Shown here: piece after piece, positions 1 through 32,000 of the stretch
Position numbering within the stretch: position 1 is the first letter of the stretch
How the letters are laid out: each line of letters starts with the position of its first letter
DNA from: Halogeometricum borinquense DSM 11551
GTDB lineage: Archaea; Halobacteriota; Halobacteria; Halobacteriales; Haloferacaceae
NCBI RefSeq assembly: GCF_000172995.2
Contig: NC_014729.1
Span: forward strand, 1,620,001-1,652,000
Length of the DNA stretch: 32,000 nt
Reading direction: 5' to 3'
Notes under the pieces: model-generated
The model's input: only the letters and a program-made list of their open reading frames with translations
The model's database searches: none
Told to the model about the DNA's origin: nothing
Position numbers and translations under genes: made by a program

Positions 1-1051
1 CCGGCAGGTCGTCCCGGTCGGCGTGGTCTAAGAGGAAGAAATCGCGCGTGATGTCCGTCGGGTCCTCCGTCCCCGTTCCCGGCGGTTCGTAAAGCGGACG
101 GACCCCCCAGAACGAGCGAATCGTCCGCGCTTCGCTCAGCATCGGCACGAGTTCCGAGAGTGTATCGATCATCAGATCGACTTCCCACCCTTCCTCGGGG
201 TAGTCTTCGGGGTCATCGACTTCTTCGTCGGTGGTGCCGAGGATGCACGTCGTCTCGTGCGGGACGACGATATCGGCGTCGCCTTTCGGCCGACAGCGGT
301 TGACGACCGTATCGACTTGCCGCACGTTCATGATGGTCATGACGCCCTTCGAGGGGCGAACCGCCACATCGACGCCCGCCATGTCGCCGATTTGCCCGGC
401 CCACGCGCCCGTTGCGTTCACGACGTAGTCGGCGTACAGTTTTTCCCGCGTTCCGGGTTCGCCCTCGGCGATTCCGAGGTCTGCCTCCCCGTGTTCGACT
501 TCGACACCGACGACTTCGCCGTCTTCGATGAGCACGTCAACGACTTCGGCGTGCGTCTCGACGCGGGCACCGTGATCGATGGCGTCGGCGGCGTTGGCGA
601 CACAGAGACGGAACGGATCAATCGCGCCGTCGGGGACGCGGATGGCTCGTTTGATGTCCTCTGCGAGGTACGGTTCCATCTCGCGGGCCTCTTCGGCGGA
701 GAGAACTTCGGCCGGGATGCCACACTCGCGGCACCCTTCTAACTTCTCCTCGAAGTAGTCGTCGCTGTCCTCGGGCCGTTGGACGAACAGACCGCCGGTC
801 ATCTCCACGCAGTGACTTGCGATCCGTCGCAGGACGCGGTTTTCTTCGATACACTCTGTCGCGGACGGCTGGTCAGAGACGGCGTATCGTCCCCCACTGT
901 GGAGTAAGCCGTGCATCCGGCCCGTCGTCCCGTGTGTCAGGTTCCCCTTCTCGACGAGAGTCACGTCGAGTCCGCGCATCGCAAGGTCGCGTACGATGCC
1001 GCACCCGGTTGACCCGCCGCCGATGACGAGGACGCTCGGCGTTTCGGTCAT
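1..1051 (-). CDS. glpA: Anaerobic glycerol-3-phosphate dehydrogenase subunit A (GlpA/GpdA type), N-terminal ~350 aa. The 3' end lies outside the window.
   Basis: This ORF is absent from the ORF track because it has no stop codon inside the window. My reverse-strand translation from the ATG at 1051-1049 reads [58 protein letters not shown]... and I met no stop down to the left edge. The N-terminal GGGxxG FAD fold and the [13 protein letters not shown] block are typical of GlpA-type FAD enzymes. Confidence 0.85.
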
Positions 1052-1400
1052 CTCACCTTCGACAGGTGGGACTGCCAGCACTTTATTTTACCTCTCGACG
1101 GGCACCACTAGTAAATTAATTATCCGCCGACTGTTCTGTAGTGTGACTGGTTCATAGACGCCGTATACGGCTGTATATGGCGAATTAGCATCGAAGTACT
1201 GTCTCTACAGCCAAAAACACGAATAAACGATCATAATAGTTACTGGAGCCGTTACTTATCGAAGAGGACTCTCTTAGAACACGTCGATTAATGGCCGAAT
1301 CAGCGACTGTCACTGAATATATTCGGCCCAGAAAATAGATATCGATACCGGGAGTTTTTATCGATCCTCGAAGAACCTCGCAACGACACCCGGAACGACG
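1052..1400. promoter_or_regulatory. AT-rich divergent intergenic region between glpA and the Orc1/Cdc6-like gene
   Basis: The region is visibly AT-rich compared with the flanking coding DNA. It holds a perfect 10-bp palindrome CCGTATACGG (1161-1170). It also holds the 8-bp inverted repeat GGCCGAAT...ATTCGGCC (the second arm is at 1321-1328) and the palindrome TATCGATA (1340-1347) with a second ATCGAT about 20 bp downstream. No ORF with coding-like composition is present. Confidence 0.5.
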
Positions 1401-2582
1401 ATGAGACTTACTGACCGAATCGACCGACGACGACGACGCGGGGACGGGACTCACCGACTCGTCCGCGACCTGTCCGCGCTGAACCCGACGCACCACCTCA
1501 CAGAACCGGTCGGCCGTGGACCGACGCTCGAACGACTCCTCGACCGACTCGACCCCGCATTCGACGGCCGCCTCCCCGAGAGCTTCTGCGTCGTCGGGCC
1601 GAAAGGCGCTGGAAAGTCCGCGGTCGTGGCCGCGTTGTTCGAACATCTCGCCGCGACGGCACCGACTCAACACGGTGCTATACAGACGACGACGCGTGCT
1701 GCAACGTCTGCGGTCACCGAGTTCGCCGCCGTTGACGCGCGCGCCGCGGATTCAGAATTTGCGCTTCTCCGCGCCGTCCTCGCTGCCGTCGCCGATGACG
1801 CCGTCCCCGAACGGGGCGTCGGCACCGCTGCCCTCCGTGACAGACTCCGCGACGAACTCGACCGGTTTCGCCGTCTCGTCGTCGCCGTCGATCACGTGGG
1901 AGAATCGAAGACAGTCACGCTCGAAACACTCGATTCGACGTTCGAGGAGATGTCGCCGGCACTCTCGTACGTCGCCGTCGGGCGTGCGTTTCCCGACGCC
2001 CACGTCGAATCGGTCGAAGTGCCCCGATACGAACGGCACGCACTCGTGGACGTGTTGACCAGACGGGCCTCGGACGGACTCGTCCGCGACGGCATTGACC
2101 ACGAAACAGTGAGCGAGGTGGCCGCGTGGGCTGACGGCGACGCTCACGATGGACTCGCGGCCCTGTTCAGCGCGGCCGTCGTCGCTACAGACGACGGAGC
2201 GACGCGCATCGGCTCCTCGCACGTCGCTGCGGGATGCGATGCAGTACCCGAAGATGGCTGTGCGCTCGGCCGCGTCTTTGCTCTCCCGGCGAGTCGTCGT
2301 CGCGTACTCGCCGTCCTCGCATCGTTAGACCCTGCAGACTGTTCTTCGGTCACCGTTGCCGCTGATGCCATCGCCGCGCATCCGTCAGTTGACCTCTCGG
2401 CCGCGACGGTGAAACGCGTCCTCTACGAACTCGCTGATGACGGCATTGTCCGCCGTGTGGATACCGGTCTGGGAGATGACGGTCCCGGCCGCCCGCCGAC
2501 CCGTCCGGAACCGAACTTTCCGACGACCGTCTTCGACCGACTCGGCGGGGCCGGTGACAGTGTGACCCGTTCCGAGCGGTGA
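1401..2582 (+). CDS. Divergent Orc1/Cdc6-like AAA+ ATPase with a C-terminal winged-helix region
   Basis: Orc1/Cdc6 layout: LTEPVGRGPTLERLLDRLDP precedes the Walker A motif GPKGAGKS. The Walker-B-like strand is LVVAVDHVGE, with DH instead of DE. A GDAHDGL block sits where Orc1 has GDAR. The C-terminal ASRRRVLAVLASL...TVKRVLYELADDGIVRR resembles the winged-helix DNA-binding domain. Confidence 0.6.
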   Translation: MRLTDRIDRRRRRGDGTHRLVRDLSALNPTHHLTEPVGRGPTLERLLDRLDPAFDGRLPESFCVVGPKGAGKSAVVAALFEHLAATAPTQHGAIQTTTRAATSAVTEFAAVDARAADSEFALLRAVLAAVADDAVPERGVGTAALRDRLRDELDRFRRLVVAVDHVGESKTVTLETLDSTFEEMSPALSYVAVGRAFPDAHVESVEVPRYERHALVDVLTRRASDGLVRDGIDHETVSEVAAWADGDAHDGLAALFSAAVVATDDGATRIGSSHVAAGCDAVPEDGCALGRVFALPASRRRVLAVLASLDPADCSSVTVAADAIAAHPSVDLSAATVKRVLYELADDGIVRRVDTGLGDDGPGRPPTRPEPNFPTTVFDRLGGAGDSVTRSER

Positions 2583-2612
2583 TTCTTTTTTCTCCCCCAC
2601 CGAACGCCGACC

Positions 2613-3290
2613 ATGGCTTCAGACGTGCCGCCGCTCGTTCTCGACATCGATGGGACGCTCACCGATGAACCCGGTCGCCTCGACCCGCGCGCGTTCGACG
2701 TGCTTCCCTCGTGGGATGCCCCTGTCGTCCTCGCGACGGGCAAATCGTTCCCGTATCCGGTCAGTTTGTGTCACTATCTTGGCCTCGAACGGAACGTTGT
2801 TGCGGAGAACGGGGGCGTCGTCCTCGCTAACGGCGAGGTGACGTACACCGGCGACAAGGAACGCGCACAGGCCGTCGCAGACGAGTTTGTCGCCCGCGGC
2901 GGTGACCTCGGTTGGGGTTCGTTTGACGATACGAACTACTGGCGCGAGACCGAGATTGCGGTGAGTCTCGCGGCCGACGAGAAACTCCTCCGCGAAGTCG
3001 CCACCGAATACGAGATGGACGTTATCGACACGGGGTACGCCTACCACGTCAAGACGCCCGGCGTCGAGAAAGGAATCGGGTTCAAGCGACTCTGCGAGAC
3101 GTTATCGATGGATCCGGACGAGTTCGTCGCCGTCGGTGACAGTACGAATGATACGTCCACGTTCGGCGTCGTCGGCCAGTCCTACGCCGTCGCCAACGCC
3201 GACGAGGCGGCGAAGGCCGCCGCCGACGAGGTCCTCTCTGCGTCGTACATGGACGGGACGCTCTCAGTGCTGGAATCAATCCAAGAGTAA
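2613..3290 (+). CDS. HAD-superfamily phosphatase (archaeal phosphoglycolate phosphatase / Cof-like type)
   Basis: HAD motif I is LDIDGTLTD. The sequence continues with VVLATGKSFPY...VVAENGGVV, and motif IV is VAVGDSTND. The size of 225 aa fits the family. Confidence 0.8.
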   Translation: MASDVPPLVLDIDGTLTDEPGRLDPRAFDVLPSWDAPVVLATGKSFPYPVSLCHYLGLERNVVAENGGVVLANGEVTYTGDKERAQAVADEFVARGGDLGWGSFDDTNYWRETEIAVSLAADEKLLREVATEYEMDVIDTGYAYHVKTPGVEKGIGFKRLCETLSMDPDEFVAVGDSTNDTSTFGVVGQSYAVANADEAAKAAADEVLSASYMDGTLSVLESIQE

Positions 3291-3299
3291 CGCTCTCAG

Positions 3300-3372
3300 G
3301 CGCTTTCCGGTCGCTCACTTACTCACTCACTTATTCACTTACCCACATACTTACCAACTCCCTCACCGACAC
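3300..3372. repeat. Low-complexity CT/CA-rich tract with reiterated TCACTTA / CTCAC units in a convergent intergenic spacer
   Basis: The sequence reads ...GCTCACTTACTCACTCACTTATTCACTTACCCACATACTTACCAACTCCCTCACCGACACTCACTC... between the HAD stop (3290) and the cutA stop (3373). One strand has almost no G. Confidence 0.6.
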
Positions 3373-3705
3373 TCACTCGACGCCGTCGCCTTCGTCTTCG
3401 CCGTCGGCCGTCGCGCCTTCGACCCACGCCGCGTACGCGGGGAGAACGTCGTCTTCATCGAACCGTTCGATGCAGGGGACATCGTACGGATGCAACTCCG
3501 TGATTCGCTTGCGGAGTTCGCCGTAGCGCTCCGCCGTCGTCTTCGCCAAGAGAATCACCTCTGACTCGTCGAACACCTCGCCGTCCCATCGGTACACCGA
3601 CTCACAGGCGACGCGGTTGACGCAGGCGGCGAGTCGTTCTTCAACGAGAGTGTGCGCGATATCCTCGGCGTGGTCCGACGGCGCGGTAACGTAGACAGTT
3701 GGCAC
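3373..3705 (-). CDS. cutA: Divalent-cation tolerance protein CutA
   Basis: 110 aa. LAACVNRV...ESVYRWDGEV...E.ILLAKT...LHPYDVPCI...AYAAWV matches the conserved CutA1 core. Confidence 0.85.
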   Translation of the reverse strand: MPTVYVTAPSDHAEDIAHTLVEERLAACVNRVACESVYRWDGEVFDESEVILLAKTTAERYGELRKRITELHPYDVPCIERFDEDDVLPAYAAWVEGATADGEDEGDGVE

Positions 3706-3711
3706 GAGTTC

Positions 3712-3915
3712 TCAGGCGTGTGCGTTCTTATCTTCGAACGGCGCGAACGTTCCGTTGATGTCCCACTCGTGGATACAGTAGGGACTCCCGACTTGCCGTT
3801 CGCCGTCCGCTTCAACCACGCGCCAGGTCGTCTGCGCGGCGTCCCATCGTTCGACGCGACCGCATCGCTCACAGGTTCGTTTCGTCGGCGTGCGGAGTTT
3901 CGGTTCGCTCATCAC
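3712..3915 (-). CDS. Small conserved haloarchaeal HEWD-motif protein
   Basis: 67 aa with CERCG near the N-terminus and YCIHEWDINGTF near the C-terminus. The composition is acidic. It lies 6 nt upstream of cutA on the same strand, so the two are probably co-transcribed. Confidence 0.6.
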   Translation of the reverse strand: MMSEPKLRTPTKRTCERCGRVERWDAAQTTWRVVEADGERQVGSPYCIHEWDINGTFAPFEDKNAHA

Positions 3916-4064
3916 TACGTCGAACGACGGTTCGGAGAGTTAAGTTTGCTTCTCCGGCAGAGCTACCGAGTGCGAGACCGCAGATTCAGACCGTGTTAGT
4001 GTGACCGCAGATCTCGGTATCGATGGGGCCGCAGGTTTAGGTTGTATCGAACAGAACGCCTCCC

Positions 4065-4622
4065 ATGGGCTTTCACACGTTCGACGTTGACCGCGCCGAA
4101 AATCTCGATGACGAGGGGCGGTATCGGTACTGCTCGCGTGAGGAACTCCTCTCGCTCTTGCGTCCGAACCCGGACGCCGTCGTCGCGGACTTCGGGAGTG
4201 GAACCGGTTTCTACACCGACGACGTGGCACCGCACGTCGGCACGTGCTACGCCGTGGACGTACAGTCTGAGATGCACGAGTTCTACCGTCAGAAGGGGGC
4301 ACCCGACACCGTCACGTTCGTCACGGCGGACGTGTCTTCGCTCCCGTTCGCTGACGACGAACTCGACGCGGCGTTTTCGACGATGACGTATCACGAGTTC
4401 GCGTCCGACGACGCAGTCGCAGAACTCGCACGTGTCGTGAAACCCGGTGGGCGCGTCGTTACCGTCGATTGGACGAAAGCCGGCGACGGCGAGTCCGGTC
4501 CGCCAACCGACGAACGCTACGGACTAGGCGATGCCGTGACCGCCTTCGAGGCGCACGGCTTTGACGTGATCCGAGCGACGACCCGCCGGGAGACGTTCGT
4601 CTGCGTCGCACGAAACAGGTAA
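4065..4622 (+). CDS. Class I SAM-dependent methyltransferase
   Basis: SAM-binding motif I is VADFGSGTGFYT. It is followed by an acidic beta-2 end (YAVDV) and a VKPGGRVV motif. The size of 185 aa fits the family. Confidence 0.8.
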   Translation: MGFHTFDVDRAENLDDEGRYRYCSREELLSLLRPNPDAVVADFGSGTGFYTDDVAPHVGTCYAVDVQSEMHEFYRQKGAPDTVTFVTADVSSLPFADDELDAAFSTMTYHEFASDDAVAELARVVKPGGRVVTVDWTKAGDGESGPPTDERYGLGDAVTAFEAHGFDVIRATTRRETFVCVARNR

Positions 4623-4735
4623 GATACAGACGTACGTCGAGAAATATGCGAAAACACTAGTGATATATTGAGGTAAATTCCGAATACAGTTGTGTCAGGG
4701 CAACGTTTATCTCTCTTTGTGTGTGAGTAATTAAC

Positions 4736-4891
4736 ATGGTGTTGACGCACACGGATGTGGACCCGTACAGTCCAACGGAGAGCTACTACGAGTGTCGTGA
4801 CTGTGGCGCACGCACCACAGGAAAACCGATCACGACCTGTGAGGAGTGCGGAAGCGACGCCTTGTTCAACCTCTCGGTCCCACGGGAGTAA
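4736..4891 (+). CDS. 51-aa zinc-ribbon (rubrerythrin-like domain) micro-protein
   Basis: This ORF falls below the size cut-off of the ORF track. My translation is MVLTHTDVDPYSPTESYYECRDCGARTTGKPITTCEECGSDALFNLSVPRE, with two CxxCG knuckles and an acidic composition. A TATA-like TTTATC lies about 25-30 nt upstream of the ATG. The overlapping track ORF at 4755-4937 is Arg-rich and looks like a shadow frame. Confidence 0.55.
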   Translation: MVLTHTDVDPYSPTESYYECRDCGARTTGKPITTCEECGSDALFNLSVPRE

Positions 4892-4963
4892 CCTGCGCCA
4901 CTCCGCACTCGTTCAGACGAACCGTACGTACGATTAGATCGACCGCGAACGTCTATCTCATCC

Positions 4964-5998
4964 TCAGTCGAGACCTCCACTCGGGGTGGTCTCATCTCCA
5001 GTTTCGTCGTCTATCGTGTCGTCGTTAATCTCTGCGAGCCCCGCATAGCGGTCCACGAGGAGCACAGCGCCAGCGCCGACGATTGCCATCGCGGCGAAGA
5101 TAGCGTACGCTTCCGTCGTCCAGACGCGACCCAACTCAGCGAGATTCTCTCCCGTCTTGGCAACGGGTGCGCGCAGTGCGCCGACGATGAGGGCGACGAG
5201 GAACGCGAGCGTCGGCTTGCGGTGGTGTTCGAGTGCCCATCGAACGGCGTGTGCGATGGTGAATAGGCCGATAACGGCACCGAGCATGAACGCAACGACG
5301 ATCAGACCGCTTTCTGTGACAGGTGTCGTTGACCCGCCGACGACCAGTCCGAGGAGGCCATCGACGAACGACTTCAGCGCACCGGACATGTACTCGTACT
5401 GGCCGAGAAGGATGAGCAACAGCGATCCCGAGATACCGGGGAGAATCATCGCGCTGACGGCTATCGCTCCCGCGAGAACGGTAACGGGAAGCCCCGTTCC
5501 GAGCGAGGTTCCCGCCTGGCCGGAAGCGACAAACGCGAAGACGAACCCGGCGATGGCGGCACCGATTCGGCCGGGCGTGTTGACTTCGACTTCGGTGAAC
5601 AGCACCCACGCCGAGGCGGCGATGAGACCGAAGAAGAACCCGAATGTGAGGACCGGGTAGGTGTTGATTCCGATGTGCATGACGCGAGTGATGCTTGTGA
5701 CGGAGACAGCGATACCAGCCCCCAGGGCGATGAGGAACCCAACGTCCATTTTCTTGAGTGCCGCGATTGCGTCCCCCCGTCGTTCGGGGACGACACCGCC
5801 GAGAACGGCCATGATTCGGCCGGGCGAGATGGCTGTCACAGCCGCGATAAGTCGTTCGTAGATACCGGTTATGAGTGCGATGGTACCGCCGGAAACGCCG
5901 GGGACAGCGTCTGCAGCTCCCATGCAAATACCTTTGATGAAAATGACAACCCACGAGGAATTGAGTTGTCCGCGAGCATCGTCCGAGGGCTTCGACAT
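4964..5998 (-). CDS. DUF368-family polytopic membrane protein (the family of bacterial polyprenyl-phosphate translocase PopT)
   Basis: The conserved N-terminal block MGAADAVPGVSGGTIALITGIYERLI is followed by multiple hydrophobic helices. I prefer the internal start MSKPSDD (ATG at 5998-5996) over the track start at 6076, whose extra 26 aa look non-coding-like. Confidence 0.75.
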   Translation of the reverse strand: MSKPSDDARGQLNSSWVVIFIKGICMGAADAVPGVSGGTIALITGIYERLIAAVTAISPGRIMAVLGGVVPERRGDAIAALKKMDVGFLIALGAGIAVSVTSITRVMHIGINTYPVLTFGFFFGLIAASAWVLFTEVEVNTPGRIGAAIAGFVFAFVASGQAGTSLGTGLPVTVLAGAIAVSAMILPGISGSLLLILLGQYEYMSGALKSFVDGLLGLVVGGSTTPVTESGLIVVAFMLGAVIGLFTIAHAVRWALEHHRKPTLAFLVALIVGALRAPVAKTGENLAELGRVWTTEAYAIFAAMAIVGAGAVLLVDRYAGLAEINDDTIDDETGDETTPSGGLD

Positions 5999-6147
5999 GC
6001 GCAGTCGTTTGTCGCCCGGGTACTCCCATGTTTCGCTCCGCACGACAGTCTGCGACGTGTCGCAGTTCGGCGCCACTCGGACGGATCGGTGTCAGACGCC
6101 GCGACCAAGGAGAATGTTGAAACGCTCACGGTGAGTGCAACACGACA

Positions 6148-7440
6148 ATGGAAATCAGTATCATCGGCAGTGGGTACGTTGGAACGACTATCGCCGCCTG
6201 CTTCGCTGATGTCGGCCACAACGTGGTGAACGTGGACATCGACGAGGAGATCGTAGAGACGCTGAACAGCGGCAACTCGCCAATCCACGAACCCAGCCTC
6301 GACGAACGTATCGAAGAGCACGCCGGAGACCGACTCCGCGCGACCACCGACTACGATGCCATTCTCGACACCGACGTGACGTTCCTCGCCCTCTCGACAC
6401 CCTCCACGGACGACGGCCACATCGATCTCTCGGTGATGGAGGCAGGGGCGAAATCGCTCGGCGCGACGCTCGCGGAGAAAGACGACTACCACCTCGTCGT
6501 CACGAAAAGTACTGTCGTGCCGACGACGACGGAAGAGGTTATCGCCCCGATTCTCGAAGAACACTCGGGCAAGACCGTCGGTGAGGACTTCGATGTGGGG
6601 ATGAACCCCGAGTTCCTCCGCGAGGGGTCGGCCGTAGACGACTTCCTCGACCCCGACAAGGTCGTCCTCGGGTCACACACCGACCGCGCGGCCGAACGAC
6701 TTCGCGGCGTGTTCGACCCGCTCCTCGAACGCGCACCGGACGCCTCTCTCGTTGAGACGGGCATCCGCGAGGCCGAGATGATCAAGTACGCCAACAACGC
6801 GTTCCTCGCAGCGAAGATTTCGCTCGTCAACGACCTCGCTAACATCTGCAAAGAGTACGAAGTAGACACTGATGAGGTACTGGACGCTATCGGTCTCGAC
6901 TCCCGTATCGGTTCGGAGTTCCTCGGTGCGGGCGTCGGATGGGGTGGCAGTTGCTTCCCGAAAGACGTCGCCGCCATCGTCGCCGCCGCCCGCGACGTGG
7001 GCTACGAACCCGCGATGCTCGATGCGGCCGTCGAGGTGAACGACAACCAACCGGTTCGGATGCTCGACATTCTCCGTGACCACGCTGATCCAGACGGTGC
7101 CCGAATCGCCGTCCTCGGACTCGCGTTCAAACCGGGGACTGACGACGTGCGCAACTCCCGCGCGATTCCGCTCATTGACGCGCTCCTTGACGCAGGTGCC
7201 GACGTGGTCGGATACGACCCAGTAGCGACCGAGAACTTCCGCGATAAGTTCCCCGACCTCGACTACGCCGACTCGGCAGAAAGCGCACTCGACGGTGCCG
7301 ATGCCGCGCTCGTCGTCACCGACTGGGACGAGTTCGCCGCACTGGACGACGAGTTCGACGCGATGGCCGACGCCGTCGTCGTGGACGGTCGGAACATCGT
7401 CACGCGACGTGAAGGTATCGTCTACGAGTCACTCGTCTGA
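6148..7440 (+). CDS. aglM: UDP-glucose 6-dehydrogenase (nucleotide-sugar dehydrogenase)
   Basis: The N-terminal Rossmann motif is IIGSGYVGT. The catalytic-Cys block is GWGGSCFPKD. The C-terminal block is GLAFKPGTDDVRNSRA. The size is 430 aa. The position next to aglB matches Haloferax volcanii. Confidence 0.9.
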   Translation: MEISIIGSGYVGTTIAACFADVGHNVVNVDIDEEIVETLNSGNSPIHEPSLDERIEEHAGDRLRATTDYDAILDTDVTFLALSTPSTDDGHIDLSVMEAGAKSLGATLAEKDDYHLVVTKSTVVPTTTEEVIAPILEEHSGKTVGEDFDVGMNPEFLREGSAVDDFLDPDKVVLGSHTDRAAERLRGVFDPLLERAPDASLVETGIREAEMIKYANNAFLAAKISLVNDLANICKEYEVDTDEVLDAIGLDSRIGSEFLGAGVGWGGSCFPKDVAAIVAAARDVGYEPAMLDAAVEVNDNQPVRMLDILRDHADPDGARIAVLGLAFKPGTDDVRNSRAIPLIDALLDAGADVVGYDPVATENFRDKFPDLDYADSAESALDGADAALVVTDWDEFAALDDEFDAMADAVVVDGRNIVTRREGIVYESLV

Positions 7441-7453
7441 TCGGCATCGGTGG

Positions 7454-7489
7454 TCCCACACGATTCGTTGATCCCACACGATTCGTTGA
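7454..7489. repeat. Perfect 18-bp tandem duplication (TCCCACACGATTCGTTGA x2) in the aglM/aglB convergent spacer
   Basis: The two copies were read directly at 7454-7471 and 7472-7489 and are identical. Confidence 0.9.
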
Positions 7490-7592
7490 TCTAAGAGTTG
7501 TGGCCTGAATTCGTCTCTAACCGGGCGCGGCTTCTGTTTTATGTTACTCCGAGGAGCGGACGCACCGCTTTCGGTCTCGATTGTGGGTGACT

Positions 7593-7608
7593 GAAAGAAA
7601 GAAAAAAC
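7593..7608 (-). terminator. Putative oligo-T terminator of aglB
   Basis: On the minus strand the sequence TCGTTTTTTCTTTCTTTCAG starts about 12 nt after the aglB TAG stop (7620-7622). Archaeal terminators are typically T-runs. Confidence 0.4.
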
Positions 7609-7619
7609 GACGCGTTGCG

Positions 7620-10600
7620 CTATACTGCGGGTTTCGCCGCGAACGCCGACTCGGGGACGACGATAGATGATGACGTCGTGCTATCGGTCGAATCCGAGGA
7701 GTCAGACGAATCCGACGAACTGGACGAATCAGTTGATTCCGACGAATCCGACGACCCCGACGAGTCAGACGAATCCGAGGAGTCCGACGACTGACCCGTG
7801 GTCAGTTCGAGTTTCTGCGCCGTCCGCTGCAGTTCGACGGAGATGTCGCCGGCCTTGTCACCGTTGACCTGTCCCTCCGAGACGGAGAGGTTCGACTGGT
7901 AGCCAACGATGTAGCCGCTTTCGTTGAGACTTGCACCGGACGAGATGGTGTACGGGCCAGTCGCGCGGACGCTGACGTTCGTGTAGCCGTTGTCCGGGCC
8001 GTACTCGCTGTAGCCCGTCGTCGAGTACGGGAGCGTCATCGTGAACTCGCCGTCCTCGTTCGTTTGGGCCTGTTGTGTGTACTCGAATGTGCTGTTCTCG
8101 GTCGGAATCTCCATCTCGACGCTCGCGGTGACAGTGCTGTTCGCGGGCGCACCGCTACCTTGCACCGTCGCACCGGGGACGCGCTCGAAGCTCTTGACCC
8201 ACGCGGCACTGCTTCTCGGGAGCATTGCCTGCGGTCTGACCTGCGCGGCACGCGCGTCACCGTAGACGAGTTGCAGGTAGTCGTTCGACGAGGTGGCGCT
8301 GGAGTTGCTCACCTTCACGAGACGGTAGTGTTCGAGTGCTGGCACGCGCTCCTCGGGGAACGTACCGATGCCACCGATCTGCGAGGTTCCGTCTTCCTCG
8401 ACGAACTCCTTGGCCGCGCTCATGTTCCCATCGAAACTCCGGACGAGCGTCGCGTTACCGGCCGGATTACCGGCGACGCTTACGGGACCCTGCGACGTCT
8501 GTACGGTTCGCGGTTCCCAGTCTACGACGATGGCCGACGGGTCCTTCGCACTACCGTGGTAGTAGTACAGGCGCGTCATCATGCTGTCGTAGAACCGCTG
8601 GTCGCGGACGAGGAAGTTCCCAGTGGGTCTCCCATCGTTCAAGCGGTAAACGCGCTGTTCGTAGAATTCTGCGGACGAGAAGTTATCTTCGGCGTCGTAG
8701 AACACCGATGGAGCGCTGAACTTCGACCCGGGCGTGGCCATCTTCCAATCGACCATCACGTACCGGGTGTTGTTTCCTTCGGTGCTCTGGGAGGCGATAA
8801 CGTCCTGTGCTTGCGTCTCGTTCGGCGCGAGCAGGAAGTTCGCCGAGTCAGTTGCACCTTCCTGGAACGGGTTAGCGTTCGGGATTCGCTCACCTTGGAC
8901 GGTGATCCAGTGACCGTAGTCCCACCACGAGAGGATCCCGTAGGATCCGTCCGCGTACTGGAAGTCGTCGGTCTTCTCGTACGATCCGTAATACGCCATC
9001 TCGTTGTTCGCACCGCCGAACGTGCCTTCTTTCGGCGTGTTCTCTTTGGTCCACTCGAACGAGGATTCCCATTTGAGAACCTCACTCGGACTGTGCCCCT
9101 GGCTCGTCTCCCACGCCGTGTTCGACTTGTCGAGCGCCGCCGTTTCCGTGTTCCGGACGTTGAGCGGAACGAGGAGAACGGGTGCTGCGATGAGAAGAAC
9201 GACCATGGCGATCGAGACGACCTGATACAGTTCGAGATCCGTCACGGTCGACATCGTGGCGCGAACGTCGAGGAATGAGAGTACCTCGCTGAGGAGGTAC
9301 GCGTTCACGACGACGACGATGACGGCAAGATAGTAGTGGAAGCGAAGTTGGGTGAACGCCGCGGAGGTCATGAAGACCGCCCAGACGATGACGAACAGGT
9401 GTTCGGGGTCCTGCTTTGCGAGTAGCGCAGCACCGACGATAATGGCGCTCACCAGTGCGAGGCCGACAAGTTGACCGCTGATTCCGAGGAGGCTACCGAT
9501 GCCATTCGGGAAGGCGGGGACGAGGAAGATGAGTCCAATAATCGCCAGACCGCCGAAGACGTAGCCGTAGTCGCGGGTGTTGCCTCGCTGAACGAGCGGC
9601 TTTGCGAGCATCCACGTCGCACCCGCAATTCCAGTGAACAGCGTGAAACCGTAGTCGGCGACGATACGGTTCACTGGTGTCAGCTGAAGTCGGCTGAGAG
9701 TGTCGGGAGAGAGGTACGGTTGTGCCTCACCGATAGTCCGGGTCGTTGCACCGGCGCTGAACCCGAGGATGCGAAGGAAGTTGTTCGACAAGAGTCGCCA
9801 CATCCCGGGAAGTACGAAGTAGACGATCCCGAGTGAAATAAGAACGATCCCAAAGACGGCTGCGGGGTAGAAACTCGGACTCACGTCGCGGGATTCGAAC
9901 TGTCGAGCAAACCATGCGAGGAAGACAGCGCCACCAGCGACGATGAGTGCAAGAAGCGGCTGTACCAGTGAGAAACTGGTCGCAGAGAATCCGAACTCCT
10001 CGATTTGAATAACCATCAGCACGGCGGTGACACCCATGGAGACGGCGGCGACGAACGCCGTCGGCTCCGGGCTCTTCCCGTTCGCAACGTCGCTCGCCAT
10101 CTTCACGAGGACGAACGCCCCGAGGACGCCGACGATGAGAACACCCGGCGGCCACACCCACATATAGAGGGCCGTGGCAACGCCTGCGATGACTGCCCAC
10201 TTGGTCGACGACCGAATGGCGTCGAAGTCGCGCTCTGCGACGATTTCCCAGATGGGCATCTCTTTCTCGGCGACCGCGAACGCGATCAGTAATGCGGCGA
10301 CGGATATGGCTTGGAAGAACGGCTCGACACCGTTGTGGTCGGAGACGCCAACGAGGGTCCGCTGGAGGAACAGACCCGGCATGAGTCCGAGAAGAATCGC
10401 CGCAAAGACGCCCGGACCACGACCGGCGAGTCGTTTACCGATTATGTAGGCCGGAATCGCTGTCAGCGCGCCGAATACGGCGGGCGTGACCAACAGCGTC
10501 TTCGCAATGAGCTCTTGGCTTGGACTACCTAGTCCGATGACAAGAGCCGCAGTTGCGACGATTTGGTCGTAGAGCGTCCCGAACTGCCCGACGCTCGTTC

Positions 10601-10865
10601 CGTAGGGGAAATGCGTCCACGGGTCGAATGGTATCGTGGAGGGCCAATGCCTGACGGTGTAACTCACCTCGCGGAGATGATACCACGCGTCATTTCCGTC
10701 AAAGAACACTTCTCCGTTTCTGATAAACTTGCTATACGACTGGAGTCGGATGGTCAACATAAGGACCATCACCACGAGTAAGGCGGGGATGTGGTACCAG
10801 TCTTCGAAGCGCTCGAGGACCGAAGTCGTCTCGTGGTCCTCGCGACGCTCGTTGTCTACGCTCAT
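7620..10865 (-). CDS. aglB: Archaeal oligosaccharyltransferase AglB (STT3 family)
   Basis: 1081 aa with about 13 N-terminal transmembrane helices. The first-loop motif is FFDGNDAWYHLR, the EL5 TIxE motif is TRTIGEAQP, and the WWDYGHW motif sits at aa 647-653 (nt 8913-8927 encode WWDYG). A large C-terminal soluble domain carries many N-x-S/T sequons. The C-terminus ends in a Ser/Asp-rich tract. Confidence 0.95.
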   Translation of the reverse strand: MSVDNERREDHETTSVLERFEDWYHIPALLVVMVLMLTIRLQSYSKFIRNGEVFFDGNDAWYHLREVSYTVRHWPSTIPFDPWTHFPYGTSVGQFGTLYDQIVATAALVIGLGSPSQELIAKTLLVTPAVFGALTAIPAYIIGKRLAGRGPGVFAAILLGLMPGLFLQRTLVGVSDHNGVEPFFQAISVAALLIAFAVAEKEMPIWEIVAERDFDAIRSSTKWAVIAGVATALYMWVWPPGVLIVGVLGAFVLVKMASDVANGKSPEPTAFVAAVSMGVTAVLMVIQIEEFGFSATSFSLVQPLLALIVAGGAVFLAWFARQFESRDVSPSFYPAAVFGIVLISLGIVYFVLPGMWRLLSNNFLRILGFSAGATTRTIGEAQPYLSPDTLSRLQLTPVNRIVADYGFTLFTGIAGATWMLAKPLVQRGNTRDYGYVFGGLAIIGLIFLVPAFPNGIGSLLGISGQLVGLALVSAIIVGAALLAKQDPEHLFVIVWAVFMTSAAFTQLRFHYYLAVIVVVVNAYLLSEVLSFLDVRATMSTVTDLELYQVVSIAMVVLLIAAPVLLVPLNVRNTETAALDKSNTAWETSQGHSPSEVLKWESSFEWTKENTPKEGTFGGANNEMAYYGSYEKTDDFQYADGSYGILSWWDYGHWITVQGERIPNANPFQEGATDSANFLLAPNETQAQDVIASQSTEGNNTRYVMVDWKMATPGSKFSAPSVFYDAEDNFSSAEFYEQRVYRLNDGRPTGNFLVRDQRFYDSMMTRLYYYHGSAKDPSAIVVDWEPRTVQTSQGPVSVAGNPAGNATLVRSFDGNMSAAKEFVEEDGTSQIGGIGTFPEERVPALEHYRLVKVSNSSATSSNDYLQLVYGDARAAQVRPQAMLPRSSAAWVKSFERVPGATVQGSGAPANSTVTASVEMEIPTENSTFEYTQQAQTNEDGEFTMTLPYSTTGYSEYGPDNGYTNVSVRATGPYTISSGASLNESGYIVGYQSNLSVSEGQVNGDKAGDISVELQRTAQKLELTTGQSSDSSDSSDSSGSSDSSESTDSSSSSDSSDSSDSTDSTTSSSIVVPESAFAAKPAV

Positions 10866-10991
10866 CGCTTTGAGGAGTGAGCAAAACGCGCATAAGCCTT
10901 ATGATGACGACTCCTCGAGGGGCTGTTTCAAACCCTCACGGTTCGTCTCGCTCGAATCAATGAGCGAATTCTTCGCTCTTTCGCGTCCTGA

Positions 10992-12047
10992 CTATCGGTT
11001 CTCGTACCAATCGACGAATCGTTCGATACCTTCCTCGAAGCTGACCTGCGCCTCCCAATCGAGATGTTCGCGGGCGCGCGACGTGTCCGAGACGTACACC
11101 TTCTGGTCGCCCTCGCGCCACTCGTCGTACGAGATATCGGTCCGGGTACCGGTCTTCGATTCGAGAATGTCGAGGAACTCAAGGAGACTCGTCGTGTTCT
11201 CCGCACCCCCACCGATATTGTACACCGCAGGCTTGTCTTCCGGATCGGAGAGGAATGCGTCGTAGGCTCGGATGAGGTCCTTGACGTAGAGAACGTCACG
11301 AACCTGCTTTCCGTCACCGAATATCGTCAATGGCTCGTCCCGGAGTGTACTGATGGCGAAGTGAGCCACCCAGCCCTGGTCTTCGTTACCGAACTGACGA
11401 GTTCCGTAGATACAACTCATCCGGAACGCTGCGGCGTCTACTGCGCCGCGTTCGGCGTAGTCCTGAACGTAGAGGTCAGCCGTAAGCTTGGATACGCCGT
11501 AGGGGGTGTGTTCACAGCCGTCGATAGAGAGTGTCTCTGGGATTCCGTTCTCGAAGTCCGAGTCGTCGTACCAGTATCGGTTCTCCTCCTCGCGCACGGG
11601 GATTTCGTTGACGTTGTTCCCGTAGACTTTGTTCGTTGAAGCGACGACGACTGCGGGATCACTGTCGGCTTTTCGAGCGGCTTCGAGGACGTTGAACGTC
11701 CCTTCGGCGTTCACCTCAAAGTCCGTCCGTGGGTCCGTAAGCGACGCCGTCACGGCGACTTGCCCGGCCGTGTGGACGATTGCATCGTGCCCTTCTACGA
11801 TTGACTCGAGCGTCTCAAAGTCGCGGATGTCGGCCTCAACTAACTCAACGTCCGGGTAGTTCTCCTCGATGTAGTTCCAGTTGTAGGCCGCGGTGTTTCG
11901 GCTCTCGTCGGCCTTCTCTAGTGTTTCCGTTCGACTCAAATTGTCGAGTGCGGTCACGTCAGAACCGCGCTCTGCGTAGTACTCTACTGCGTGGCTTCCG
12001 ACGAATCCAGCACCACCCGTCACGAGCACGGAATCAAGTGTCGTCAT
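10992..12047 (-). CDS. Extended SDR, CDP-paratose/tyvelose 2-epimerase-like NDP-sugar epimerase
   Basis: Blocks shared with Salmonella CDP-tyvelose 2-epimerase as I recall it: TGGAGFVGS, DNLSR, HTAGQVAVTAS, STNKVYG, the YxxxK motif (PYGVSKLTAD), GTRQFGNEDQGWVAHF, GDGKQVRDVLYV and EGDQKVYVSD. Confidence 0.75.
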   Translation of the reverse strand: MTTLDSVLVTGGAGFVGSHAVEYYAERGSDVTALDNLSRTETLEKADESRNTAAYNWNYIEENYPDVELVEADIRDFETLESIVEGHDAIVHTAGQVAVTASLTDPRTDFEVNAEGTFNVLEAARKADSDPAVVVASTNKVYGNNVNEIPVREEENRYWYDDSDFENGIPETLSIDGCEHTPYGVSKLTADLYVQDYAERGAVDAAAFRMSCIYGTRQFGNEDQGWVAHFAISTLRDEPLTIFGDGKQVRDVLYVKDLIRAYDAFLSDPEDKPAVYNIGGGAENTTSLLEFLDILESKTGTRTDISYDEWREGDQKVYVSDTSRAREHLDWEAQVSFEEGIERFVDWYENR

Positions 12048-12053
12048 TGGCTC

Positions 12054-13181
12054 TCAGTTGTCCCCGACGAGGCCTTTGTCCTCTAGTTCAGCGTGGGCTT
12101 CCTCGAAGTTGTCTTGAGCGTCCTGTTCGCGTCCCCACTCGACCAACTCACGCATTCCTTCCTCAAATGTCACGGAGGGTTTGAAGTCTAAGAGTTCCGC
12201 TGCACGCGACGTGTCGGCGTAACAGTGGCGGATGTCTCCCTGTCGGAAGTCGTTAGCAATCTCAGGTTCTAACTCGTCACTCTTGCCGTACAGATCGATG
12301 AGCGTCTCGGCGATTTCGGTGATAGTCTTCGGATTCCCCGTTCCGAGGTTGAGCGCCACGTCTTCGGCTTCGTCTCGTTCCATAGCGAGTCGGTTCGCTC
12401 GGGCGATATCACTGATGTGGATGAAGTCGCGCGTCTGTTCACCGTCCTCGAAGATGAGTGGTGGGTTGTCGTTCTTGATTCGACTGGAGAAGATCGCACA
12501 GACTCCCGTGTACGGGTTCCCGAGGGCCTGACGACTCCCGTAAATGTTGAAGTACCGGAGTGCAACTGCCGGAATATCGTACGAACGTGCGACTGATAGC
12601 GTCAGCTCCTCTTGATCTTTCTTGCTGATGGCGTAGACGCTGGTACTCTCTCGGGGTTTTTTCTCGGATGTCGCAATAGGCTCTAACTCGGTTCCACAGT
12701 CCGGGCACACGTGTTCCCACTGTCCCTCGGCCATCGTTTCGGAGCCGCGTAGCGATGGGTAATGGAGAGTATCTTCTTCCGGACAGTGGTACGCGCCTTC
12801 TCCGTATATTGACATCGAGGACGCGACGACAATCTTCTCAAGCGAAATATCCTCGTTGACGATAATGTCGAGAATACGGGCAGTGGCAAGCGTATTCACT
12901 TCAACGTACTTTTCGATCTCGTACATCGACTGGCCGACGCCGACTGCGCTCGCTTGGTGGTTCAGTACGTCTGCCTCTTCTAGGAGTTCCGTCATTAACT
13001 CCCGATCGCGGACGTCTCCCCAGACGTACTCGGCTTCATCGTTCAGATAGTCGGGTTCATCGTCGTGGACTTGTTCTGTCAGATTATCCACGACAGTCAC
13101 GTCGTATCCGGATGCGACGAGTTCGTCGACAATGTGACTCCCGACGAATCCCGCGCCTCCTGTTACGAGGACGTTCGTCAT
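12054..13181 (-). CDS. Extended SDR NAD-dependent sugar epimerase/dehydratase with a ~35-aa Cys/His-containing insertion
   Basis: The motifs are TGGAGFVGSH, the catalytic Ser region SSMSIYG and the YxxxK motif (VYAISKKDQ). About 60 residues separate the Ser block from YxxxK, against about 25 in GalE-type enzymes. The insertion contains YHCPEED...WEHVCPDCG. Confidence 0.75.
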   Translation of the reverse strand: MTNVLVTGGAGFVGSHIVDELVASGYDVTVVDNLTEQVHDDEPDYLNDEAEYVWGDVRDRELMTELLEEADVLNHQASAVGVGQSMYEIEKYVEVNTLATARILDIIVNEDISLEKIVVASSMSIYGEGAYHCPEEDTLHYPSLRGSETMAEGQWEHVCPDCGTELEPIATSEKKPRESTSVYAISKKDQEELTLSVARSYDIPAVALRYFNIYGSRQALGNPYTGVCAIFSSRIKNDNPPLIFEDGEQTRDFIHISDIARANRLAMERDEAEDVALNLGTGNPKTITEIAETLIDLYGKSDELEPEIANDFRQGDIRHCYADTSRAAELLDFKPSVTFEEGMRELVEWGREQDAQDNFEEAHAELEDKGLVGDN

Positions 13182-13245
13182 ACTCGGTCGGTGGATACCG
13201 CGGTCTAATAAAAACCGTGGTTTAAAAATATCTGATGTGTCTCTA

Positions 13246-14187
13246 TCAGTCGTCGAACGCTTCGATGGTCCGTTTGAGGCCTTTTTCTAGACCGATGGTC
13301 GGTTCCCAGTCGAGCATCCCTGTGGCTTTCGAGATGTCCGGGCGGCGAATCTTCGGGTCATCTTCGGGCAACGGTTCGTACGTAATATCCGAGTCGGTAT
13401 CCACGATTTCGAGTATCAGCTCAGCGAGTTCGAAAATCGTTACCTCGTCGGTGTTCCCGACGTTGACAACTTCTCCCTTCGCCACCTCACTGGGCGCGTC
13501 TGCGAACGCTCGAATACCGGCGATGAGGTCAGAGACGTAACAGAAACTTCGGGTCTGAGAACCGTCGCCGTAGACCGTCAGATCTTTTCCTTCGAGTGCT
13601 TGCGTGAGGAAGTTCGGAATAACTCGGCCATCGTCTTGGCGCATCCGCGGCCCGTAGGTGTTGAATATTCTCACAGTGCGGATGTCGAGAGAGTGCTGTG
13701 CCTCGTAGGCGACAGCAAGCGCCTCTGCGAATCGCTTGCTTTCGTCGTACGGAGCTCGTGGGCCACGGACGTTAACGTTCCCACGATACTCCTCGTGTTG
13801 GGGATGTTCCTCAGGATCACCATACACTTCGCTGGTGGACGCAAGGACGACGCGAGCCTCGTGCTCCGACGCGAACTGAAGCGCGTTGTGGGTTCCCATT
13901 CCGTTCGCCAGCGCAATCTCAACTGCGTGGGAATCGAAGTCTTTCGGACTTGCACGGGACGCAAAGTGATAGACCACACCTACGTTGTTGAGAGATGGGA
14001 ACGGTTCGCTTACGTCGTGGTTGATAGTCTCGAATCGCTCCGCGTCGACGTGTTCGAGATTTTCGGGGCGACCGCTTCCGAAGTTGTCGAGGACGGTTAC
14101 TTGGTAGCCGTCATTGAGCAACGAGTCAACAAGATGACTCCCAAGGAACCCCGCTCCACCGGTTACAACCGCGTGTTGATCACTCAT
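13246..14187 (-). CDS. UDP-glucuronate decarboxylase (UDP-xylose synthase, UXS type SDR)
   Basis: Signature blocks: [44 protein letters not shown] (YxxxK), [18 protein letters not shown] and [19 protein letters not shown]. The size is 313 aa. Confidence 0.85.
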
Positions 14188-15194
14188 AGGTTCACCGTAC
14201 TGCTGTCGCCGACGTTGAGGTGATTTGCTTCACCGTGAACACGGGCACTGCTGCCGACGATGCTGTGTTCGAGGTTCGCGCTCTCAAGCGTCGCCTCCCC
14301 GCCGATGATACTGTCTTTGATGATGCTGTTTCTGATGCTTGTCCCACTGTCAATACTCACGTTCGGCCCGATAACGCTCGATTCGAGCGTCACGTCGTCG
14401 CCGATGTCAACAGGTGGAACGATGACCGCACTGTCGGTATGGACTGTTCCCAGCGACTCCTGTTTCGAGAGAAGAACTCTATTGGCCTCTAACAACGTCC
14501 CCGGACGGCCACAGTCGTACCAGTTGTAAACCTCGAACGTTCCGAGGTCCGCTTCGAAATCAATCATTCGCTGGAGGGCATCAGTGAGTTGATATTCACC
14601 GCCTGCACCACGTTCGTCGTTTTCGACGAGTTCCGCAAGGCTGTCGAACAACAGATCGCTGTCTTCGATGAGATAGATTCCGCTAATCGCCAAGTCCGAC
14701 GGTGGGTTATCCGGTTTTTCGACGAGTTGCTCGATTCGTTCTTCTCCGTTTACTTCGACCACACCGTAATGCTGCGGTTCTTCGACTTGCTTGACACCGA
14801 TACTCCCATCGACGTCATCCAGTTGGTTATGTGCCTGAAGGAATTTCTCGTATCCCTTCTCGAACAGCATGTCTCCCAACGCGATGAGCAATGAATCTCC
14901 TCGGCAAACCTCCTCGGCCTGATAGATACTGTGACCCAACCCTTCGGCTTGTTCTTGTTCGACGAATGTAATGTCGAACCGGTCGCCGAACATGGCTGTG
15001 CTGTAGTCAATTATTTGAGCCTTCATCTGTCCCCCCACGACGATGACGACTTCCTCGATTCGTGTGTTACTCAAACTCACGAGGATATGACCGAGAATCG
15101 GGCGTCCCGCCAGCCGAACCATCGCCTTCGGCTTGGTGTGTGTCTGAGGATAGAGTCTTGTCCCCTGTCCTGCGGCGGGGATAACTGCCTTCAT
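14184..15194 (-). CDS. Sugar-1-phosphate nucleotidyltransferase, long form with a C-terminal left-handed beta-helix (RmlA-long / AglF-like)
   Basis: The N-terminal block is [20 protein letters not shown]. The sequence also has EYQLTDALQ and [14 protein letters not shown]. The C-terminus shows hexapeptide-like repeats ([17 protein letters not shown]). The stop overlaps the UXS start (ATGA at 14184-14187). Confidence 0.85.
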
Positions 15195-15339
15195 ACTGGC
15201 CAGATAAAGGAATGAGATGAAAAATACTGTGTTCCAGATATCTTCTTATACACACACAAGTTAGGTCAGCAGTGGATCGATTATTTCGAAGCTACGCAGA
15301 GAACAAGAGTTTTAACGTTCCTTGAATCTCTATCCGGTA
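15195..15339. promoter_or_regulatory. AT-rich divergent promoter region between the nucleotide-sugar operon and the GT2 block
   Basis: A TATA-like GTTTTAACG (about 15309-15317) lies about 27 nt upstream of the ATG at 15340. On the other strand an ATTTTTCAT element lies about 30 nt upstream of the ATG at 15194. The spacing suggests leaderless or short-leader transcripts. Confidence 0.45.
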
Positions 15340-17100
15340 ATGTTCGTTTCGCTGGTTGTCCCAGCACACAACGAGGTCGGTAATTTGGAACGCCTCGTTG
15401 ACTCGGTAACGTCGGAGCTATCTCCGCCGAGGTTCGACCACGAGTTGGAAATCCTCCTCGTGGACGACAACAGTACCGACGAAACTCCTGGCCTCTGCGA
15501 TCAACTCGAACGAGAGTATTCGTCGGTCACGGTGGTTCACCGCCACGATAACCCTGGGTTTGGGAACGCGGTAAAAGAAGGGCTTTCGACAGCCTCTGGC
15601 GATATCATCATTCCGTTCATGGGCGATTTATCCGATAGCCCTAGCGATGTACCGAAGCTTGTCGAAGCTATCGAGGACGGGTACGATGTCGCCTACGGGT
15701 CTCGATTCACCGAGGGAGGTTCTGTTGACGGTTACCCTCCGGTTAAGCTGCTGTACAACCGCTCGTTCAACAATCTCATCCGTTTACTGTTCGGTATCCG
15801 GTCAAAAGACGTGACAAACGCTTTTACCGCGTATCGTCGTGAAGTGATCGAGGAAATCGGCGTCGAAACGCTTGATTCCGATAGTTTCGATATCACTGCT
15901 GAACTACCACTTCGAGCGCACATTCTCGGTTTCACGAGTACGGAAGTTCCAGTTACGTGGCAGAGTCGAGACGCCGGCGTAAGCAAACTTGATGCCACGA
16001 GGAAGGGGCCGGTCTACCTCAAACGACTTTCTGACTTGTTCGTTACTGGCAACCTCGTTGGACTGCGGGATCTACTCAGTGCGATTACCAGCGGTGGACC
16101 GCTTCGAATTGTCGGTGCGGCAGTGTTCGGCATCGCAATTCTCGTCGGCCTGTTCTCGCTGACCGGATTCGAGGGCGTCTTCCAGACGCTCAGTGATGCC
16201 CAACCTGCTTGGATTCTCGCTGCTGCGGGGATGTATGGTTCGACGTTCGCCTTCCGGACGTGGCGCTTCCGCGTTCTCCTTCGGACTGCGGGCCATATGG
16301 CATCGCGCGGTGGGGTTCTCAGAAGCATCTTCACCGGGTGGTTTGTGAACTTCCTGATACCCGCTCGGGCCGGTGATGTAGCTCGCGGCCTCGCGCTCAA
16401 ATCGACCGAAGACGTTCCATTCGGCGTCACGAGCGGCCTGGTTGTCGTCGAACGAATCCTCGACATGCTGATGCTCGGATTACTGATGGGTATCGTGACA
16501 TTGATGTTTCTCTCGAACAGCCAAGGTCGCTTCCTCGCCCTCGCCGCCTTTGGTCTCGCACTCGTCCTTCTCGTGGGTCTCGTCGTCCTCGTACAGTTAG
16601 ATGAGCGAATTGCAGACCGGTTCGAGTCTCGTTTCCCGCGTATCCGCGAGGGATTAGCCGGTCTCAGACACGCCGTGGGTTCTTTGCTCGACAATCCGTA
16701 CGCGCTTGCACTCGCACTCTTCCTCAGTCTCCCGGTCTGGTTGCTTGAGGCTAGCACACTGTTCCTTAGTGCCCGCGCACTCGGTGTCTCTCTCGACCTC
16801 ATCGTTGGCTTAACGGCGTCCGTCGCAGCGTTCCTCACGCAGGCCGTTCCTGTGACACCGGGCGGTTTGGGTACGTACGAGGCGGCCATTGCGGGCGTTC
16901 TGAGTCTGTTCAGCATCTCGACGACCCTCGGGACAAGTATCGGTTTGATCGACCACTTCATGCGTCTCGCGTTCGTCTACATCTTGGGTGCAATCAGCAC
17001 GGTCCACATCGGATTTCGGTCTCGAAGCTACTTCCGAGACCGGAGCACACAGGACTCGAGTAGTTCGAACGCGAATTCGCAATCGTTCACGAACAAGTAG
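15340..17100 (+). CDS. GT2 dolichyl-phosphate-sugar synthase-like glycosyltransferase fused to an MprF-type (UPF0104, flippase-like) multi-span membrane domain
   Basis: The N-terminal GT2 part has VVPAHNE, LLVDDNSTDET and FMGDLSD (the DxD region). From about nt 16100 there are 7-8 hydrophobic helices with the LPG-synthase-TM-like signature WRFRVLL...FLIPARAGDVARG (16351-16389). I chose the ATG at 15340, because the track start at 15322 is a TTG. Confidence 0.8.
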   Translation: MFVSLVVPAHNEVGNLERLVDSVTSELSPPRFDHELEILLVDDNSTDETPGLCDQLEREYSSVTVVHRHDNPGFGNAVKEGLSTASGDIIIPFMGDLSDSPSDVPKLVEAIEDGYDVAYGSRFTEGGSVDGYPPVKLLYNRSFNNLIRLLFGIRSKDVTNAFTAYRREVIEEIGVETLDSDSFDITAELPLRAHILGFTSTEVPVTWQSRDAGVSKLDATRKGPVYLKRLSDLFVTGNLVGLRDLLSAITSGGPLRIVGAAVFGIAILVGLFSLTGFEGVFQTLSDAQPAWILAAAGMYGSTFAFRTWRFRVLLRTAGHMASRGGVLRSIFTGWFVNFLIPARAGDVARGLALKSTEDVPFGVTSGLVVVERILDMLMLGLLMGIVTLMFLSNSQGRFLALAAFGLALVLLVGLVVLVQLDERIADRFESRFPRIREGLAGLRHAVGSLLDNPYALALALFLSLPVWLLEASTLFLSARALGVSLDLIVGLTASVAAFLTQAVPVTPGGLGTYEAAIAGVLSLFSISTTLGTSIGLIDHFMRLAFVYILGAISTVHIGFRSRSYFRDRSTQDSSSSNANSQSFTNK

Positions 17101-17201
17101 TTCGGCTCTAGCCTCTCGTTTTGGCAAGAAAACGTCAGATTCATTCTCCTCGTCTCCGCGTAAGGATAATCTTAAGCAACCCCCGAATAAGACTGGCCTA
17201 T

Positions 17202-17918
17202 ATGTACCAAGGGAATCGGGTGATGGTCGGGATGCCCGCTTACAATGAGGCGGAGAATATTGCGACCGCAGTGGAGAATTTCTTGGCCCAAAATACGGTT
17301 GACGAAGTCGTCGTCGTTGACAATAACTCATCCGATAACACCGCAGAACTTGCTGAAGAGGCTGGCGCGACCGTCGTATCTGAGACGAGACAGGGGTACG
17401 GATACGCCTGTCAGCGCGCCTTCCAAGAGATGTACGAACACGACTCAGATCTCCTCGTCCTCGTCGAACCCGACGGGACGTTCGTCGCGGACGATATCGA
17501 GAAGTTGCTTTCCTACTCGTCTGACTTCGATTTCGTAGTCGGTACGCGCACATCTCCACAGCTCATCTGGGAGGGTGCAAACATGGACCCGTTCCTCCGG
17601 TGGGGAAACTGGTTCGTGGGAAAACTTGTCGAAGTACTGCATAACACGTCGAATCTGACTGACGTAGGATGTACGTTCCGCCTCATCAAAGCTGACGCAT
17701 ACGAGGATATTCGTCACCGATTCCGTATCGGTGGATCGCACTTCTCACCCCACATGCTCATTGAGGCGGCCCGTGAGGACATCTCGATGATAGAGATCCC
17801 GGTCAACTATCGCTCGCGGAAGGGGACCTCGAAGATTACGGGTGAACGCTGGCCGGCGTTCAAACTCGGCCTTGTGATGATCTGGCTCGTCGTCTCTGAG
17901 TGGTACAGCGACAACTGA
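17202..17918 (+). CDS. GT2 family glycosyltransferase (short, DPM1/dolichyl-phosphate-hexose synthase-like)
   Basis: The motifs are GMPAYNEAENI, VVVDNNSSDNT and LVEPDGTF, with a C-terminal amphipathic/hydrophobic tail (FKLGLVMIWLVV). I prefer the ATG at 17202 because a TATA-like GGATAATCTTAAG lies about 30 nt upstream. The track start at 17121 adds an Arg-rich non-coding-like extension. Confidence 0.75.
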   Translation: MYQGNRVMVGMPAYNEAENIATAVENFLAQNTVDEVVVVDNNSSDNTAELAEEAGATVVSETRQGYGYACQRAFQEMYEHDSDLLVLVEPDGTFVADDIEKLLSYSSDFDFVVGTRTSPQLIWEGANMDPFLRWGNWFVGKLVEVLHNTSNLTDVGCTFRLIKADAYEDIRHRFRIGGSHFSPHMLIEAAREDISMIEIPVNYRSRKGTSKITGERWPAFKLGLVMIWLVVSEWYSDN

Positions 17919-18030
17919 CGGGACAGATCATGCAATTTTCCTCTGATATGAGAAACATCCCACCTATGCCCGTCATTCGGGACTGTGTCGTGTTCCGTCT
18001 TCGACCGCTCTGCCGAGTCTCTGTCCGCCC

Positions 18031-19800
18031 ATGAGTCTCACACCGGACGGCCTTAGGTCGAGAGTCGCTTGGATTCCAGTCGGTATCACTGCTGTCGTTG
18101 CTGCCGTGTTAGCCATCCCGGCGCTGACCGACTCGTTCGCCGGTGATGAGATGGTGTTTGTCGGAGCGATGCGAGCGGCGGCCGAGACGGGACGACCGCT
18201 ATTTTACAAGAGTGTCCAGTTTGGTCAACAGTGGGGAATGTGGCATCCGCCGACGTACGTTTACTCCGTTGCGGCGGCTATCGTGGCTTTTGGAACCAAT
18301 ACGATAGTCATCCGCGGCGCGACGTTCGTTGCGACGTTGCTGACGCTTCCGCTACTCGTCGCTCTCGTCAACACACTCGTTGACCGTGACGCTGTCTCGG
18401 TTCGCAAGTCGTGGCGGTCGCCCTCATGGCAACTCGCTGCACTGGTCCTTGCTCTCTACGTGCTCTCGCCGTTGACGATTCAGAACGGCACGCTCGTAGA
18501 CATCGACGGCAGTCTCTTGCCTATTGGCGTTACGGCGTTTATCCTGTACGCAATTCGGACATTCGAACGGGACGGTCCGATCCCGAAATCTCGGTATATT
18601 GGGCTCGCGATATTGTTTGCGGGCGTTTCGTGGATAAAATTTGGTCCGCTTCCTGTCCTCGTCGCATCGTTTGTCGGCTACCTCGTCCTCCGCGGCCAGT
18701 ATCGGCGACTGCTACCGGCTGTCGCCGCCTTGGTGGTCGGGTTCGGATTGTTCTCTGTGACGTGGTGGGGCGTCTCGTCAGCTCTCGACTTACCGTTTTG
18801 GCGACCGTACGAACACAACTTCGGGATGCTTCTGTCTGGGGGTGACGGCCGTGAAATCGCCCTTCAGACGCGACTGATGCTCAGCGGGTGGGCCGGCTAT
18901 GCCTCACTGCTGTGGCTTTCACCGTTTCTTGTCCTGTTGGCAGTTGGCTCGCTCGTCTCGAACCAGGAGACTGCCCGCCCGACGCTTGAGTGGCTACAAA
19001 ATCGTGCACCGGTCCTCTTCGTCGGCGCTGTTGCTGTTCTCACTTACGTCCAGTACACTGTTCTTGCGAAGCTTCCCTACGGATTCCCGAAGTACATGGG
19101 CATATCGACGCCTTTGTTTGCGGTTCTTGCTGCGGTGTGTGTCGCTCACTTCCTCGATGCACCGCTCGAAACCCGTCGTCTCTGGCGTTTCGGTGCAGTT
19201 CTCGCGGGAGTCGTCGCCGCAGTCACGTTCCTCGCACCTGACCCATTTTACGTCTCGTTTAACAAGGGAACGATGGCCGTCCTACTCCGTGCTGGTGGGA
19301 CAGTTCTTGCCTACTCTGTTGGATTCGCGTCGGTATACGCCCTCTTCGATCACGTTGAAACAGGTGTAGAACTGAATCGGTCGTCGATTGCTGCTGTGGC
19401 ACTCGTCGTCTTGCTTGTCGGGACTAACGGCGGATTGATTCTCACGCAGGCGACAGCGGGGTACAGCACACACTACGACTACGGCCAGAAGGGGAATGAT
19501 GAGGTACTCTCGTACGTCAAAGAGACGTATGCTGACCTCCCAGCTGACGAGCAGTCTGAGGTCGTTGTCCCATTCGATATCGGACTCAAACTCCGTGAAC
19601 CGTACCACGACACCGAACTCTACTCCGTCTCGGATCTCGAGGATAGTCAACCACCGCTAGTCATCGTCAAACACCGAAAGTACTACGCCGTCAATTCGGC
19701 GCTGTTGGATCGACTGAACGACCATTCCGACTACTCGAAGCGGACTGTCGGATCGTTCTCTATATTCATCCGAGAAGACGTTTCGACAGAACAGAACTGA
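18031..19800 (+). CDS. GT-C fold membrane glycosyltransferase (PMT_2/ArnT-like, polyprenyl-phosphate-sugar dependent)
   Basis: 589 aa with about 12 hydrophobic helices. A DE motif (FAGDEMVFVG) follows directly after the first helix, as in the PMT and ArnT families. The C-terminal ~110 aa are soluble and acidic. Confidence 0.55.
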   Translation: MSLTPDGLRSRVAWIPVGITAVVAAVLAIPALTDSFAGDEMVFVGAMRAAAETGRPLFYKSVQFGQQWGMWHPPTYVYSVAAAIVAFGTNTIVIRGATFVATLLTLPLLVALVNTLVDRDAVSVRKSWRSPSWQLAALVLALYVLSPLTIQNGTLVDIDGSLLPIGVTAFILYAIRTFERDGPIPKSRYIGLAILFAGVSWIKFGPLPVLVASFVGYLVLRGQYRRLLPAVAALVVGFGLFSVTWWGVSSALDLPFWRPYEHNFGMLLSGGDGREIALQTRLMLSGWAGYASLLWLSPFLVLLAVGSLVSNQETARPTLEWLQNRAPVLFVGAVAVLTYVQYTVLAKLPYGFPKYMGISTPLFAVLAAVCVAHFLDAPLETRRLWRFGAVLAGVVAAVTFLAPDPFYVSFNKGTMAVLLRAGGTVLAYSVGFASVYALFDHVETGVELNRSSIAAVALVVLLVGTNGGLILTQATAGYSTHYDYGQKGNDEVLSYVKETYADLPADEQSEVVVPFDIGLKLREPYHDTELYSVSDLEDSQPPLVIVKHRKYYAVNSALLDRLNDHSDYSKRTVGSFSIFIREDVSTEQN

Positions 19801-19852
19801 CAACCGGTTTGCCGTCAAAGGGTTTGTATTCCGGGCTGGCTACCGTTCGTCG

Positions 19853-21220
19853 TTACCGATTGAATTGTATCGGGTTCCGGAACTGAATTTCGACACTACG
19901 CCATCGAATCTCTAAGATACCCCACGTGAACAGACTTCCAACGCACAGCATCGCGCCAAGCAGTTCGTACACGCCGACCCAACCAGGTAGCAAGAACATC
20001 ACGCCGTGGACTAGTTTGTTCGGGAAGAGCGACGTGATCATTCCAGGAATGCGCGACACCAAACTTGGCTTGGCTTGCTCTGTATCGACTACGTCGCCGG
20101 GTTCTCTCGACGGTAGTCCAAGCGCTGCGGCACTTTCTCCCCCGGCACTTTCGTCTCCAGTCCCGAGCCGTTCGGCTTCGTACGCCATCTGAATCTCGTA
20201 CGACCAGACAATTTCGCCATCGGTGTTGAGATCGATGACCCGACCGGCGGCAGTATCGGTCACGAGGGTATTCCCGTTCGGGAGTCTGTCAGCGTCTCGT
20301 GGCCACGACATCGTCCTGTCTTGCCACGTCCACGACTCGACCCATTCACCCTCCGACCGCTGGAACTCAACGATCCGGTTGTTCTCCGAGTCAGCGACGA
20401 TGACAGCGGGTCCACCCATCTTCGTGGGAATGTAGTCGGGGTTGTGCTGTTCGTATATCGTCTCGAACTCGTCTTCGCCTCCGAGGGTCCACGACTCCTC
20501 AAGACCCGACCGGTTCAAGAACACCACTTGGTCTTGGTTACGGAGGCTGGCCATGATGCGGCCGTCGTCAAGCAGTTCGACGTCGTTGATATGCGTCCAA
20601 TCATACGGGTACGCACCGCCGCCGTTACGGGGGAACGACTGTTCGGCGCGCCATTTCCACACAATCGTGCCCGTCTCAATGTTTAGGAGATGGACGTTAT
20701 CTCGGGCTATGTCTGCAACGAGGTAGTGTGTCTCATTCACACGGTCTACATCGTGCCACTGGACGGTTTCCGTACGACCGATACGTCGCGGCGGCCGCCA
20801 CGGATACGTCCGACTGTACAGCGTCTTCACTTCGCCGGTCGTCAAGTTTACTGTCCGGATGAGGTTCTTCCGACAACTGGTTACGCTCTTGCACTCTGAC
20901 GGAGAGAGCGTTTCACTGGCACCAAACAGGAGTGTCGACTTCTTATCCGATACTGGATCAACGTCCCAGTACGAATCGTGCTCTGTGTGTTTGTAGTACT
21001 CTGTGTTGTCCGCTCCGACGACCACAAACTTTGCAGTCGCGTGCGGACTATCAGCGACTGTTATCGCTGTTAATTCCTGCGAAACGTTTGGTGAGTACGT
21101 CGCAGTCTTCGATTCTTCTCCACTAACCGATTCATAACTGACATAACCCGATGCGACAGTACTGCTTCCGAGAAGCAGCACTATAAGTAGCGCAAATCGG
21201 GCTTTGGTCCGTCCCCCCAT
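19853..21220 (-). CDS. Membrane-tethered extracytoplasmic arylsulfotransferase (ASST)-like beta-propeller protein
   Basis: An N-terminal signal/anchor (KARFALLIVLLLGSSTVASG) and C-terminal hydrophobic segment(s) (VMFLLPGWVGVYELLGAMLCVGSLFTWGIL) bracket the soluble part. The central region has ASST-like blocks as I recall them: WTHINDVELLDDGRIMASLRNQDQVVFLN, YEQHNPDY, ADSENNRIVEF and LPNGNTLVTD. The assignment comes from motif memory only. Confidence 0.5.
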   Translation of the reverse strand: MGGRTKARFALLIVLLLGSSTVASGYVSYESVSGEESKTATYSPNVSQELTAITVADSPHATAKFVVVGADNTEYYKHTEHDSYWDVDPVSDKKSTLLFGASETLSPSECKSVTSCRKNLIRTVNLTTGEVKTLYSRTYPWRPPRRIGRTETVQWHDVDRVNETHYLVADIARDNVHLLNIETGTIVWKWRAEQSFPRNGGGAYPYDWTHINDVELLDDGRIMASLRNQDQVVFLNRSGLEESWTLGGEDEFETIYEQHNPDYIPTKMGGPAVIVADSENNRIVEFQRSEGEWVESWTWQDRTMSWPRDADRLPNGNTLVTDTAAGRVIDLNTDGEIVWSYEIQMAYEAERLGTGDESAGGESAAALGLPSREPGDVVDTEQAKPSLVSRIPGMITSLFPNKLVHGVMFLLPGWVGVYELLGAMLCVGSLFTWGILEIRWRSVEIQFRNPIQFNR

Positions 21221-21404
21221 CGTTCTGTGACCGTCTGTGGAGAGACATAGTACAAGAAGTTACTGTATAGTACTGCATCATTTTAGAATGATTGTCACTT
21301 CTATCCAATTTCCCCACAAACTACTCAATGATTTGCCACACTAGTTATCAAATTCTGTATTTGGTGGCGAAGATACTTGTACGGTACCGATTCAGATCAC
21401 TGGT
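21221..21404. promoter_or_regulatory. AT-rich divergent promoter region between the ASST-like gene and the FkbM operon
   Basis: This is the most AT-rich spacer in the island. It has a hairpin/palindrome ATCATT-TTAG-AATGAT (21277-21292) and the direct repeat ATAGTAC at 21247-21253 and 21267-21273. Confidence 0.45.
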
Positions 21405-22238
21405 ATGCAGTCTCTGGTACGGAGCGCGAGGGAGGTGTACCGTCATGACGGTCCTCTCTCGGTTTTCAAGTGGGGTTTGAAATGGGGGGCATGGCGAATT
21501 GGCTTAAATAACGTGTATCAACAGTTCGTTTCCGACCATCTCGTCCTTCCGTTGGACGATCTCAGTGTGTCGTTTGCCTCGTCCGGTGCGAGTGTCTTCT
21601 ACGACTTCACCGACGATTTCGAGAGCGAGAAGGACATCGTCTCGGAAGTTCTCGATGCTGTCGAGGGCGGCGACGTGTTCTATGATATTGGGGCGAATAT
21701 CGGCCTGTACGCGTGTTTCGTCGGAACCGCGTCTGACGACATCGACGTCGTCGCGTTCGAGCCGAGTCACAGAGCTAGTAGCGAGCTACGTAAAAACATT
21801 GAACTCAACCGTCTCGACGTGCAGATCCGTTCCGAAGCGCTCTCCGATGAGTGCGGTACGGCCTCGTTCGTGGATGAGGGATTGACGCAGAATCACCTCC
21901 AGTCTCGCGCCGAGACAGGGACAGCCGACGCTACCGAAGTGCCGATAGTGACTGGTGATTCGCTCGTAGACGACGGCGAAACGCCCCACCCGACAGTAGC
22001 GAAAATCGACGTCGAAGGCGCGGAGATGCAGGTCCTCCAGGGGCTCGACGCGGAACTCAGCCGTCCGGAGTTCAGAACCGTGTTTTGCGAGGTTCATCCC
22101 CGAAAGCTCCCCGAATACGATAGTTCGCCCGAGGAAGTCGAACAGTTCCTCCGAGAACGGGGGTTCTCGCTGGAAACTCTCTACGAGCGCCGTTCGCAGT
22201 ATTATCTCAAGGCTGTGAAGGACGACCACGAGGAGTAG
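21405..22238 (+). CDS. FkbM-family SAM-dependent methyltransferase
   Basis: The motifs are VFYDIGANIGLYA, VVAFEPSHRASSELRKNIELNRL and KIDVEGAEMQVLQGL. The stop lies 3 nt before the next ATG. Confidence 0.8.
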   Translation: MQSLVRSAREVYRHDGPLSVFKWGLKWGAWRIGLNNVYQQFVSDHLVLPLDDLSVSFASSGASVFYDFTDDFESEKDIVSEVLDAVEGGDVFYDIGANIGLYACFVGTASDDIDVVAFEPSHRASSELRKNIELNRLDVQIRSEALSDECGTASFVDEGLTQNHLQSRAETGTADATEVPIVTGDSLVDDGETPHPTVAKIDVEGAEMQVLQGLDAELSRPEFRTVFCEVHPRKLPEYDSSPEEVEQFLRERGFSLETLYERRSQYYLKAVKDDHEE

Positions 22239-22241
22239 CTG

Positions 22242-23498
22242 ATGTTCGACACCGGTCACCTCCGAAGGCGGTGTGAGGCGGTGAATACGGCGCTACGCAA
22301 CTCGATTGGAGTCGGCGTCCCGGTCCTGATCGTCGCACTTTCACTCTTCGTTGTGCCGTTTGTCGATCTCTCGCTGGTGGTCGCCGATATCATCGAGTTC
22401 GATCCAGTGTACGACTTCGTCACGTCGTACTACGGTGCGGCGAGGGGATACCTTGCGGGCGAAGCCGTCTACGCCAACCCTGACCACCCGTACATCTACC
22501 CGCCGCTGACGCTGCTTCTGTGGCTCCCGTTCGTCGTCTTTGATCCCTTGCTGGCAGGCGTTGTCTGGGATATTGTCGTCCTCGGGGTGCTGTACGCGAG
22601 CGTGCTGTTCCTGCTGTCGTCTCGGAATGTCTCACTAAACGCACGGTGGCGCTTTGGACTCCTCGCGGCGCTGGTCGGATTCTACCCGACGATCTTGTGG
22701 CTCAAAGCGGGACAGGTATCCGGACTGCTAGCTGCGCTCCTGTGCGTCGCTGCTGGTTTATCCGGTGGGGACGAGGGCCCTCGACACGGCATTTTGACTG
22801 GAGCCATCCTCGCGGTCGTCTCGTTGTTCAAGCCGTTCTATGCGGTCGCGGCAACGCCGGTTCCGCGGAAGAACGCGAGACTGGTTGGTGGGTTTCTCGG
22901 CGTCGCTGTCGTCATCCTTGCCGGTCTCATTATCTTTGGCATCGACATGCAACTCGCTCAATTTGACTACCTCCTCACCGGTCTCGGCTGGGGTGAGACG
23001 GCAGAGGCCGGTGGTGGGGGTTCGTCGCCGACGAACTGGGGACCCTATTACTTCCGGCCGTTCATCGTATTCGGAGGATTCGCACTGTACGTAAAGTTCG
23101 CGTTCGTCGCCCTCCTCGCGGTCGTCTCAATCGCTAGTCGGTGGATGGACTCTACGGAACTTGATGAGCGACTGTTCGTTCTCGGATTTACTGCGGTGCC
23201 ACTTCTCAGTCCCATCTCGGACCTGTTCGCGGTCAACGCCCTGATTCCGGCTCTCGTTCTCACCTCAGTCGCGGAACTGCGGCGGGAGGAGTCACTCATT
23301 CAGGTTCCGCTGTTCACTGTCCTCATGATTCAAATACACCCGTACCTGTTCGGCTTCCTCGCCAGTTTCGGTCCGCGGTACGTCCCGGAACTTCGCGTCT
23401 TGGAACCGGTACTTCCACTGCTTCAACCTGCTCTCTGGGGTATCTTCGCGCTTGTCGGACTCCAATTGTACCGTATCTCGAAGGAAGTGGACTTCTGA
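22242..23498 (+). CDS. GT87/DUF2029-like GT-C membrane glycosyltransferase, paralog 1
   Basis: 418 aa and polytopic. The first-loop region is DFVTSYYGAARGYLAGEAVYANPDHPYIYPPLTLLLWLPF, an Asp plus YxYPP pattern as in PimE-type enzymes. It shares GFYPTILWLKAGQVSGLL with the next gene. Confidence 0.5.
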   Translation: MFDTGHLRRRCEAVNTALRNSIGVGVPVLIVALSLFVVPFVDLSLVVADIIEFDPVYDFVTSYYGAARGYLAGEAVYANPDHPYIYPPLTLLLWLPFVVFDPLLAGVVWDIVVLGVLYASVLFLLSSRNVSLNARWRFGLLAALVGFYPTILWLKAGQVSGLLAALLCVAAGLSGGDEGPRHGILTGAILAVVSLFKPFYAVAATPVPRKNARLVGGFLGVAVVILAGLIIFGIDMQLAQFDYLLTGLGWGETAEAGGGGSSPTNWGPYYFRPFIVFGGFALYVKFAFVALLAVVSIASRWMDSTELDERLFVLGFTAVPLLSPISDLFAVNALIPALVLTSVAELRREESLIQVPLFTVLMIQIHPYLFGFLASFGPRYVPELRVLEPVLPLLQPALWGIFALVGLQLYRISKEVDF

Positions 23499-23619
23499 AC
23501 TGATTCTCGCGCCTCACTCTTTCCGACTCGGGCTTGCCCGTTCTTTCGGCTACTGTCGCCGAAATCAACAACGACGGTAGATAGTGAGATATTAATGAGT
23601 CGTCGCAGAATTCCGCGGC

Positions 23620-24864
23620 ATGGACCTCTCGACAGCGTTTCGCCGCACACGGCGCTCACGTCCGCGCCTGTTCTGGCTCTCCGCCGTTACGCTGGCGTCG
23701 TTGCTCGTGTTTCCCGCCGTTGAAATCGCCCTCCAGTCGGCGAACCTCGTCCCCGGATTCACGTTCTACGACTTCCGTGGCGCCTTCTATACTGCTGGAG
23801 AACGATTCCTCTCTGGAAAGAACCTGTACGCCGACGTACACAACCCGTACGTCTATCCGCCCGTCGTCGTCCTCCTGTTTGCACCCTTCACTGTCGTCTC
23901 TCCGTGGATGGCGGGTCTGTTGTGGAATGTCTTCTCGCTGGCTGTGTTAGGTGCGGGACTATTCGCGCTCGTTCGCTCCTTCGGAGTTCGCCTTTCGATT
24001 CCGTCGAAAGCCGTTCTACTGTGGGCACTGGTCGGGTTCTTCCCGACGATTTTGTGGCTCAAAGCTGGGCAAGTATCTGGCTTCCTCACGGGACTGTTCT
24101 GCTTTGCCGTTGCAGCACACCGACGGAGTTGGCAAGATGATGATTCTACCACGCTCGCATTAGCTAGCGGTGCGCTGACGACGATTTCAAGTTCGTTCAA
24201 GCCGTTCTACGCACCGTCTGGCGCGCACCTCCTCCGCGACAAGAAACGTTTTGTCGGAGCTGTCGCCGCCGTTGTGGGAATCGTCGGACTGAGTCTCTTC
24301 TTCGGCGTTGAGACGTTCACTGACTACCTCGGTGTTCTCACGCACGGCAAGGGTTGGGGACAGGCCACTGAACCCGGCGGAATCAGCACCGACATTACCA
24401 ACTGGGGCCCGTTCTTCTTCCGGCCGCTGTACTTTTTCGGATCGGCTGCGCTGTACATCCGTCTCGCGTTGACATTCGGCGTCGCCGGACTCGTCCTGTA
24501 TAGTCGCCGCGATGACTCAGCACGGTCGGAGTACGCCGCACTCGCACTCGGACTGACGACAATTCCGCTGGCCAGTCCGATCCCCGACCTGTTCGCTGTC
24601 ACACCTCTTATCCCCGCATTTATCGTTTCGCTGTTCAACGAACTCCAACTTGACGACGGTCTCCCCGAGATTCCTGTTCTGTCCGTACTCCTATTCCACG
24701 TTCACGCGTATACACTCGGATTCTTCGCAGGATTCGGTGCTACTATCATCCCTGCGGTTTCTGCTCTTGAACCATTATTGCCGTTCTTGCAGGCGGGGAT
24801 GTGGGCGCTGGCGCTCATGTTTGGACTCCAAGTGTATCGAATCGGCCAATCTGTTCGCGCCTAA
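23620..24864 (+). CDS. GT87/DUF2029-like GT-C membrane glycosyltransferase, paralog 2
   Basis: 414 aa with the same architecture as paralog 1. The shared blocks are DFRGAFYTAGERFLSGKNLYADVHNPYVYPPVVVLLFAPF, GFFPTILWLKAGQVSGFL, TNWGPFFFRP and LFAVTPLIPAF, all colinear with 22242-23498. Confidence 0.5.
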   Translation: MDLSTAFRRTRRSRPRLFWLSAVTLASLLVFPAVEIALQSANLVPGFTFYDFRGAFYTAGERFLSGKNLYADVHNPYVYPPVVVLLFAPFTVVSPWMAGLLWNVFSLAVLGAGLFALVRSFGVRLSIPSKAVLLWALVGFFPTILWLKAGQVSGFLTGLFCFAVAAHRRSWQDDDSTTLALASGALTTISSSFKPFYAPSGAHLLRDKKRFVGAVAAVVGIVGLSLFFGVETFTDYLGVLTHGKGWGQATEPGGISTDITNWGPFFFRPLYFFGSAALYIRLALTFGVAGLVLYSRRDDSARSEYAALALGLTTIPLASPIPDLFAVTPLIPAFIVSLFNELQLDDGLPEIPVLSVLLFHVHAYTLGFFAGFGATIIPAVSALEPLLPFLQAGMWALALMFGLQVYRIGQSVRA

Positions 24865-24928
24865 CGGTCCCGAGGGGGCGGTTGCGTCAGGTATATGTGC
24901 TGAGTTAGAGTAGGGCGCGACAGACACG

Positions 24929-25657
24929 ATGGTTTCTGGCGACATTGCCGACGCCGACGGCCCGATGGACGCAGTTCCGGGCCCCGGACGCGACGCGTGT
25001 GACGCTCATGCGGCACTCGACGTAGAAGCCGTACTCTCGGACACTTCGGTTGTGATCCCGAGCCGGGACGAGCAGAACTACACGAGCAAGAGCGTCCCCG
25101 ACTGGCTTGAGGTCGTCGTCCGGACAGACGACGGGCGAAGCGTCGCCCGCAACCGCGGCGTTGAAGAGGCAACGGGTGAGTGGATTGTTCTCGCCGACGA
25201 TGACATTACGTTCCCGACCACGCTGACAGCTATGCTCGTTGACTCTATGCATACGTGCCATCTCGCTGGTCTGGAGGATTTCTGGCCGATGGACACGCTA
25301 CTGACTCGGTACATGGTCTTTCACCGGTCGCTGTGGGACGCCGTTGGCGGTTTTGATGAGAGTCGAGAACACGGTGAAGACTCCGACTTTGTCTACCGAT
25401 GCGCGGACGCAGGGGCAAAGATACGTCCGCTTCCTCGTAACATCGTTCCACACCACGACGCCGATACCGAGTTCTCCGCGCTTGAACACGTCGAATGGCT
25501 CTGGTATCTCCTGCGGCGACATCCGGTTCGCATGGCTCCGAAAGCGGCGCTGTTGGGTCTCCAGAAGCTTGGACTGGTCGAACCTCCCGTGACAGACTAC
25601 CCGGATGGGTGGTCTAGCCAACTCATTCAGCCTTCCGGAGAGGGAGACGAGAGATGA
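24929..25657 (+). CDS. Small GT-A/GT2-like glycosyltransferase
   Basis: The motifs are SVVIPSRDE, ARNRGVEEATGEWIVLADDDITF (the DxD region) and FHRSLWDAVGGFDE. The stop overlaps the next start (ATGA at 25654-25657). The true start could be an internal Met. Confidence 0.55.
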   Translation: MVSGDIADADGPMDAVPGPGRDACDAHAALDVEAVLSDTSVVIPSRDEQNYTSKSVPDWLEVVVRTDDGRSVARNRGVEEATGEWIVLADDDITFPTTLTAMLVDSMHTCHLAGLEDFWPMDTLLTRYMVFHRSLWDAVGGFDESREHGEDSDFVYRCADAGAKIRPLPRNIVPHHDADTEFSALEHVEWLWYLLRRHPVRMAPKAALLGLQKLGLVEPPVTDYPDGWSSQLIQPSGEGDER

Positions 25658-26844
25658 ATATCGTTCACATCACGGCGGGTCTCGTTCCAATCCACGGTGA
25701 GTTCGGCGGCGGCGTCGAGCGCCATATCCGAGCAGTCACGACGGGTCTTGCTGCCCGGGACCACAATGTGACAGTCGTGGACCGCCGCCACGATGTTGAT
25801 GACCCACTCAGCATTGACGGGGTTGATGTACTCCGACTCGCGGCCCCACGGGTCCAGACAGGTCTACTTGACGGGTGGTTGGACCACGTGCTGAACGAGT
25901 GTTTGTACTCGGCCGGTCTTCGCCGTGCCCAAGAGCGAATTGCCGAGGCCGATGTGGTCCACGCGCATAACATGTACGCGGGCCTTGCCGCGCGGCGCCT
26001 CGCCCGGAAAGCACGAGTTCCATTCGTCTATACCTGCCACAACGGAATGTGGTGTACTGACGACGTGAACACCTACGAACAACAAGTCGTCCGCCGCTTT
26101 GAGGGGAGTTTGATGCGAGATGCCGATGCGTCAATCGCTGTGAGCGAAGCCGTCGCTGACGGGGCACGTACGTACGGCGACGCCGACCCGACGGTGATTC
26201 CGAATGGTGTTGACACCGAGATCTACGGCCCCGATGCGGACACCCGTTCAGTCGAAGACACCTACGAGCTCGACGGCCGAAAGACCGTCCTCTTCGTTGG
26301 TCGTCTCGCCCGAGCAAAAGGGGTTGATGTCCTCGTCAAGGCCGCTCGTGACGTACTCGACAGCAGCAACGACCCGGTCCGGTTTGTCCTCGTCGGTCCT
26401 GACAAACACATGTTCGGCGGATCTGCCGCAGAGTCGTATCCTACGGAGATACGGCGTTTGCTTGATGAATTGGGCGTCCGAGACGACTTCGTATTCGCCG
26501 GACAGGTATCTGATGAGGAACTTGTCTCCCTCTACACGGCCGCCGATGCGTTCGTCCTTCCGTCACGGTACGAGGCGCAGGGGATGGTCCTCTTGGAGGC
26601 ACTCGCCAGCGGAACGCCTGTTGTCGGAACAGATGTCGGTGGCATCTCCGAAGTCGTTACCAGCGATGTCGGCCGTGTTGTCCCACCTGAGGCCCCGGTG
26701 CAGTTAGCAGAGGCACTCCTCGCTGTCCTCGATGCTGACCGAAACGGCGCGATGTCAGTCACCGCCCGTGACTACGCCGAACGGACCTATGCATGGCCAC
26801 GTATCGTCTCCCGAATCGAATCCGTGTACGAGGGGGTCAGATAG
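25654..26844 (+). CDS. GT4 family (GT-B) glycosyltransferase
   Basis: The C-terminal Glycos_transf_1 signature is LFVGRLARAKGVD...VLPSRYEAQGMVLLEALASGTPVVGTDVGGISEVV. Confidence 0.85.
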   Translation: MNIVHITAGLVPIHGEFGGGVERHIRAVTTGLAARDHNVTVVDRRHDVDDPLSIDGVDVLRLAAPRVQTGLLDGWLDHVLNECLYSAGLRRAQERIAEADVVHAHNMYAGLAARRLARKARVPFVYTCHNGMWCTDDVNTYEQQVVRRFEGSLMRDADASIAVSEAVADGARTYGDADPTVIPNGVDTEIYGPDADTRSVEDTYELDGRKTVLFVGRLARAKGVDVLVKAARDVLDSSNDPVRFVLVGPDKHMFGGSAAESYPTEIRRLLDELGVRDDFVFAGQVSDEELVSLYTAADAFVLPSRYEAQGMVLLEALASGTPVVGTDVGGISEVVTSDVGRVVPPEAPVQLAEALLAVLDADRNGAMSVTARDYAERTYAWPRIVSRIESVYEGVR

Positions 26845-28077
26845 ATGCACGTCCTGTTCGTCGGCACGCGCGCGCCACTGACGCCGGAGCGTCGCGGCGC
26901 TATCGAGAAACTCACCTTCGACCTCGCTTCGACGTTGGCGTCTGAGGGGCACGACGCAACGGTTCTCACTGTCGGTGAATCCGGCCGCCGATACACCGCC
27001 GAGGGCGTTCAACTAGTAGAAATAACCGAACCGATAACGCGCCCTCCCTCGCATGTCACGCCCGTCGTGGAGTTCGGTCGCAAAGCACGCCGAGTCGCCG
27101 ACAGAATCCACCGTGAGAATCCGGTGGATGTGGTTCATGCTGTCTACTACCCGAACCTTCTCGGCTTCCGACCTCCCGGCGATGCTCCGCTCGTCGTCGC
27201 CGAGCACAACGCCCACCCGTGGCGGAAGGAGCATCGTTTTATTGAGGAATTGACTATTACACACCGACTCCGCTGGGAGGCTGACACCTACATCAGACTC
27301 GCGGAGGCCCACGCTGCCTTCTTCGGCGCCGAGAGAGTTCTTAGCGTCAGCGACGCCCACGGCGAGTGGATCGACCGAGCGATTCCAGAAGCGCGGTCGA
27401 AGCGCGAGACGATGTACAACTTCGTCGATACAGACGTTTATCGCCCCGATACCGCATCAGAACGCGATATCGACTTCCCCGATGGGAAAACAGTCCTGTA
27501 CGCGGGTCGAAAAGTCCCTCACAAGGGCCTTCACAGGGCAGTCAGTGCGATATCCAAGATGGAGACCGACGCAACACTCGTCGTTCTCGGCCCACTCGGA
27601 AGTGGATTCAGCGATGTGGATTCTCTTGATGGTGTAAATCCCGATGATCTCGAGCCATATCTCGGGAGTGTTATCGAGGATGCACAAAATTCCGGAGTGA
27701 CCGATCAAATCTCGTTCCCTGGCTATGTCGCTGACGCCGACCTTCCGGCCTACTACGCCGCAGCGGATGTCACCACGTTCCCGAGTGTCCTCGAATCGTT
27801 TGGTATGGTCCCGGTGGAATCGATGGCGTGCGGAACACCAGTCGTCGCCCACGACGTGCCGCCGATAGATGAGACGGTTCTTGATGGTGAGACTGGGTTC
27901 CTGACAAACGAGGTGTCGGCGTCGGCACTCGCAGCAGCCCTGGATCGACTTCTCACCGACGATTCTCTTCGAAGCCAGTTCGCTGAACGGGGACGGAATC
28001 GAGCGGTCGAGCGATTCGACATCGAAACCGCCGTACAGGAACATATCCGCTTGTACGAGCGCGTTCACAGCGAGTAA
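26845..28077 (+). CDS. GT4 family (GT-B) glycosyltransferase
   Basis: The signature is YAGRKVPHKGL...TFPSVLESFGMVPVESMACGTPVVAHDVPPIDETV. The ATG directly abuts the previous stop. Confidence 0.85.
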   Translation: MHVLFVGTRAPLTPERRGAIEKLTFDLASTLASEGHDATVLTVGESGRRYTAEGVQLVEITEPITRPPSHVTPVVEFGRKARRVADRIHRENPVDVVHAVYYPNLLGFRPPGDAPLVVAEHNAHPWRKEHRFIEELTITHRLRWEADTYIRLAEAHAAFFGAERVLSVSDAHGEWIDRAIPEARSKRETMYNFVDTDVYRPDTASERDIDFPDGKTVLYAGRKVPHKGLHRAVSAISKMETDATLVVLGPLGSGFSDVDSLDGVNPDDLEPYLGSVIEDAQNSGVTDQISFPGYVADADLPAYYAAADVTTFPSVLESFGMVPVESMACGTPVVAHDVPPIDETVLDGETGFLTNEVSASALAAALDRLLTDDSLRSQFAERGRNRAVERFDIETAVQEHIRLYERVHSE

Positions 28078-28116
28078 AACGTAGCGTATTTTATCCTGTG
28101 TTGTTTCGGTCGTCGT

Positions 28117-29514
28117 ATGCCAGACCCCGCCGACCGACCGCACGTCGTCTTCTTGACGGTCGATTCGCTCCGGCGTGATGATGTCGGTTGTTATGGACAA
28201 CTCGACATTGAGTACGATCTCACCCCGCAAATCGACACGCTCGCAGACGAGGGGGCACGGTTTGATGCTGCCATCAGCAACGGACCGAGTACGCTCTACT
28301 CGTTCCTGGCGAGTCAGACTTCAACGTATCCGCTCGAAGACGAAGAACATACGCGAAACCGACCGTTCCTTGCCGAGGAACTCTCCAAGGGTGGATACGA
28401 GACGGCGGCGTTCGTCACGAACCCCTTCCTGACGACACACTACGGCTTTGACCGTGGGTTCGATCACTTCCGAGATTTCACGGGATCTGAGGCCGATGAC
28501 GAGGGGACGGCAGGTCTCAAGCGGGATTTCATGGATAAACTCAACCGGGCGCTCCGTCGTTCACCGTTCCTATACGAGATTGCAAAAGGGGTTAAGAACT
28601 TCAGTTCGGCTCCGTTCCCCAGAGCGGGGCAAGTCAACGACGAAGTTGTTACGTATCTCGAATCGACCGACGGTGATGACCCGCTGTTCTTGTGGGCACA
28701 CTATATGGATCCGCATCATCCGTATCTGCCCGAACCAGAATACCGTGATCTCCCATTCGTTCCTTCGCTGAGTAAGTGGGAGATCATCCGTTTGTCGGCG
28801 AAGATTGACCTCATCAAGCGCGACGATTACGACCGGACGAACATCACCGACGAAACGCTGTCGAACCTTCGTGCTCTCTATCGCGCACAAATAAAACGTA
28901 CCGACGACGCTATCAAGCGAGTCGTTCGTTCGCTCAAAGAGAATGGTCTGTACGATGATACCCTGCTCATCATTGCCTCAGACCACGGCGACGAGTTCTT
29001 CGAGCACGGGTCGCTCGGACATTCTCCCCAGTTGTACGACGAGCTCATCCACGTCCCGTTCGTCGTCAAGACTCCCGCGGACCATGAGACAATCGAATCG
29101 GTGGAAGGCTTGATGGCTTACCTGGACATCCCACCGACAGTACTTGATTTTGCAGGGATAACACCGCCGTCTTCGATGCGTGGTGAGAGCGTTCGTGAGT
29201 CATTCGAGACGGGAGCAACGGATCGAGAACACGTCATCAGCGAATACACTTACTGGGACGACCGAATCACCTCGCTCCGAACGCCCGAGTGGAAGTACAT
29301 CGTTGATTATCTCCACGACCGAGAGGAACTGTTCGATATCAACACGGATCCGACAGAACAGACGAACGTGCTGTCCGACACTCCAGACGTAGCTGCGGAA
29401 CTCCGCGAAATCGTCCGGACGCATCTTGATGCCGAAGGGGAACACCAGAGTACGGCGTACGATGATATCGACGACGAAATGCGAGGTCAACTCGAAGACC
29501 TCGGCTATCTGTAA
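28117..29514 (+). CDS. Cytoplasmic sulfatase-like hydrolase/transferase (alkaline-phosphatase superfamily) lacking the C/S-x-P-x-R formylglycine motif
   Basis: The AP-superfamily blocks are VVFLTVDSLRRDDVGCYG, TPQIDTLADEGARFD and IIASDHGDEFFEHGSLGHS. At the position of the sulfatase CxPxR motif the sequence is NGPST (28279-28293). There is no signal peptide or transmembrane segment. Confidence 0.75.
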   Translation: MPDPADRPHVVFLTVDSLRRDDVGCYGQLDIEYDLTPQIDTLADEGARFDAAISNGPSTLYSFLASQTSTYPLEDEEHTRNRPFLAEELSKGGYETAAFVTNPFLTTHYGFDRGFDHFRDFTGSEADDEGTAGLKRDFMDKLNRALRRSPFLYEIAKGVKNFSSAPFPRAGQVNDEVVTYLESTDGDDPLFLWAHYMDPHHPYLPEPEYRDLPFVPSLSKWEIIRLSAKIDLIKRDDYDRTNITDETLSNLRALYRAQIKRTDDAIKRVVRSLKENGLYDDTLLIIASDHGDEFFEHGSLGHSPQLYDELIHVPFVVKTPADHETIESVEGLMAYLDIPPTVLDFAGITPPSSMRGESVRESFETGATDREHVISEYTYWDDRITSLRTPEWKYIVDYLHDREELFDINTDPTEQTNVLSDTPDVAAELREIVRTHLDAEGEHQSTAYDDIDDEMRGQLEDLGYL

Positions 29515-29583
29515 CCTCTCTTCACCGCGGAAGACTCTACTGAAGCGGTGGCTATTTGGCAGTGTGCCGCCGAACGCATCTCA

Positions 29584-30997
29584 ATGTCTGATGTCGCCGA
29601 GCGACCGCCGATAGTTTTTCTCACAATCGACTCGCTGCGACGCGACGAAGTTGGTTGCTACGGGGACAGAGGTGTTGATTATGACCTCACTCCCGAAATC
29701 GACTCGCTCGCAGCGGATGGCGTTCGATTCGACACCGCTATCAGCAACGCGCCGAACACGCTCTTCTCGTTCCTTGCGACGCTTACCTCCACGTACCCGT
29801 TAGCTAAGAAGGGCAACACGGCCGGGCGACCCGCAGTGGCTGAAGAACTCTCGGACGCCGGTTACCGGACGGCAGGGTTCCACTCGAATCCGTTTCTCTC
29901 CCGTCACTACGGGTTCCATCGCGGCTTTGATGTGTACCACGACTTCACCGACGGTAGTGGCGATGGCGACGATGACGGTGAATCCTCGCTGACGAACCGG
30001 TTCTTCGAGGTGCTCAATCGAACGCTTCACCGATCTCCTCTCCTGCACGAGTACGCAAAGGAGACAAAGAACTACTTCACGCCACCGTACACGCGCGCTG
30101 GTCCCATCAACGACGCTGCTACCGAGCATCTTCGAAACGTGGACTTCGATGACCCGCAATTCGTCTGGGTCCACTATATGGACGCACACCACCCCTATCT
30201 CCCGACGGGGAAGTACCGAGAACTCCCGTTCCTTCCCGATATTTCACCGGTTCGAACCGTTGACCTTGCAGCAAAGATTGACTTGGTCAAACACCCCGAG
30301 TACGACGGCGCTAGAGCGTCCGTCTCGGAACGTGATGTAGCGGATCTCCGTGCTCTCTACCGAGCACAGGTCAAACGCACCGACGACGCCGTTGGCGAAA
30401 TTGTCGCCGAGCTAAAGCGCCCAGGGAATCTATGAGGAGGCATGTATCGTCATCGCTTCGGACCACGGTGACGAATTCCTCGAACACGGGTCGCTCGGTC
30501 ATTCCCCGCAGTTGTACGACGAACTCATCCACGTCCCGTTCATTGTCAAACCGCCGGCCGAATATGATACAGTAGACGCTATCGAGGATCTGACAGCGTA
30601 TCTCGACATCGGACCGACCTTCCTCGACCTCGCGGGTACCAGCGCACCTGATGAGATGGAGGGTCAGTCGTTCCTTGACGCCCTCGAAAATGGAAAAACG
30701 GAGCGTGAGGCGGTCATCAGCGAGTACGCCAACAGCGGAAAGCGAATCACGTCCCGGCGGACACTCGAGTGGAAGTACATCCTCGACGATTACCACGACC
30801 GAGAGGAACTGTTCGATCTCACAACTGACAGTACCGAACAGACTGACTGCTCTACTGACCGACCGGAAGTACTGGAGTCGTTCCGCGATGCCGTCCGAGA
30901 ACGCATGTCTCATGAGGAGTTCGATACCGACGCATCGTTCGACGACGACGTGGACGAGGAGATGCGACAACAGTTAGAGGACCTCGGCTACCTCTGA
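29584..30997 (+). pseudogene. Tandem paralog of the sulfatase-like gene, disrupted by a 1-nt frameshift
   Basis: Track ORFs 29548-30435 and 30512-30997 are colinear with 28117-29514 (MSDVAERPPIVFLTIDSLRRDE ... DEEMRQQLEDLGYL). The frame breaks at ...AELKR|PGNL*. In the +1 frame the text continues GIYEEACIVIASDHGDEFLEHGSLGHSPQLYDELIHVPF, matching paralog 1. One extra C in the CCC run at 30420-30422 explains the shift. Confidence 0.7.
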
Positions 30998-31054
30998 GAA
31001 CCTCGTGGACGAACCGCGACCTATTTTGCGGCGGTACTTCAACCGAGAGAATAT

Positions 31055-32000
31055 ATGACCGAGCAAGAGGCAAGCGACATCAGCCTCGGTGGCGAGACGG
31101 TCAAAGCGGCACTGGGGAAGTTCATAATGGCCCTCATCGGCTTTGTGGGGACTATTATCTTCGCTCGGTGGCTTGGCTCCGACAGCCTCGGTGGCTACTA
31201 CCTCCTCTTGACGGCCGCAGCTCTCTCTAACCGTCCCGTTCAGGGCCTTGCCGAAGCGATACAGAAACGTGGATCGGAGTCGGGCTTCGAACTGGAGCAG
31301 ACGCTCTCTGTCGGGACACTCGTCGTCATCGGATGGACCGCTCTCGCCGCTCTCATCGCGTACGCTCTCCGCGGCTACCTCCAATCGTTTTTCGGATTTC
31401 CGGGGTCAGTTTCTGCGTTTGTCGCCCTGTTAGCTTCACTGAGCGGCTTCTTCATCCTCCAGTCGCAACTCGTTGCACTCGGACGTATCAGTCGAAATCA
31501 GTGGTTTGACACCGTCCGGTCGTACCTCACATTCCCAGCACAACTCGGATTTCTCATCCTCGGATGGGGTGCTGCTGGCGTCGCCATCGGAGAAGTCGTG
31601 GCGACGCTCCTGTTGTACGTCCCGATGTACCGGTCGTTCGGGACTGGATTTGCACGTCCCACCGTCGAGACGATGCGGTCGCTATGGGAGTACGCGAAGT
31701 ACAGCATTCCGAACGAGTACCTGACGCACACGTACAGCCAACTGGATATGCTCCTCCTTGGTTTTCTCGTCGGAAAGAGCGCGACCGGCGAGTACGGGGT
31801 CGCCCTCCGTCTTACTGTCCCCGCGGCGTTCGTTTCGATGGTCGCCACGCAGGGCTTGTTCTCGCGGGTCAGCAACCTTCGGTCGAAGGGTGAGCGTGTC
31901 GATATCGACGTACAGAACACGCTTTCATTCGCCAGTATTGTTGCTATCCCGATGCTTGTTGGAGGCGTTCTTCTCGATGAACAACTTGTCGTGACGGCGT
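31055..32000 (+). CDS. Wzx/AglR-type oligosaccharide flippase (MOP superfamily polysaccharide biosynthesis protein), N-terminal ~315 aa. The 3' end lies outside the window.
   Basis: This ORF is not in the ORF track because it has no stop in the window. My translation from the ATG at 31055 is MTEQEASDISLGGETVKAALGKFIMALIGFVGTIIFARWLGSDSLGGYYLLLTAAALSNRPVQGLAEAIQKR..., followed by repeated hydrophobic helices to the window end. A TATA-like CTATTTTGCG lies about 30 nt upstream. Confidence 0.7.
   Translation, partial: MTEQEASDISLGGETVKAALGKFIMALIGFVGTIIFARWLGSDSLGGYYLLLTAAALSNRPVQGLAEAIQKRGSESGFELEQTLSVGTLVVIGWTALAALIAYALRGYLQSFFGFPGSVSAFVALLASLSGFFILQSQLVALGRISRNQWFDTVRSYLTFPAQLGFLILGWGAAGVAIGEVVATLLLYVPMYRSFGTGFARPTVETMRSLWEYAKYSIPNEYLTHTYSQLDMLLLGFLVGKSATGEYGVALRLTVPAAFVSMVATQGLFSRVSNLRSKGERVDIDVQNTLSFASIVAIPMLVGGVLLDEQLVVTA

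Follow-up and report, generated by a model that had tools for sequence, protein, structure and literature searches.

The aglB locus of Halogeometricum borinquense raises the question of what glycan its gene island builds, and whether the pathway is one already characterized in another archaeon. We analyzed a window of 32,000 nucleotides, identical in sequence to CP050274.1, with gene calls based on Pfam and NCBIfam profile searches of its open reading frames. Every gene that an initial annotation had listed was recovered in the same place, together with the WWDYG motif of AglB (residues 647–651, positions 8913–8927; Table 1). The island is likely the main N-glycosylation gene cluster of this species. 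The cluster is of an ordinary type, with fixed end genes and a swapped interior, and predicts a sugar chain as yet unstudied; we found no study of the Hgm. borinquense N-glycan in the literature.

Table 1. Features of the aglB window, with the matches on which each assignment is based
Feature	Position	Strand	Evidence
glpA, N-terminal part (left-flank context)	1..1051	-	594-aa DAO/Fer2_BFD gene in identical contigs; open frame, no stops
DUF368/VCA0040-like polyprenyl-phosphate translocase	4964..6076	-	PF04018, 2.1e-63
aglM, UDP-glucose 6-dehydrogenase	6148..7440	+	NF041297 equivalog, 752.8 bits (cut-off 670)
aglB, oligosaccharyltransferase	7620..10865	-	TIGR04154, 996 bits; STT3, AglB_core, AglB_L1
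SDR1, TyvE-like NDP-sugar C2-epimerase	10992..12047	-	PDB 9rl0, 1.3e-69; 1orr, 5.8e-60
SDR2, GalE/UDP-GlcA-4-epimerase-like SDR	12054..13181	-	PDB 6dnt, 4zrm, 6wjb, 6kv9 (MoeE5), 6zl6
UXS (SDR3), UDP-glucuronate decarboxylase/UDP-xylose synthase	13246..14187	-	Human UXS1 (4gll, 2b69), 1.9e-94, full length
Sugar-1-phosphate nucleotidyltransferase (RmlA-long/AglF-like)	14184..15194	-	PF00483, 1.9e-37
GT2::flippase, GT2 fused to MprF-type flippase-like membrane domain (LPG_synthase_TM)	15340..17100	+	PF00535, 1.9e-31; PF03706, 8.1e-52
GT2b, small soluble GT2 (AglJ/Dol-P-hexose-transferase-like)	17202..17918	+	TIGR04182, 98 bits; NF041391, 78 bits; both below cut-off
TM589, GT-C-fold glycosyltransferase, divergent ArnT/PMT_2-like branch	18031..19800	+	AF2 model and Foldseek
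ASST-like beta-propeller	19853..21220	-	PF14269, 9.9e-12; PF05935, 2.2e-9
FkbM-family methyltransferase	21405..22238	+	PF05050, 2.1e-19; TIGR01444, 3.4e-29
GT87a, GT-C polyprenyl-P-sugar-dependent transferase	22242..23498	+	PF09594, 53.1 bits (cut-off 25)
GT87b	23620..24864	+	PF09594, 64.3 bits
GT2c, short GT2-like protein	24929..25657	+	PF00535, 29.3 bits
GT4a	25654..26844	+	PF00534, 3e-38; PF13439
GT4b	26845..28077	+	PF00534, 4e-37
Sulf1, soluble sulfatase-fold protein	28117..29514	+	PF00884, 1.8e-39
Sulf2, tandem sulfatase-like gene beside Sulf1	29584..30997	+	Frameshifted in this assembly
Wzx/MOP-type flippase	31055..32000	+	491 aa in full, cut at window end; open frame; Polysacc_synt_3; NF007773 MOP flippase, 9.7e-11

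The initial annotation had followed the island to the window end, and the genes up to that point are present, but the island continues for about 4 kb through a GT4, a GT2 (Glyco_transf_21), and, at its right end, an AglJ equivalog (450.9 bits against a cut-off of 325). Because this AglJ equivalog ends the island, we regard the island as a classic cluster bracketed by aglB and aglJ, as such clusters have been defined (PMC5867893), and the known first step is probably retained. Other parts with characterized precedents are AglM, the Wzx flippase, and the sulfatase-fold proteins, which resemble the sulfotransferases Agl30/31 of Halobacterium salinarum. The claim that the enzyme set matches no characterized pathway stands to the extent that no cassette protein reached the NCBIfam equivalog cut-off of a characterized Agl glycosyltransferase, but AglJ closes the island and its modules recur elsewhere.

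The left flank (glpA, orc1, HAD, cutA, DUF368, and aglM) is conserved throughout Haloferacaceae, and GC content is 0.61 in the flank versus 0.566 in the cassette. When all window proteins were compared by tblastn with the 10 kb on either side of aglB in 80 other haloarchaeal species, flank genes were retained at 55%–89% identity across Haloferacaceae. The DUF368 gene, which encodes about eight hydrophobic segments and is called as 344 aa (4964–5998) in some assemblies, was no more than 10 kb away from aglB in 67 of these species. The interior, in contrast, was variable among relatives, including the congener Hgm. limi; the GT2::flippase fusion, TM589, GT87a, GT87b, and GT4b had no orthologue-level match near aglB in any of the 80 species, Hgm. 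limi among them. The difference between flank and interior supports the cassette exchange proposed in the initial annotation, although the pattern of kept ends and swapped interior was already published for Haloferax aglB–aglJ clusters (PMC5867893).

By sequence comparison, the cassette is a mosaic rather than unique, with modules common to other haloarchaea and metagenome contigs. Shared modules, in the same order and at 40%–87% protein identity, were found in Halopelagius longus (QQST01000001), Halobaculum rubrum (CP082284), Halobacterium sp. DL1 (CP007060), and the Logan contig of SRR33116394, as well as further metagenome contigs. The products of the minus-strand nucleotide-sugar operon (SDR1 to the NTP-transferase, 10992–15194) and the GT2::flippase fusion have 60%–87% identity to counterparts in Hpl. 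longus, where these adjoin aglB, in Hbc. rubrum, and in locus L091. GT2b, TM589, GT87, GT2c, GT4a, GT4b, and Wzx are syntenic in strain DL1 at 39%–74% (GT4a 60%, GT4b 61%), and Hpl. longus has counterparts of GT2d (86%) and AglJ (83%). Lateral exchange probably formed the interior by combining three or more modules that circulate among haloarchaea. The four named loci differ from the window in carrying, directly after GT2::flippase, a PMT_2-type GT-C gene that is absent from the window, which instead has a duplicated GT87, and in lacking the ASST-like gene and Sulf1/2; their cassettes offered a single FkbM match (38%, Hbc. rubrum). We know of no N-glycan studies of Hpl. longus, Hbc. rubrum, or strain DL1, and we found the same cassette in no functionally characterized species.

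The closest characterized comparison is the major cluster of Haloferax volcanii (aglJ ... aglB-aglM, encoding AglJ/G/I/E, AglD, AglR, AglS, AglP, AglF, and AglM). AglB plus AglM and AglJ equivalogs bracket both clusters, the left flank is conserved in common, and both hold a Wzx-type flippase, a methyltransferase, and an NTP-transferase, with a similar logic of Dol-P-sugar synthase and outer-face GT-C enzyme. However, the island has no equivalog-level match to AglG, AglI, AglE, or AglF, and it additionally encodes UXS, a TyvE-like 2-epimerase, a 4-epimerase-like SDR, three GT-C enzymes, an FkbM-type methyltransferase, an ASST-like propeller, and two sulfatase-fold proteins.

Within the right-hand block, GT2c is syntenic in loci L090 and L091 at 66%–69% identity, with 51%–54% in Hfx. 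gibbonsii and Hfx. prahovense. A Wzx/MOP flippase with multiple GT4 and GT2 genes is typical of exopolysaccharide and capsule loci, and haloarchaea produce sulfated exopolysaccharides; the GT4s, GT2s, Wzx, and sulfatase-like genes might accordingly form a Wzx/Wzy locus to which aglB is merely adjacent. We consider this very unlikely, as the block lies between aglB and aglJ, profile searches found no Wzy-like polymerase, chain-length regulator, or initiating phosphoglycosyl transferase, and a Wzx-type protein, AglR, also belongs to the Hfx. volcanii agl cluster.

Sulfatase-fold genes are common beside aglB, occurring at 28 of 80 loci. In Hbt. salinarum, the sulfatase/alkaline-phosphatase-fold proteins Agl30 and Agl31, encoded within the aglB (VNG1068G) cluster, are proven N-glycan sulfotransferases, and Agl31 is soluble (PMC11980604). 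By analogy, Sulf1 is a candidate glycan sulfotransferase of the Agl31 type. Its protein sequence has no C/S-x-P/A-x-R motif, transmembrane segment, or signal peptide; Sulf2 is likewise soluble, and the formylglycine motif was found in neither. The two clusters differ in that Sulf1 and Sulf2 form a tandem pair, and in their other genes. The ASST-like protein is predicted to face outward, with hydrophobic helices at both ends (AF2 model, pLDDT 83.4; helix 2–33, propeller, helix 417–440), and its Foldseek matches were non-specific, the sulfotransferase Cpz4 among them. Because this gene adjoins GT-C genes elsewhere too, its label is weak evidence of sulfation. Nothing in the analysis supported the phosphorylated glycan that had also been suggested.

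Both sulfatase-like genes of the initial annotation are present, but the second is split here by an extra C at 30420–30422. Together with the GT4 beyond the window, which has a 13-nt difference in CP050274.1 and no gene call, this frameshift could indicate that some cassette parts are decaying, non-functional remnants of lateral transfer. Such decay seems extremely improbable. Three further assemblies of the species (AOHT01000024, ERR481281, and SRR9434877) carry both genes uninterrupted, Sulf2 at 470 aa. The Sulf2 frameshift comes from one additional base in a short run of C (CCC instead of CC) and is compatible with an assembly error, and every other ORF is full length and matches its family strongly.

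The locus from aglB, aglM, and DUF368 to aglJ, with its exchanged interior, probably encodes an N-glycosylation pathway of the following form. AglJ would add the first hexose to dolichol phosphate at the cytoplasmic face, and the soluble GT2c, GT4a, GT4b, and the GT4 and GT2 beyond the window would extend it. NDP-glucose would be supplied by the operon NTP-transferase (TIGR01208, 227 bits; AglF, 156 bits; neither reaching cut-off), UDP-GlcA by AglM (assigned at equivalog level), UDP-Xyl by UXS (assigned by 320 bits to human UXS1), and 4- and 2-epimers by SDR2, to which PDB relatives and Pfam Epimerase each align in two stretches, and SDR1. FkbM may methylate a sugar and Sulf1/Sulf2 may sulfate it, after the Agl31 model. 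Wzx would then flip the lipid-linked glycan and AglB would transfer it to Asn, after which DUF368 would bring the released dolichol phosphate back to the inner side of the membrane. We infer from these assignments that the glycan may carry a pentose, methyl and sulfate groups, and sugars added at the outer face.

The most interesting piece of the island is the SDR2-SDR1-GT2::flippase unit, often accompanied by Ugd, NTP-transferase, and UXS, which is conserved and also found in methanogens. The fusion may be a Dol-P-sugar synthase that carries its own flippase: its top GT2 models were ArnC, Dol-P-hexose transferase, and AglJ, and it had 188 homologues at E ≤ 1e-3, the best 120 of which showed 45%–99% identity. 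The three genes sat side by side in the same orientation at 34 of the 38 metagenome loci, and likewise in Methanoregula boonei, there together with Ugd, NTP-transferase, and UXS. This arrangement suggests that the unit may make a lipid-linked rare-sugar donor used extracellularly by GT-C enzymes. Since no more than about half of the triad loci (18 of 38) also have UXS and TyvE-type enzymes are known to act on NDP-glucose (the 9rl0 enzyme epimerizes CDP-Glc to CDP-Man; PMC13098431), the sugar could be a hexose rather than a pentose. The chain of enzyme types resembles the bacterial Arn (L-Ara4N) pathway of Ugd, ArnA decarboxylase, ArnC GT2, ArnE/F flippase, and ArnT GT-C. The island has a UDP-Glc dehydrogenase, an SDR-family UDP-GlcA decarboxylase, a polyprenyl-P GT2 with ArnC as its best NCBIfam GT2 model, a flippase function, and an ArnT-fold GT-C. 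However, it lacks aminotransferase, formyltransferase, and deformylase genes and has two epimerases instead, its flippase-like domain is MprF-type and fused to GT2, and its presumed acceptor is a glycan or protein rather than lipid A. We read this likeness as functional analogy, not family membership.

The three GT-C enzymes claimed besides AglB were confirmed. TM589, a 589-aa membrane protein, had no match in Pfam, but its AF2 model (pLDDT 74.7, pTM 0.77) matched ArnT (5f15) at 1e-7, followed by AftA, ALG12, STT3, and EmbB. D34 and D39–E40, after TM1, are invariant, and the TM589 profile found 872 matches, of which some carry PMT_2. GT2b is a candidate second Dol-P-sugar synthase paired with TM589; in L090 and L091 its counterparts (74%–82% identity) directly precede the TM589 orthologue. 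GT87a has about 10 transmembrane segments and is 40% identical to GT87b; the L090 and L091 cassettes each have one GT87, to which GT87b is the closest match (51% and 70%). In a parallel branch of the proposed pathway, GT2::flippase and GT2b would provide Dol-P-monosaccharides at the outer face, and TM589, GT87a, and GT87b would add these to the glycan or glycoprotein. The models for this branch are bacterial ArnC/ArnT and AglD/AglR/AglS of Hfx. volcanii, in which AglS adds the last N-glycan sugar from Dol-P-Man outside the cell.

Because about six cytoplasmic and three GT-C glycosyltransferases exceed the needs of a typical haloarchaeal N-glycan of 4–5 sugars, some of the island may be devoted to a second glycan or a different product. 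Only some genes would then serve AglB, while GT2::flippase, GT2b, TM589, GT87a/b, and the ASST-like protein would modify another outer-face target, such as S-layer glycoprotein O-glycosylation sites, a glycolipid or lipid anchor, or a second N-glycan. Relatives of ArnT (the first fold match of TM589), PMT, and GT87 are known to use lipids or Ser/Thr rather than N-glycans as acceptors; pairs of ASST-like and GT-C genes occur remote from glycosylation clusters; and the SDR2-SDR1-GT2::flippase unit usually lacks a neighboring aglB (present in 2 of 38 metagenome loci, and not near the unit in the 21.8-kb M. boonei locus). We nevertheless consider such a division unlikely, if less so than the other alternatives, and favor a single N-glycosylation pathway: Hfx. 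volcanii offers a precedent, with AglD in its pathway (PMC5867893) and a final N-glycan sugar added outside from Dol-P-Man by AglS, aglB and aglJ enclose all genes concerned, and Hpl. longus as well as loci L099 and L141 have the unit right beside aglB.

By gene content, the island is a predicted haloarchaeal N-glycosylation cluster of the type bracketed by aglB and aglJ. CP050274.1 (GCA_011765365.1) and a Logan assembly both match the window at 100% identity, and AOHT01000024.1 is near-identical. Searches against Pfam, NCBIfam and PDB sequences reproduced the gene list of the initial annotation (see table), and AglB (TIGR04154, 996 bits) carries its WWDYG motif at residues 647–651, at exactly the position first assigned to it, 8913–8927. 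The putative UDP-xylose synthase (UXS) matched human UXS1 with 320 bits over residues 5–311, compared with 131 bits for the next family, and the two GT87 proteins covered the full PF09594 profile at 53.1 bits (GT87a) and 64.3 bits (GT87b; cut-off 25).

Features of the island and of related loci (positions within the named sequence; L-numbers are fetched loci)
Feature	Sequence	Position	Strand	Match or remark
DUF368/VCA0040-like polyprenyl-phosphate translocase	window	4964-6076	-	
AglM equivalog	window			752.8 bits (cut-off 670)
TyvE-like 2-epimerase (SDR1)	window	minus-strand operon	-	PDB 9rl0, 1.3e-69
GalE/GlcA-4-epimerase-like SDR (SDR2)	window	minus-strand operon	-	
UDP-xylose synthase (UXS)	window	minus-strand operon	-	human UXS1, 1.9e-94
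NTP-transferase	window	minus-strand operon	-	
GT2::LPG_synthase_TM fusion (GT2::flippase)	window			
Small GT2 (GT2b)	window	17202-17918		
589-aa membrane protein (TM589)	window	18031-19800	+	no Pfam match
ASST-like protein	window	19853-21220	-	
FkbM methyltransferase	window			
Two GT87 (GT87a, GT87b)	window			
Short GT2	window			
Two GT4	window			
Two sulfatase-like genes (Sulf1, Sulf2)	window			tandem
Wzx/MOP flippase	window			extends beyond window end
AglJ equivalog	L085 (another assembly of the species)	16772-17812		
352-aa GT4	L086 (CP050274.1)	~14400-15460		~0.5-1.6 kb past window
ASST-like gene and neighbour, Haloprofundus halobius	L095	8001-11060		
ASST-like gene and neighbour, Haloferax namakaokahaiae	L096	8001-11002		
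ASST-like gene and neighbour, Haloarcula salinisoli	L097	6001-9026		
EamA/TMEM234-like protein, Halobacterium sp. DL1	L090	9635-10000		
IS240-family transposase and adjoining fragment, Halobaculum rubrum	L093	5061-6282		

The island was first taken to end with the window, but it continues through a GT4 and a GT2 (Glyco_transf_21) to a 346-aa AglJ equivalog (TIGR04182, 450.9 bits, cut-off 325) roughly 4 kb beyond the end of the window. The locus is therefore an aglB...aglJ-bracketed cluster, which is just the definition given for the major cluster of Haloferax (PMC5867893), and its interior consists of glycosyltransferase and sugar-processing genes, as that definition requires. Unlike the Hfx. 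volcanii pentasaccharide pathway, the interior glycosyltransferases and NTP-transferase had no equivalog-level match to AglG, AglI, AglE or AglF: interior proteins scored 19.5–19.8 bits with the AglG model (cut-off 440) and 156 bits with the AglF model (cut-off 400). The AglJ model gave 98 bits with GT2b (cut-off 325). We also note that the 352-aa GT4 of other assemblies has no gene call in CP050274.1, and that coordinates downstream of this region are offset by 13 nt between CP050274.1 and L085.

Comparison with other species supported the initial proposal that the flank was kept while the cassette was exchanged. All window proteins were compared by tblastn with aglB and 10 kb on either side in 80 other haloarchaeal species. 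Across Haloferacaceae, the orc1, HAD, cutA, methyltransferase, DUF368 and aglM genes of the flank were conserved at 55–89%, whereas the interior differed even in Hgm. limi (AglB 79%) and Halopelagius fulvigenes, and TM589, GT87a and GT87b had no match at E < 1e-3 in any of the 80 aglB loci. The cassette is also lower in GC than the flank (0.566 versus 0.61). A fixed flank with an exchanged interior is already known behaviour of such clusters, and differences in archaeal N-glycosylation gene clusters between species are well established. The locus is a variant of a familiar kind, and current views are not overturned. Two open reading frames in the window, at 257-742 (+) and 31498-31920 (-), were rejected as genes. 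They lie antisense to glpA and the Wzx gene, and their tblastn matches in other species merely reflect conservation of those true genes on the other strand.

In 67 of the 80 species, no more than 10 kb separated the DUF368/VCA0040-like translocase gene from aglB. This association, seen in many genera (Halorubrum, Haladaptatus and Halococcus among them), suggests that the translocase serves to recycle dolichol phosphate once AglB has acted.

Rather than being unique, the cassette is a mosaic of modules. The first (SDR1, SDR2, UXS, NTP-transferase and GT2::flippase) recurs at 60–87% identity in Halopelagius longus, Halobaculum rubrum and a Logan contig, and in Hpl. longus it again stands directly beside aglB-aglM-DUF368. 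A second, comprising GT2b, TM589, a methyltransferase, a GT87, the short GT2, two GT4 and Wzx, is syntenic at 39–74% in Halobacterium sp. DL1 and partly present in the Logan contig (69–82% identity). The third, GT4, GT2 (Glyco_transf_21) and AglJ, is found in Hpl. longus at 47%, 86% and 83%, respectively. Among the sampled loci, the ASST-like gene, the tandem pair of sulfatase-like genes and the additional GT87 occurred only in Hgm. borinquense, and the FkbM-type methyltransferase had one further match, at 38%, in Hbc. rubrum. The initial interpretation was thus right in outline and overstated uniqueness and novelty, as modules recur in Hpl. longus, Hbc. rubrum, DL1 and metagenome contigs. Its expectation that no functionally assigned species shares the cassette held: neither the 80 aglB loci nor the homologues of TM589 and GT2::flippase placed it in a characterised species, and relatives came only from those three taxa and metagenome contigs. 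We know of no N-glycan study of Hpl. longus, Hbc. rubrum or Halobacterium sp. DL1, and our literature search found none for Hgm. borinquense. This pattern points to islands put together from a few interchangeable modules that haloarchaeal families have in common. Gene calls in the window included no transposase or integrase, and no tRNA or Rfam family was found there. The related Hbc. rubrum locus contains an IS240-family transposase adjoining a truncated UDP-glucose dehydrogenase fragment, which hints at how modules get rearranged.

The part of the island most worth experimental follow-up is the unit of epimerases, GT2::flippase and GT-C enzyme; its conserved core of epimerases and GT2::flippase has no assigned product. 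GT2::flippase, a GT2 fused to an MprF-type LPG_synthase_TM domain, had 188 homologues at E <= 1e-3; the best 120 of these were 45–99% identical, and names among them included Methanoregula, Methanomicrobia and Methanoperedens. A metagenome scan gave 38 loci with sufficient flanking sequence, and in 34 of them SDR2-type and SDR1-type genes lay directly upstream of and co-oriented with GT2::flippase; the same 38 loci held UXS (18), NTP-transferase (14), Ugd (13), PMT_2-type GT-C (8) and aglB (2). M. boonei carries, in one direction, Ugd, NTP-transferase, a UXS-like SDR, two more SDRs and then GT2::flippase. The unit is seen in haloarchaea; to judge from M. boonei and the names of database entries, it also occurs in Methanomicrobia.

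The top models for the GT2 domain of GT2::flippase were ArnC, a Dol-P-hexose transferase and AglJ. In the mechanism we propose, SDR2 and SDR1 would make an epimerised nucleotide sugar, GT2::flippase would load it on dolichol phosphate, and the loaded sugar would be moved to the outer face for use by GT-C enzymes. If UXS supplies the unit, we infer that the lipid-linked sugar would be a pentose; a hexose is also possible, because TyvE-type enzymes act on NDP-glucose, a known substrate (PMC13098431). Our tentative and somewhat doubtful suggestion is that the SDR2-SDR1-GT2::flippase unit, often accompanied by Ugd, NTP-transferase, UXS and GT-C genes, is an undescribed archaeal pathway in which a Dol-P-pentose (a xylose epimer) or another rare epimer is self-flipped and given to outside GT-C enzymes, and that it decorates the Hgm. 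borinquense N-glycan. If so, it would correspond in Archaea to the Arn system of bacteria and the decaprenyl-P-arabinose system of mycobacteria. A lipid-linked pentose product, if true, would add to the donors known to serve archaeal outer-face glycosylation; our literature search found no pathway paper on pentose-containing archaeal N-glycans, and a 2024 review made no mention of xylose or pentose.

TM589 is a GT-C enzyme as judged from its AlphaFold model (pLDDT 74.7, pTM 0.77), for which Foldseek returned ArnT (E 1e-7), AftA, ALG12, STT3 and EmbB. It has about 12 transmembrane segments, with invariant D34 and D39-E40 right behind the first helix, and so unites a GT-C fold with a multi-pass topology and a first outer loop that carries an acidic motif. 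Pfam, including the PMT_2/ArnT family model, gave no match above threshold for TM589 itself, but PMT_2 did match 3 of 10 distant proteins belonging to its profile family. In DL1, a gene for a 121-aa EamA/TMEM234-like membrane protein separates the small GT2 from the TM589 orthologue, a gene order likened to GtrA/GtrB/GtrC or ArnE/F; the corresponding 112-nt gap in the window (17919-18030) is without such a gene.

The ASST-like protein belongs to a family very common in haloarchaea and matched PF14269 (45.3 bits, cut-off 27) and PF05935 (37.2 bits, cut-off 24.2). It was modelled as a propeller (pLDDT 83) with a hydrophobic helix at each terminus and is predicted to face outward. Its H210 is invariant within PYDWTHIN, which aligns with PYDYVHIN of Cpz4, and the fold search did not tell ASSTs apart from other propellers. 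Assignment as a clear sulfotransferase was not upheld: the recurrent neighbour is a GT-C gene, and because the fold match is generic, sulfation is just one possible role. In all three genomes sampled, a membrane protein of 534–558 aa immediately follows the ASST-like gene, the stop and next start overlapping or lying 7 nt apart. One of these neighbours matches PMT_2, a second shares 38% identity with that protein, and the third is without a Pfam match. In the window, the ASST-like gene is tail-to-tail with ArnT-fold TM589. An ASST-like gene with a GT-C gene looks like a recurrent two-gene unit in haloarchaea.

Both sulfatase-like genes lie within the island and matched PF00884 (Sulf1, 136 bits; N-terminal part of Sulf2, 70 bits). 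Their products have neither signal peptide nor membrane segment, and the C/S-x-P/A-x-R formylglycine motif is absent from Sulf1 and intact Sulf2; the aligned region reads ISNGPST. With this motif missing and the proteins cytoplasmic, we rejected hydrolytic (canonical formylglycine type I) sulfatases as the default reading. In Hbt. salinarum, the N-glycan sulfotransferases are the sulfatase-fold Agl30 and Agl31 of the aglB cluster (PMC11980604), which Sulf1 and Sulf2 resemble in their sulfatase/alkaline-phosphatase fold and place in an aglB cluster. This element of the enzyme set, initially said to have no characterised match, therefore has a precedent. Matches in other aglB loci were at paralogue level only (24–36%), and such paralogues occurred near aglB in 28 of the 80 species. 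Both genes of the initial annotation are present, but the second is frameshifted in the CP050274.1 assembly: an extra C at 30420-30422 (GCGCCCAGGG versus GCGCCAGGG) splits Sulf2, which is an intact 470-aa open reading frame in three other assemblies of the species. Either an assembly error or a strain-specific frameshift could account for the extra C.

The N-glycans of archaea act as species-specific surface codes, with effects on mating, on S-layer stability and on the attachment of viruses. For Hgm. borinquense, the gene set yields a concrete prediction, a glycan bearing methyl and sulfate groups and perhaps xylose or a xylose epimer, and the locus offers well-defined targets for genetic and mass-spectrometric work. 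Elsewhere in the genome, outside the window, lies a complete rmlABCD (dTDP-rhamnose) cluster (Hbor_31470-31510), listed without an aglB entry (PMC4022621), so Hgm. borinquense may possess another glycan pathway besides this one.

Follow-up and report, generated by a model that had tools for sequence, protein, structure and literature searches.

Among the closest described systems is AglD of Haloferax volcanii (HVO_0798), in which an N-terminal cytoplasmic GT2 domain charges dolichyl phosphate and a C-terminal PF03706 domain follows it in the membrane (PMC5898192). The product of AglD is consumed outside the cell by the GT-C enzyme AglS. In 2015, Makarova, Galperin and Koonin predicted a combined synthase and flippase for the AglD family (PMC5898192), and the same prediction was repeated in the PplT preprint (10.1101/2022.03.11.483950); COG0392 carries the name "predicted membrane flippase AglD2/YbhN".

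Another system of this kind is MprF (PDB 7duw, 6lvf, 9goe), where an enzyme modifying lipid headgroups is joined to a PF03706 translocation domain. It has been reported that subdomain 1 of MprF supports LysPG translocation (PMC8131360) and that PaMprF, with no source of energy, scrambles a wide range of lipids (PMC11980842). PF03706 is also found in E. coli YbhN (standalone PplT) and in the GpgF/HexF candidates, for which lipid translocation has been proposed (10.1101/2022.03.11.483950, PMC12713373). These proteins, however, stand alone and are associated with phospholipid or glycolipid enzymes, and their flippase role is likewise predicted only. The type-III DPMS of Pyrococcus furiosus (PfDPMS; 5mlz, 9ep0) is also a synthase with a transmembrane domain, a four-helix GtrA-like one unrelated to PF03706. 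In a 2026 study, a role in flipping the synthase product was proposed for this domain, and flipped Dol-P-Man was found bound to it (PMC12992685).

The window analysed here is a stretch of 32,000 nucleotides from Halogeometricum borinquense DSM 11551. It holds a gene of the same two-part design, whose parts are as follows.

15340..17100, + strand: GT2::PplT fusion gene, 586 aa (ORF, PF00535 and PF03706; AF2 pLDDT 87.3, pTM 0.84)
15340..15969, + strand: GT2 catalytic domain, aa 1-210, predicted to be cytoplasmic and of the polyprenyl-phosphate glycosyltransferase type (phmmer, Foldseek, PfDPMS residue mapping)
15619..15636, + strand: degenerate DXD motif M94-G-D96-L-S98-D99 (aligned with PfDPMS D89-A-D91-L-Q93)
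15970..16098, + strand: linker and long juxtamembrane helix, aa 211-253 (AF2 secondary structure)
16099..17034, + strand: PplT / LPG_synthase_TM domain, aa 254-565, about 8 TM helices, two of them broken (PF03706 E 8e-52, full-length)
16348..16389, + strand: motif N337-x3-P341-x-R343-x-G345-D346-x2-R349 at the TM3a/3b break (invariant columns)
16849..16881, + strand: loop P504-V-T-P507-G-G-L-G-T-Y-E514 at the TM7a/7b break, equivalent of the MprF gate loop (hhalign)
16951..16965, + strand: D538-H539-F-M-R542 in the final TM helix, which may correspond to the MprF gate Arg (YRxxY) (D538 and R542 invariant)

The reading frame is open on the + strand from 15322 (TTG) or 15340 (ATG) to 17100. The ATG is likely to be the start, because homologs begin at an equivalent MxxVSxVVPAHNE; residues are therefore numbered with M1 at 15340. 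A TATA-like TTTTAA lies at 15310-15315, 25-30 nt 5' of this ATG, a spacing that may be read by the logic of leaderless transcripts. The protein is 99% identical to an H. borinquense protein that NCBI names "flippase-like domain-containing". The first-pass annotation had described a single ORF joining a GT2 to an MprF-type membrane domain, and the domain searches bear it out. In the Pfam search, PF00535 (Glycos_transf_2) matched with E 1.9e-31, and PF03706 (LPG_synthase_TM) with E 8.1e-52 and 177 bits over HMM positions 2-302 of 302, far above its cut-off of 33.4 bits. The NCBIfam model TIGR00374 ('flippase-like domain') gave E 8e-32 and 110.9 bits against a cut-off of 43.2, so the earlier UPF0104/LPG-synthase-TM assignment holds. 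The motifs listed earlier are all in place, with VVPAHNE at aa 6-12, DDNSTDE at aa 42-48 and GDLSD at aa 95-99, while positions 16351-16389 give FLIPARAGDVARG on exact translation.

The two domains form one ORF in 120/120 homologs among the matches listed and in the 56 loci examined; the fusion is therefore not an assembly artefact. Between the domains, the AF2 model places a helix at 219-249 and a loop of low confidence at 212-215. The mean pairwise identity is 61% in the GT2 part, 47% in the PplT part and 13% in the C-terminal tail.

The enzyme type of the catalytic domain is well supported by its nearest relatives. By phmmer, the best PDB match is PfDPMS 5mlz (E 2.5e-26), its closest solved homolog, with ArnC and GtrB next; PfDPMS (5mlz/9ep0/5mm1), ArnC and GtrB also fill Foldseek ranks 1-25 (E 1.7e-13 to 3e-8). 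In PfDPMS, Asp91 binds the metal and R117/R131/S135 bind the Dol-P phosphate (PMC12992685). On alignment, these correspond to D96 (invariant, 59/59) and to R122/K136/N140 (each invariant, 59/59), and the phosphate-binding residues are thus conservatively kept. A polyprenyl-phosphate glycosyltransferase of the DPMS/ArnC/GtrB type agrees with the Dol-P-sugar synthase proposed earlier.

The sugar carried by the product is another matter. The DXD motif, previously called DPM1-like, actually reads M-G-D: Met94, Asp96 and Ser98 are each present in 59/59, and Met94 stands in place of the first Asp (Asp89 in PfDPMS, Asp110 in AglD). [quoted passage not shown]

Haloferax AglD does have a similar architecture (PMC5898192), and the homolog P0086 is auto-annotated as 'Glycosyltransferase AglD'. 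On these grounds, the gene might be orthologous to AglD and produce the Dol-P-mannose for the final N-glycan sugar in H. borinquense; we regard this as extremely improbable. The residues of AglD that were defined experimentally (PMC2877612), namely D110-x-D112, D173-x-Q175-C176-G177-F178 (in the DHQCGF motif) and W198..D201-x-E203, are not found in the fusion protein, which has Met at the position of the essential D110 and has only an Arg in common (R139 in AglD, R122 here). That pattern, with its spacings of 27/61/28, fits a clade that shares only 28-31% identity with the fusion protein and has the motifs DxD (DxDLAT)/DHQCGF/WFWDTE, as against FMGDLSD/DVTNAF/FDITAE in the fusion clade. Furthermore, aglD lies away from the agl cluster, in a conserved neighbourhood of housekeeping genes (PMC4335974, PMC5867893), whereas the gene here lies 4.5 kb from aglB, together with UGD, UXS and a TyvE-like SDR, and is syntenic with an aglB-linked copy in Haloferax sp. 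ATB1. Judged by these residues and neighbours, it belongs to a separate clade and is not a canonical AglD ortholog, and its donor sugar is probably not mannose.

The gene is surrounded by the following features.

4964..6076, - strand: DUF368 (PopT-like) polyprenyl-phosphate transporter candidate, possibly for Dol-P recycling (PF04018 E 2e-63)
6148..7440, + strand: UDP-glucose 6-dehydrogenase AglM (NCBIfam equivalog NF041297, 752.8 bits against a cut-off of 670)
7620..10865, - strand: oligosaccharyltransferase AglB (STT3) (PF02516, PF22627, PF18079)
10992..12047, - strand: CDP-tyvelose-2-epimerase-like (TyvE-like) SDR (phmmer 9rl0 E 1e-69, 1orr E 6e-60)
12054..13181, - strand: GalE-like SDR carrying a Cys-containing insertion; 'second SDR' of the haloarchaea (PDB UDP-sugar 4-epimerases)
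13246..14187, - strand: UDP-glucuronate decarboxylase (UDP-xylose synthase, UXS) (phmmer human UXS1 4gll/2b69, E 2e-94)
14184..15194, - strand: AglF/RmlA-long-like sugar-1-phosphate nucleotidyltransferase, in divergent orientation to the fusion gene (PF00483 E 2e-37)
17202..17918, + strand: small GT2, 238 aa, second candidate Dol-P-sugar synthase (PF00535 E 2.8e-18)
18031..19800, + strand: enzyme of GT-C fold, 589 aa, from a small haloarchaeal family that lacks annotation (AF2 and Foldseek)
22242..23498, + strand: GT87-family GT-C (PF09594 E 4.8e-14)
23620..24864, + strand: GT87-family GT-C (PF09594 E 1.9e-17)
31055..32000, + strand: partial Wzx/MOP (AglR-like) flippase gene with ATG at 31055, running off the window; rival flippase candidate

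The genes divergent from the fusion form a conserved sugar-nucleotide module. The nucleotidyltransferase matches the rmlA_long and AglF models of NCBIfam below their cut-offs and is syntenic in four loci (L005, L008, L012, L093). UXS lies within 4.5 kb of the fusion in 17/35 fusion loci. The TyvE-like SDR (SDR cluster 0), present in 31/35, is a near-universal partner, and at least two SDRs occur inside the 2.6 kb upstream of the fusion in 27/35. The second SDR (SDR cluster 3) matches UDP-sugar 4-epimerases over two separate segments, 3-138 and 170-354. The SDR linkage spans Halobacteria to Methanoregula boonei (48% identity), and the Methanoregula locus also has a UXS ortholog that is 52% identical. 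UDP-Glc dehydrogenase, UXS, the TyvE-like SDR, the second SDR and usually a PMT_2/ArnT-like GT-C are thus kept from Halobacteria to Methanomicrobia.

This layout recalls the Arn pathway (Ugd, ArnA, ArnB, ArnC, ArnD, ArnE/F, ArnT). Both have a UDP-Glc dehydrogenase (here AglM), a decarboxylase-type SDR acting on UDP-GlcA, an ArnC-like GT2 (the second-best PDB family), a dedicated flippase slot and an ArnT/PMT_2-like GT-C, which adjoins the fusion in relatives and is represented in the window by an ArnT-fold protein. Unlike in the Arn pathway, the decarboxylase is of the UXS type rather than ArnA, the flippase slot would be taken by the fused PplT domain in place of an EamA-type ArnE/F pair, and the carrier is dolichol. 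Among the annotated ORFs of the window, no ArnB aminotransferase, ArnA formyltransferase, ArnD deformylase or ArnE/F pair was found, and EamA queries by tblastn gave no match in the window. The Arn-like layout suggests that the sugar is probably neither mannose nor glucose; conserved synteny and the active-site residues point to a donor probably derived from UDP-GlcA or UDP-Xyl.

Besides AglB, the cluster encodes three GT-C enzymes, all of which need flipped Dol-P-sugars. The first-pass annotation, which does not mention AglB or the partial Wzx/AglR-type gene, was right about the adjoining small GT2 and GT-C, while the GT87 pair starts 5.1 and 6.5 kb past the fusion stop rather than 4. The 589-aa GT-C has no Pfam or NCBIfam match and only nine homologs, and was recovered by an iterated PMT_2 HMM. 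Its AF2 model (pLDDT 76) retrieves ArnT 5f15 (E 1e-8, probability 1.0), then AftA, AglB and ALG3/9. The small GT2 resembles AglJ and Dol-P-hexose transferases below the NCBIfam equivalog cut-offs. In relatives, the 589-aa GT-C travels with this GT2, often together with a small EamA-type (ArnE/F-like) membrane protein placed between them (GT2(238)-[EamA]-GT-C in L011, L012 and L095), and the fusion travels with a PMT_2 GT-C. In locus L010, a GtrA-like gene accompanies a different GT2. By synteny, then, the small GT2 appears to belong with the 589-aa GT-C in a parallel module separate from the fusion, whose usual PMT_2 partner gene is absent from the window. The idea that the fusion feeds the neighbouring GT-C enzymes does not agree with this pairing.

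In 6/9 halo-like loci, and in L093 and L095 too, the PMT_2 GT-C gene overlaps the stop codon of the fusion; in four more loci, unannotated 9-11-TM proteins begin less than 60 nt downstream of the fusion. A GT-C recognisable by HMM is adjacent to the fusion in only 9/37 loci, and in 3/28 of the methanogen type. The methanogen-type figure would also suit an enzyme that glycosylates a bulk archaeol-based phospholipid or glycolipid, which the PplT domain would then export outward in the manner of MprF, GpgSDF or HexSDF with no need for a GT-C. The characterised PplT substrates are indeed all glycerolipids (PMC8131360, PMC11980842), and in the GpgSDF and HexSDF operons a PplT-type flippase candidate accompanies a glycosyltransferase (PMC12713373). 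GpgS, however, is a GT4 enzyme and not a GT2 (PMC12713373), whereas the GT2 here is specifically of the polyprenyl-phosphate type with the Dol-P phosphate-binding triad conserved. The gene also lies within an aglB cluster, the PMT_2 GT-C is translationally coupled to it in haloarchaeal loci, and large unannotated polytopic proteins follow it in several methanogen-type loci. Bulk-lipid glycosylation is thus judged unlikely.

As for the membrane domain, the AF2 model breaks two helices at 340-343 and 503-511, which coincide with the two most conserved PplT motifs; TM3a/b and TM7a/b of MprF are broken likewise (PMC8131360). The motif from N337 to R349 is kept in the AglD-type clade too, though its mapping onto MprF Asn117 is ambiguous. 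The loop at the second break is paired by hhalign with YbhN PAGIGVLE (hiPaGiGvlE) and PaMprF PGGVGVFE (vPGGVGVFE). Its counterpart in RtMprF is the gate loop Pro273...Glu280, and such P-G-G-x-G-x-x-E motifs are common to MprF and the fusion (PMC8131360). P507, G509 and G511 do not vary, and E514 is conserved in at least 90%. On the last helix, DHxxR takes the place of MprF YRxxY; hhalign sets the gate Arg (RtMprF Arg304, TM8) at H539, with R542 three residues further on, and the AglD-type clade has Lys at position 542. Polar or charged intramembrane residues are invariant or nearly so (N337, R343, D346, R349, R372, D375, E514, D538, R542).

MprF differs from the fusion in several respects. Its enzyme domain is C-terminal rather than N-terminal and is a DUF2156 aminoacyl-transferase; no DUF2156 aminoacyl-PG synthase domain was found in the fusion, in which Pfam matched only PF00535 and PF03706. 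The 14-TM, two-subdomain layout of MprF was not found either, the AF2 model having about 8 TM helices after residue 254, which correspond to subdomain 1. The presumed substrate is a polyprenyl-phosphate sugar here and a glycerophospholipid in MprF. The A3 profile gave no match against the PDB, so the link to the solved MprF structures is indirect and runs through YbhN (hhalign to YbhN plus PaMprF, E 7e-5, probability 35%).

A possible, if doubtful, reading is that the PplT domain serves as an anchor, a platform presenting dolichol phosphate or an oligomerisation platform, and that flipping is carried out by a Wzx/AglR-type MOP protein (31055 onwards) or another scramblase. In Hfx. volcanii, Dol-P-Man translocation has been linked to the Wzx-like AglR even though AglD carries a PplT domain (PMC3871713, PMC4335974), which apparently is therefore not sufficient there. 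The Wzx-type gene in the window (40% identity to the Wzx of L093 by tblastn, E 1e-62; PF13440 E 1e-11) has counterparts in most related clusters, and DPMS, GtrB and ArnC all depend on TM or interface helices for access to the lipid acceptor. Wzx-type proteins, however, are usually assigned to the flipping of oligosaccharide-lipids. The bacterial unfused homologs of the GT2, which adjoin SDRs and GT-C-like proteins, have zero TM segments, so anchoring alone would not require an 8-TM domain. The two fusion clades are only 28-31% identical overall, yet N-x3-P-x-R-x-G-D, PGGxGxYE (within PGGxGxxE) and DHxx[R/K] are common to AglD and the fusion; a mere anchor would hardly keep some ten invariant polar or charged intramembrane residues and a gate loop across such a distance. 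This conservation argues that the PplT domain may be more than an anchor.

For a bifunctional synthase with a PplT flippase, of AglD architecture although of a distinct clade and serving an outer-face GT-C, we would put the chances at about even. The cytoplasmic GT2 would transfer one sugar from a nucleotide sugar to dolichyl phosphate, with the donor supplied through the nucleotidyltransferase, AglM, UXS, the TyvE-like SDR and the second SDR. The 8-TM PplT domain, homologous to MprF subdomain 1, would then ease the Dol-P-sugar headgroup across the membrane as an energy-independent scramblase, with the use of the lipid outside as its driving force, and the product would thus pass straight from the synthase to the outer leaflet. 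There, an outer-face GT-C would consume it; in relatives this would be the PMT_2/ArnT-like enzyme whose start codon overlaps the fusion stop. As that gene is absent from the window, the consumer must be one of the three other GT-C enzymes or be encoded elsewhere in the genome. The layout would mirror the Arn pathway (Ugd, ArnA, ArnC, ArnE/F, ArnT), with PplT in the ArnE/F slot.

Flipping by the PplT domain is what we infer from homology and gene context. Weighing against this step, MprF builds two cavities from 14 TM helices in two subdomains while only the first is represented here, the gate Arg is out of exact register and the link to the solved structures is indirect. The whole scheme is also weakened by the few loci in which a GT-C adjoins the fusion, by the missing cognate PMT_2 and, as regards the sugar, by the lack of an ArnB-like aminotransferase and of a formyltransferase. 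It is very unlikely that the domain works mainly inward, bringing free dolichyl phosphate back from the outer leaflet to the synthase active site. Scramblases do work both ways (PMC11980842), the Dol-P freed outside by GT-C reactions must return, and a recycler fused to a Dol-P-consuming enzyme would make kinetic sense. Nevertheless, a DUF368/PopT-like transporter (E 1e-54 to the NCBIfam polyprenyl-phosphate transporter model, below its cut-off) already stands in the cluster, beside AglM and AglB. Carrier recycling is in any case compatible with the synthase-plus-flippase scheme, since a scramblase would do both.

The combined synthase and flippase is thus a reasonable reading of the fusion, on the strength of homology and context. 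What stands of the first-pass proposal is the architecture, the GT2 type and the conserved polar motifs; the hexose is doubtful, the feeding of the neighbouring GT-C enzymes is at odds with synteny, and the idea is not new, having appeared as a 2015 prediction (PMC5898192) and once more in the PplT preprint (10.1101/2022.03.11.483950). The present analysis adds to that prediction a separate clade, a conserved Arn-like module from which the usual PMT_2 partner is missing here, and polar intramembrane motifs, the gate loop among them, that are kept in both fusion clades.

The gene under study is a single plus-strand open reading frame that stops at 17100 and could start at 15322 (TTG) or 15340 (ATG). 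Since all homologs of the fusion begin at an equivalent MxxVSxVVPAHNE, the ATG at 15340 is taken as the start, and residues are numbered from it (M1 = 15340). A TATA-like TTTTAA at 15310-15315, 25-30 nt 5' of this ATG, would fit a leaderless haloarchaeal transcript. The Pfam search identified Glycos_transf_2 (GT2; E 1.9e-31) and a full-length LPG_synthase_TM/PF03706 domain, here termed PplT (E 8.1e-52; 177 bits, cut-off 33.4), and in NCBIfam, TIGR00374 'flippase-like domain' clearly exceeds its cut-off. These profile searches, which the first-pass annotation had proposed, bear out its two-domain ORF of GT2 plus UPF0104-type, and the motif that it read, FLIPARAGDVARG, is the exact translation of 16351-16389. 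The best protein match is 99% identical and comes from Halogeometricum borinquense. An artefactual gene fusion was rejected; the same single ORF is present in all 120 homologs listed and in 56 fetched loci, and the fusion is therefore genuine.

The closest sequence and fold matches of the GT2 domain are PfDPMS (E 2.5e-26; Foldseek 1.7e-13), followed by ArnC and GtrB, and these are polyprenyl-phosphate glycosyltransferases. The residue roles known from the PfDPMS structures could be mapped onto the fusion.

Residues of PfDPMS, their counterparts in the fusion and conservation (roles from PMC12992685)
Asp91, metal ligand: D96, 59/59 conserved
Arg117, Dol-P phosphate ligand: R122, 59/59 conserved
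Arg131, Dol-P phosphate ligand: K136, 59/59 conserved
Ser135, Dol-P phosphate ligand: N140, 59/59 conserved
Asp89, donor mannosyl contact: M94, 59/59 conserved

This mapping suggests that dolichyl phosphate is very probably the acceptor and that the donor is probably not GDP-mannose. That the fusion acts as a Dol-P-sugar synthase is considered highly likely. Unfused homologs of the domain are mostly bacterial, about 240 aa long and devoid of TM segments; they still adjoin SDRs and GT-C-like proteins, in one locus an ArnT-like protein with two small 3-4-TM proteins. In a bacterial locus from Granulosicoccaceae (L002, 7583-10720), a 514-aa 8-TM protein and small membrane proteins of 139 and 129 aa precede an unfused GT2 homolog, an order that resembles ArnT-ArnE-ArnF-ArnC. 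Three representative proteins (P0140, P0144, P0149) join an MxD-type GT2 to SAM-methyltransferase domains (TylF-like, Methyltransf_11) without any membrane domain. Pfam analysis of other MxD-type GT2 proteins gave fusions to methyltransferases or regions without assignment, which is uninformative on flipping.

An HMMER scan over 1.84 billion representatives placed the fusion in a compact clade of full-length proteins (at least 41% identity), separated by a gap from other GT2-PF03706 fusions at 28-31%. In this distant clade, DxDLAT, DHQCGF and WFWDTE occur at spacings of 27, 61 and 28 residues, an exact match to the experimentally defined residues of AglD: D110/D112, R139, D173-Q175-C176-G177-F178 and W198...D201...E203 (PMC2877612). 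In their place, the fusion clade has FMGDLSD, DVTNAF and FDITAE. Canonical aglD resides in a housekeeping neighbourhood outside the agl cluster (PMC4335974, PMC5867893), whereas the fusion gene is 4.5 kb from aglB; an aglB-linked copy with the gene order of the window also occurs in Haloferax sp. ATB1. On account of the different motifs and of only 28-31% identity to the AglD-type clade, a canonical AglD ortholog was rejected, and the fusion is best filed as a distinct clade within the known AglD-like GT2-PplT kind.

The window as a whole is an agl N-glycosylation cluster with the following features.

4964-6076 (-), DUF368/VCA0040-like (PopT-type) polyprenyl-phosphate transporter candidate, adjoining AglM and AglB (STT3)
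10992-12047 (-), 351-aa SDR
12054-13181 (-), 375-aa GalE-like SDR
13246-14187 (-), 313-aa SDR
15340-17100 (+), GT2-PplT fusion, 586 aa
17202-17918 (+), small GT2, 238 aa
18031-19800 (+), 589-aa GT-C
19853-21220 (-), arylsulfotransferase-like beta-propeller protein, with a hydrophobic segment at either terminus
22242-23498 and 23620-24864 (+), two GT87
28117-29514, intact sulfatase
29548-30435 and 30512-30997 (+), sulfatase in two ORFs (Sulfatase N-part, SGSH_C)
31055-32000 (+), Wzx/MOP (AglR-like, Polysacc_synt_3) gene, running off the right end

A sugar-1-phosphate nucleotidyltransferase, an FkbM methyltransferase and more GT2 and GT4 enzymes complete the cluster. The DUF368-AglM-AglB arrangement recurs in Halopelagius (L005), and the DUF368 candidate may serve the agl cluster as its flippase for Dol-P recycling. 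The arylsulfotransferase-like protein may be an extracellular glycan sulfotransferase; the split sulfatase, which lies beside the intact one, is probably a frameshift or pseudogene. The G+C content drops from 0.60-0.63 over the first 8 kb to 0.53-0.57 across 12000-22000, which fits a horizontally exchanged glycosylation island.

As for the PplT domain, about ten invariant polar or charged residues (N337, R343, D346, R349, R372, D375, N452, E514, D538, R542) lie within or flank its TM helices, and three of its motifs are also kept in the AglD clade, despite the low overall identity (28-31%). In the AF2 model (pLDDT 87, pTM 0.84), two helices are broken exactly at the two best-conserved motifs, and the breaks would correspond to TM3a/b and TM7a/b of MprF (PMC8131360). 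Judged by its topology, the domain would begin at the cytoplasmic side, like MprF TM1. It represents only one of the two subdomains of MprF. Translocation has been linked to subdomain 1 of MprF (PMC8131360), PaMprF scrambles many different lipids with no need of an energy source (PMC11980842), and the TM domain of PfDPMS can hold flipped Dol-P-Man (PMC12992685).

The connection to the MprF structures is indirect and of modest statistical strength. E. coli YbhN connects the PF03706 family to MprF proteins of solved structure (E 3e-22 and 2e-17); among PDB sequences, the profile of the C-terminal domain found no MprF match, this subfamily profile being too narrow. With hhalign, the same profile reached 10% probability against YbhN alone, only the N-terminal half being aligned. 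A forced global alignment with YbhN plus PaMprF (E 7e-5, 35% probability) was usable for the PGGxGxxE loop but left the N337 motif and the gate Arg ambiguous, the Arg not being exactly aligned. In the global profile alignment, P507-GGLGTY-E514 falls on the MprF gate loop P-x-G...E. The best 50 Foldseek matches listed for the full-length model were all to the GT2 domain.

A role for PplT beyond membrane anchoring is partly supported by the very strong PF03706 match, the invariant residues, the motifs shared with the AglD clade, the predicted helix breaks, the YbhN link, the gate-loop alignment, the GT2 homologs that manage without TM segments, the EamA or GtrA-like proteins that occupy the 'flippase slot' in parallel modules, and the precedents of MprF, PaMprF and PfDPMS. 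Against a translocator stand the modest link to the MprF structures, the inexact gate Arg, the single subdomain and the Wzx-type gene of the same cluster; a window free of Wzx-type flippases was rejected, as this open-ended gene is present at the right edge. For Haloferax volcanii, the passage of Dol-P-mannose to the outer side has been ascribed to a process in which the Wzx-like AglR takes part (PMC3871713, PMC4335974), which argues that the PplT domain of AglD is not sufficient by itself. [quoted passage not shown]

Synteny was assessed on contigs encoding fusion homologs together with one metagenome scan, and the 44 non-redundant loci compared range from Halobacteria to Methanoregula boonei; a contig scan with the single fusion protein as query returned only four distant, GT2-only loci. 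SDR genes are tightly linked to the fusion, with at least two within 2.6 kb upstream in 27 of 35 loci and at least one in 33. The near-universal partner (31/35) is an SDR cluster containing the 351-aa SDR of the window, which is CDP-tyvelose-2-epimerase-like (E 1e-69). The second SDR has two alternatives: in haloarchaea it is GalE-like and bears an insertion, in methanogens it is a 352-aa form. The haloarchaeal form is conserved in fusion loci, and in the window its insertion, about 30 aa with HCPEED...VCPDCG, separates the fold halves. The 313-aa SDR can clearly be assigned as UDP-glucuronate decarboxylase/UDP-xylose synthase (UXS; E 2e-94), has a 52% identical ortholog in the Methanoregula locus, and is found within 4.5 kb of the fusion in 17/35 loci. 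AglM is above its equivalog cut-off. A route from UDP-Glc via UDP-GlcA and UDP-Xyl to an epimerised product would be consistent with the altered donor pocket. The product, earlier put down as Dol-P-hexose, is probably not a hexose in view of M94 at the donor contact and the linked UXS and 2-epimerase-like SDRs; its sugar is probably UDP-GlcA/UDP-Xyl-derived. A literature search on archaeal Dol-P-pentose or UDP-xylose N-glycan pathways and on H. borinquense glycans found nothing specific.

Two gene modules were observed among the relatives. In module A (L005, L008, L012, L014, L015, L093, L095), the fusion precedes a PMT_2/ArnT-like GT-C, the start of the GT-C gene overlapping the fusion stop codon. 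Module B (L011, L012, L095) consists of the 238-aa GT2, often an EamA-type membrane protein of 121-128 aa (ArnE/F-like), and a GT-C of 564-589 aa. The EamA/TMEM234-like protein lies at 7635-8000 in L011 and 5851-6237 in L095, between the small GT2 and a 564-586-aa GT-C, and is absent from L012. In the window, module B follows the fusion directly, with neither a PMT_2 nor an EamA gene.

The neighbours are largely as first annotated, including the small GT2 and the two GT87 enzymes. The product of 18031-19800 has no family match, and BLASTP against the PMT_2 partner of the relatives gave no significant similarity, so its assignment needed structure: the AlphaFold model matches ArnT at E 1e-8, then AftA, AglB and ALG enzymes, and the protein therefore has the GT-C fold. 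The proposal that the fusion feeds this neighbour was not upheld, as the small GT2 and the 589-aa GT-C travel together and are therefore partners, and the usual PMT_2 consumer is missing from the window.

A GT-C recognisable by HMM adjoins the fusion in six of nine halo-like and three of 28 methanogen-like loci (9/37 overall). Four other loci encode, from at most 60 nt downstream, an unannotated protein with 9-11 TM and an acidic motif after TM1, and at least one large polytopic protein occurs in 19 of 22 long loci. Across methanogen-type loci, Pfam assigned no family to these large neighbours except one PIG-U/PIG-M-like protein. Fusion-flanking proteins of 449-805 aa with 9-11 TM, an acidic motif after TM1 (WDQW, GLDPSW, SDDW) and no Pfam match are encoded at these positions.

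L051, 8664-10286
L032, 8779-11196
L039, 6005-7939
L045, 6436-7785
L006, 2749-4398 (-)

TM counts, the acidic motif and weak HMM matches hint weakly at GT-C enzymes, and the polytopic proteins of methanogen-type loci may be new GT-C families.

The idea of a combined synthase and flippase is itself not new. [quoted passage not shown] The PplT preprint (10.1101/2022.03.11.483950) describes N-terminal fusions of family-A glycosyltransferases in Euryarchaeota. COG0392 now bears the name 'Predicted membrane flippase AglD2/YbhN', and the NCBI name of the fusion protein is 'flippase-like domain-containing'; no translocation experiment on an archaeal member appears in any of these sources. The synthase and the domain architecture of the first-pass annotation are supported, while its hexose and neighbouring-GT-C parts are not. 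With make-and-flip in print since 2015, the value of the present work is practical rather than conceptual. New here are a second fusion clade set apart from AglD and the association of this clade with one particular sugar-nucleotide module and one particular GT-C.

The mechanism judged most likely is Arn-like in its layout and combines a Dol-P-sugar synthase, probably for a sugar derived from UDP-GlcA/UDP-Xyl and not for a hexose, with a fused PplT domain that would scramble the product to the outer leaflet and a GT-C that would consume it there. Going further, it can tentatively be proposed, though as a whole it is rather unlikely, that the fusion marks an undescribed Arn-like archaeal pathway with unfused bacterial counterparts, running from an SDR-made sugar through Dol-P and PplT to a GT-C. 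UGD, UXS, the tyvelose-2-epimerase-like SDR and the second SDR would make an unusual sugar, possibly a pentose, derived from UDP-GlcA/UDP-Xyl. The 'MxD-type' GT2 would charge dolichyl phosphate with it, the fused PplT would translocate the Dol-P-sugar, and a PMT_2/ArnT-like GT-C would transfer the sugar on the outer side. As a natural variant, H. borinquense would have lost the cognate GT-C and the EamA protein of the neighbouring module; therefore, its only PplT domain may work for two synthases and for GT-Cs other than the cognate one.

Haloarchaea lend themselves to genetic work, and residues for mutation are now defined in the fusion (N337, R343, D346, E514, D538, R542). Natural variants for comparison are available in the unfused GT2, the EamA- or GtrA-accompanied GT2 and the H. 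borinquense cluster, which lacks PMT_2. The route of dolichyl-phosphate monosaccharides through the membrane has long been a question in glycobiology, still called unresolved in 2026 (PMC12992685). Only one bacterial lipid scramblase domain is well characterised, and a synthase joined covalently to a homolog of it is among the cleanest candidates. If the undescribed pathway proposed above is real, the fused PplT would be the first scramblase assigned to a dolichyl-phosphate monosaccharide.

Follow-up and report, generated by a model that had tools for sequence, protein, structure and literature searches.

The question raised by this locus is what an arylsulfotransferase (ASST)-like gene is doing inside an AglB glycosylation island of the haloarchaeon Halogeometricum borinquense DSM 11551. 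The DNA analyzed was a stretch of 32 000 nucleotides, referred to here as the window, and its features are collected in Table 1. The original prediction described the gene product as an extracytoplasmic, doubly anchored β-propeller and put it forward as a candidate PAPS-independent glycan sulfotransferase. The observations behind that prediction were upheld by the present analysis, while the interpretation was only partly supported.

Table 1. Features of the window discussed in the text, in order of position.
Feature	Position	Strand	Basis
AglB oligosaccharyltransferase	7620..10865	minus	Pfam STT3, AglB_core-like, AglB_L1
589-aa polytopic membrane protein, convergent neighbour of the ASST-like gene	18031..19800	plus	ORF
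ASST-like gene, 455 aa (H. borinquense DSM 11551)	19853..21220	minus	ORF list, Pfam matches
Conserved C-terminal membrane module, aa 403-440, then basic tail	19901..20014	minus	Hydrophobicity, model
Predicted six-bladed β-propeller, aa ~40-351	20168..21103	minus	AlphaFold2 model
Q258-H259-N-P-D motif	20435..20449	minus	hhalign; H259 is the EcAST His436 equivalent
H210-x-N212 ... R227 motif	20540..20593	minus	hhalign vs EcAST and EcAST family profile
N-terminal hydrophobic segment, aa 9-27, signal peptide or signal anchor	21140..21196	minus	Hydrophobicity
Divergent intergenic region between ASST-like and FkbM genes, 184 bp, 40% GC	21221..21404		Sequence
FkbM methyltransferase	21405-22238	plus	Pfam
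Extra GT87 glycosyltransferase (GT87a)	22242-23498	plus	Pfam; FkbM + GT87a span 21405..23498
GT2-GT4-GT4 genes, operon running on into the sulfatase-fold genes	24929..28077	plus	Pfam
Sulfatase-fold protein S1, 465 aa	28117..29514	plus	Pfam Sulfatase + SGSH_C
Second sulfatase-fold gene S2, frameshift near 30430	29548..30997	plus	Pfam
Wzx-type (Polysacc_synt) flippase, continuing past the window end	31055..32000	plus	tblastn, 99% identity to L088 flippase

Family membership and catalytic residues

The open reading frame was found as predicted, with an ATG start and 455 codons' worth of protein on the minus strand, and the three blocks that had suggested an arylsulfotransferase were located in the translation at W208-THINDV, Y256-EQHNPDY and E279-NNRIVEF. 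The proposed relationship was confirmed by Pfam searches, in which both ASST models were matched above their curated cut-offs: Arylsulfotran_2 (PF14269) with 45.3 bits and an E value of 9.9e-12 (cut-off 27), and Arylsulfotrans (PF05935) with 37.2 bits and an E value of 2.2e-9 (cut-off 24.2). These matches place the protein, by its sequence, in the ASST superfamily. The same searches gave no match to PF00884 (sulfatase) or to PF17425, the N-terminal β-sandwich of relatives of EcAST, the arylsulfate sulfotransferase of Escherichia coli CFT073 (PDB 3ELQ). A H. borinquense DSM 11551 entry with 100% identity is present in public databases, where the name 'Arylsulfotransferase (ASST)' is already attached to the protein.

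To align the catalytic residues, EcAST as encoded in the CFT073 genome was used together with an EcAST-family profile; the hhalign comparison with the profile returned a probability of 71% and an E value of 3.7e-5 over only ~99 columns. The catalytic histidine on which the original prediction turned was identified as H259, which aligned with His463 of the EcAST precursor, that is, the sulfurylated His436 of the mature enzyme. H259 was invariant in 30/30 and 81/81 homologues, a figure to be read in the light of the QHNPD or DRLPNG pattern with which the 80 homologue loci were retrieved. H210, N212 and R227 aligned in register with EcAST His356, Asn358 and Arg374 (numbering checked), and each was again invariant in both sets (30/30 and 81/81). 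R282 and E285 aligned with EcAST R496 and E499, R282 being kept in 77 of 81 homologues and E285 being invariant in the 30 and in the 81. As judged from these alignments, the protein keeps the catalytic histidine and the three sulfuryl-binding residues of the bacterial ASSTs.

Two further EcAST residues, His252 and Thr501, fall outside the hhalign alignments. Going by the order of the propeller blades, the invariant H156 may be the counterpart of His252, and R308/D309 that of Thr501. In the homologues and the structural model, H156, H210, H259 and R308/D309 are the invariant polar residues that open the innermost strand of successive blades, the place expected for a central active site.

A search of the PDB with a profile of the ASST-like family did not reach EcAST. 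The only sequence match to pass the default E cut-off (0.001), with values between about 1e-4 and 9e-4, was Cpz4, from caprazamycin biosynthesis in Streptomyces sp. (PDB 9KF4/9KF6), which is the closest characterized relative at an identity of only ~16%. The two are single-domain propellers of similar length, neither of them with an N-terminal β-sandwich, and they share an aligned P-Y-D-x-x-H-I-N...G-R-N block that contains sulfuryl-coordinating residues. Cpz4 is soluble and belongs to a bacterial pathway for an antibiotic, in which a dedicated polyketide synthase, along with a PAPS-dependent sulfotransferase, makes its donor. Unlike Cpz4, the ASST-like protein has a predicted export signal and a predicted C-terminal membrane anchor, with no donor pathway in view.

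That an enzyme of this kind might accept a sugar is plausible by precedent. The natural acceptor of Cpz4 is a sugar hydroxyl, other ASSTs sulfate GlcNAc and glucosides, and the acceptors demonstrated for the PAPS-independent DhAST (Desulfitobacterium hafniense) and HefAST (Hungatella effluvii) are aliphatic alcohols and sugars, GlcNAc among them (PMC13426309). DhAST and HefAST, both bacterial, fall in the EcAST/DhAST clusters and have been examined for sulfation in vitro, with natural substrates not identified, and reviews list most ASSTs as having no known natural substrate. DhAST and HefAST depend on aryl-sulfate donors, and the characterized ASSTs in general take aryl sulfates as donors, alkyl and sugar sulfates being ineffective.

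Predicted fold and membrane topology

An AlphaFold2 model of the ASST-like protein (pLDDT 83.8, pTM 0.81) has six four-stranded groups, 24 strands in all, and a closing strand, and its propeller begins at about residue 40. The catalytic domain is thus predicted to be a six-bladed β-propeller. The best Foldseek matches were β-propellers throughout, Cpz4 (9kf4/9kf6) included; EcAST was not among the top 50. EcAST resembles the ASST-like protein in being a six-bladed propeller and in being extracytoplasmic, the latter by prediction in the present case. It differs in being made as a soluble precursor of 598 residues, in forming a homodimer, in acting on small phenolics and in carrying the N-terminal β-sandwich domain (PF17425) that is missing from the ASST-like protein.

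The N-terminal hydrophobic segment reached a 19-residue Kyte-Doolittle mean of up to 1.96, is preceded by the basic sequence MGGRTKAR, lies within a helix (residues 2-33) in the model and is retained as a hydrophobic segment in 30 homologues. It can be divided into an n-region (RTKAR), a hydrophobic core of 15 residues and a terminal VAS-G. A second hydrophobic stretch was found at residues 403-438, where the model has helices at 401-410 and 417-440, consistent with amphipathic helices and a single transmembrane helix (residues 417-440). This C-terminal module is conserved, P412 and W414 being invariant and E437 being present in 80 of 81 homologues; no known C-terminal sorting signal of the PGF-CTERM/archaeosortase type was found in it by NCBIfam searches at E values up to 10. 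Of the two anchors originally proposed, the C-terminal transmembrane helix is therefore predicted here as well; the N-terminal one is uncertain and could be a cleavable Sec signal peptide.

An extracytoplasmic location of the propeller, as originally proposed, is also predicted, on the strength of the N-terminal signal or anchor and a positive-inside distribution of charge. Counted for an outside location were the basic character of the N terminus and of the C-terminal tail, the presence of four N-x-S/T sequons and a C110/C116 pair that is near-invariant among homologues.

The AglB island and the distribution of homologues

The position of the gene inside an AglB island was borne out: aglB lies 9 kb away, glycosylation genes are present on both flanks and ~15 of these, besides aglB, surround the ASST-like gene. 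It is transcribed divergently from the FkbM gene, as had been noted, with two GT87 genes following FkbM in its operon. tRNA genes, as possible markers of the island borders, were absent from the window. A syntenic AglB cluster (L089) has 13 homologous genes, but lacks both the ASST-like gene and a counterpart of FkbM, and its single GT87 is 42% identical to GT87a of the window versus 50% to the second copy, GT87b. As far as gene content can tell, the ASST-like gene, FkbM and the extra GT87 are a variable module of the AglB island.

The 589-residue membrane protein encoded convergently next to the ASST-like gene gave no match in Pfam or NCBIfam; a 39% identical homologue is encoded at the corresponding position of L089. 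It was considered as a partner of the GT39/PMT_2 type and ruled out, as a family HMM and BLASTP showed no relation, and a pairing of ASST with a GT-C glycosyltransferase cannot therefore be claimed for this neighbour.

The premise that the sulfotransferase of haloarchaeal N-glycans had yet to be found is out of date, as Agl30 (VNG1056C; UniProt Q9HQQ3) and Agl31 (VNG1057C; UniProt Q9HQQ2) of Halobacterium salinarum were identified in 2025. Both have a sulfatase fold and take the lipid-linked glycan as their substrate, and their expression in Haloferax volcanii led to sulfation of the glycan there (PMC11980604). They are encoded, like the ASST-like gene, in an aglB-anchored cluster. Their alkaline phosphatase/sulfatase fold is, however, unrelated to the propeller, and they are cytosolic or membrane-associated, apparently acting on the dolichol-phosphate-bound glycan before flipping and transfer. 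Their fold has its counterparts in the window not in the ASST-like gene but in S1 and S2 (28117-30997), which are operon-coupled to GT2-GT4-GT4 genes in the window, in the near-identical contig L088 and in L089, the GT2-GT4-GT4 order recurring in both L088 and L089. S1 is soluble, with no C/S-x-P-x-R (formylglycine) motif and no transmembrane segment, and is a candidate Agl31-type sulfotransferase in that its fold class matches that of Agl30 and Agl31; a closer link to Agl31 was sought, and Halobacterium proteins were absent among the 120 best matches of S1. S2, frameshifted in the window, is intact as a 470-residue copy in L088. Primary cytoplasmic sulfation, if any, is more likely to depend on these sulfatase-fold genes of the GT operon. 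In the literature searched, no report was found on whether H. borinquense glycans carry sulfate.

The ASST-like family comprises at least 568 genomic loci with several paralogues per genome, 2-4 in the genomes surveyed. The association with aglB implied by the original prediction was not found to recur, aglB being within 10 kb in 0 of 80 homologue loci. A recognizable glycosyltransferase lay within 10 kb in only 13 of the 80, and the idea that the whole family belongs to glycosylation clusters was rejected on that count. In a neighbour-joining tree without bootstrap support, the window protein grouped with those of loci L082, L087 and L085. L082 and L087 sit inside glycan clusters that carry GT4 glycosyltransferases and Wzx flippases, with a sulfatase-fold gene present as well at L082; the small subclade of the window protein does tend to occur in such clusters. 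In other subclades, 24 of the 80 loci show an operon link to a GT39/PMT_2-like membrane glycosyltransferase and PAP2, and ~9 loci of a further subclade are linked to a set of sulfatase, sulfatase-like, GT4 and GT4 genes with DedA and LPG_synthase_TM. A gene for an SBP_bac_5 solute-binding protein adjoins the homologue in 23 of the 80 loci. The ASST-like gene looks like an optional tailoring gene drawn from a large uncharacterized family, not the missing N-glycan sulfotransferase.

Proposed role and its alternatives

What the analysis shows is the family to which the protein belongs, the conservation of its catalytic residues, its predicted fold and topology, and its setting in the genome. On this basis we tentatively favour, with slightly less than even confidence, the explanation that it is a catalytically competent ASST adapted to the surface of haloarchaeal cells: an outer-face, histidine-dependent sulfuryl transferase that serves as an accessory module and tailors some envelope glycoconjugate. 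The propeller would be exported through its N-terminal signal or anchor and tethered at the outer face of the membrane by the conserved C-terminal transmembrane helix, both termini being cytoplasmic. Activity, acceptor and donor are inferred: by analogy with E. coli ASST, the sulfuryl group would pass from the donor to His259, giving a sulfo-histidine intermediate held in position by His210, Asn212 and Arg227, and would then move to a hydroxyl of the envelope glycoconjugate in a ping-pong mechanism. The ASST-like gene, FkbM and the extra GT87 would form the strain-variable tailoring module of this island, and for that reason the most likely acceptor would be a flipped lipid-linked glycan or a protein-bound N-glycan. 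No phenol, pyrone or polyketide synthase pathway that might supply an aryl-sulfate donor was seen in the window or in recurrent homologue neighbourhoods. This counts against the favoured explanation, as do the lack of aglB near the homologues (0/80 loci), the few loci with any glycosyltransferase (13/80), the syntenic L089 without the gene, the different fold and pre-flipping action of Agl30 and Agl31, and the short alignment to EcAST.

A wider version of this proposal, which we regard as unlikely in its full extent, is that haloarchaea carry out PAPS-independent (trans-)sulfation at the outer face through tethered ASST-like propellers, drawing on an exported membrane-associated donor and sulfating flipped lipid-linked glycans, N-glycans or glycolipids by means of acceptor-specialized paralogues. 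The donor might then come from the co-occurring sulfatase-fold enzymes, and the glycan-cluster, GT39-partnered and sulfatase/GT4-partnered subfamilies would be divided by acceptor.

If active, the protein would be the first functional assignment of an ASST-type enzyme in Archaea, judging by the literature searched; it would give the ASST family a biosynthetic role, add a modification step after flipping to archaeal glycoconjugate assembly and prompt the question of which activated sulfate donor operates extracellularly. It is also relevant to the basal N-glycan sulfation that remains in Hbt. salinarum without Agl30 and Agl31, and salt-adapted, PAPS-independent sulfotransferases accepting sugars would be of interest in biocatalysis. 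If it proves to have nothing to do with the N-glycan, what is left is a protein of a large family, already annotated as such, whose gene lies in a mosaic glycosylation island.

A somewhat unlikely alternative is that S1 and S2, as Agl30/Agl31-type enzymes, sulfate the island glycan in the cytoplasm, the ASST-like protein acting on some other envelope substrate (sulfated glycolipids or another polyprenol-linked glycoconjugate) and owing its place in the island to mosaicism. The sulfation of the Hfx. volcanii glycan by sulfatase-fold Agl30 and Agl31, the operon coupling of S1 and S2 and the existence of L089 as a syntenic cluster without the ASST-like gene are all consistent with this division of labour. 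So are the lack of nearby aglB in the 80 loci, the 2-4 paralogues per genome and the company kept by most paralogues, which lie beside GT39-like/PAP2 or DedA/LPG_synthase_TM/sulfatase/GT4 genes, none of them AglB-linked. The nearest relatives, L082 and L087, nevertheless fall within Wzx-containing glycan clusters, a divergent promoter region is common to the ASST-like gene and the FkbM-GT87 operon inside the island, and S1 is an Agl31-type candidate by fold class, with no Halobacterium protein among its 120 best matches.

Quite improbable is a surface aryl-sulfate sulfotransferase or sulfatase that scavenges or detoxifies exogenous phenolic sulfates and has no biosynthetic role. The donor problem would be solved, because environmental aryl sulfates would themselves be the substrates; the catalytic residues shared with EcAST, an extracytoplasmic location like that of bacterial ASSTs, the size of the family with its many paralogues per genome and the adjacent SBP_bac_5 genes (23/80 loci) all fit. 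The operon partnership with GT39-like genes and the nearby PAP2, DedA and flippase-like genes point instead to lipid-linked envelope chemistry, members of the window protein's subclade sit inside glycan clusters, and the strict conservation of the C-terminal membrane module suggests work at the membrane surface.

About equally improbable is that the propeller now serves a chemistry other than sulfuryl transfer (such as the transfer of phosphoryl or other ester groups, a hydrolysis or a lyase reaction) or assists GT-C glycosyltransferases as their carbohydrate-binding or accessory subunit. Its similarity to characterized ASSTs is remote (16% identity to Cpz4; hhalign 71% over 99 columns), generic propellers such as lactonases and NHL domains head the Foldseek matches, and GT39-like genes are tightly linked to the family. 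In addition, the place of EcAST Thr501 may be taken by D309, an invariant Asp that would be an unusual neighbour for a sulfuryl group. Against this, the H-x-N...R and Q-H motifs of the sulfuryl site are invariant family-wide and involve residues specific to ASST chemistry, which would be unexpected of a non-catalytic protein.

That the protein is the sole, otherwise missing N-glycan sulfotransferase of the pathway is very improbable despite its location in the AglB island and its intact ASST catalytic residues, since Agl30 and Agl31 are now known, linkage to aglB was not seen elsewhere (0/80 loci), the gene is lacking from the syntenic L089, and the sulfatase-fold candidates S1 and S2 are encoded within the same island.

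The ASST-like protein, its fold and its active site

Translation of the window, which is chromosomal DNA, gave a 455-aa product that carries the motifs WTHINDV, YEQHNPDY and ENNRIVEF, as the original prediction had described. A sequence search found it 100% identical to an H. borinquense DSM 11551 protein that databases already name 'Arylsulfotransferase (ASST)'. Both Pfam ASST models matched above their curated thresholds (PF14269, 45.3 bits against 27; PF05935, 37.2 bits against 24.2), and an NCBIfam search matched zero models. It belongs to a known kind of enzyme, of which it represents a new archaeal, membrane-anchored variant; no experimental characterisation of it was found in the literature searched.

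From an alignment of 30 sequences, AlphaFold2 produced a confident model (pLDDT 83.8, pTM 0.81). All top Foldseek matches of the model in the PDB were beta-propellers, including Cpz4 (9KF4/9KF6), the ASST-type sulfotransferase of the caprazamycin pathway, which was also the sole PDB sequence match with E <0.001. Relatives of EcAST, the periplasmic arylsulfate sulfotransferase of E. coli CFT073, carry an N-terminal beta-sandwich (PF17425), whereas the ASST-like protein has none, and its architecture is therefore like that of Cpz4 and not that of EcAST.

The EcAST active site comprises His252, His356, Asn358, Arg374 and Thr501, with His436 being transiently sulfurylated (2026 review, PMC13426309). 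The EcAST precursor sequence was taken from the CFT073 genome (mature numbering confirmed as precursor minus 27), and a profile of the haloarchaeal family was aligned by hhalign with EcAST alone and with a 20-sequence EcAST-family profile. The latter alignment (probability 71%, E 3.7e-5) spanned 99 columns, beyond which His252 and Thr501 lie, and the register was identical in both (see table). Residues H156, H210, N212, R227 and H259 were invariant in 30/30 and 81/81 homologues, with the caveat that the 80 genomic loci had been picked by QHNPD or DRLPNG patterns. In the alignment and the model, the invariant H156, H210, H259 and R308/D309 each open the innermost strand of successive blades, the arrangement that would be expected of a central active site.

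Hydrophobic segments were located at aa 9-27 and 403-438, and both ends of the protein are basic (N-terminus MGGRTKAR; C-terminal tail). The most economical topology would place the N-terminus inside, the propeller outside and the C-terminus inside. The protein had been described as doubly anchored; the two segments are indeed present, but the N-terminal one is uncertain as an anchor because it could be a cleaved signal peptide. The C-terminal membrane module is strictly conserved in homologue alignments (P412, W414, E437 and an acidic residue inside the helix), a sign that it may contact a partner or substrate embedded in the membrane. Four N-x-S/T sequons lie on the propeller, and residues C110 and C116 form a pair that hardly varies across homologues.

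The glycosylation island and the neighbourhoods of homologues

Annotation with Pfam and NCBIfam showed that the genomic context of the gene had been read correctly.

Features of the island (window nucleotides), of context B loci and of the ASST-like protein (residues)
Feature	Position	Strand	Basis or remark
Polyprenyl-phosphate transporter-like gene (VCA0040-like)	4964-6076	-	NCBIfam 185 bits, below equivalog cut-off
UDP-glucose dehydrogenase	between 4964-6076 gene and AglB		Pfam/NCBIfam
AglB	7620-10865		Pfam/NCBIfam
Three epimerase/dehydratases, nucleotidyltransferase	right of AglB		Pfam/NCBIfam
GT2-LPG_synthase_TM fusion, then GT2	left of 589-aa protein gene		Pfam/NCBIfam
589-aa polytopic protein, no known family	18031-19800	+	left neighbour of ASST-like gene
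ASST-like gene	19853-21220	-	between 589-aa protein gene and FkbM
FkbM methyltransferase, GT87, second GT87	right of ASST-like gene		Pfam/NCBIfam
GT2, GT4, GT4	right of second GT87		Pfam/NCBIfam
Sulfatase-fold genes S1, S2 (S2 frameshifted)	28117-29514, 29548-30997; right of GT2-GT4-GT4	+	Pfam/NCBIfam
Wzx-type flippase	right of S2, past window edge		Pfam/NCBIfam
Context B: L043, L044, L047, L052, L053, L065, L074	about 11300-20400		L025, L060 partial
N-terminal helix	aa 2-33		AlphaFold2
Six-bladed propeller	aa ~40-351		AlphaFold2; 24 strands, six groups of four, plus closing strand
Acidic linker, poorly ordered	between propeller and C-terminal helices		AlphaFold2
C-terminal helices	aa 387-398, 401-410, 417-440		AlphaFold2
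EcAST His356 equivalent	H210		hhalign
EcAST Asn358 equivalent	N212		hhalign
EcAST Arg374 equivalent	R227		hhalign
EcAST His436 (sulfurylated) equivalent	H259		hhalign
EcAST R496/E499 equivalents	R282/E285		hhalign; invariant in EcAST family

A word index returned 2994 matches to the ASST-like protein, and at least 568 loci were confirmed in genomes chosen as species representatives, a single genome holding as many as four paralogues. An exhaustive search gave 555 clusters at 50% identity with E <= 1e-30, and 51 haloarchaeal plasmid records hold a copy. Neighbourhoods were surveyed at the 80 best genomic loci, 10 kb either side of each. AglB, GT87, FkbM and the 589-aa protein were encoded at 0/80 of them; a more sensitive seed search detected a glycosyltransferase in 13/80 and a sulfatase-fold gene in 12/80. 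The ASST-like and FkbM genes were also both absent from L089, a syntenic metagenomic AglB cluster with 13 genes in common with the window (39-83% identity), so that the proposed test of co-occurrence with aglB was negative at the family level. In L089, one Methyltransf_23 gene (4759-5442, minus strand) fills the slot of window 19853-23498, and GT87 is present as a single copy as against two in the window. These differences mark the ASST-like gene, FkbM and the extra GT87 as a tailoring module that varies between clusters, and the slot itself looks like a hot spot at which genes for glycan tailoring are exchanged.

Unbiased clustering of the neighbour proteins, with Pfam annotation and one deposited annotation, revealed two recurrent contexts. 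In context A, genes for a PAP2 phosphatase, SBP_bac_5 and the ASST-like protein are followed immediately downstream, on the same strand, by one for a GT39/PMT_2-like polytopic glycosyltransferase, and often then by one for an uncharacterised 437-aa membrane protein. This order was seen in 24/80 loci (L001-L080), by HMM in L083 (10001-13060) and also in L090 (4460-10734); in L084 and L086 the gene directly downstream, as in context A, is unclassified (~540 aa). Context B, found in ~9 loci (Natrinema, Halalkalicoccus, Haloarchaeobius, Natronococcus, Halovenus), runs ASST-like, DedA, YdjM, LPG_synthase_TM, then sulfatase, sulfatase-like (287 aa), GT4 and GT4. With two glycosyltransferases, two sulfatase-fold proteins and lipid-flippase-like genes, it could encode a putative sulfated diglycosyl-lipid pathway.

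In a neighbour-joining tree without bootstrap, the two contexts fall into separate clades, and the window protein groups with L082, L087 and L085 in a clade of four. Both L082 and L087 lie within clusters for glycan biosynthesis that contain GT4s and Wzx flippases, and L082 has a sulfatase-fold gene too. Given these clusters and contexts A and B, the family is consistently tied to membrane-surface, lipid-linked glycoconjugate chemistry, and repeatedly to sulfatase-fold genes, not to AglB as such.

Sulfation candidates and the role of the ASST-like protein

The premise that the haloarchaeal N-glycan sulfotransferase was unidentified is outdated. Two such Hbt. salinarum enzymes, the membrane-associated Agl30 (VNG1056C) and the cytosolic Agl31 (VNG1057C), were identified in 2025; both have an alkaline-phosphatase/sulfatase fold, their genes belong to the aglB cluster, and either one, when expressed in Hfx. 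volcanii, sulfated the glycan of that host. Sulfation apparently takes place on the completed dolichol-phosphate-bound tetrasaccharide (PMC11980604). In the window, S1 encodes a soluble sulfatase-fold protein and is operon-coupled to GT2-GT4-GT4, as it is in the near-identical contig L088 and the more distant L089. The C/S-x-P-x-R formylglycine motif is absent from both S1 and the 29548-30435 part of S2, which would fit a non-hydrolytic role as reported for Agl30/Agl31. Because of this shared fold and the GT2-GT4-GT4 coupling, S1 and S2 are more direct candidates for cytoplasmic sulfation than the ASST-like protein. A frameshift near 30430 breaks S2 into two ORFs, 29548-30435 and 30512-30997, which lie in different frames. 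The copy in L088 (96-99% identity to the window) is intact at 470 aa; in H. borinquense DSM 11551, S2 has either become a pseudogene or been sequenced wrongly.

The original observation stands, and its interpretation is supported in part: it holds for the ASST family, the catalytic residues and the island context, but not for aglB co-occurrence, and the claim that this protein is the missing glycan sulfotransferase is weakened. The best-supported reading is that of an outward-facing, membrane-tethered sulfuryl transferase that would work via sulfo-His259, in accessory tailoring of a flipped glycan, of an N-glycan or of another envelope glycoconjugate. Cpz4, DhAST and HefAST provide precedent for sugar acceptors among ASST-type enzymes. 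The main weakness of this reading is the sulfate donor: characterised ASSTs take aryl sulfates, not alkyl sulfates (PMC13426309), and no pathway for phenolic or pyrone sulfates is suggested either by the window or by the neighbourhoods that recur. On rival readings, the protein may act on a non-N-glycan substrate, scavenge exogenous aryl sulfates or have a non-sulfuryl or accessory role. Proof that Archaea have a PAPS-independent sulfation step on the outer face would be notable.

Other observations

The transporter-like gene product (4964-6076), which adjoins UDP-glucose dehydrogenase and AglB, is a candidate dolichol-phosphate recycling transporter of the pathway. The 589-aa protein has a C-terminal soluble domain, had zero matches in Pfam and NCBIfam searches and is kept in L089 (39% identity) at the same position beside a GT2; it may represent a glycosyltransferase or polymerase that works at the outer face and has gone unrecognised. 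Some very long metagenomic proteins (P0428, 2481 aa; P0442; P0458; P0466; P0495) matched the family profile at 9-12 separate places along their length, which suggests tandemly repeated blades or domains related to the ASST-like family.

The divergent intergenic region 21221-21404 has 40% GC, as against 55-60% in the flanking genes, and the central island (12000-25000) has 51-59% GC in 1-kb windows, lower than the left flank (~62%). An Orc1/Cdc6-type gene (1401-2582, plus strand) lies close to the left edge of the window, and Cdc6-type genes were found within 10 kb of ASST-like homologues in ~5 other loci, for example L018 (8301-9578) and L084 (4145-5344).

Follow-up and report, generated by a model that had tools for sequence, protein, structure and literature searches.

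Tandem threonine-type sulfatase-like proteins in an aglB-anchored gene cluster of Halogeometricum borinquense are candidate sulfotransferases of the lipid-linked N-glycan

The question of how archaeal N-glycans become sulfated was answered, in genetic terms only, in 2025, when two sulfatase-like proteins of Halobacterium salinarum, Agl30 (VNG1056C) and Agl31 (VNG1057C), were identified as N-glycan sulfotransferases (Zaretsky et al., mBio 2025, PMC11980604). Their deletion leaves the glycan less sulfated, their expression in Haloferax volcanii gives rise to a sulfated glycan, and their action on the dolichol-phosphate-linked glycan precedes flipping, the glycan sulfate of Halobacterium having been defined by NMR (PMC11980604). 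This evidence is genetic, and no donor, active site, nucleophile or mechanism was named (PMC11980604). In an earlier case, that of Agl7 (HVO_2046) of Haloferax volcanii, sulfation of the low-salt N-glycan at its dolichol-phosphate-linked hexose was shown genetically to need the protein (PMC3892788); we liken it to the proteins described here by this genetic role in lipid-linked glycan sulfation.

The stretch of Halogeometricum borinquense DSM 11551 DNA analyzed here (32,000 nt, hereafter the window) is an N-glycosylation cluster anchored by aglB, in which Pfam recognizes AglB, nucleotide-sugar enzymes, GT2, GT4 and GT87 proteins and a flippase. Two sulfatase-like genes lie in it between two GT4 genes on their 5' side and the flippase gene on their 3' side. 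The features referred to below are these, in window positions:

7620-10865, reverse strand: AglB oligosaccharyltransferase, the anchor of the cluster (Pfam STT3, AglB_core-like, AglB_L1)
25654-28077, forward strand: two GT4 glycosyltransferase genes, immediately 5' of paralog 1 (Pfam)
28117-29514, forward strand: paralog 1, a Thr-type sulfatase-like enzyme of 465 aa, predicted to be cytoplasmic (ORF, Pfam; ADQ67283.1 / WP_006054827.1)
28162-28164, forward strand: D16 codon, predicted metal ligand, corresponding to D20 in EfAS (Asp in 116/117 homologues)
28291-28293, forward strand: T59 codon, predicted catalytic nucleophile of paralog 1 (aligned to FGly/Ser; invariant)
28981-28986, forward strand: D289-H290 codons, predicted metal ligands, corresponding to D311-H312 in EfAS (invariant)
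29020-29022, forward strand: H302 codon, in place of the catalytic Lys of formylglycine sulfatases (His in 110/117 homologues)
29491-29511, forward strand: C-terminal tail LEDLGYL of paralog 1 (LGY-type tail in homologues)
29584-30997, forward strand: paralog 2, 470 aa after removal of one C, here in fragments of 283 and 161 aa (WP_006054828.1)
29758-29760, forward strand: T59 codon, predicted nucleophile of paralog 2
30420-30422, forward strand: CCC run with one extra base that frameshifts paralog 2 (intact product in a second assembly)
31055-32000, forward strand: Polysacc_synt-type flippase, immediately 3' of paralog 2 and extending past the window end (Pfam)

A preliminary description of this DNA had seen a tandem sulfatase-like pair here, and this holds in so far as both proteins match Pfam Sulfatase (PF00884; E 1.8e-39 for paralog 1) and SGSH_C, but the frameshift that splits paralog 2 had been missed. 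Both paralogs contain the alkaline phosphatase (AP) superfamily blocks to which it had drawn attention, VDSLRRD and ASDHGDEF.EHGSLGHS, and it was also right that neither carries a signal peptide or transmembrane helix, the highest Kyte-Doolittle mean over 19 residues being 1.0. Both proteins are very acidic and are predicted to be soluble and cytoplasmic. Paralog 1 is 100% identical to a deposited H. borinquense protein. In paralog 2, the extra base causes a +1 shift that leads to a stop codon at 30433-30435 and puts the DHG block in a different frame, whereas deletion of one C yields a protein of 470 aa that matches ELY28500.1/WP_006054828.1 at 100% identity. Because an independent assembly encodes this intact and identical protein for the same strain, DSM 11551, the extra C is almost certainly a homopolymer sequencing error, and the reading of paralog 2 as a pseudogene was rejected on the same ground. 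In another strain, both paralogs are intact. The restored paralog 2 shares 56% identity with paralog 1 and keeps every key residue.

The preliminary description had further placed the motifs NGPST (28279-28293, paralog 1) and NAPNT (29746-29760, paralog 2) at the nucleophile site of sulfatases. These coordinates are correct, but the register was four residues off: in phmmer alignments, anchored by the correspondence of TSTYP with TGRYP, it is T59 and not N55 that falls on the nucleophile of steryl-sulfatase (L-FGly75-TPSR), 2QZU (S-S-P-A-R) and 7AN1 (S-A-P-S-R), and a separate profile alignment concurs. T59 also aligns with FGly/Ser across STS, 2QZU, 7AN1 and 7OZ8. Opposite C-x-P-x-R, paralog 1 reads T59-L-Y-S-F63 and paralog 2 reads T-L-F-S-F, and the Pro of NGPST is a conserved Pro two residues ahead of the nucleophile. 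In the AF2 model of paralog 1 (pLDDT 93.5), the protein starts at the first beta-strand, and T59 opens a helix (59-68) that follows strand 47-53. Thr occupies the nucleophile column in 117/117 of the nearest homologues, among which neither a Cys at this position nor an Arg at the +4 position occurs (0 each). Among 164 domains from the best-scoring 50%-identity cluster representatives, 158 also have Thr in this column, the rest being four Ser, one Arg and one Ala, with no Cys. Such conservation is far beyond chance. A Thr nucleophile had been predicted from the misregistered alignment, and T59, invariant and at the exact position, supports this prediction.

The two paralogs are AP superfamily proteins with an S1-sulfatase fold in which formylglycine is replaced by an invariant Thr. 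Paralog 1 shares the two-domain fold of S1 sulfatases (TM about 0.7; profile E 4.5e-64), and the best 50 Foldseek matches listed are S1 sulfatases and the related phosphonate monoester hydrolases. The same groups are still the first matches when the DHG..H segment is searched alone, and for this reason we discarded the idea that this block resembles LtaS/EptA more than it does sulfatases. With S1 sulfatases such as BT1918 (S1_46, 7OZ8), choline sulfatase (6FNY) and the Enterococcus faecium enzyme (9KOQ), the window proteins have in common the positions of the nucleophile and of the Asp/Asp/His ligands as well as a conserved His preceding P-Y (H200). They differ in having Thr for formylglycine, Phe for the motif Arg and Ser for the second Asp/Gln, in lacking Lys-x-His, and in having His where the catalytic Lys would be. 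Their predicted cytoplasmic location and biosynthetic context also set them apart, and presumably they need no maturase.

A residue-by-residue comparison is possible with EfAS, the Enterococcus faecium arylsulfatase, in which D20 and D311-H312 are metal ligands, K110, H112, H220 and K324 serve sulfate binding and catalysis, and mutation of the Arg, Lys-x-His and Lys residues abolishes activity (PMC12421950). Three of the four metal-ligand positions are conserved in the window proteins (D16, D289 and H290), the position of the second Asp/Gln being S17. From the equivalents of K110/H112/H220/K324, the His alone is kept (H200), while Lys-x-His has become S/T-N-P and the Lys has become H302, which stands opposite the Lys of 6PT4 and adjoins the Arg-Lys of 7OZ8. 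Among the homologues D16, R19, H200, Y255, D289, H290 and H302 are invariant or nearly so. The preliminary description had proposed an alignment to characterized AP superfamily members as a check; the alignment to sulfatases puts T59 at the nucleophile and shows neither Cys nor Ser within a C/S-x-P-x-R motif, and with the Arg, Lys-x-His and Lys gone as well, the assertion that these are not formylglycine sulfatases is upheld. The Mn-dependent Enterococcus arylsulfatase was considered as a relative that does without formylglycine and was rejected, its nucleophile being Cys61 (PMC12421950).

The position of the genes in the cluster recurs elsewhere. The order GT4-GT4-sulfatase-like-flippase is also found at L081 and L084, its conservation including the contig of a 49%-identical relative, a flippase gene adjoins a sulfatase-like gene at L081, L084, L088 and L090, and Haloferax aglB clusters have four such sulfatase-like genes ahead of the flippase. 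Members of the Thr-type clade are routinely present in haloarchaeal aglB clusters, often in several copies and just 5' of the flippase gene.

Several Thr-type relatives are linked to sulfur metabolism. One adjoins an operon of ATP sulfurylase, an NPP-like protein and APS kinase (L013), two (L031 and L074) adjoin genes for ATP sulfurylase and PAPS reductase, and for a further one (L090) the surrounding glycan cluster includes genes for ATP sulfurylase and Sulfotransfer_1. Genes of the sulfate-activation type occur at 6/80 unselected loci, where roughly one would be expected. No gene for PAPS synthesis was found within the window, which counts against a sulfotransferase. Nor did any of the 27 window ORFs scanned with Pfam contain an FGE or radical-SAM maturase domain, in agreement with the preliminary description; these were all ORFs read as genes plus the unassigned ORFs 257-742, 1185-1673 and 30974-31384, other overlapping alternative-frame ORFs of at least 150 aa being left out of the scan.

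The window also contains an ASST-like gene (19853-21220), and at L031, L035 and L046, too, genes of this type accompany Thr-type sulfatase-like genes. ASST is PAPS-independent and resembles the mechanism proposed below in its ping-pong transfer of the sulfuryl group through a covalent sulfo-enzyme, but its beta-propeller fold is unrelated, its covalent intermediate is a sulfo-histidine, and it is periplasmic.

Like the pair in the window, Agl30 and Agl31 are two sulfatase-like paralogs of the AP superfamily from an aglB-anchored cluster. Agl31 is soluble and cytosolic, as is predicted for the window proteins, whereas Agl30 has a membrane anchor. Structural neighbours of Agl30/Agl31 (5G2U, 6HHM) also appear in the fold search with the window protein. 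The C-termini HLEDLGYL (Agl30) and LEELGYT (Agl31), which we deduced from the published cloning primers, match the family tail, which is QLEDLGYL in the window; the comparison covers these termini, the context and the published description. A tail of the LGY type ends 95/120 homologues in one subfamily and 117/120 in another. However, because Ser-type (W-S-L-P-S-H) and NPP-like paralogs bear it too, the tail is not diagnostic, and we rejected it as a marker of the Thr-type subfamily. A scan of genome contigs gave no Halobacterium locus among the matches listed, exact searches of metagenome contigs with primer-derived 21-mers gave nothing or two chance matches in unrelated genes, and protein searches seeded with L059, a Halobacteriaceae paralog, and with P0064, whose C-terminus (HLEDLGYL) is the same as that of Agl30, led to other haloarchaeal subfamilies and to no Halobacterium protein. 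Agl30 and Agl31 are probably relatives of the window proteins.

The reading that we favour, by a modest degree of confidence, is that the two paralogs are soluble, cytoplasmic, metal-dependent Thr-type enzymes that sulfate the lipid-linked N-glycan. It builds on the fold, residue mapping, conservation, gene context and synteny established here, while sulfation of lipid-linked glycan by sulfatase-like proteins of aglB clusters is carried over by analogy from the literature on Agl30/Agl31. The mechanism that we infer is Thr-based: T59, activated by a divalent metal on D16/D289/H290, would attack activated sulfate, with PAPS or APS as the likeliest donor, and a covalent Thr-O-sulfate enzyme would form. 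The donor, this intermediate, the acceptor and sulfation of the H. borinquense glycan at all belong to the same inference. Recksiek et al. (1998) reportedly found that human arylsulfatase mutants with FGly changed to Ser trap a stable sulfo-enzyme. A hydroxyl nucleophile would accept sulfate but have no release by way of an aldehyde hydrate, and therefore transfer to a sugar hydroxyl would be favoured over hydrolysis. The two paralogs may serve two different sugars or positions, as do Agl30 and Agl31 in Halobacterium salinarum. That the proteins act in the cytoplasm on a dolichol-linked sugar had been suggested in the preliminary description and fits both the position between GT4 and flippase genes in the aglB cluster and the genetics of Agl30/Agl31 (PMC11980604), although since 2025 the idea is no longer novel. 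All three interpretive points made there are supported, and the non-formylglycine status is the only one that can be read directly from the sequence.

Since the best neighbours in sequence and in fold are all sulfatases, the proteins might instead be hydrolytic sulfatases that manage without formylglycine, with a Thr nucleophile and water as acceptor, and either trim sulfate from the glycan or free it from an organic ester. The bacterial Thr-type operons lend weight to this, as they combine genes for ATP sulfurylase and PAPS reductase with those for an MttB-family methyltransferase and a GntR regulator and resemble organosulfate catabolism that feeds sulfate assimilation, so that a hydrolytic role is at least as plausible there. 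The earlier assertion that the proteins are probably not sulfate-ester hydrolases is supported but, given these operons, falls short of proof. For the window pair, we regard hydrolysis as unlikely: the genes belong to a biosynthetic cluster and lie 5' of a flippase gene, and in FGly-to-Ser mutants the sulfo-Ser/Thr enzyme is reportedly a dead end. Moreover, the Arg, Lys-x-His and Lys that are essential in EfAS have all been replaced (PMC12421950), and deletion of the sulfatase-like genes in Halobacterium lowers rather than raises glycan sulfation, while their expression adds sulfate (PMC11980604). The active site also resembles that of Thr-type phosphoryl transferases, an observation that goes against a sulfotransferase. 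Enzymes of the EptA/MCR-1 and LtaS type have a Thr nucleophile on an equivalent element, acid/Thr/Asp/His ligands and a downstream His, and they are group transferases that modify glycolipids through a covalent Thr intermediate. The window proteins share the Thr and the D/D/H ligands, and 12 residues past the DH pair they have a conserved His, a spacing that is probably similar in MCR-1. Enzymes of the EptA/LtaS/NPP type that transfer or hydrolyse phosphoryl or phosphodiester groups, and that here would add or remove a phospho-group such as phosphoglycerol or phosphoethanolamine on the lipid-linked glycan, would also agree with weak matches to Pfam Phosphodiest and to NCBIfam LtaS and YejM and with the NPP-like paralogs that co-occur in the same clusters, and sulfate and phosphate differ in mass by just 0.0095 Da (79.957 vs 79.966). 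This, too, is rather improbable in our judgement. The similarity is marginal (24.9 bits against a cut-off of 970 for LtaS, 25.4 against 825 for YejM), and no LtaS or EptA structure is among the best 60 PDB sequence matches or the 50 Foldseek matches listed. EptA/MCR-1 and LtaS are membrane-anchored with an extracytoplasmic catalytic domain, perform phosphodiester transfer from phospholipid donors and have no SGSH_C subdomain, whereas the window proteins, which contain no hydrophobic segment, lack the N-terminal multi-span membrane domain of that type. The neighbourhoods indicate sulfate activation rather than phospholipid metabolism, and the Halobacterium glycan sulfate rests on NMR (PMC11980604).

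Two further accounts can be set aside with more assurance. That these are ordinary formylglycine-dependent arylsulfatases, as the databases name them and as a match of 164 bits to the NCBIfam 'arylsulfatase' model might suggest, is already refuted by the sequence and has virtually no probability left, because this score is far under the cut-off of 481, there is neither a Cys/Ser at the nucleophile position nor a Pro-x-Arg, no maturase gene was seen among the window ORFs scanned, and Thr cannot be converted to formylglycine (SulfAtlas, PMC5066984). It is also very improbable that the proteins are catalytically dead or that paralog 2 is decaying: the frameshift in this sequence and the loss of several sulfatase catalytic residues would be in line with this, but the frameshift occurs neither in the strain's second assembly nor in other strains, and the nucleophile, the metal ligands and the His/Arg/Tyr set are invariant across hundreds of sequences.

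If the window proteins sulfate the lipid-linked glycan in the manner proposed, the Thr-type clade could, as we put forward tentatively and with less confidence than the assignment itself, be a mechanistically new class of sulfotransferases that works on an AP/sulfatase scaffold through a covalent Thr-O-sulfate. In this case, formylglycine would have been replaced precisely so that the sulfo-enzyme hands its sulfate to a sugar hydroxyl instead of collapsing to free sulfate. The clade would then be a fifth kind, the other four being the ASST type and three PAPS-dependent ones (polysaccharide, cytosolic and tyrosylprotein). Its nucleophile is Thr and sometimes Ser, and it may be large, because many such proteins go by the database name 'arylsulfatase A'; a profile search returned 79,296 50%-identity clusters at E<=1e-30, a count that includes formylglycine sulfatases. 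Their naming as arylsulfatases is likely a mis-annotation on a large scale. The active-site signature, which consists of the invariant Thr, three of four metal ligands, the loss of the sulfatase Arg, Lys-x-His and Lys, and a new invariant Arg, His and Tyr, offers together with the linkage to sulfate-activating genes a concrete and testable mechanism for a process so far described in genetic terms. For H. borinquense itself, it predicts that the N-glycan would be sulfated at up to two positions.

Both products of the tandem gene pair match the Pfam Sulfatase domain (PF00884) and the SGSH_C subdomain, with a Sulfatase E-value of 1.8e-39 for paralog 1, and the sulfatase-superfamily blocks cited in the preliminary description, which had been made from the sequence alone, are found in both proteins.

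28117-29514, plus strand: paralog 1, an ORF of 465 aa whose product is 100% identical to ADQ67283.1/WP_006054827.1
29584-30997, same strand: paralog 2, the second ORF region, 470 aa after repair of its frame
29491-29511 and 30974-30994: tail regions, with the C-terminal tail QLEDLGYL in both proteins

Both proteins are very acidic (93-95 Asp plus Glu residues each), and neither has a hydrophobic segment (the highest 19-residue hydropathy mean is 1.0), in agreement with the earlier statement that signal peptides and transmembrane helices are lacking. The remark that no formylglycine-generating enzyme or maturase gene is visible was likewise borne out, in that no Pfam match to such an enzyme or to a radical-SAM maturase was found among the 27 window ORFs scanned, which comprise every ORF interpreted as a gene and three unassigned ORFs.

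The pair is a real observation, given two corrections. In the window sequence, paralog 2 is not one continuous ORF: its frame runs into a stop (TGA 30433-30435), and the DHG block is read in a different frame. Deleting one C of the CCC at 30420-30422 regains ELKRQGIYEE and yields the 470-aa protein. The complete genome in GenBank, which reads CCC at this site, has paralog 2 annotated as two fragments, ADQ67284.1 (283 aa) and ADQ67285.1 (161 aa), whereas CC is implied by a draft assembly obtained independently for this strain, which contains an intact 470-aa protein (ELY28500.1/WP_006054828.1) with 100% identity to the repaired paralog 2. Because of this second assembly, and because both paralogs are uninterrupted in other strains, the CCC is almost certainly a homopolymer misread in the deposited chromosome, and paralog 2 is very unlikely to be a pseudogene.

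The other correction concerns the motif register. NGPST (28279-28293) and NAPNT (29746-29760) were located correctly, but placing them on the sulfatase motif was four residues off, and it is T59 that sits on the nucleophile. In phmmer alignments to solved sulfatases, there are no gaps from the motif to the T-G-x-Y-P anchor (TSTYP in the window proteins), and T59 is aligned with the formylglycine of human steryl-sulfatase (L-FGly-T-P-S-R) and with Ser in 2QZU (S-S-P-A-R) and 7AN1 (S-A-P-S-R); a full-length profile alignment to 7OZ8 gave the same register. C-x-P-x-R thus corresponds to T59-L-Y-S-F63 in the first paralog and to T-L-F-S-F in the second, and the Pro of NGPST is the one often found two residues ahead of the nucleophile. 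[quoted passage not shown]

In an AlphaFold2 model (112 homologues in the alignment; pLDDT 93.5, pTM 0.93), helix 59-68 begins with T59 immediately after strand 47-53, which is the predicted equivalent of the usual nucleophile position of the superfamily. Foldseek against the PDB returned S1 sulfatases and related phosphonate monoester hydrolases only, among the 50 matches listed, with 7OZ8 at the top (E 6e-25, TM 0.73) and 5G2U and 6HHM also among them. The residues proven essential in an Enterococcus faecium arylsulfatase (EfAS) served as the mapping reference (PMC12421950). D16, H200, D289 and H290 (EfAS D20, H220, D311 and H312) are retained, whereas S17 (Q21), T59 (C61), F63 (R65), a T/S-N-P segment (K110-x-H112) and H302 (K324) are substitutions. 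Judged from sequence, the metal site and nucleophile position appear conserved relative to formylglycine sulfatases, and the residues that make the latter sulfate-ester hydrolases are all gone.

For column counts, every retrieved sequence was aligned to a family HMM. The nucleophile column holds Thr in 117 of the 117 nearest paralog 1 matches and in 112/112 members of a second haloarchaeal subfamily, into which a third H. borinquense paralog falls, while a third subfamily, marked by W-S-L-P-S-H, has Ser in all 119 of 119. At +4, the sequences have F, M, H, L or V but in no case Arg, and D16, R19, H200, Y255, D289 and H290 hardly vary at all. When 1.84 billion cluster representatives were searched exhaustively with HMMER, 79,296 clusters came up at E<=1e-30, formylglycine sulfatases included; in the best 138 new representatives, the nucleophile is Thr in 158 of 164 domains, Ser in 4 and Cys in 0, and 29 of these 138 are tandem fusions with at least two such domains each. 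The best-scoring relatives (P0365-P0389; 860-1550 aa) carry two to four Thr-type domains in tandem, and are fused counterparts of the tandem genes in the window. The SulfAtlas authors have pointed out that many PF00884 members have Thr, are unable to form formylglycine and are mis-annotated (PMC5066984).

The window, a part of the Halogeometricum borinquense DSM 11551 chromosome, is an N-glycosylation cluster anchored by aglB.

7620-10865, minus strand: AglB, preceded in window order by a UDP-glucose dehydrogenase
18031-19800, plus strand: membrane protein of 589 aa, predicted to span the membrane many times, that matches no Pfam family
19853-21220, minus strand: arylsulfotransferase (ASST)-like protein of the beta-propeller type, which has a signal/anchor at its N-terminus and a TM helix at its C-terminus
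22242-24864, plus strand: two tandem GT87 membrane glycosyltransferase paralogs (418 and 414 aa)
Start at 31055: Polysacc_synt flippase, following the sulfatase-like pair

AglB is followed by three epimerase/dehydratase genes, a nucleotidyltransferase, a GT2-LPG_synthase_TM fusion and a second GT2; an FkbM methyltransferase comes after the ASST-like gene, and a GT2, two GT4 and the two sulfatase-like genes lie downstream of the GT87 pair. The last five genes of the cluster are separated by 39-69 bases. G+C is 0.53-0.57 in the central cluster (11000-24000) and about 0.56 in the sulfatase-like genes, as compared to 0.60-0.63 in the left flank, a dip that would fit horizontal exchange of a glycan cassette. 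The 589-aa protein may be an undescribed GT-C-type glycosyltransferase. A related contig has a 584-aa equivalent next to GT2 and AglB, and a single GT87 gene as compared to two in the window.

A metagenomic relative (49% identical) shows the order GT87, GT2, GT4, GT4, sulfatase-like, flippase next to AglB, as in the window. The left flank of the window (AAA_16, HAD, methyltransferase, VCA0040-like, AglB) recurs in Haloferax sp. Atlit strains (L088, L089), which have four sulfatase-like genes immediately ahead of the flippase, and in Haloferax mucosum (L087), glycosyltransferases and a flippase are accompanied by three PF00884 and four PF01663 genes. All of these relatives have the D/R/[TS]/H/Y/D/H/H residue constellation, with L-x-x-L-G-Y as the C-terminal tail. 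In the Haloferax aglB/glycosylation clusters, three to four PF00884 genes and as many as four PF01663 genes come before the flippase. With the same left flank and differing glycan genes, the window and the Haloferax loci represent a variable cassette next to a conserved anchor. Glycan-synthesis genes occur in at least 26 of 80 loci taken from species-representative genomes, and AglB in 3. The C-terminal tail, as R-L-x-[DE]-L-G-Y-[LRAVM], is present on divergent haloarchaeal Thr-type, Ser-type (W-S-L-P-S-H) and NPP-like (PF01663) paralogs, also in L059, L087 and L088; bacterial relatives from operons for sulfate assimilation lack it. The tail may serve as a docking motif.

Several independent gene neighbourhoods link Thr-type proteins with activated sulfate. 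One is from an uncultured archaeon (L013; 11500-14584, minus strand), where a Thr-type gene directly adjoins an operon in which an NPP-like (PF01663) gene stands between those for ATP sulfurylase and APS kinase; this arrangement suggests that both alkaline-phosphatase-superfamily types handle APS or PAPS. A Pirellulales locus (L031) has, in this order, MttB-like, ASST-like, ATP sulfurylase, sulfatase-like and PAPS reductase genes, with the start of the sulfatase-like gene overlapping the preceding stop, and L074, from a Desulfatiglandales genome, resembles it in gene content. In a metagenomic glycan cluster (L090), ATP sulfurylase, Sulfotransfer_1, two sulfatase-like genes, GT4 and flippase occur together. 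The relatives in these neighbourhoods have Thr and the complete residue constellation. Sulfur-metabolism genes of this sort lie within ~8 kb in 6 of 80 unselected loci, where by a rough estimate ~1 is expected by chance. ASST-like genes adjoin Thr-type genes in three bacterial loci (L031, L035, L046), each time with PAPS reductase present.

Proteins of this kind have been known since 2025, and the remaining value of our observation is mechanistic. [quoted passage not shown] That report mentions neither PAPS or another donor nor an active site or nucleophile for them, and a 2024 review of sulfotransferase classes has no alkaline-phosphatase-fold class among them. In H. volcanii, Agl7 is required for DolP-hexose sulfation (PMC3892788). 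The published cloning primers translate to the C-termini HLEDLGYL (Agl30) and LEELGYT (Agl31), matching QLEDLGYL of the window. This comparison, which is of the C-termini alone, supports putative membership in a broad clade with the window proteins, with no particular subfamily implied, because Ser-type and NPP-like paralogs share the tail.

The evidence best supports a transfer of sulfuryl groups by way of the Thr hydroxyl, for which we infer donor, intermediate and acceptor; fold, residue mapping, conservation and context come from this analysis, and the sulfation phenotype from the literature. A metal-activated T59 would take sulfate off an activated donor, for which PAPS or APS is the simplest candidate, and a hydroxyl of the lipid-linked glycan would then receive it in the cytoplasm, ahead of flipping; two positions would be served by the two paralogs, as in Halobacterium. 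In formylglycine enzymes, the sulfo-enzyme collapses via the aldehyde hydrate, and arylsulfatase mutants with FGly replaced by Ser trap the sulfated enzyme; Thr should therefore keep its sulfate until attack by the acceptor.

Sequence excludes an ordinary formylglycine sulfatase as well as a dead pseudoenzyme. One rival to sulfuryl transfer, a hydrolytic Thr-type sulfatase, is plausible for the bacterial assimilation operons. The other rival is a phosphoryl or phosphodiester transferase, which the EptA/LtaS-like appearance of the active site and the NPP-like companions suggest. Against the Thr-type LtaS and YejM models, similarity is marginal (~25 bits), and with the DHG..H segment alone as query, sulfatases still come first, for which reason the Thr-type family appears to be an offshoot of the sulfatase branch and not of the LtaS/EptA branch. 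The earlier interpretation of the pair holds. For sulfuryl transfer, the invariant Thr and the remodelled sulfate site offer a testable account of how a sulfatase fold could act as a sulfotransferase, in a mis-annotated Thr-type clade that may be large.
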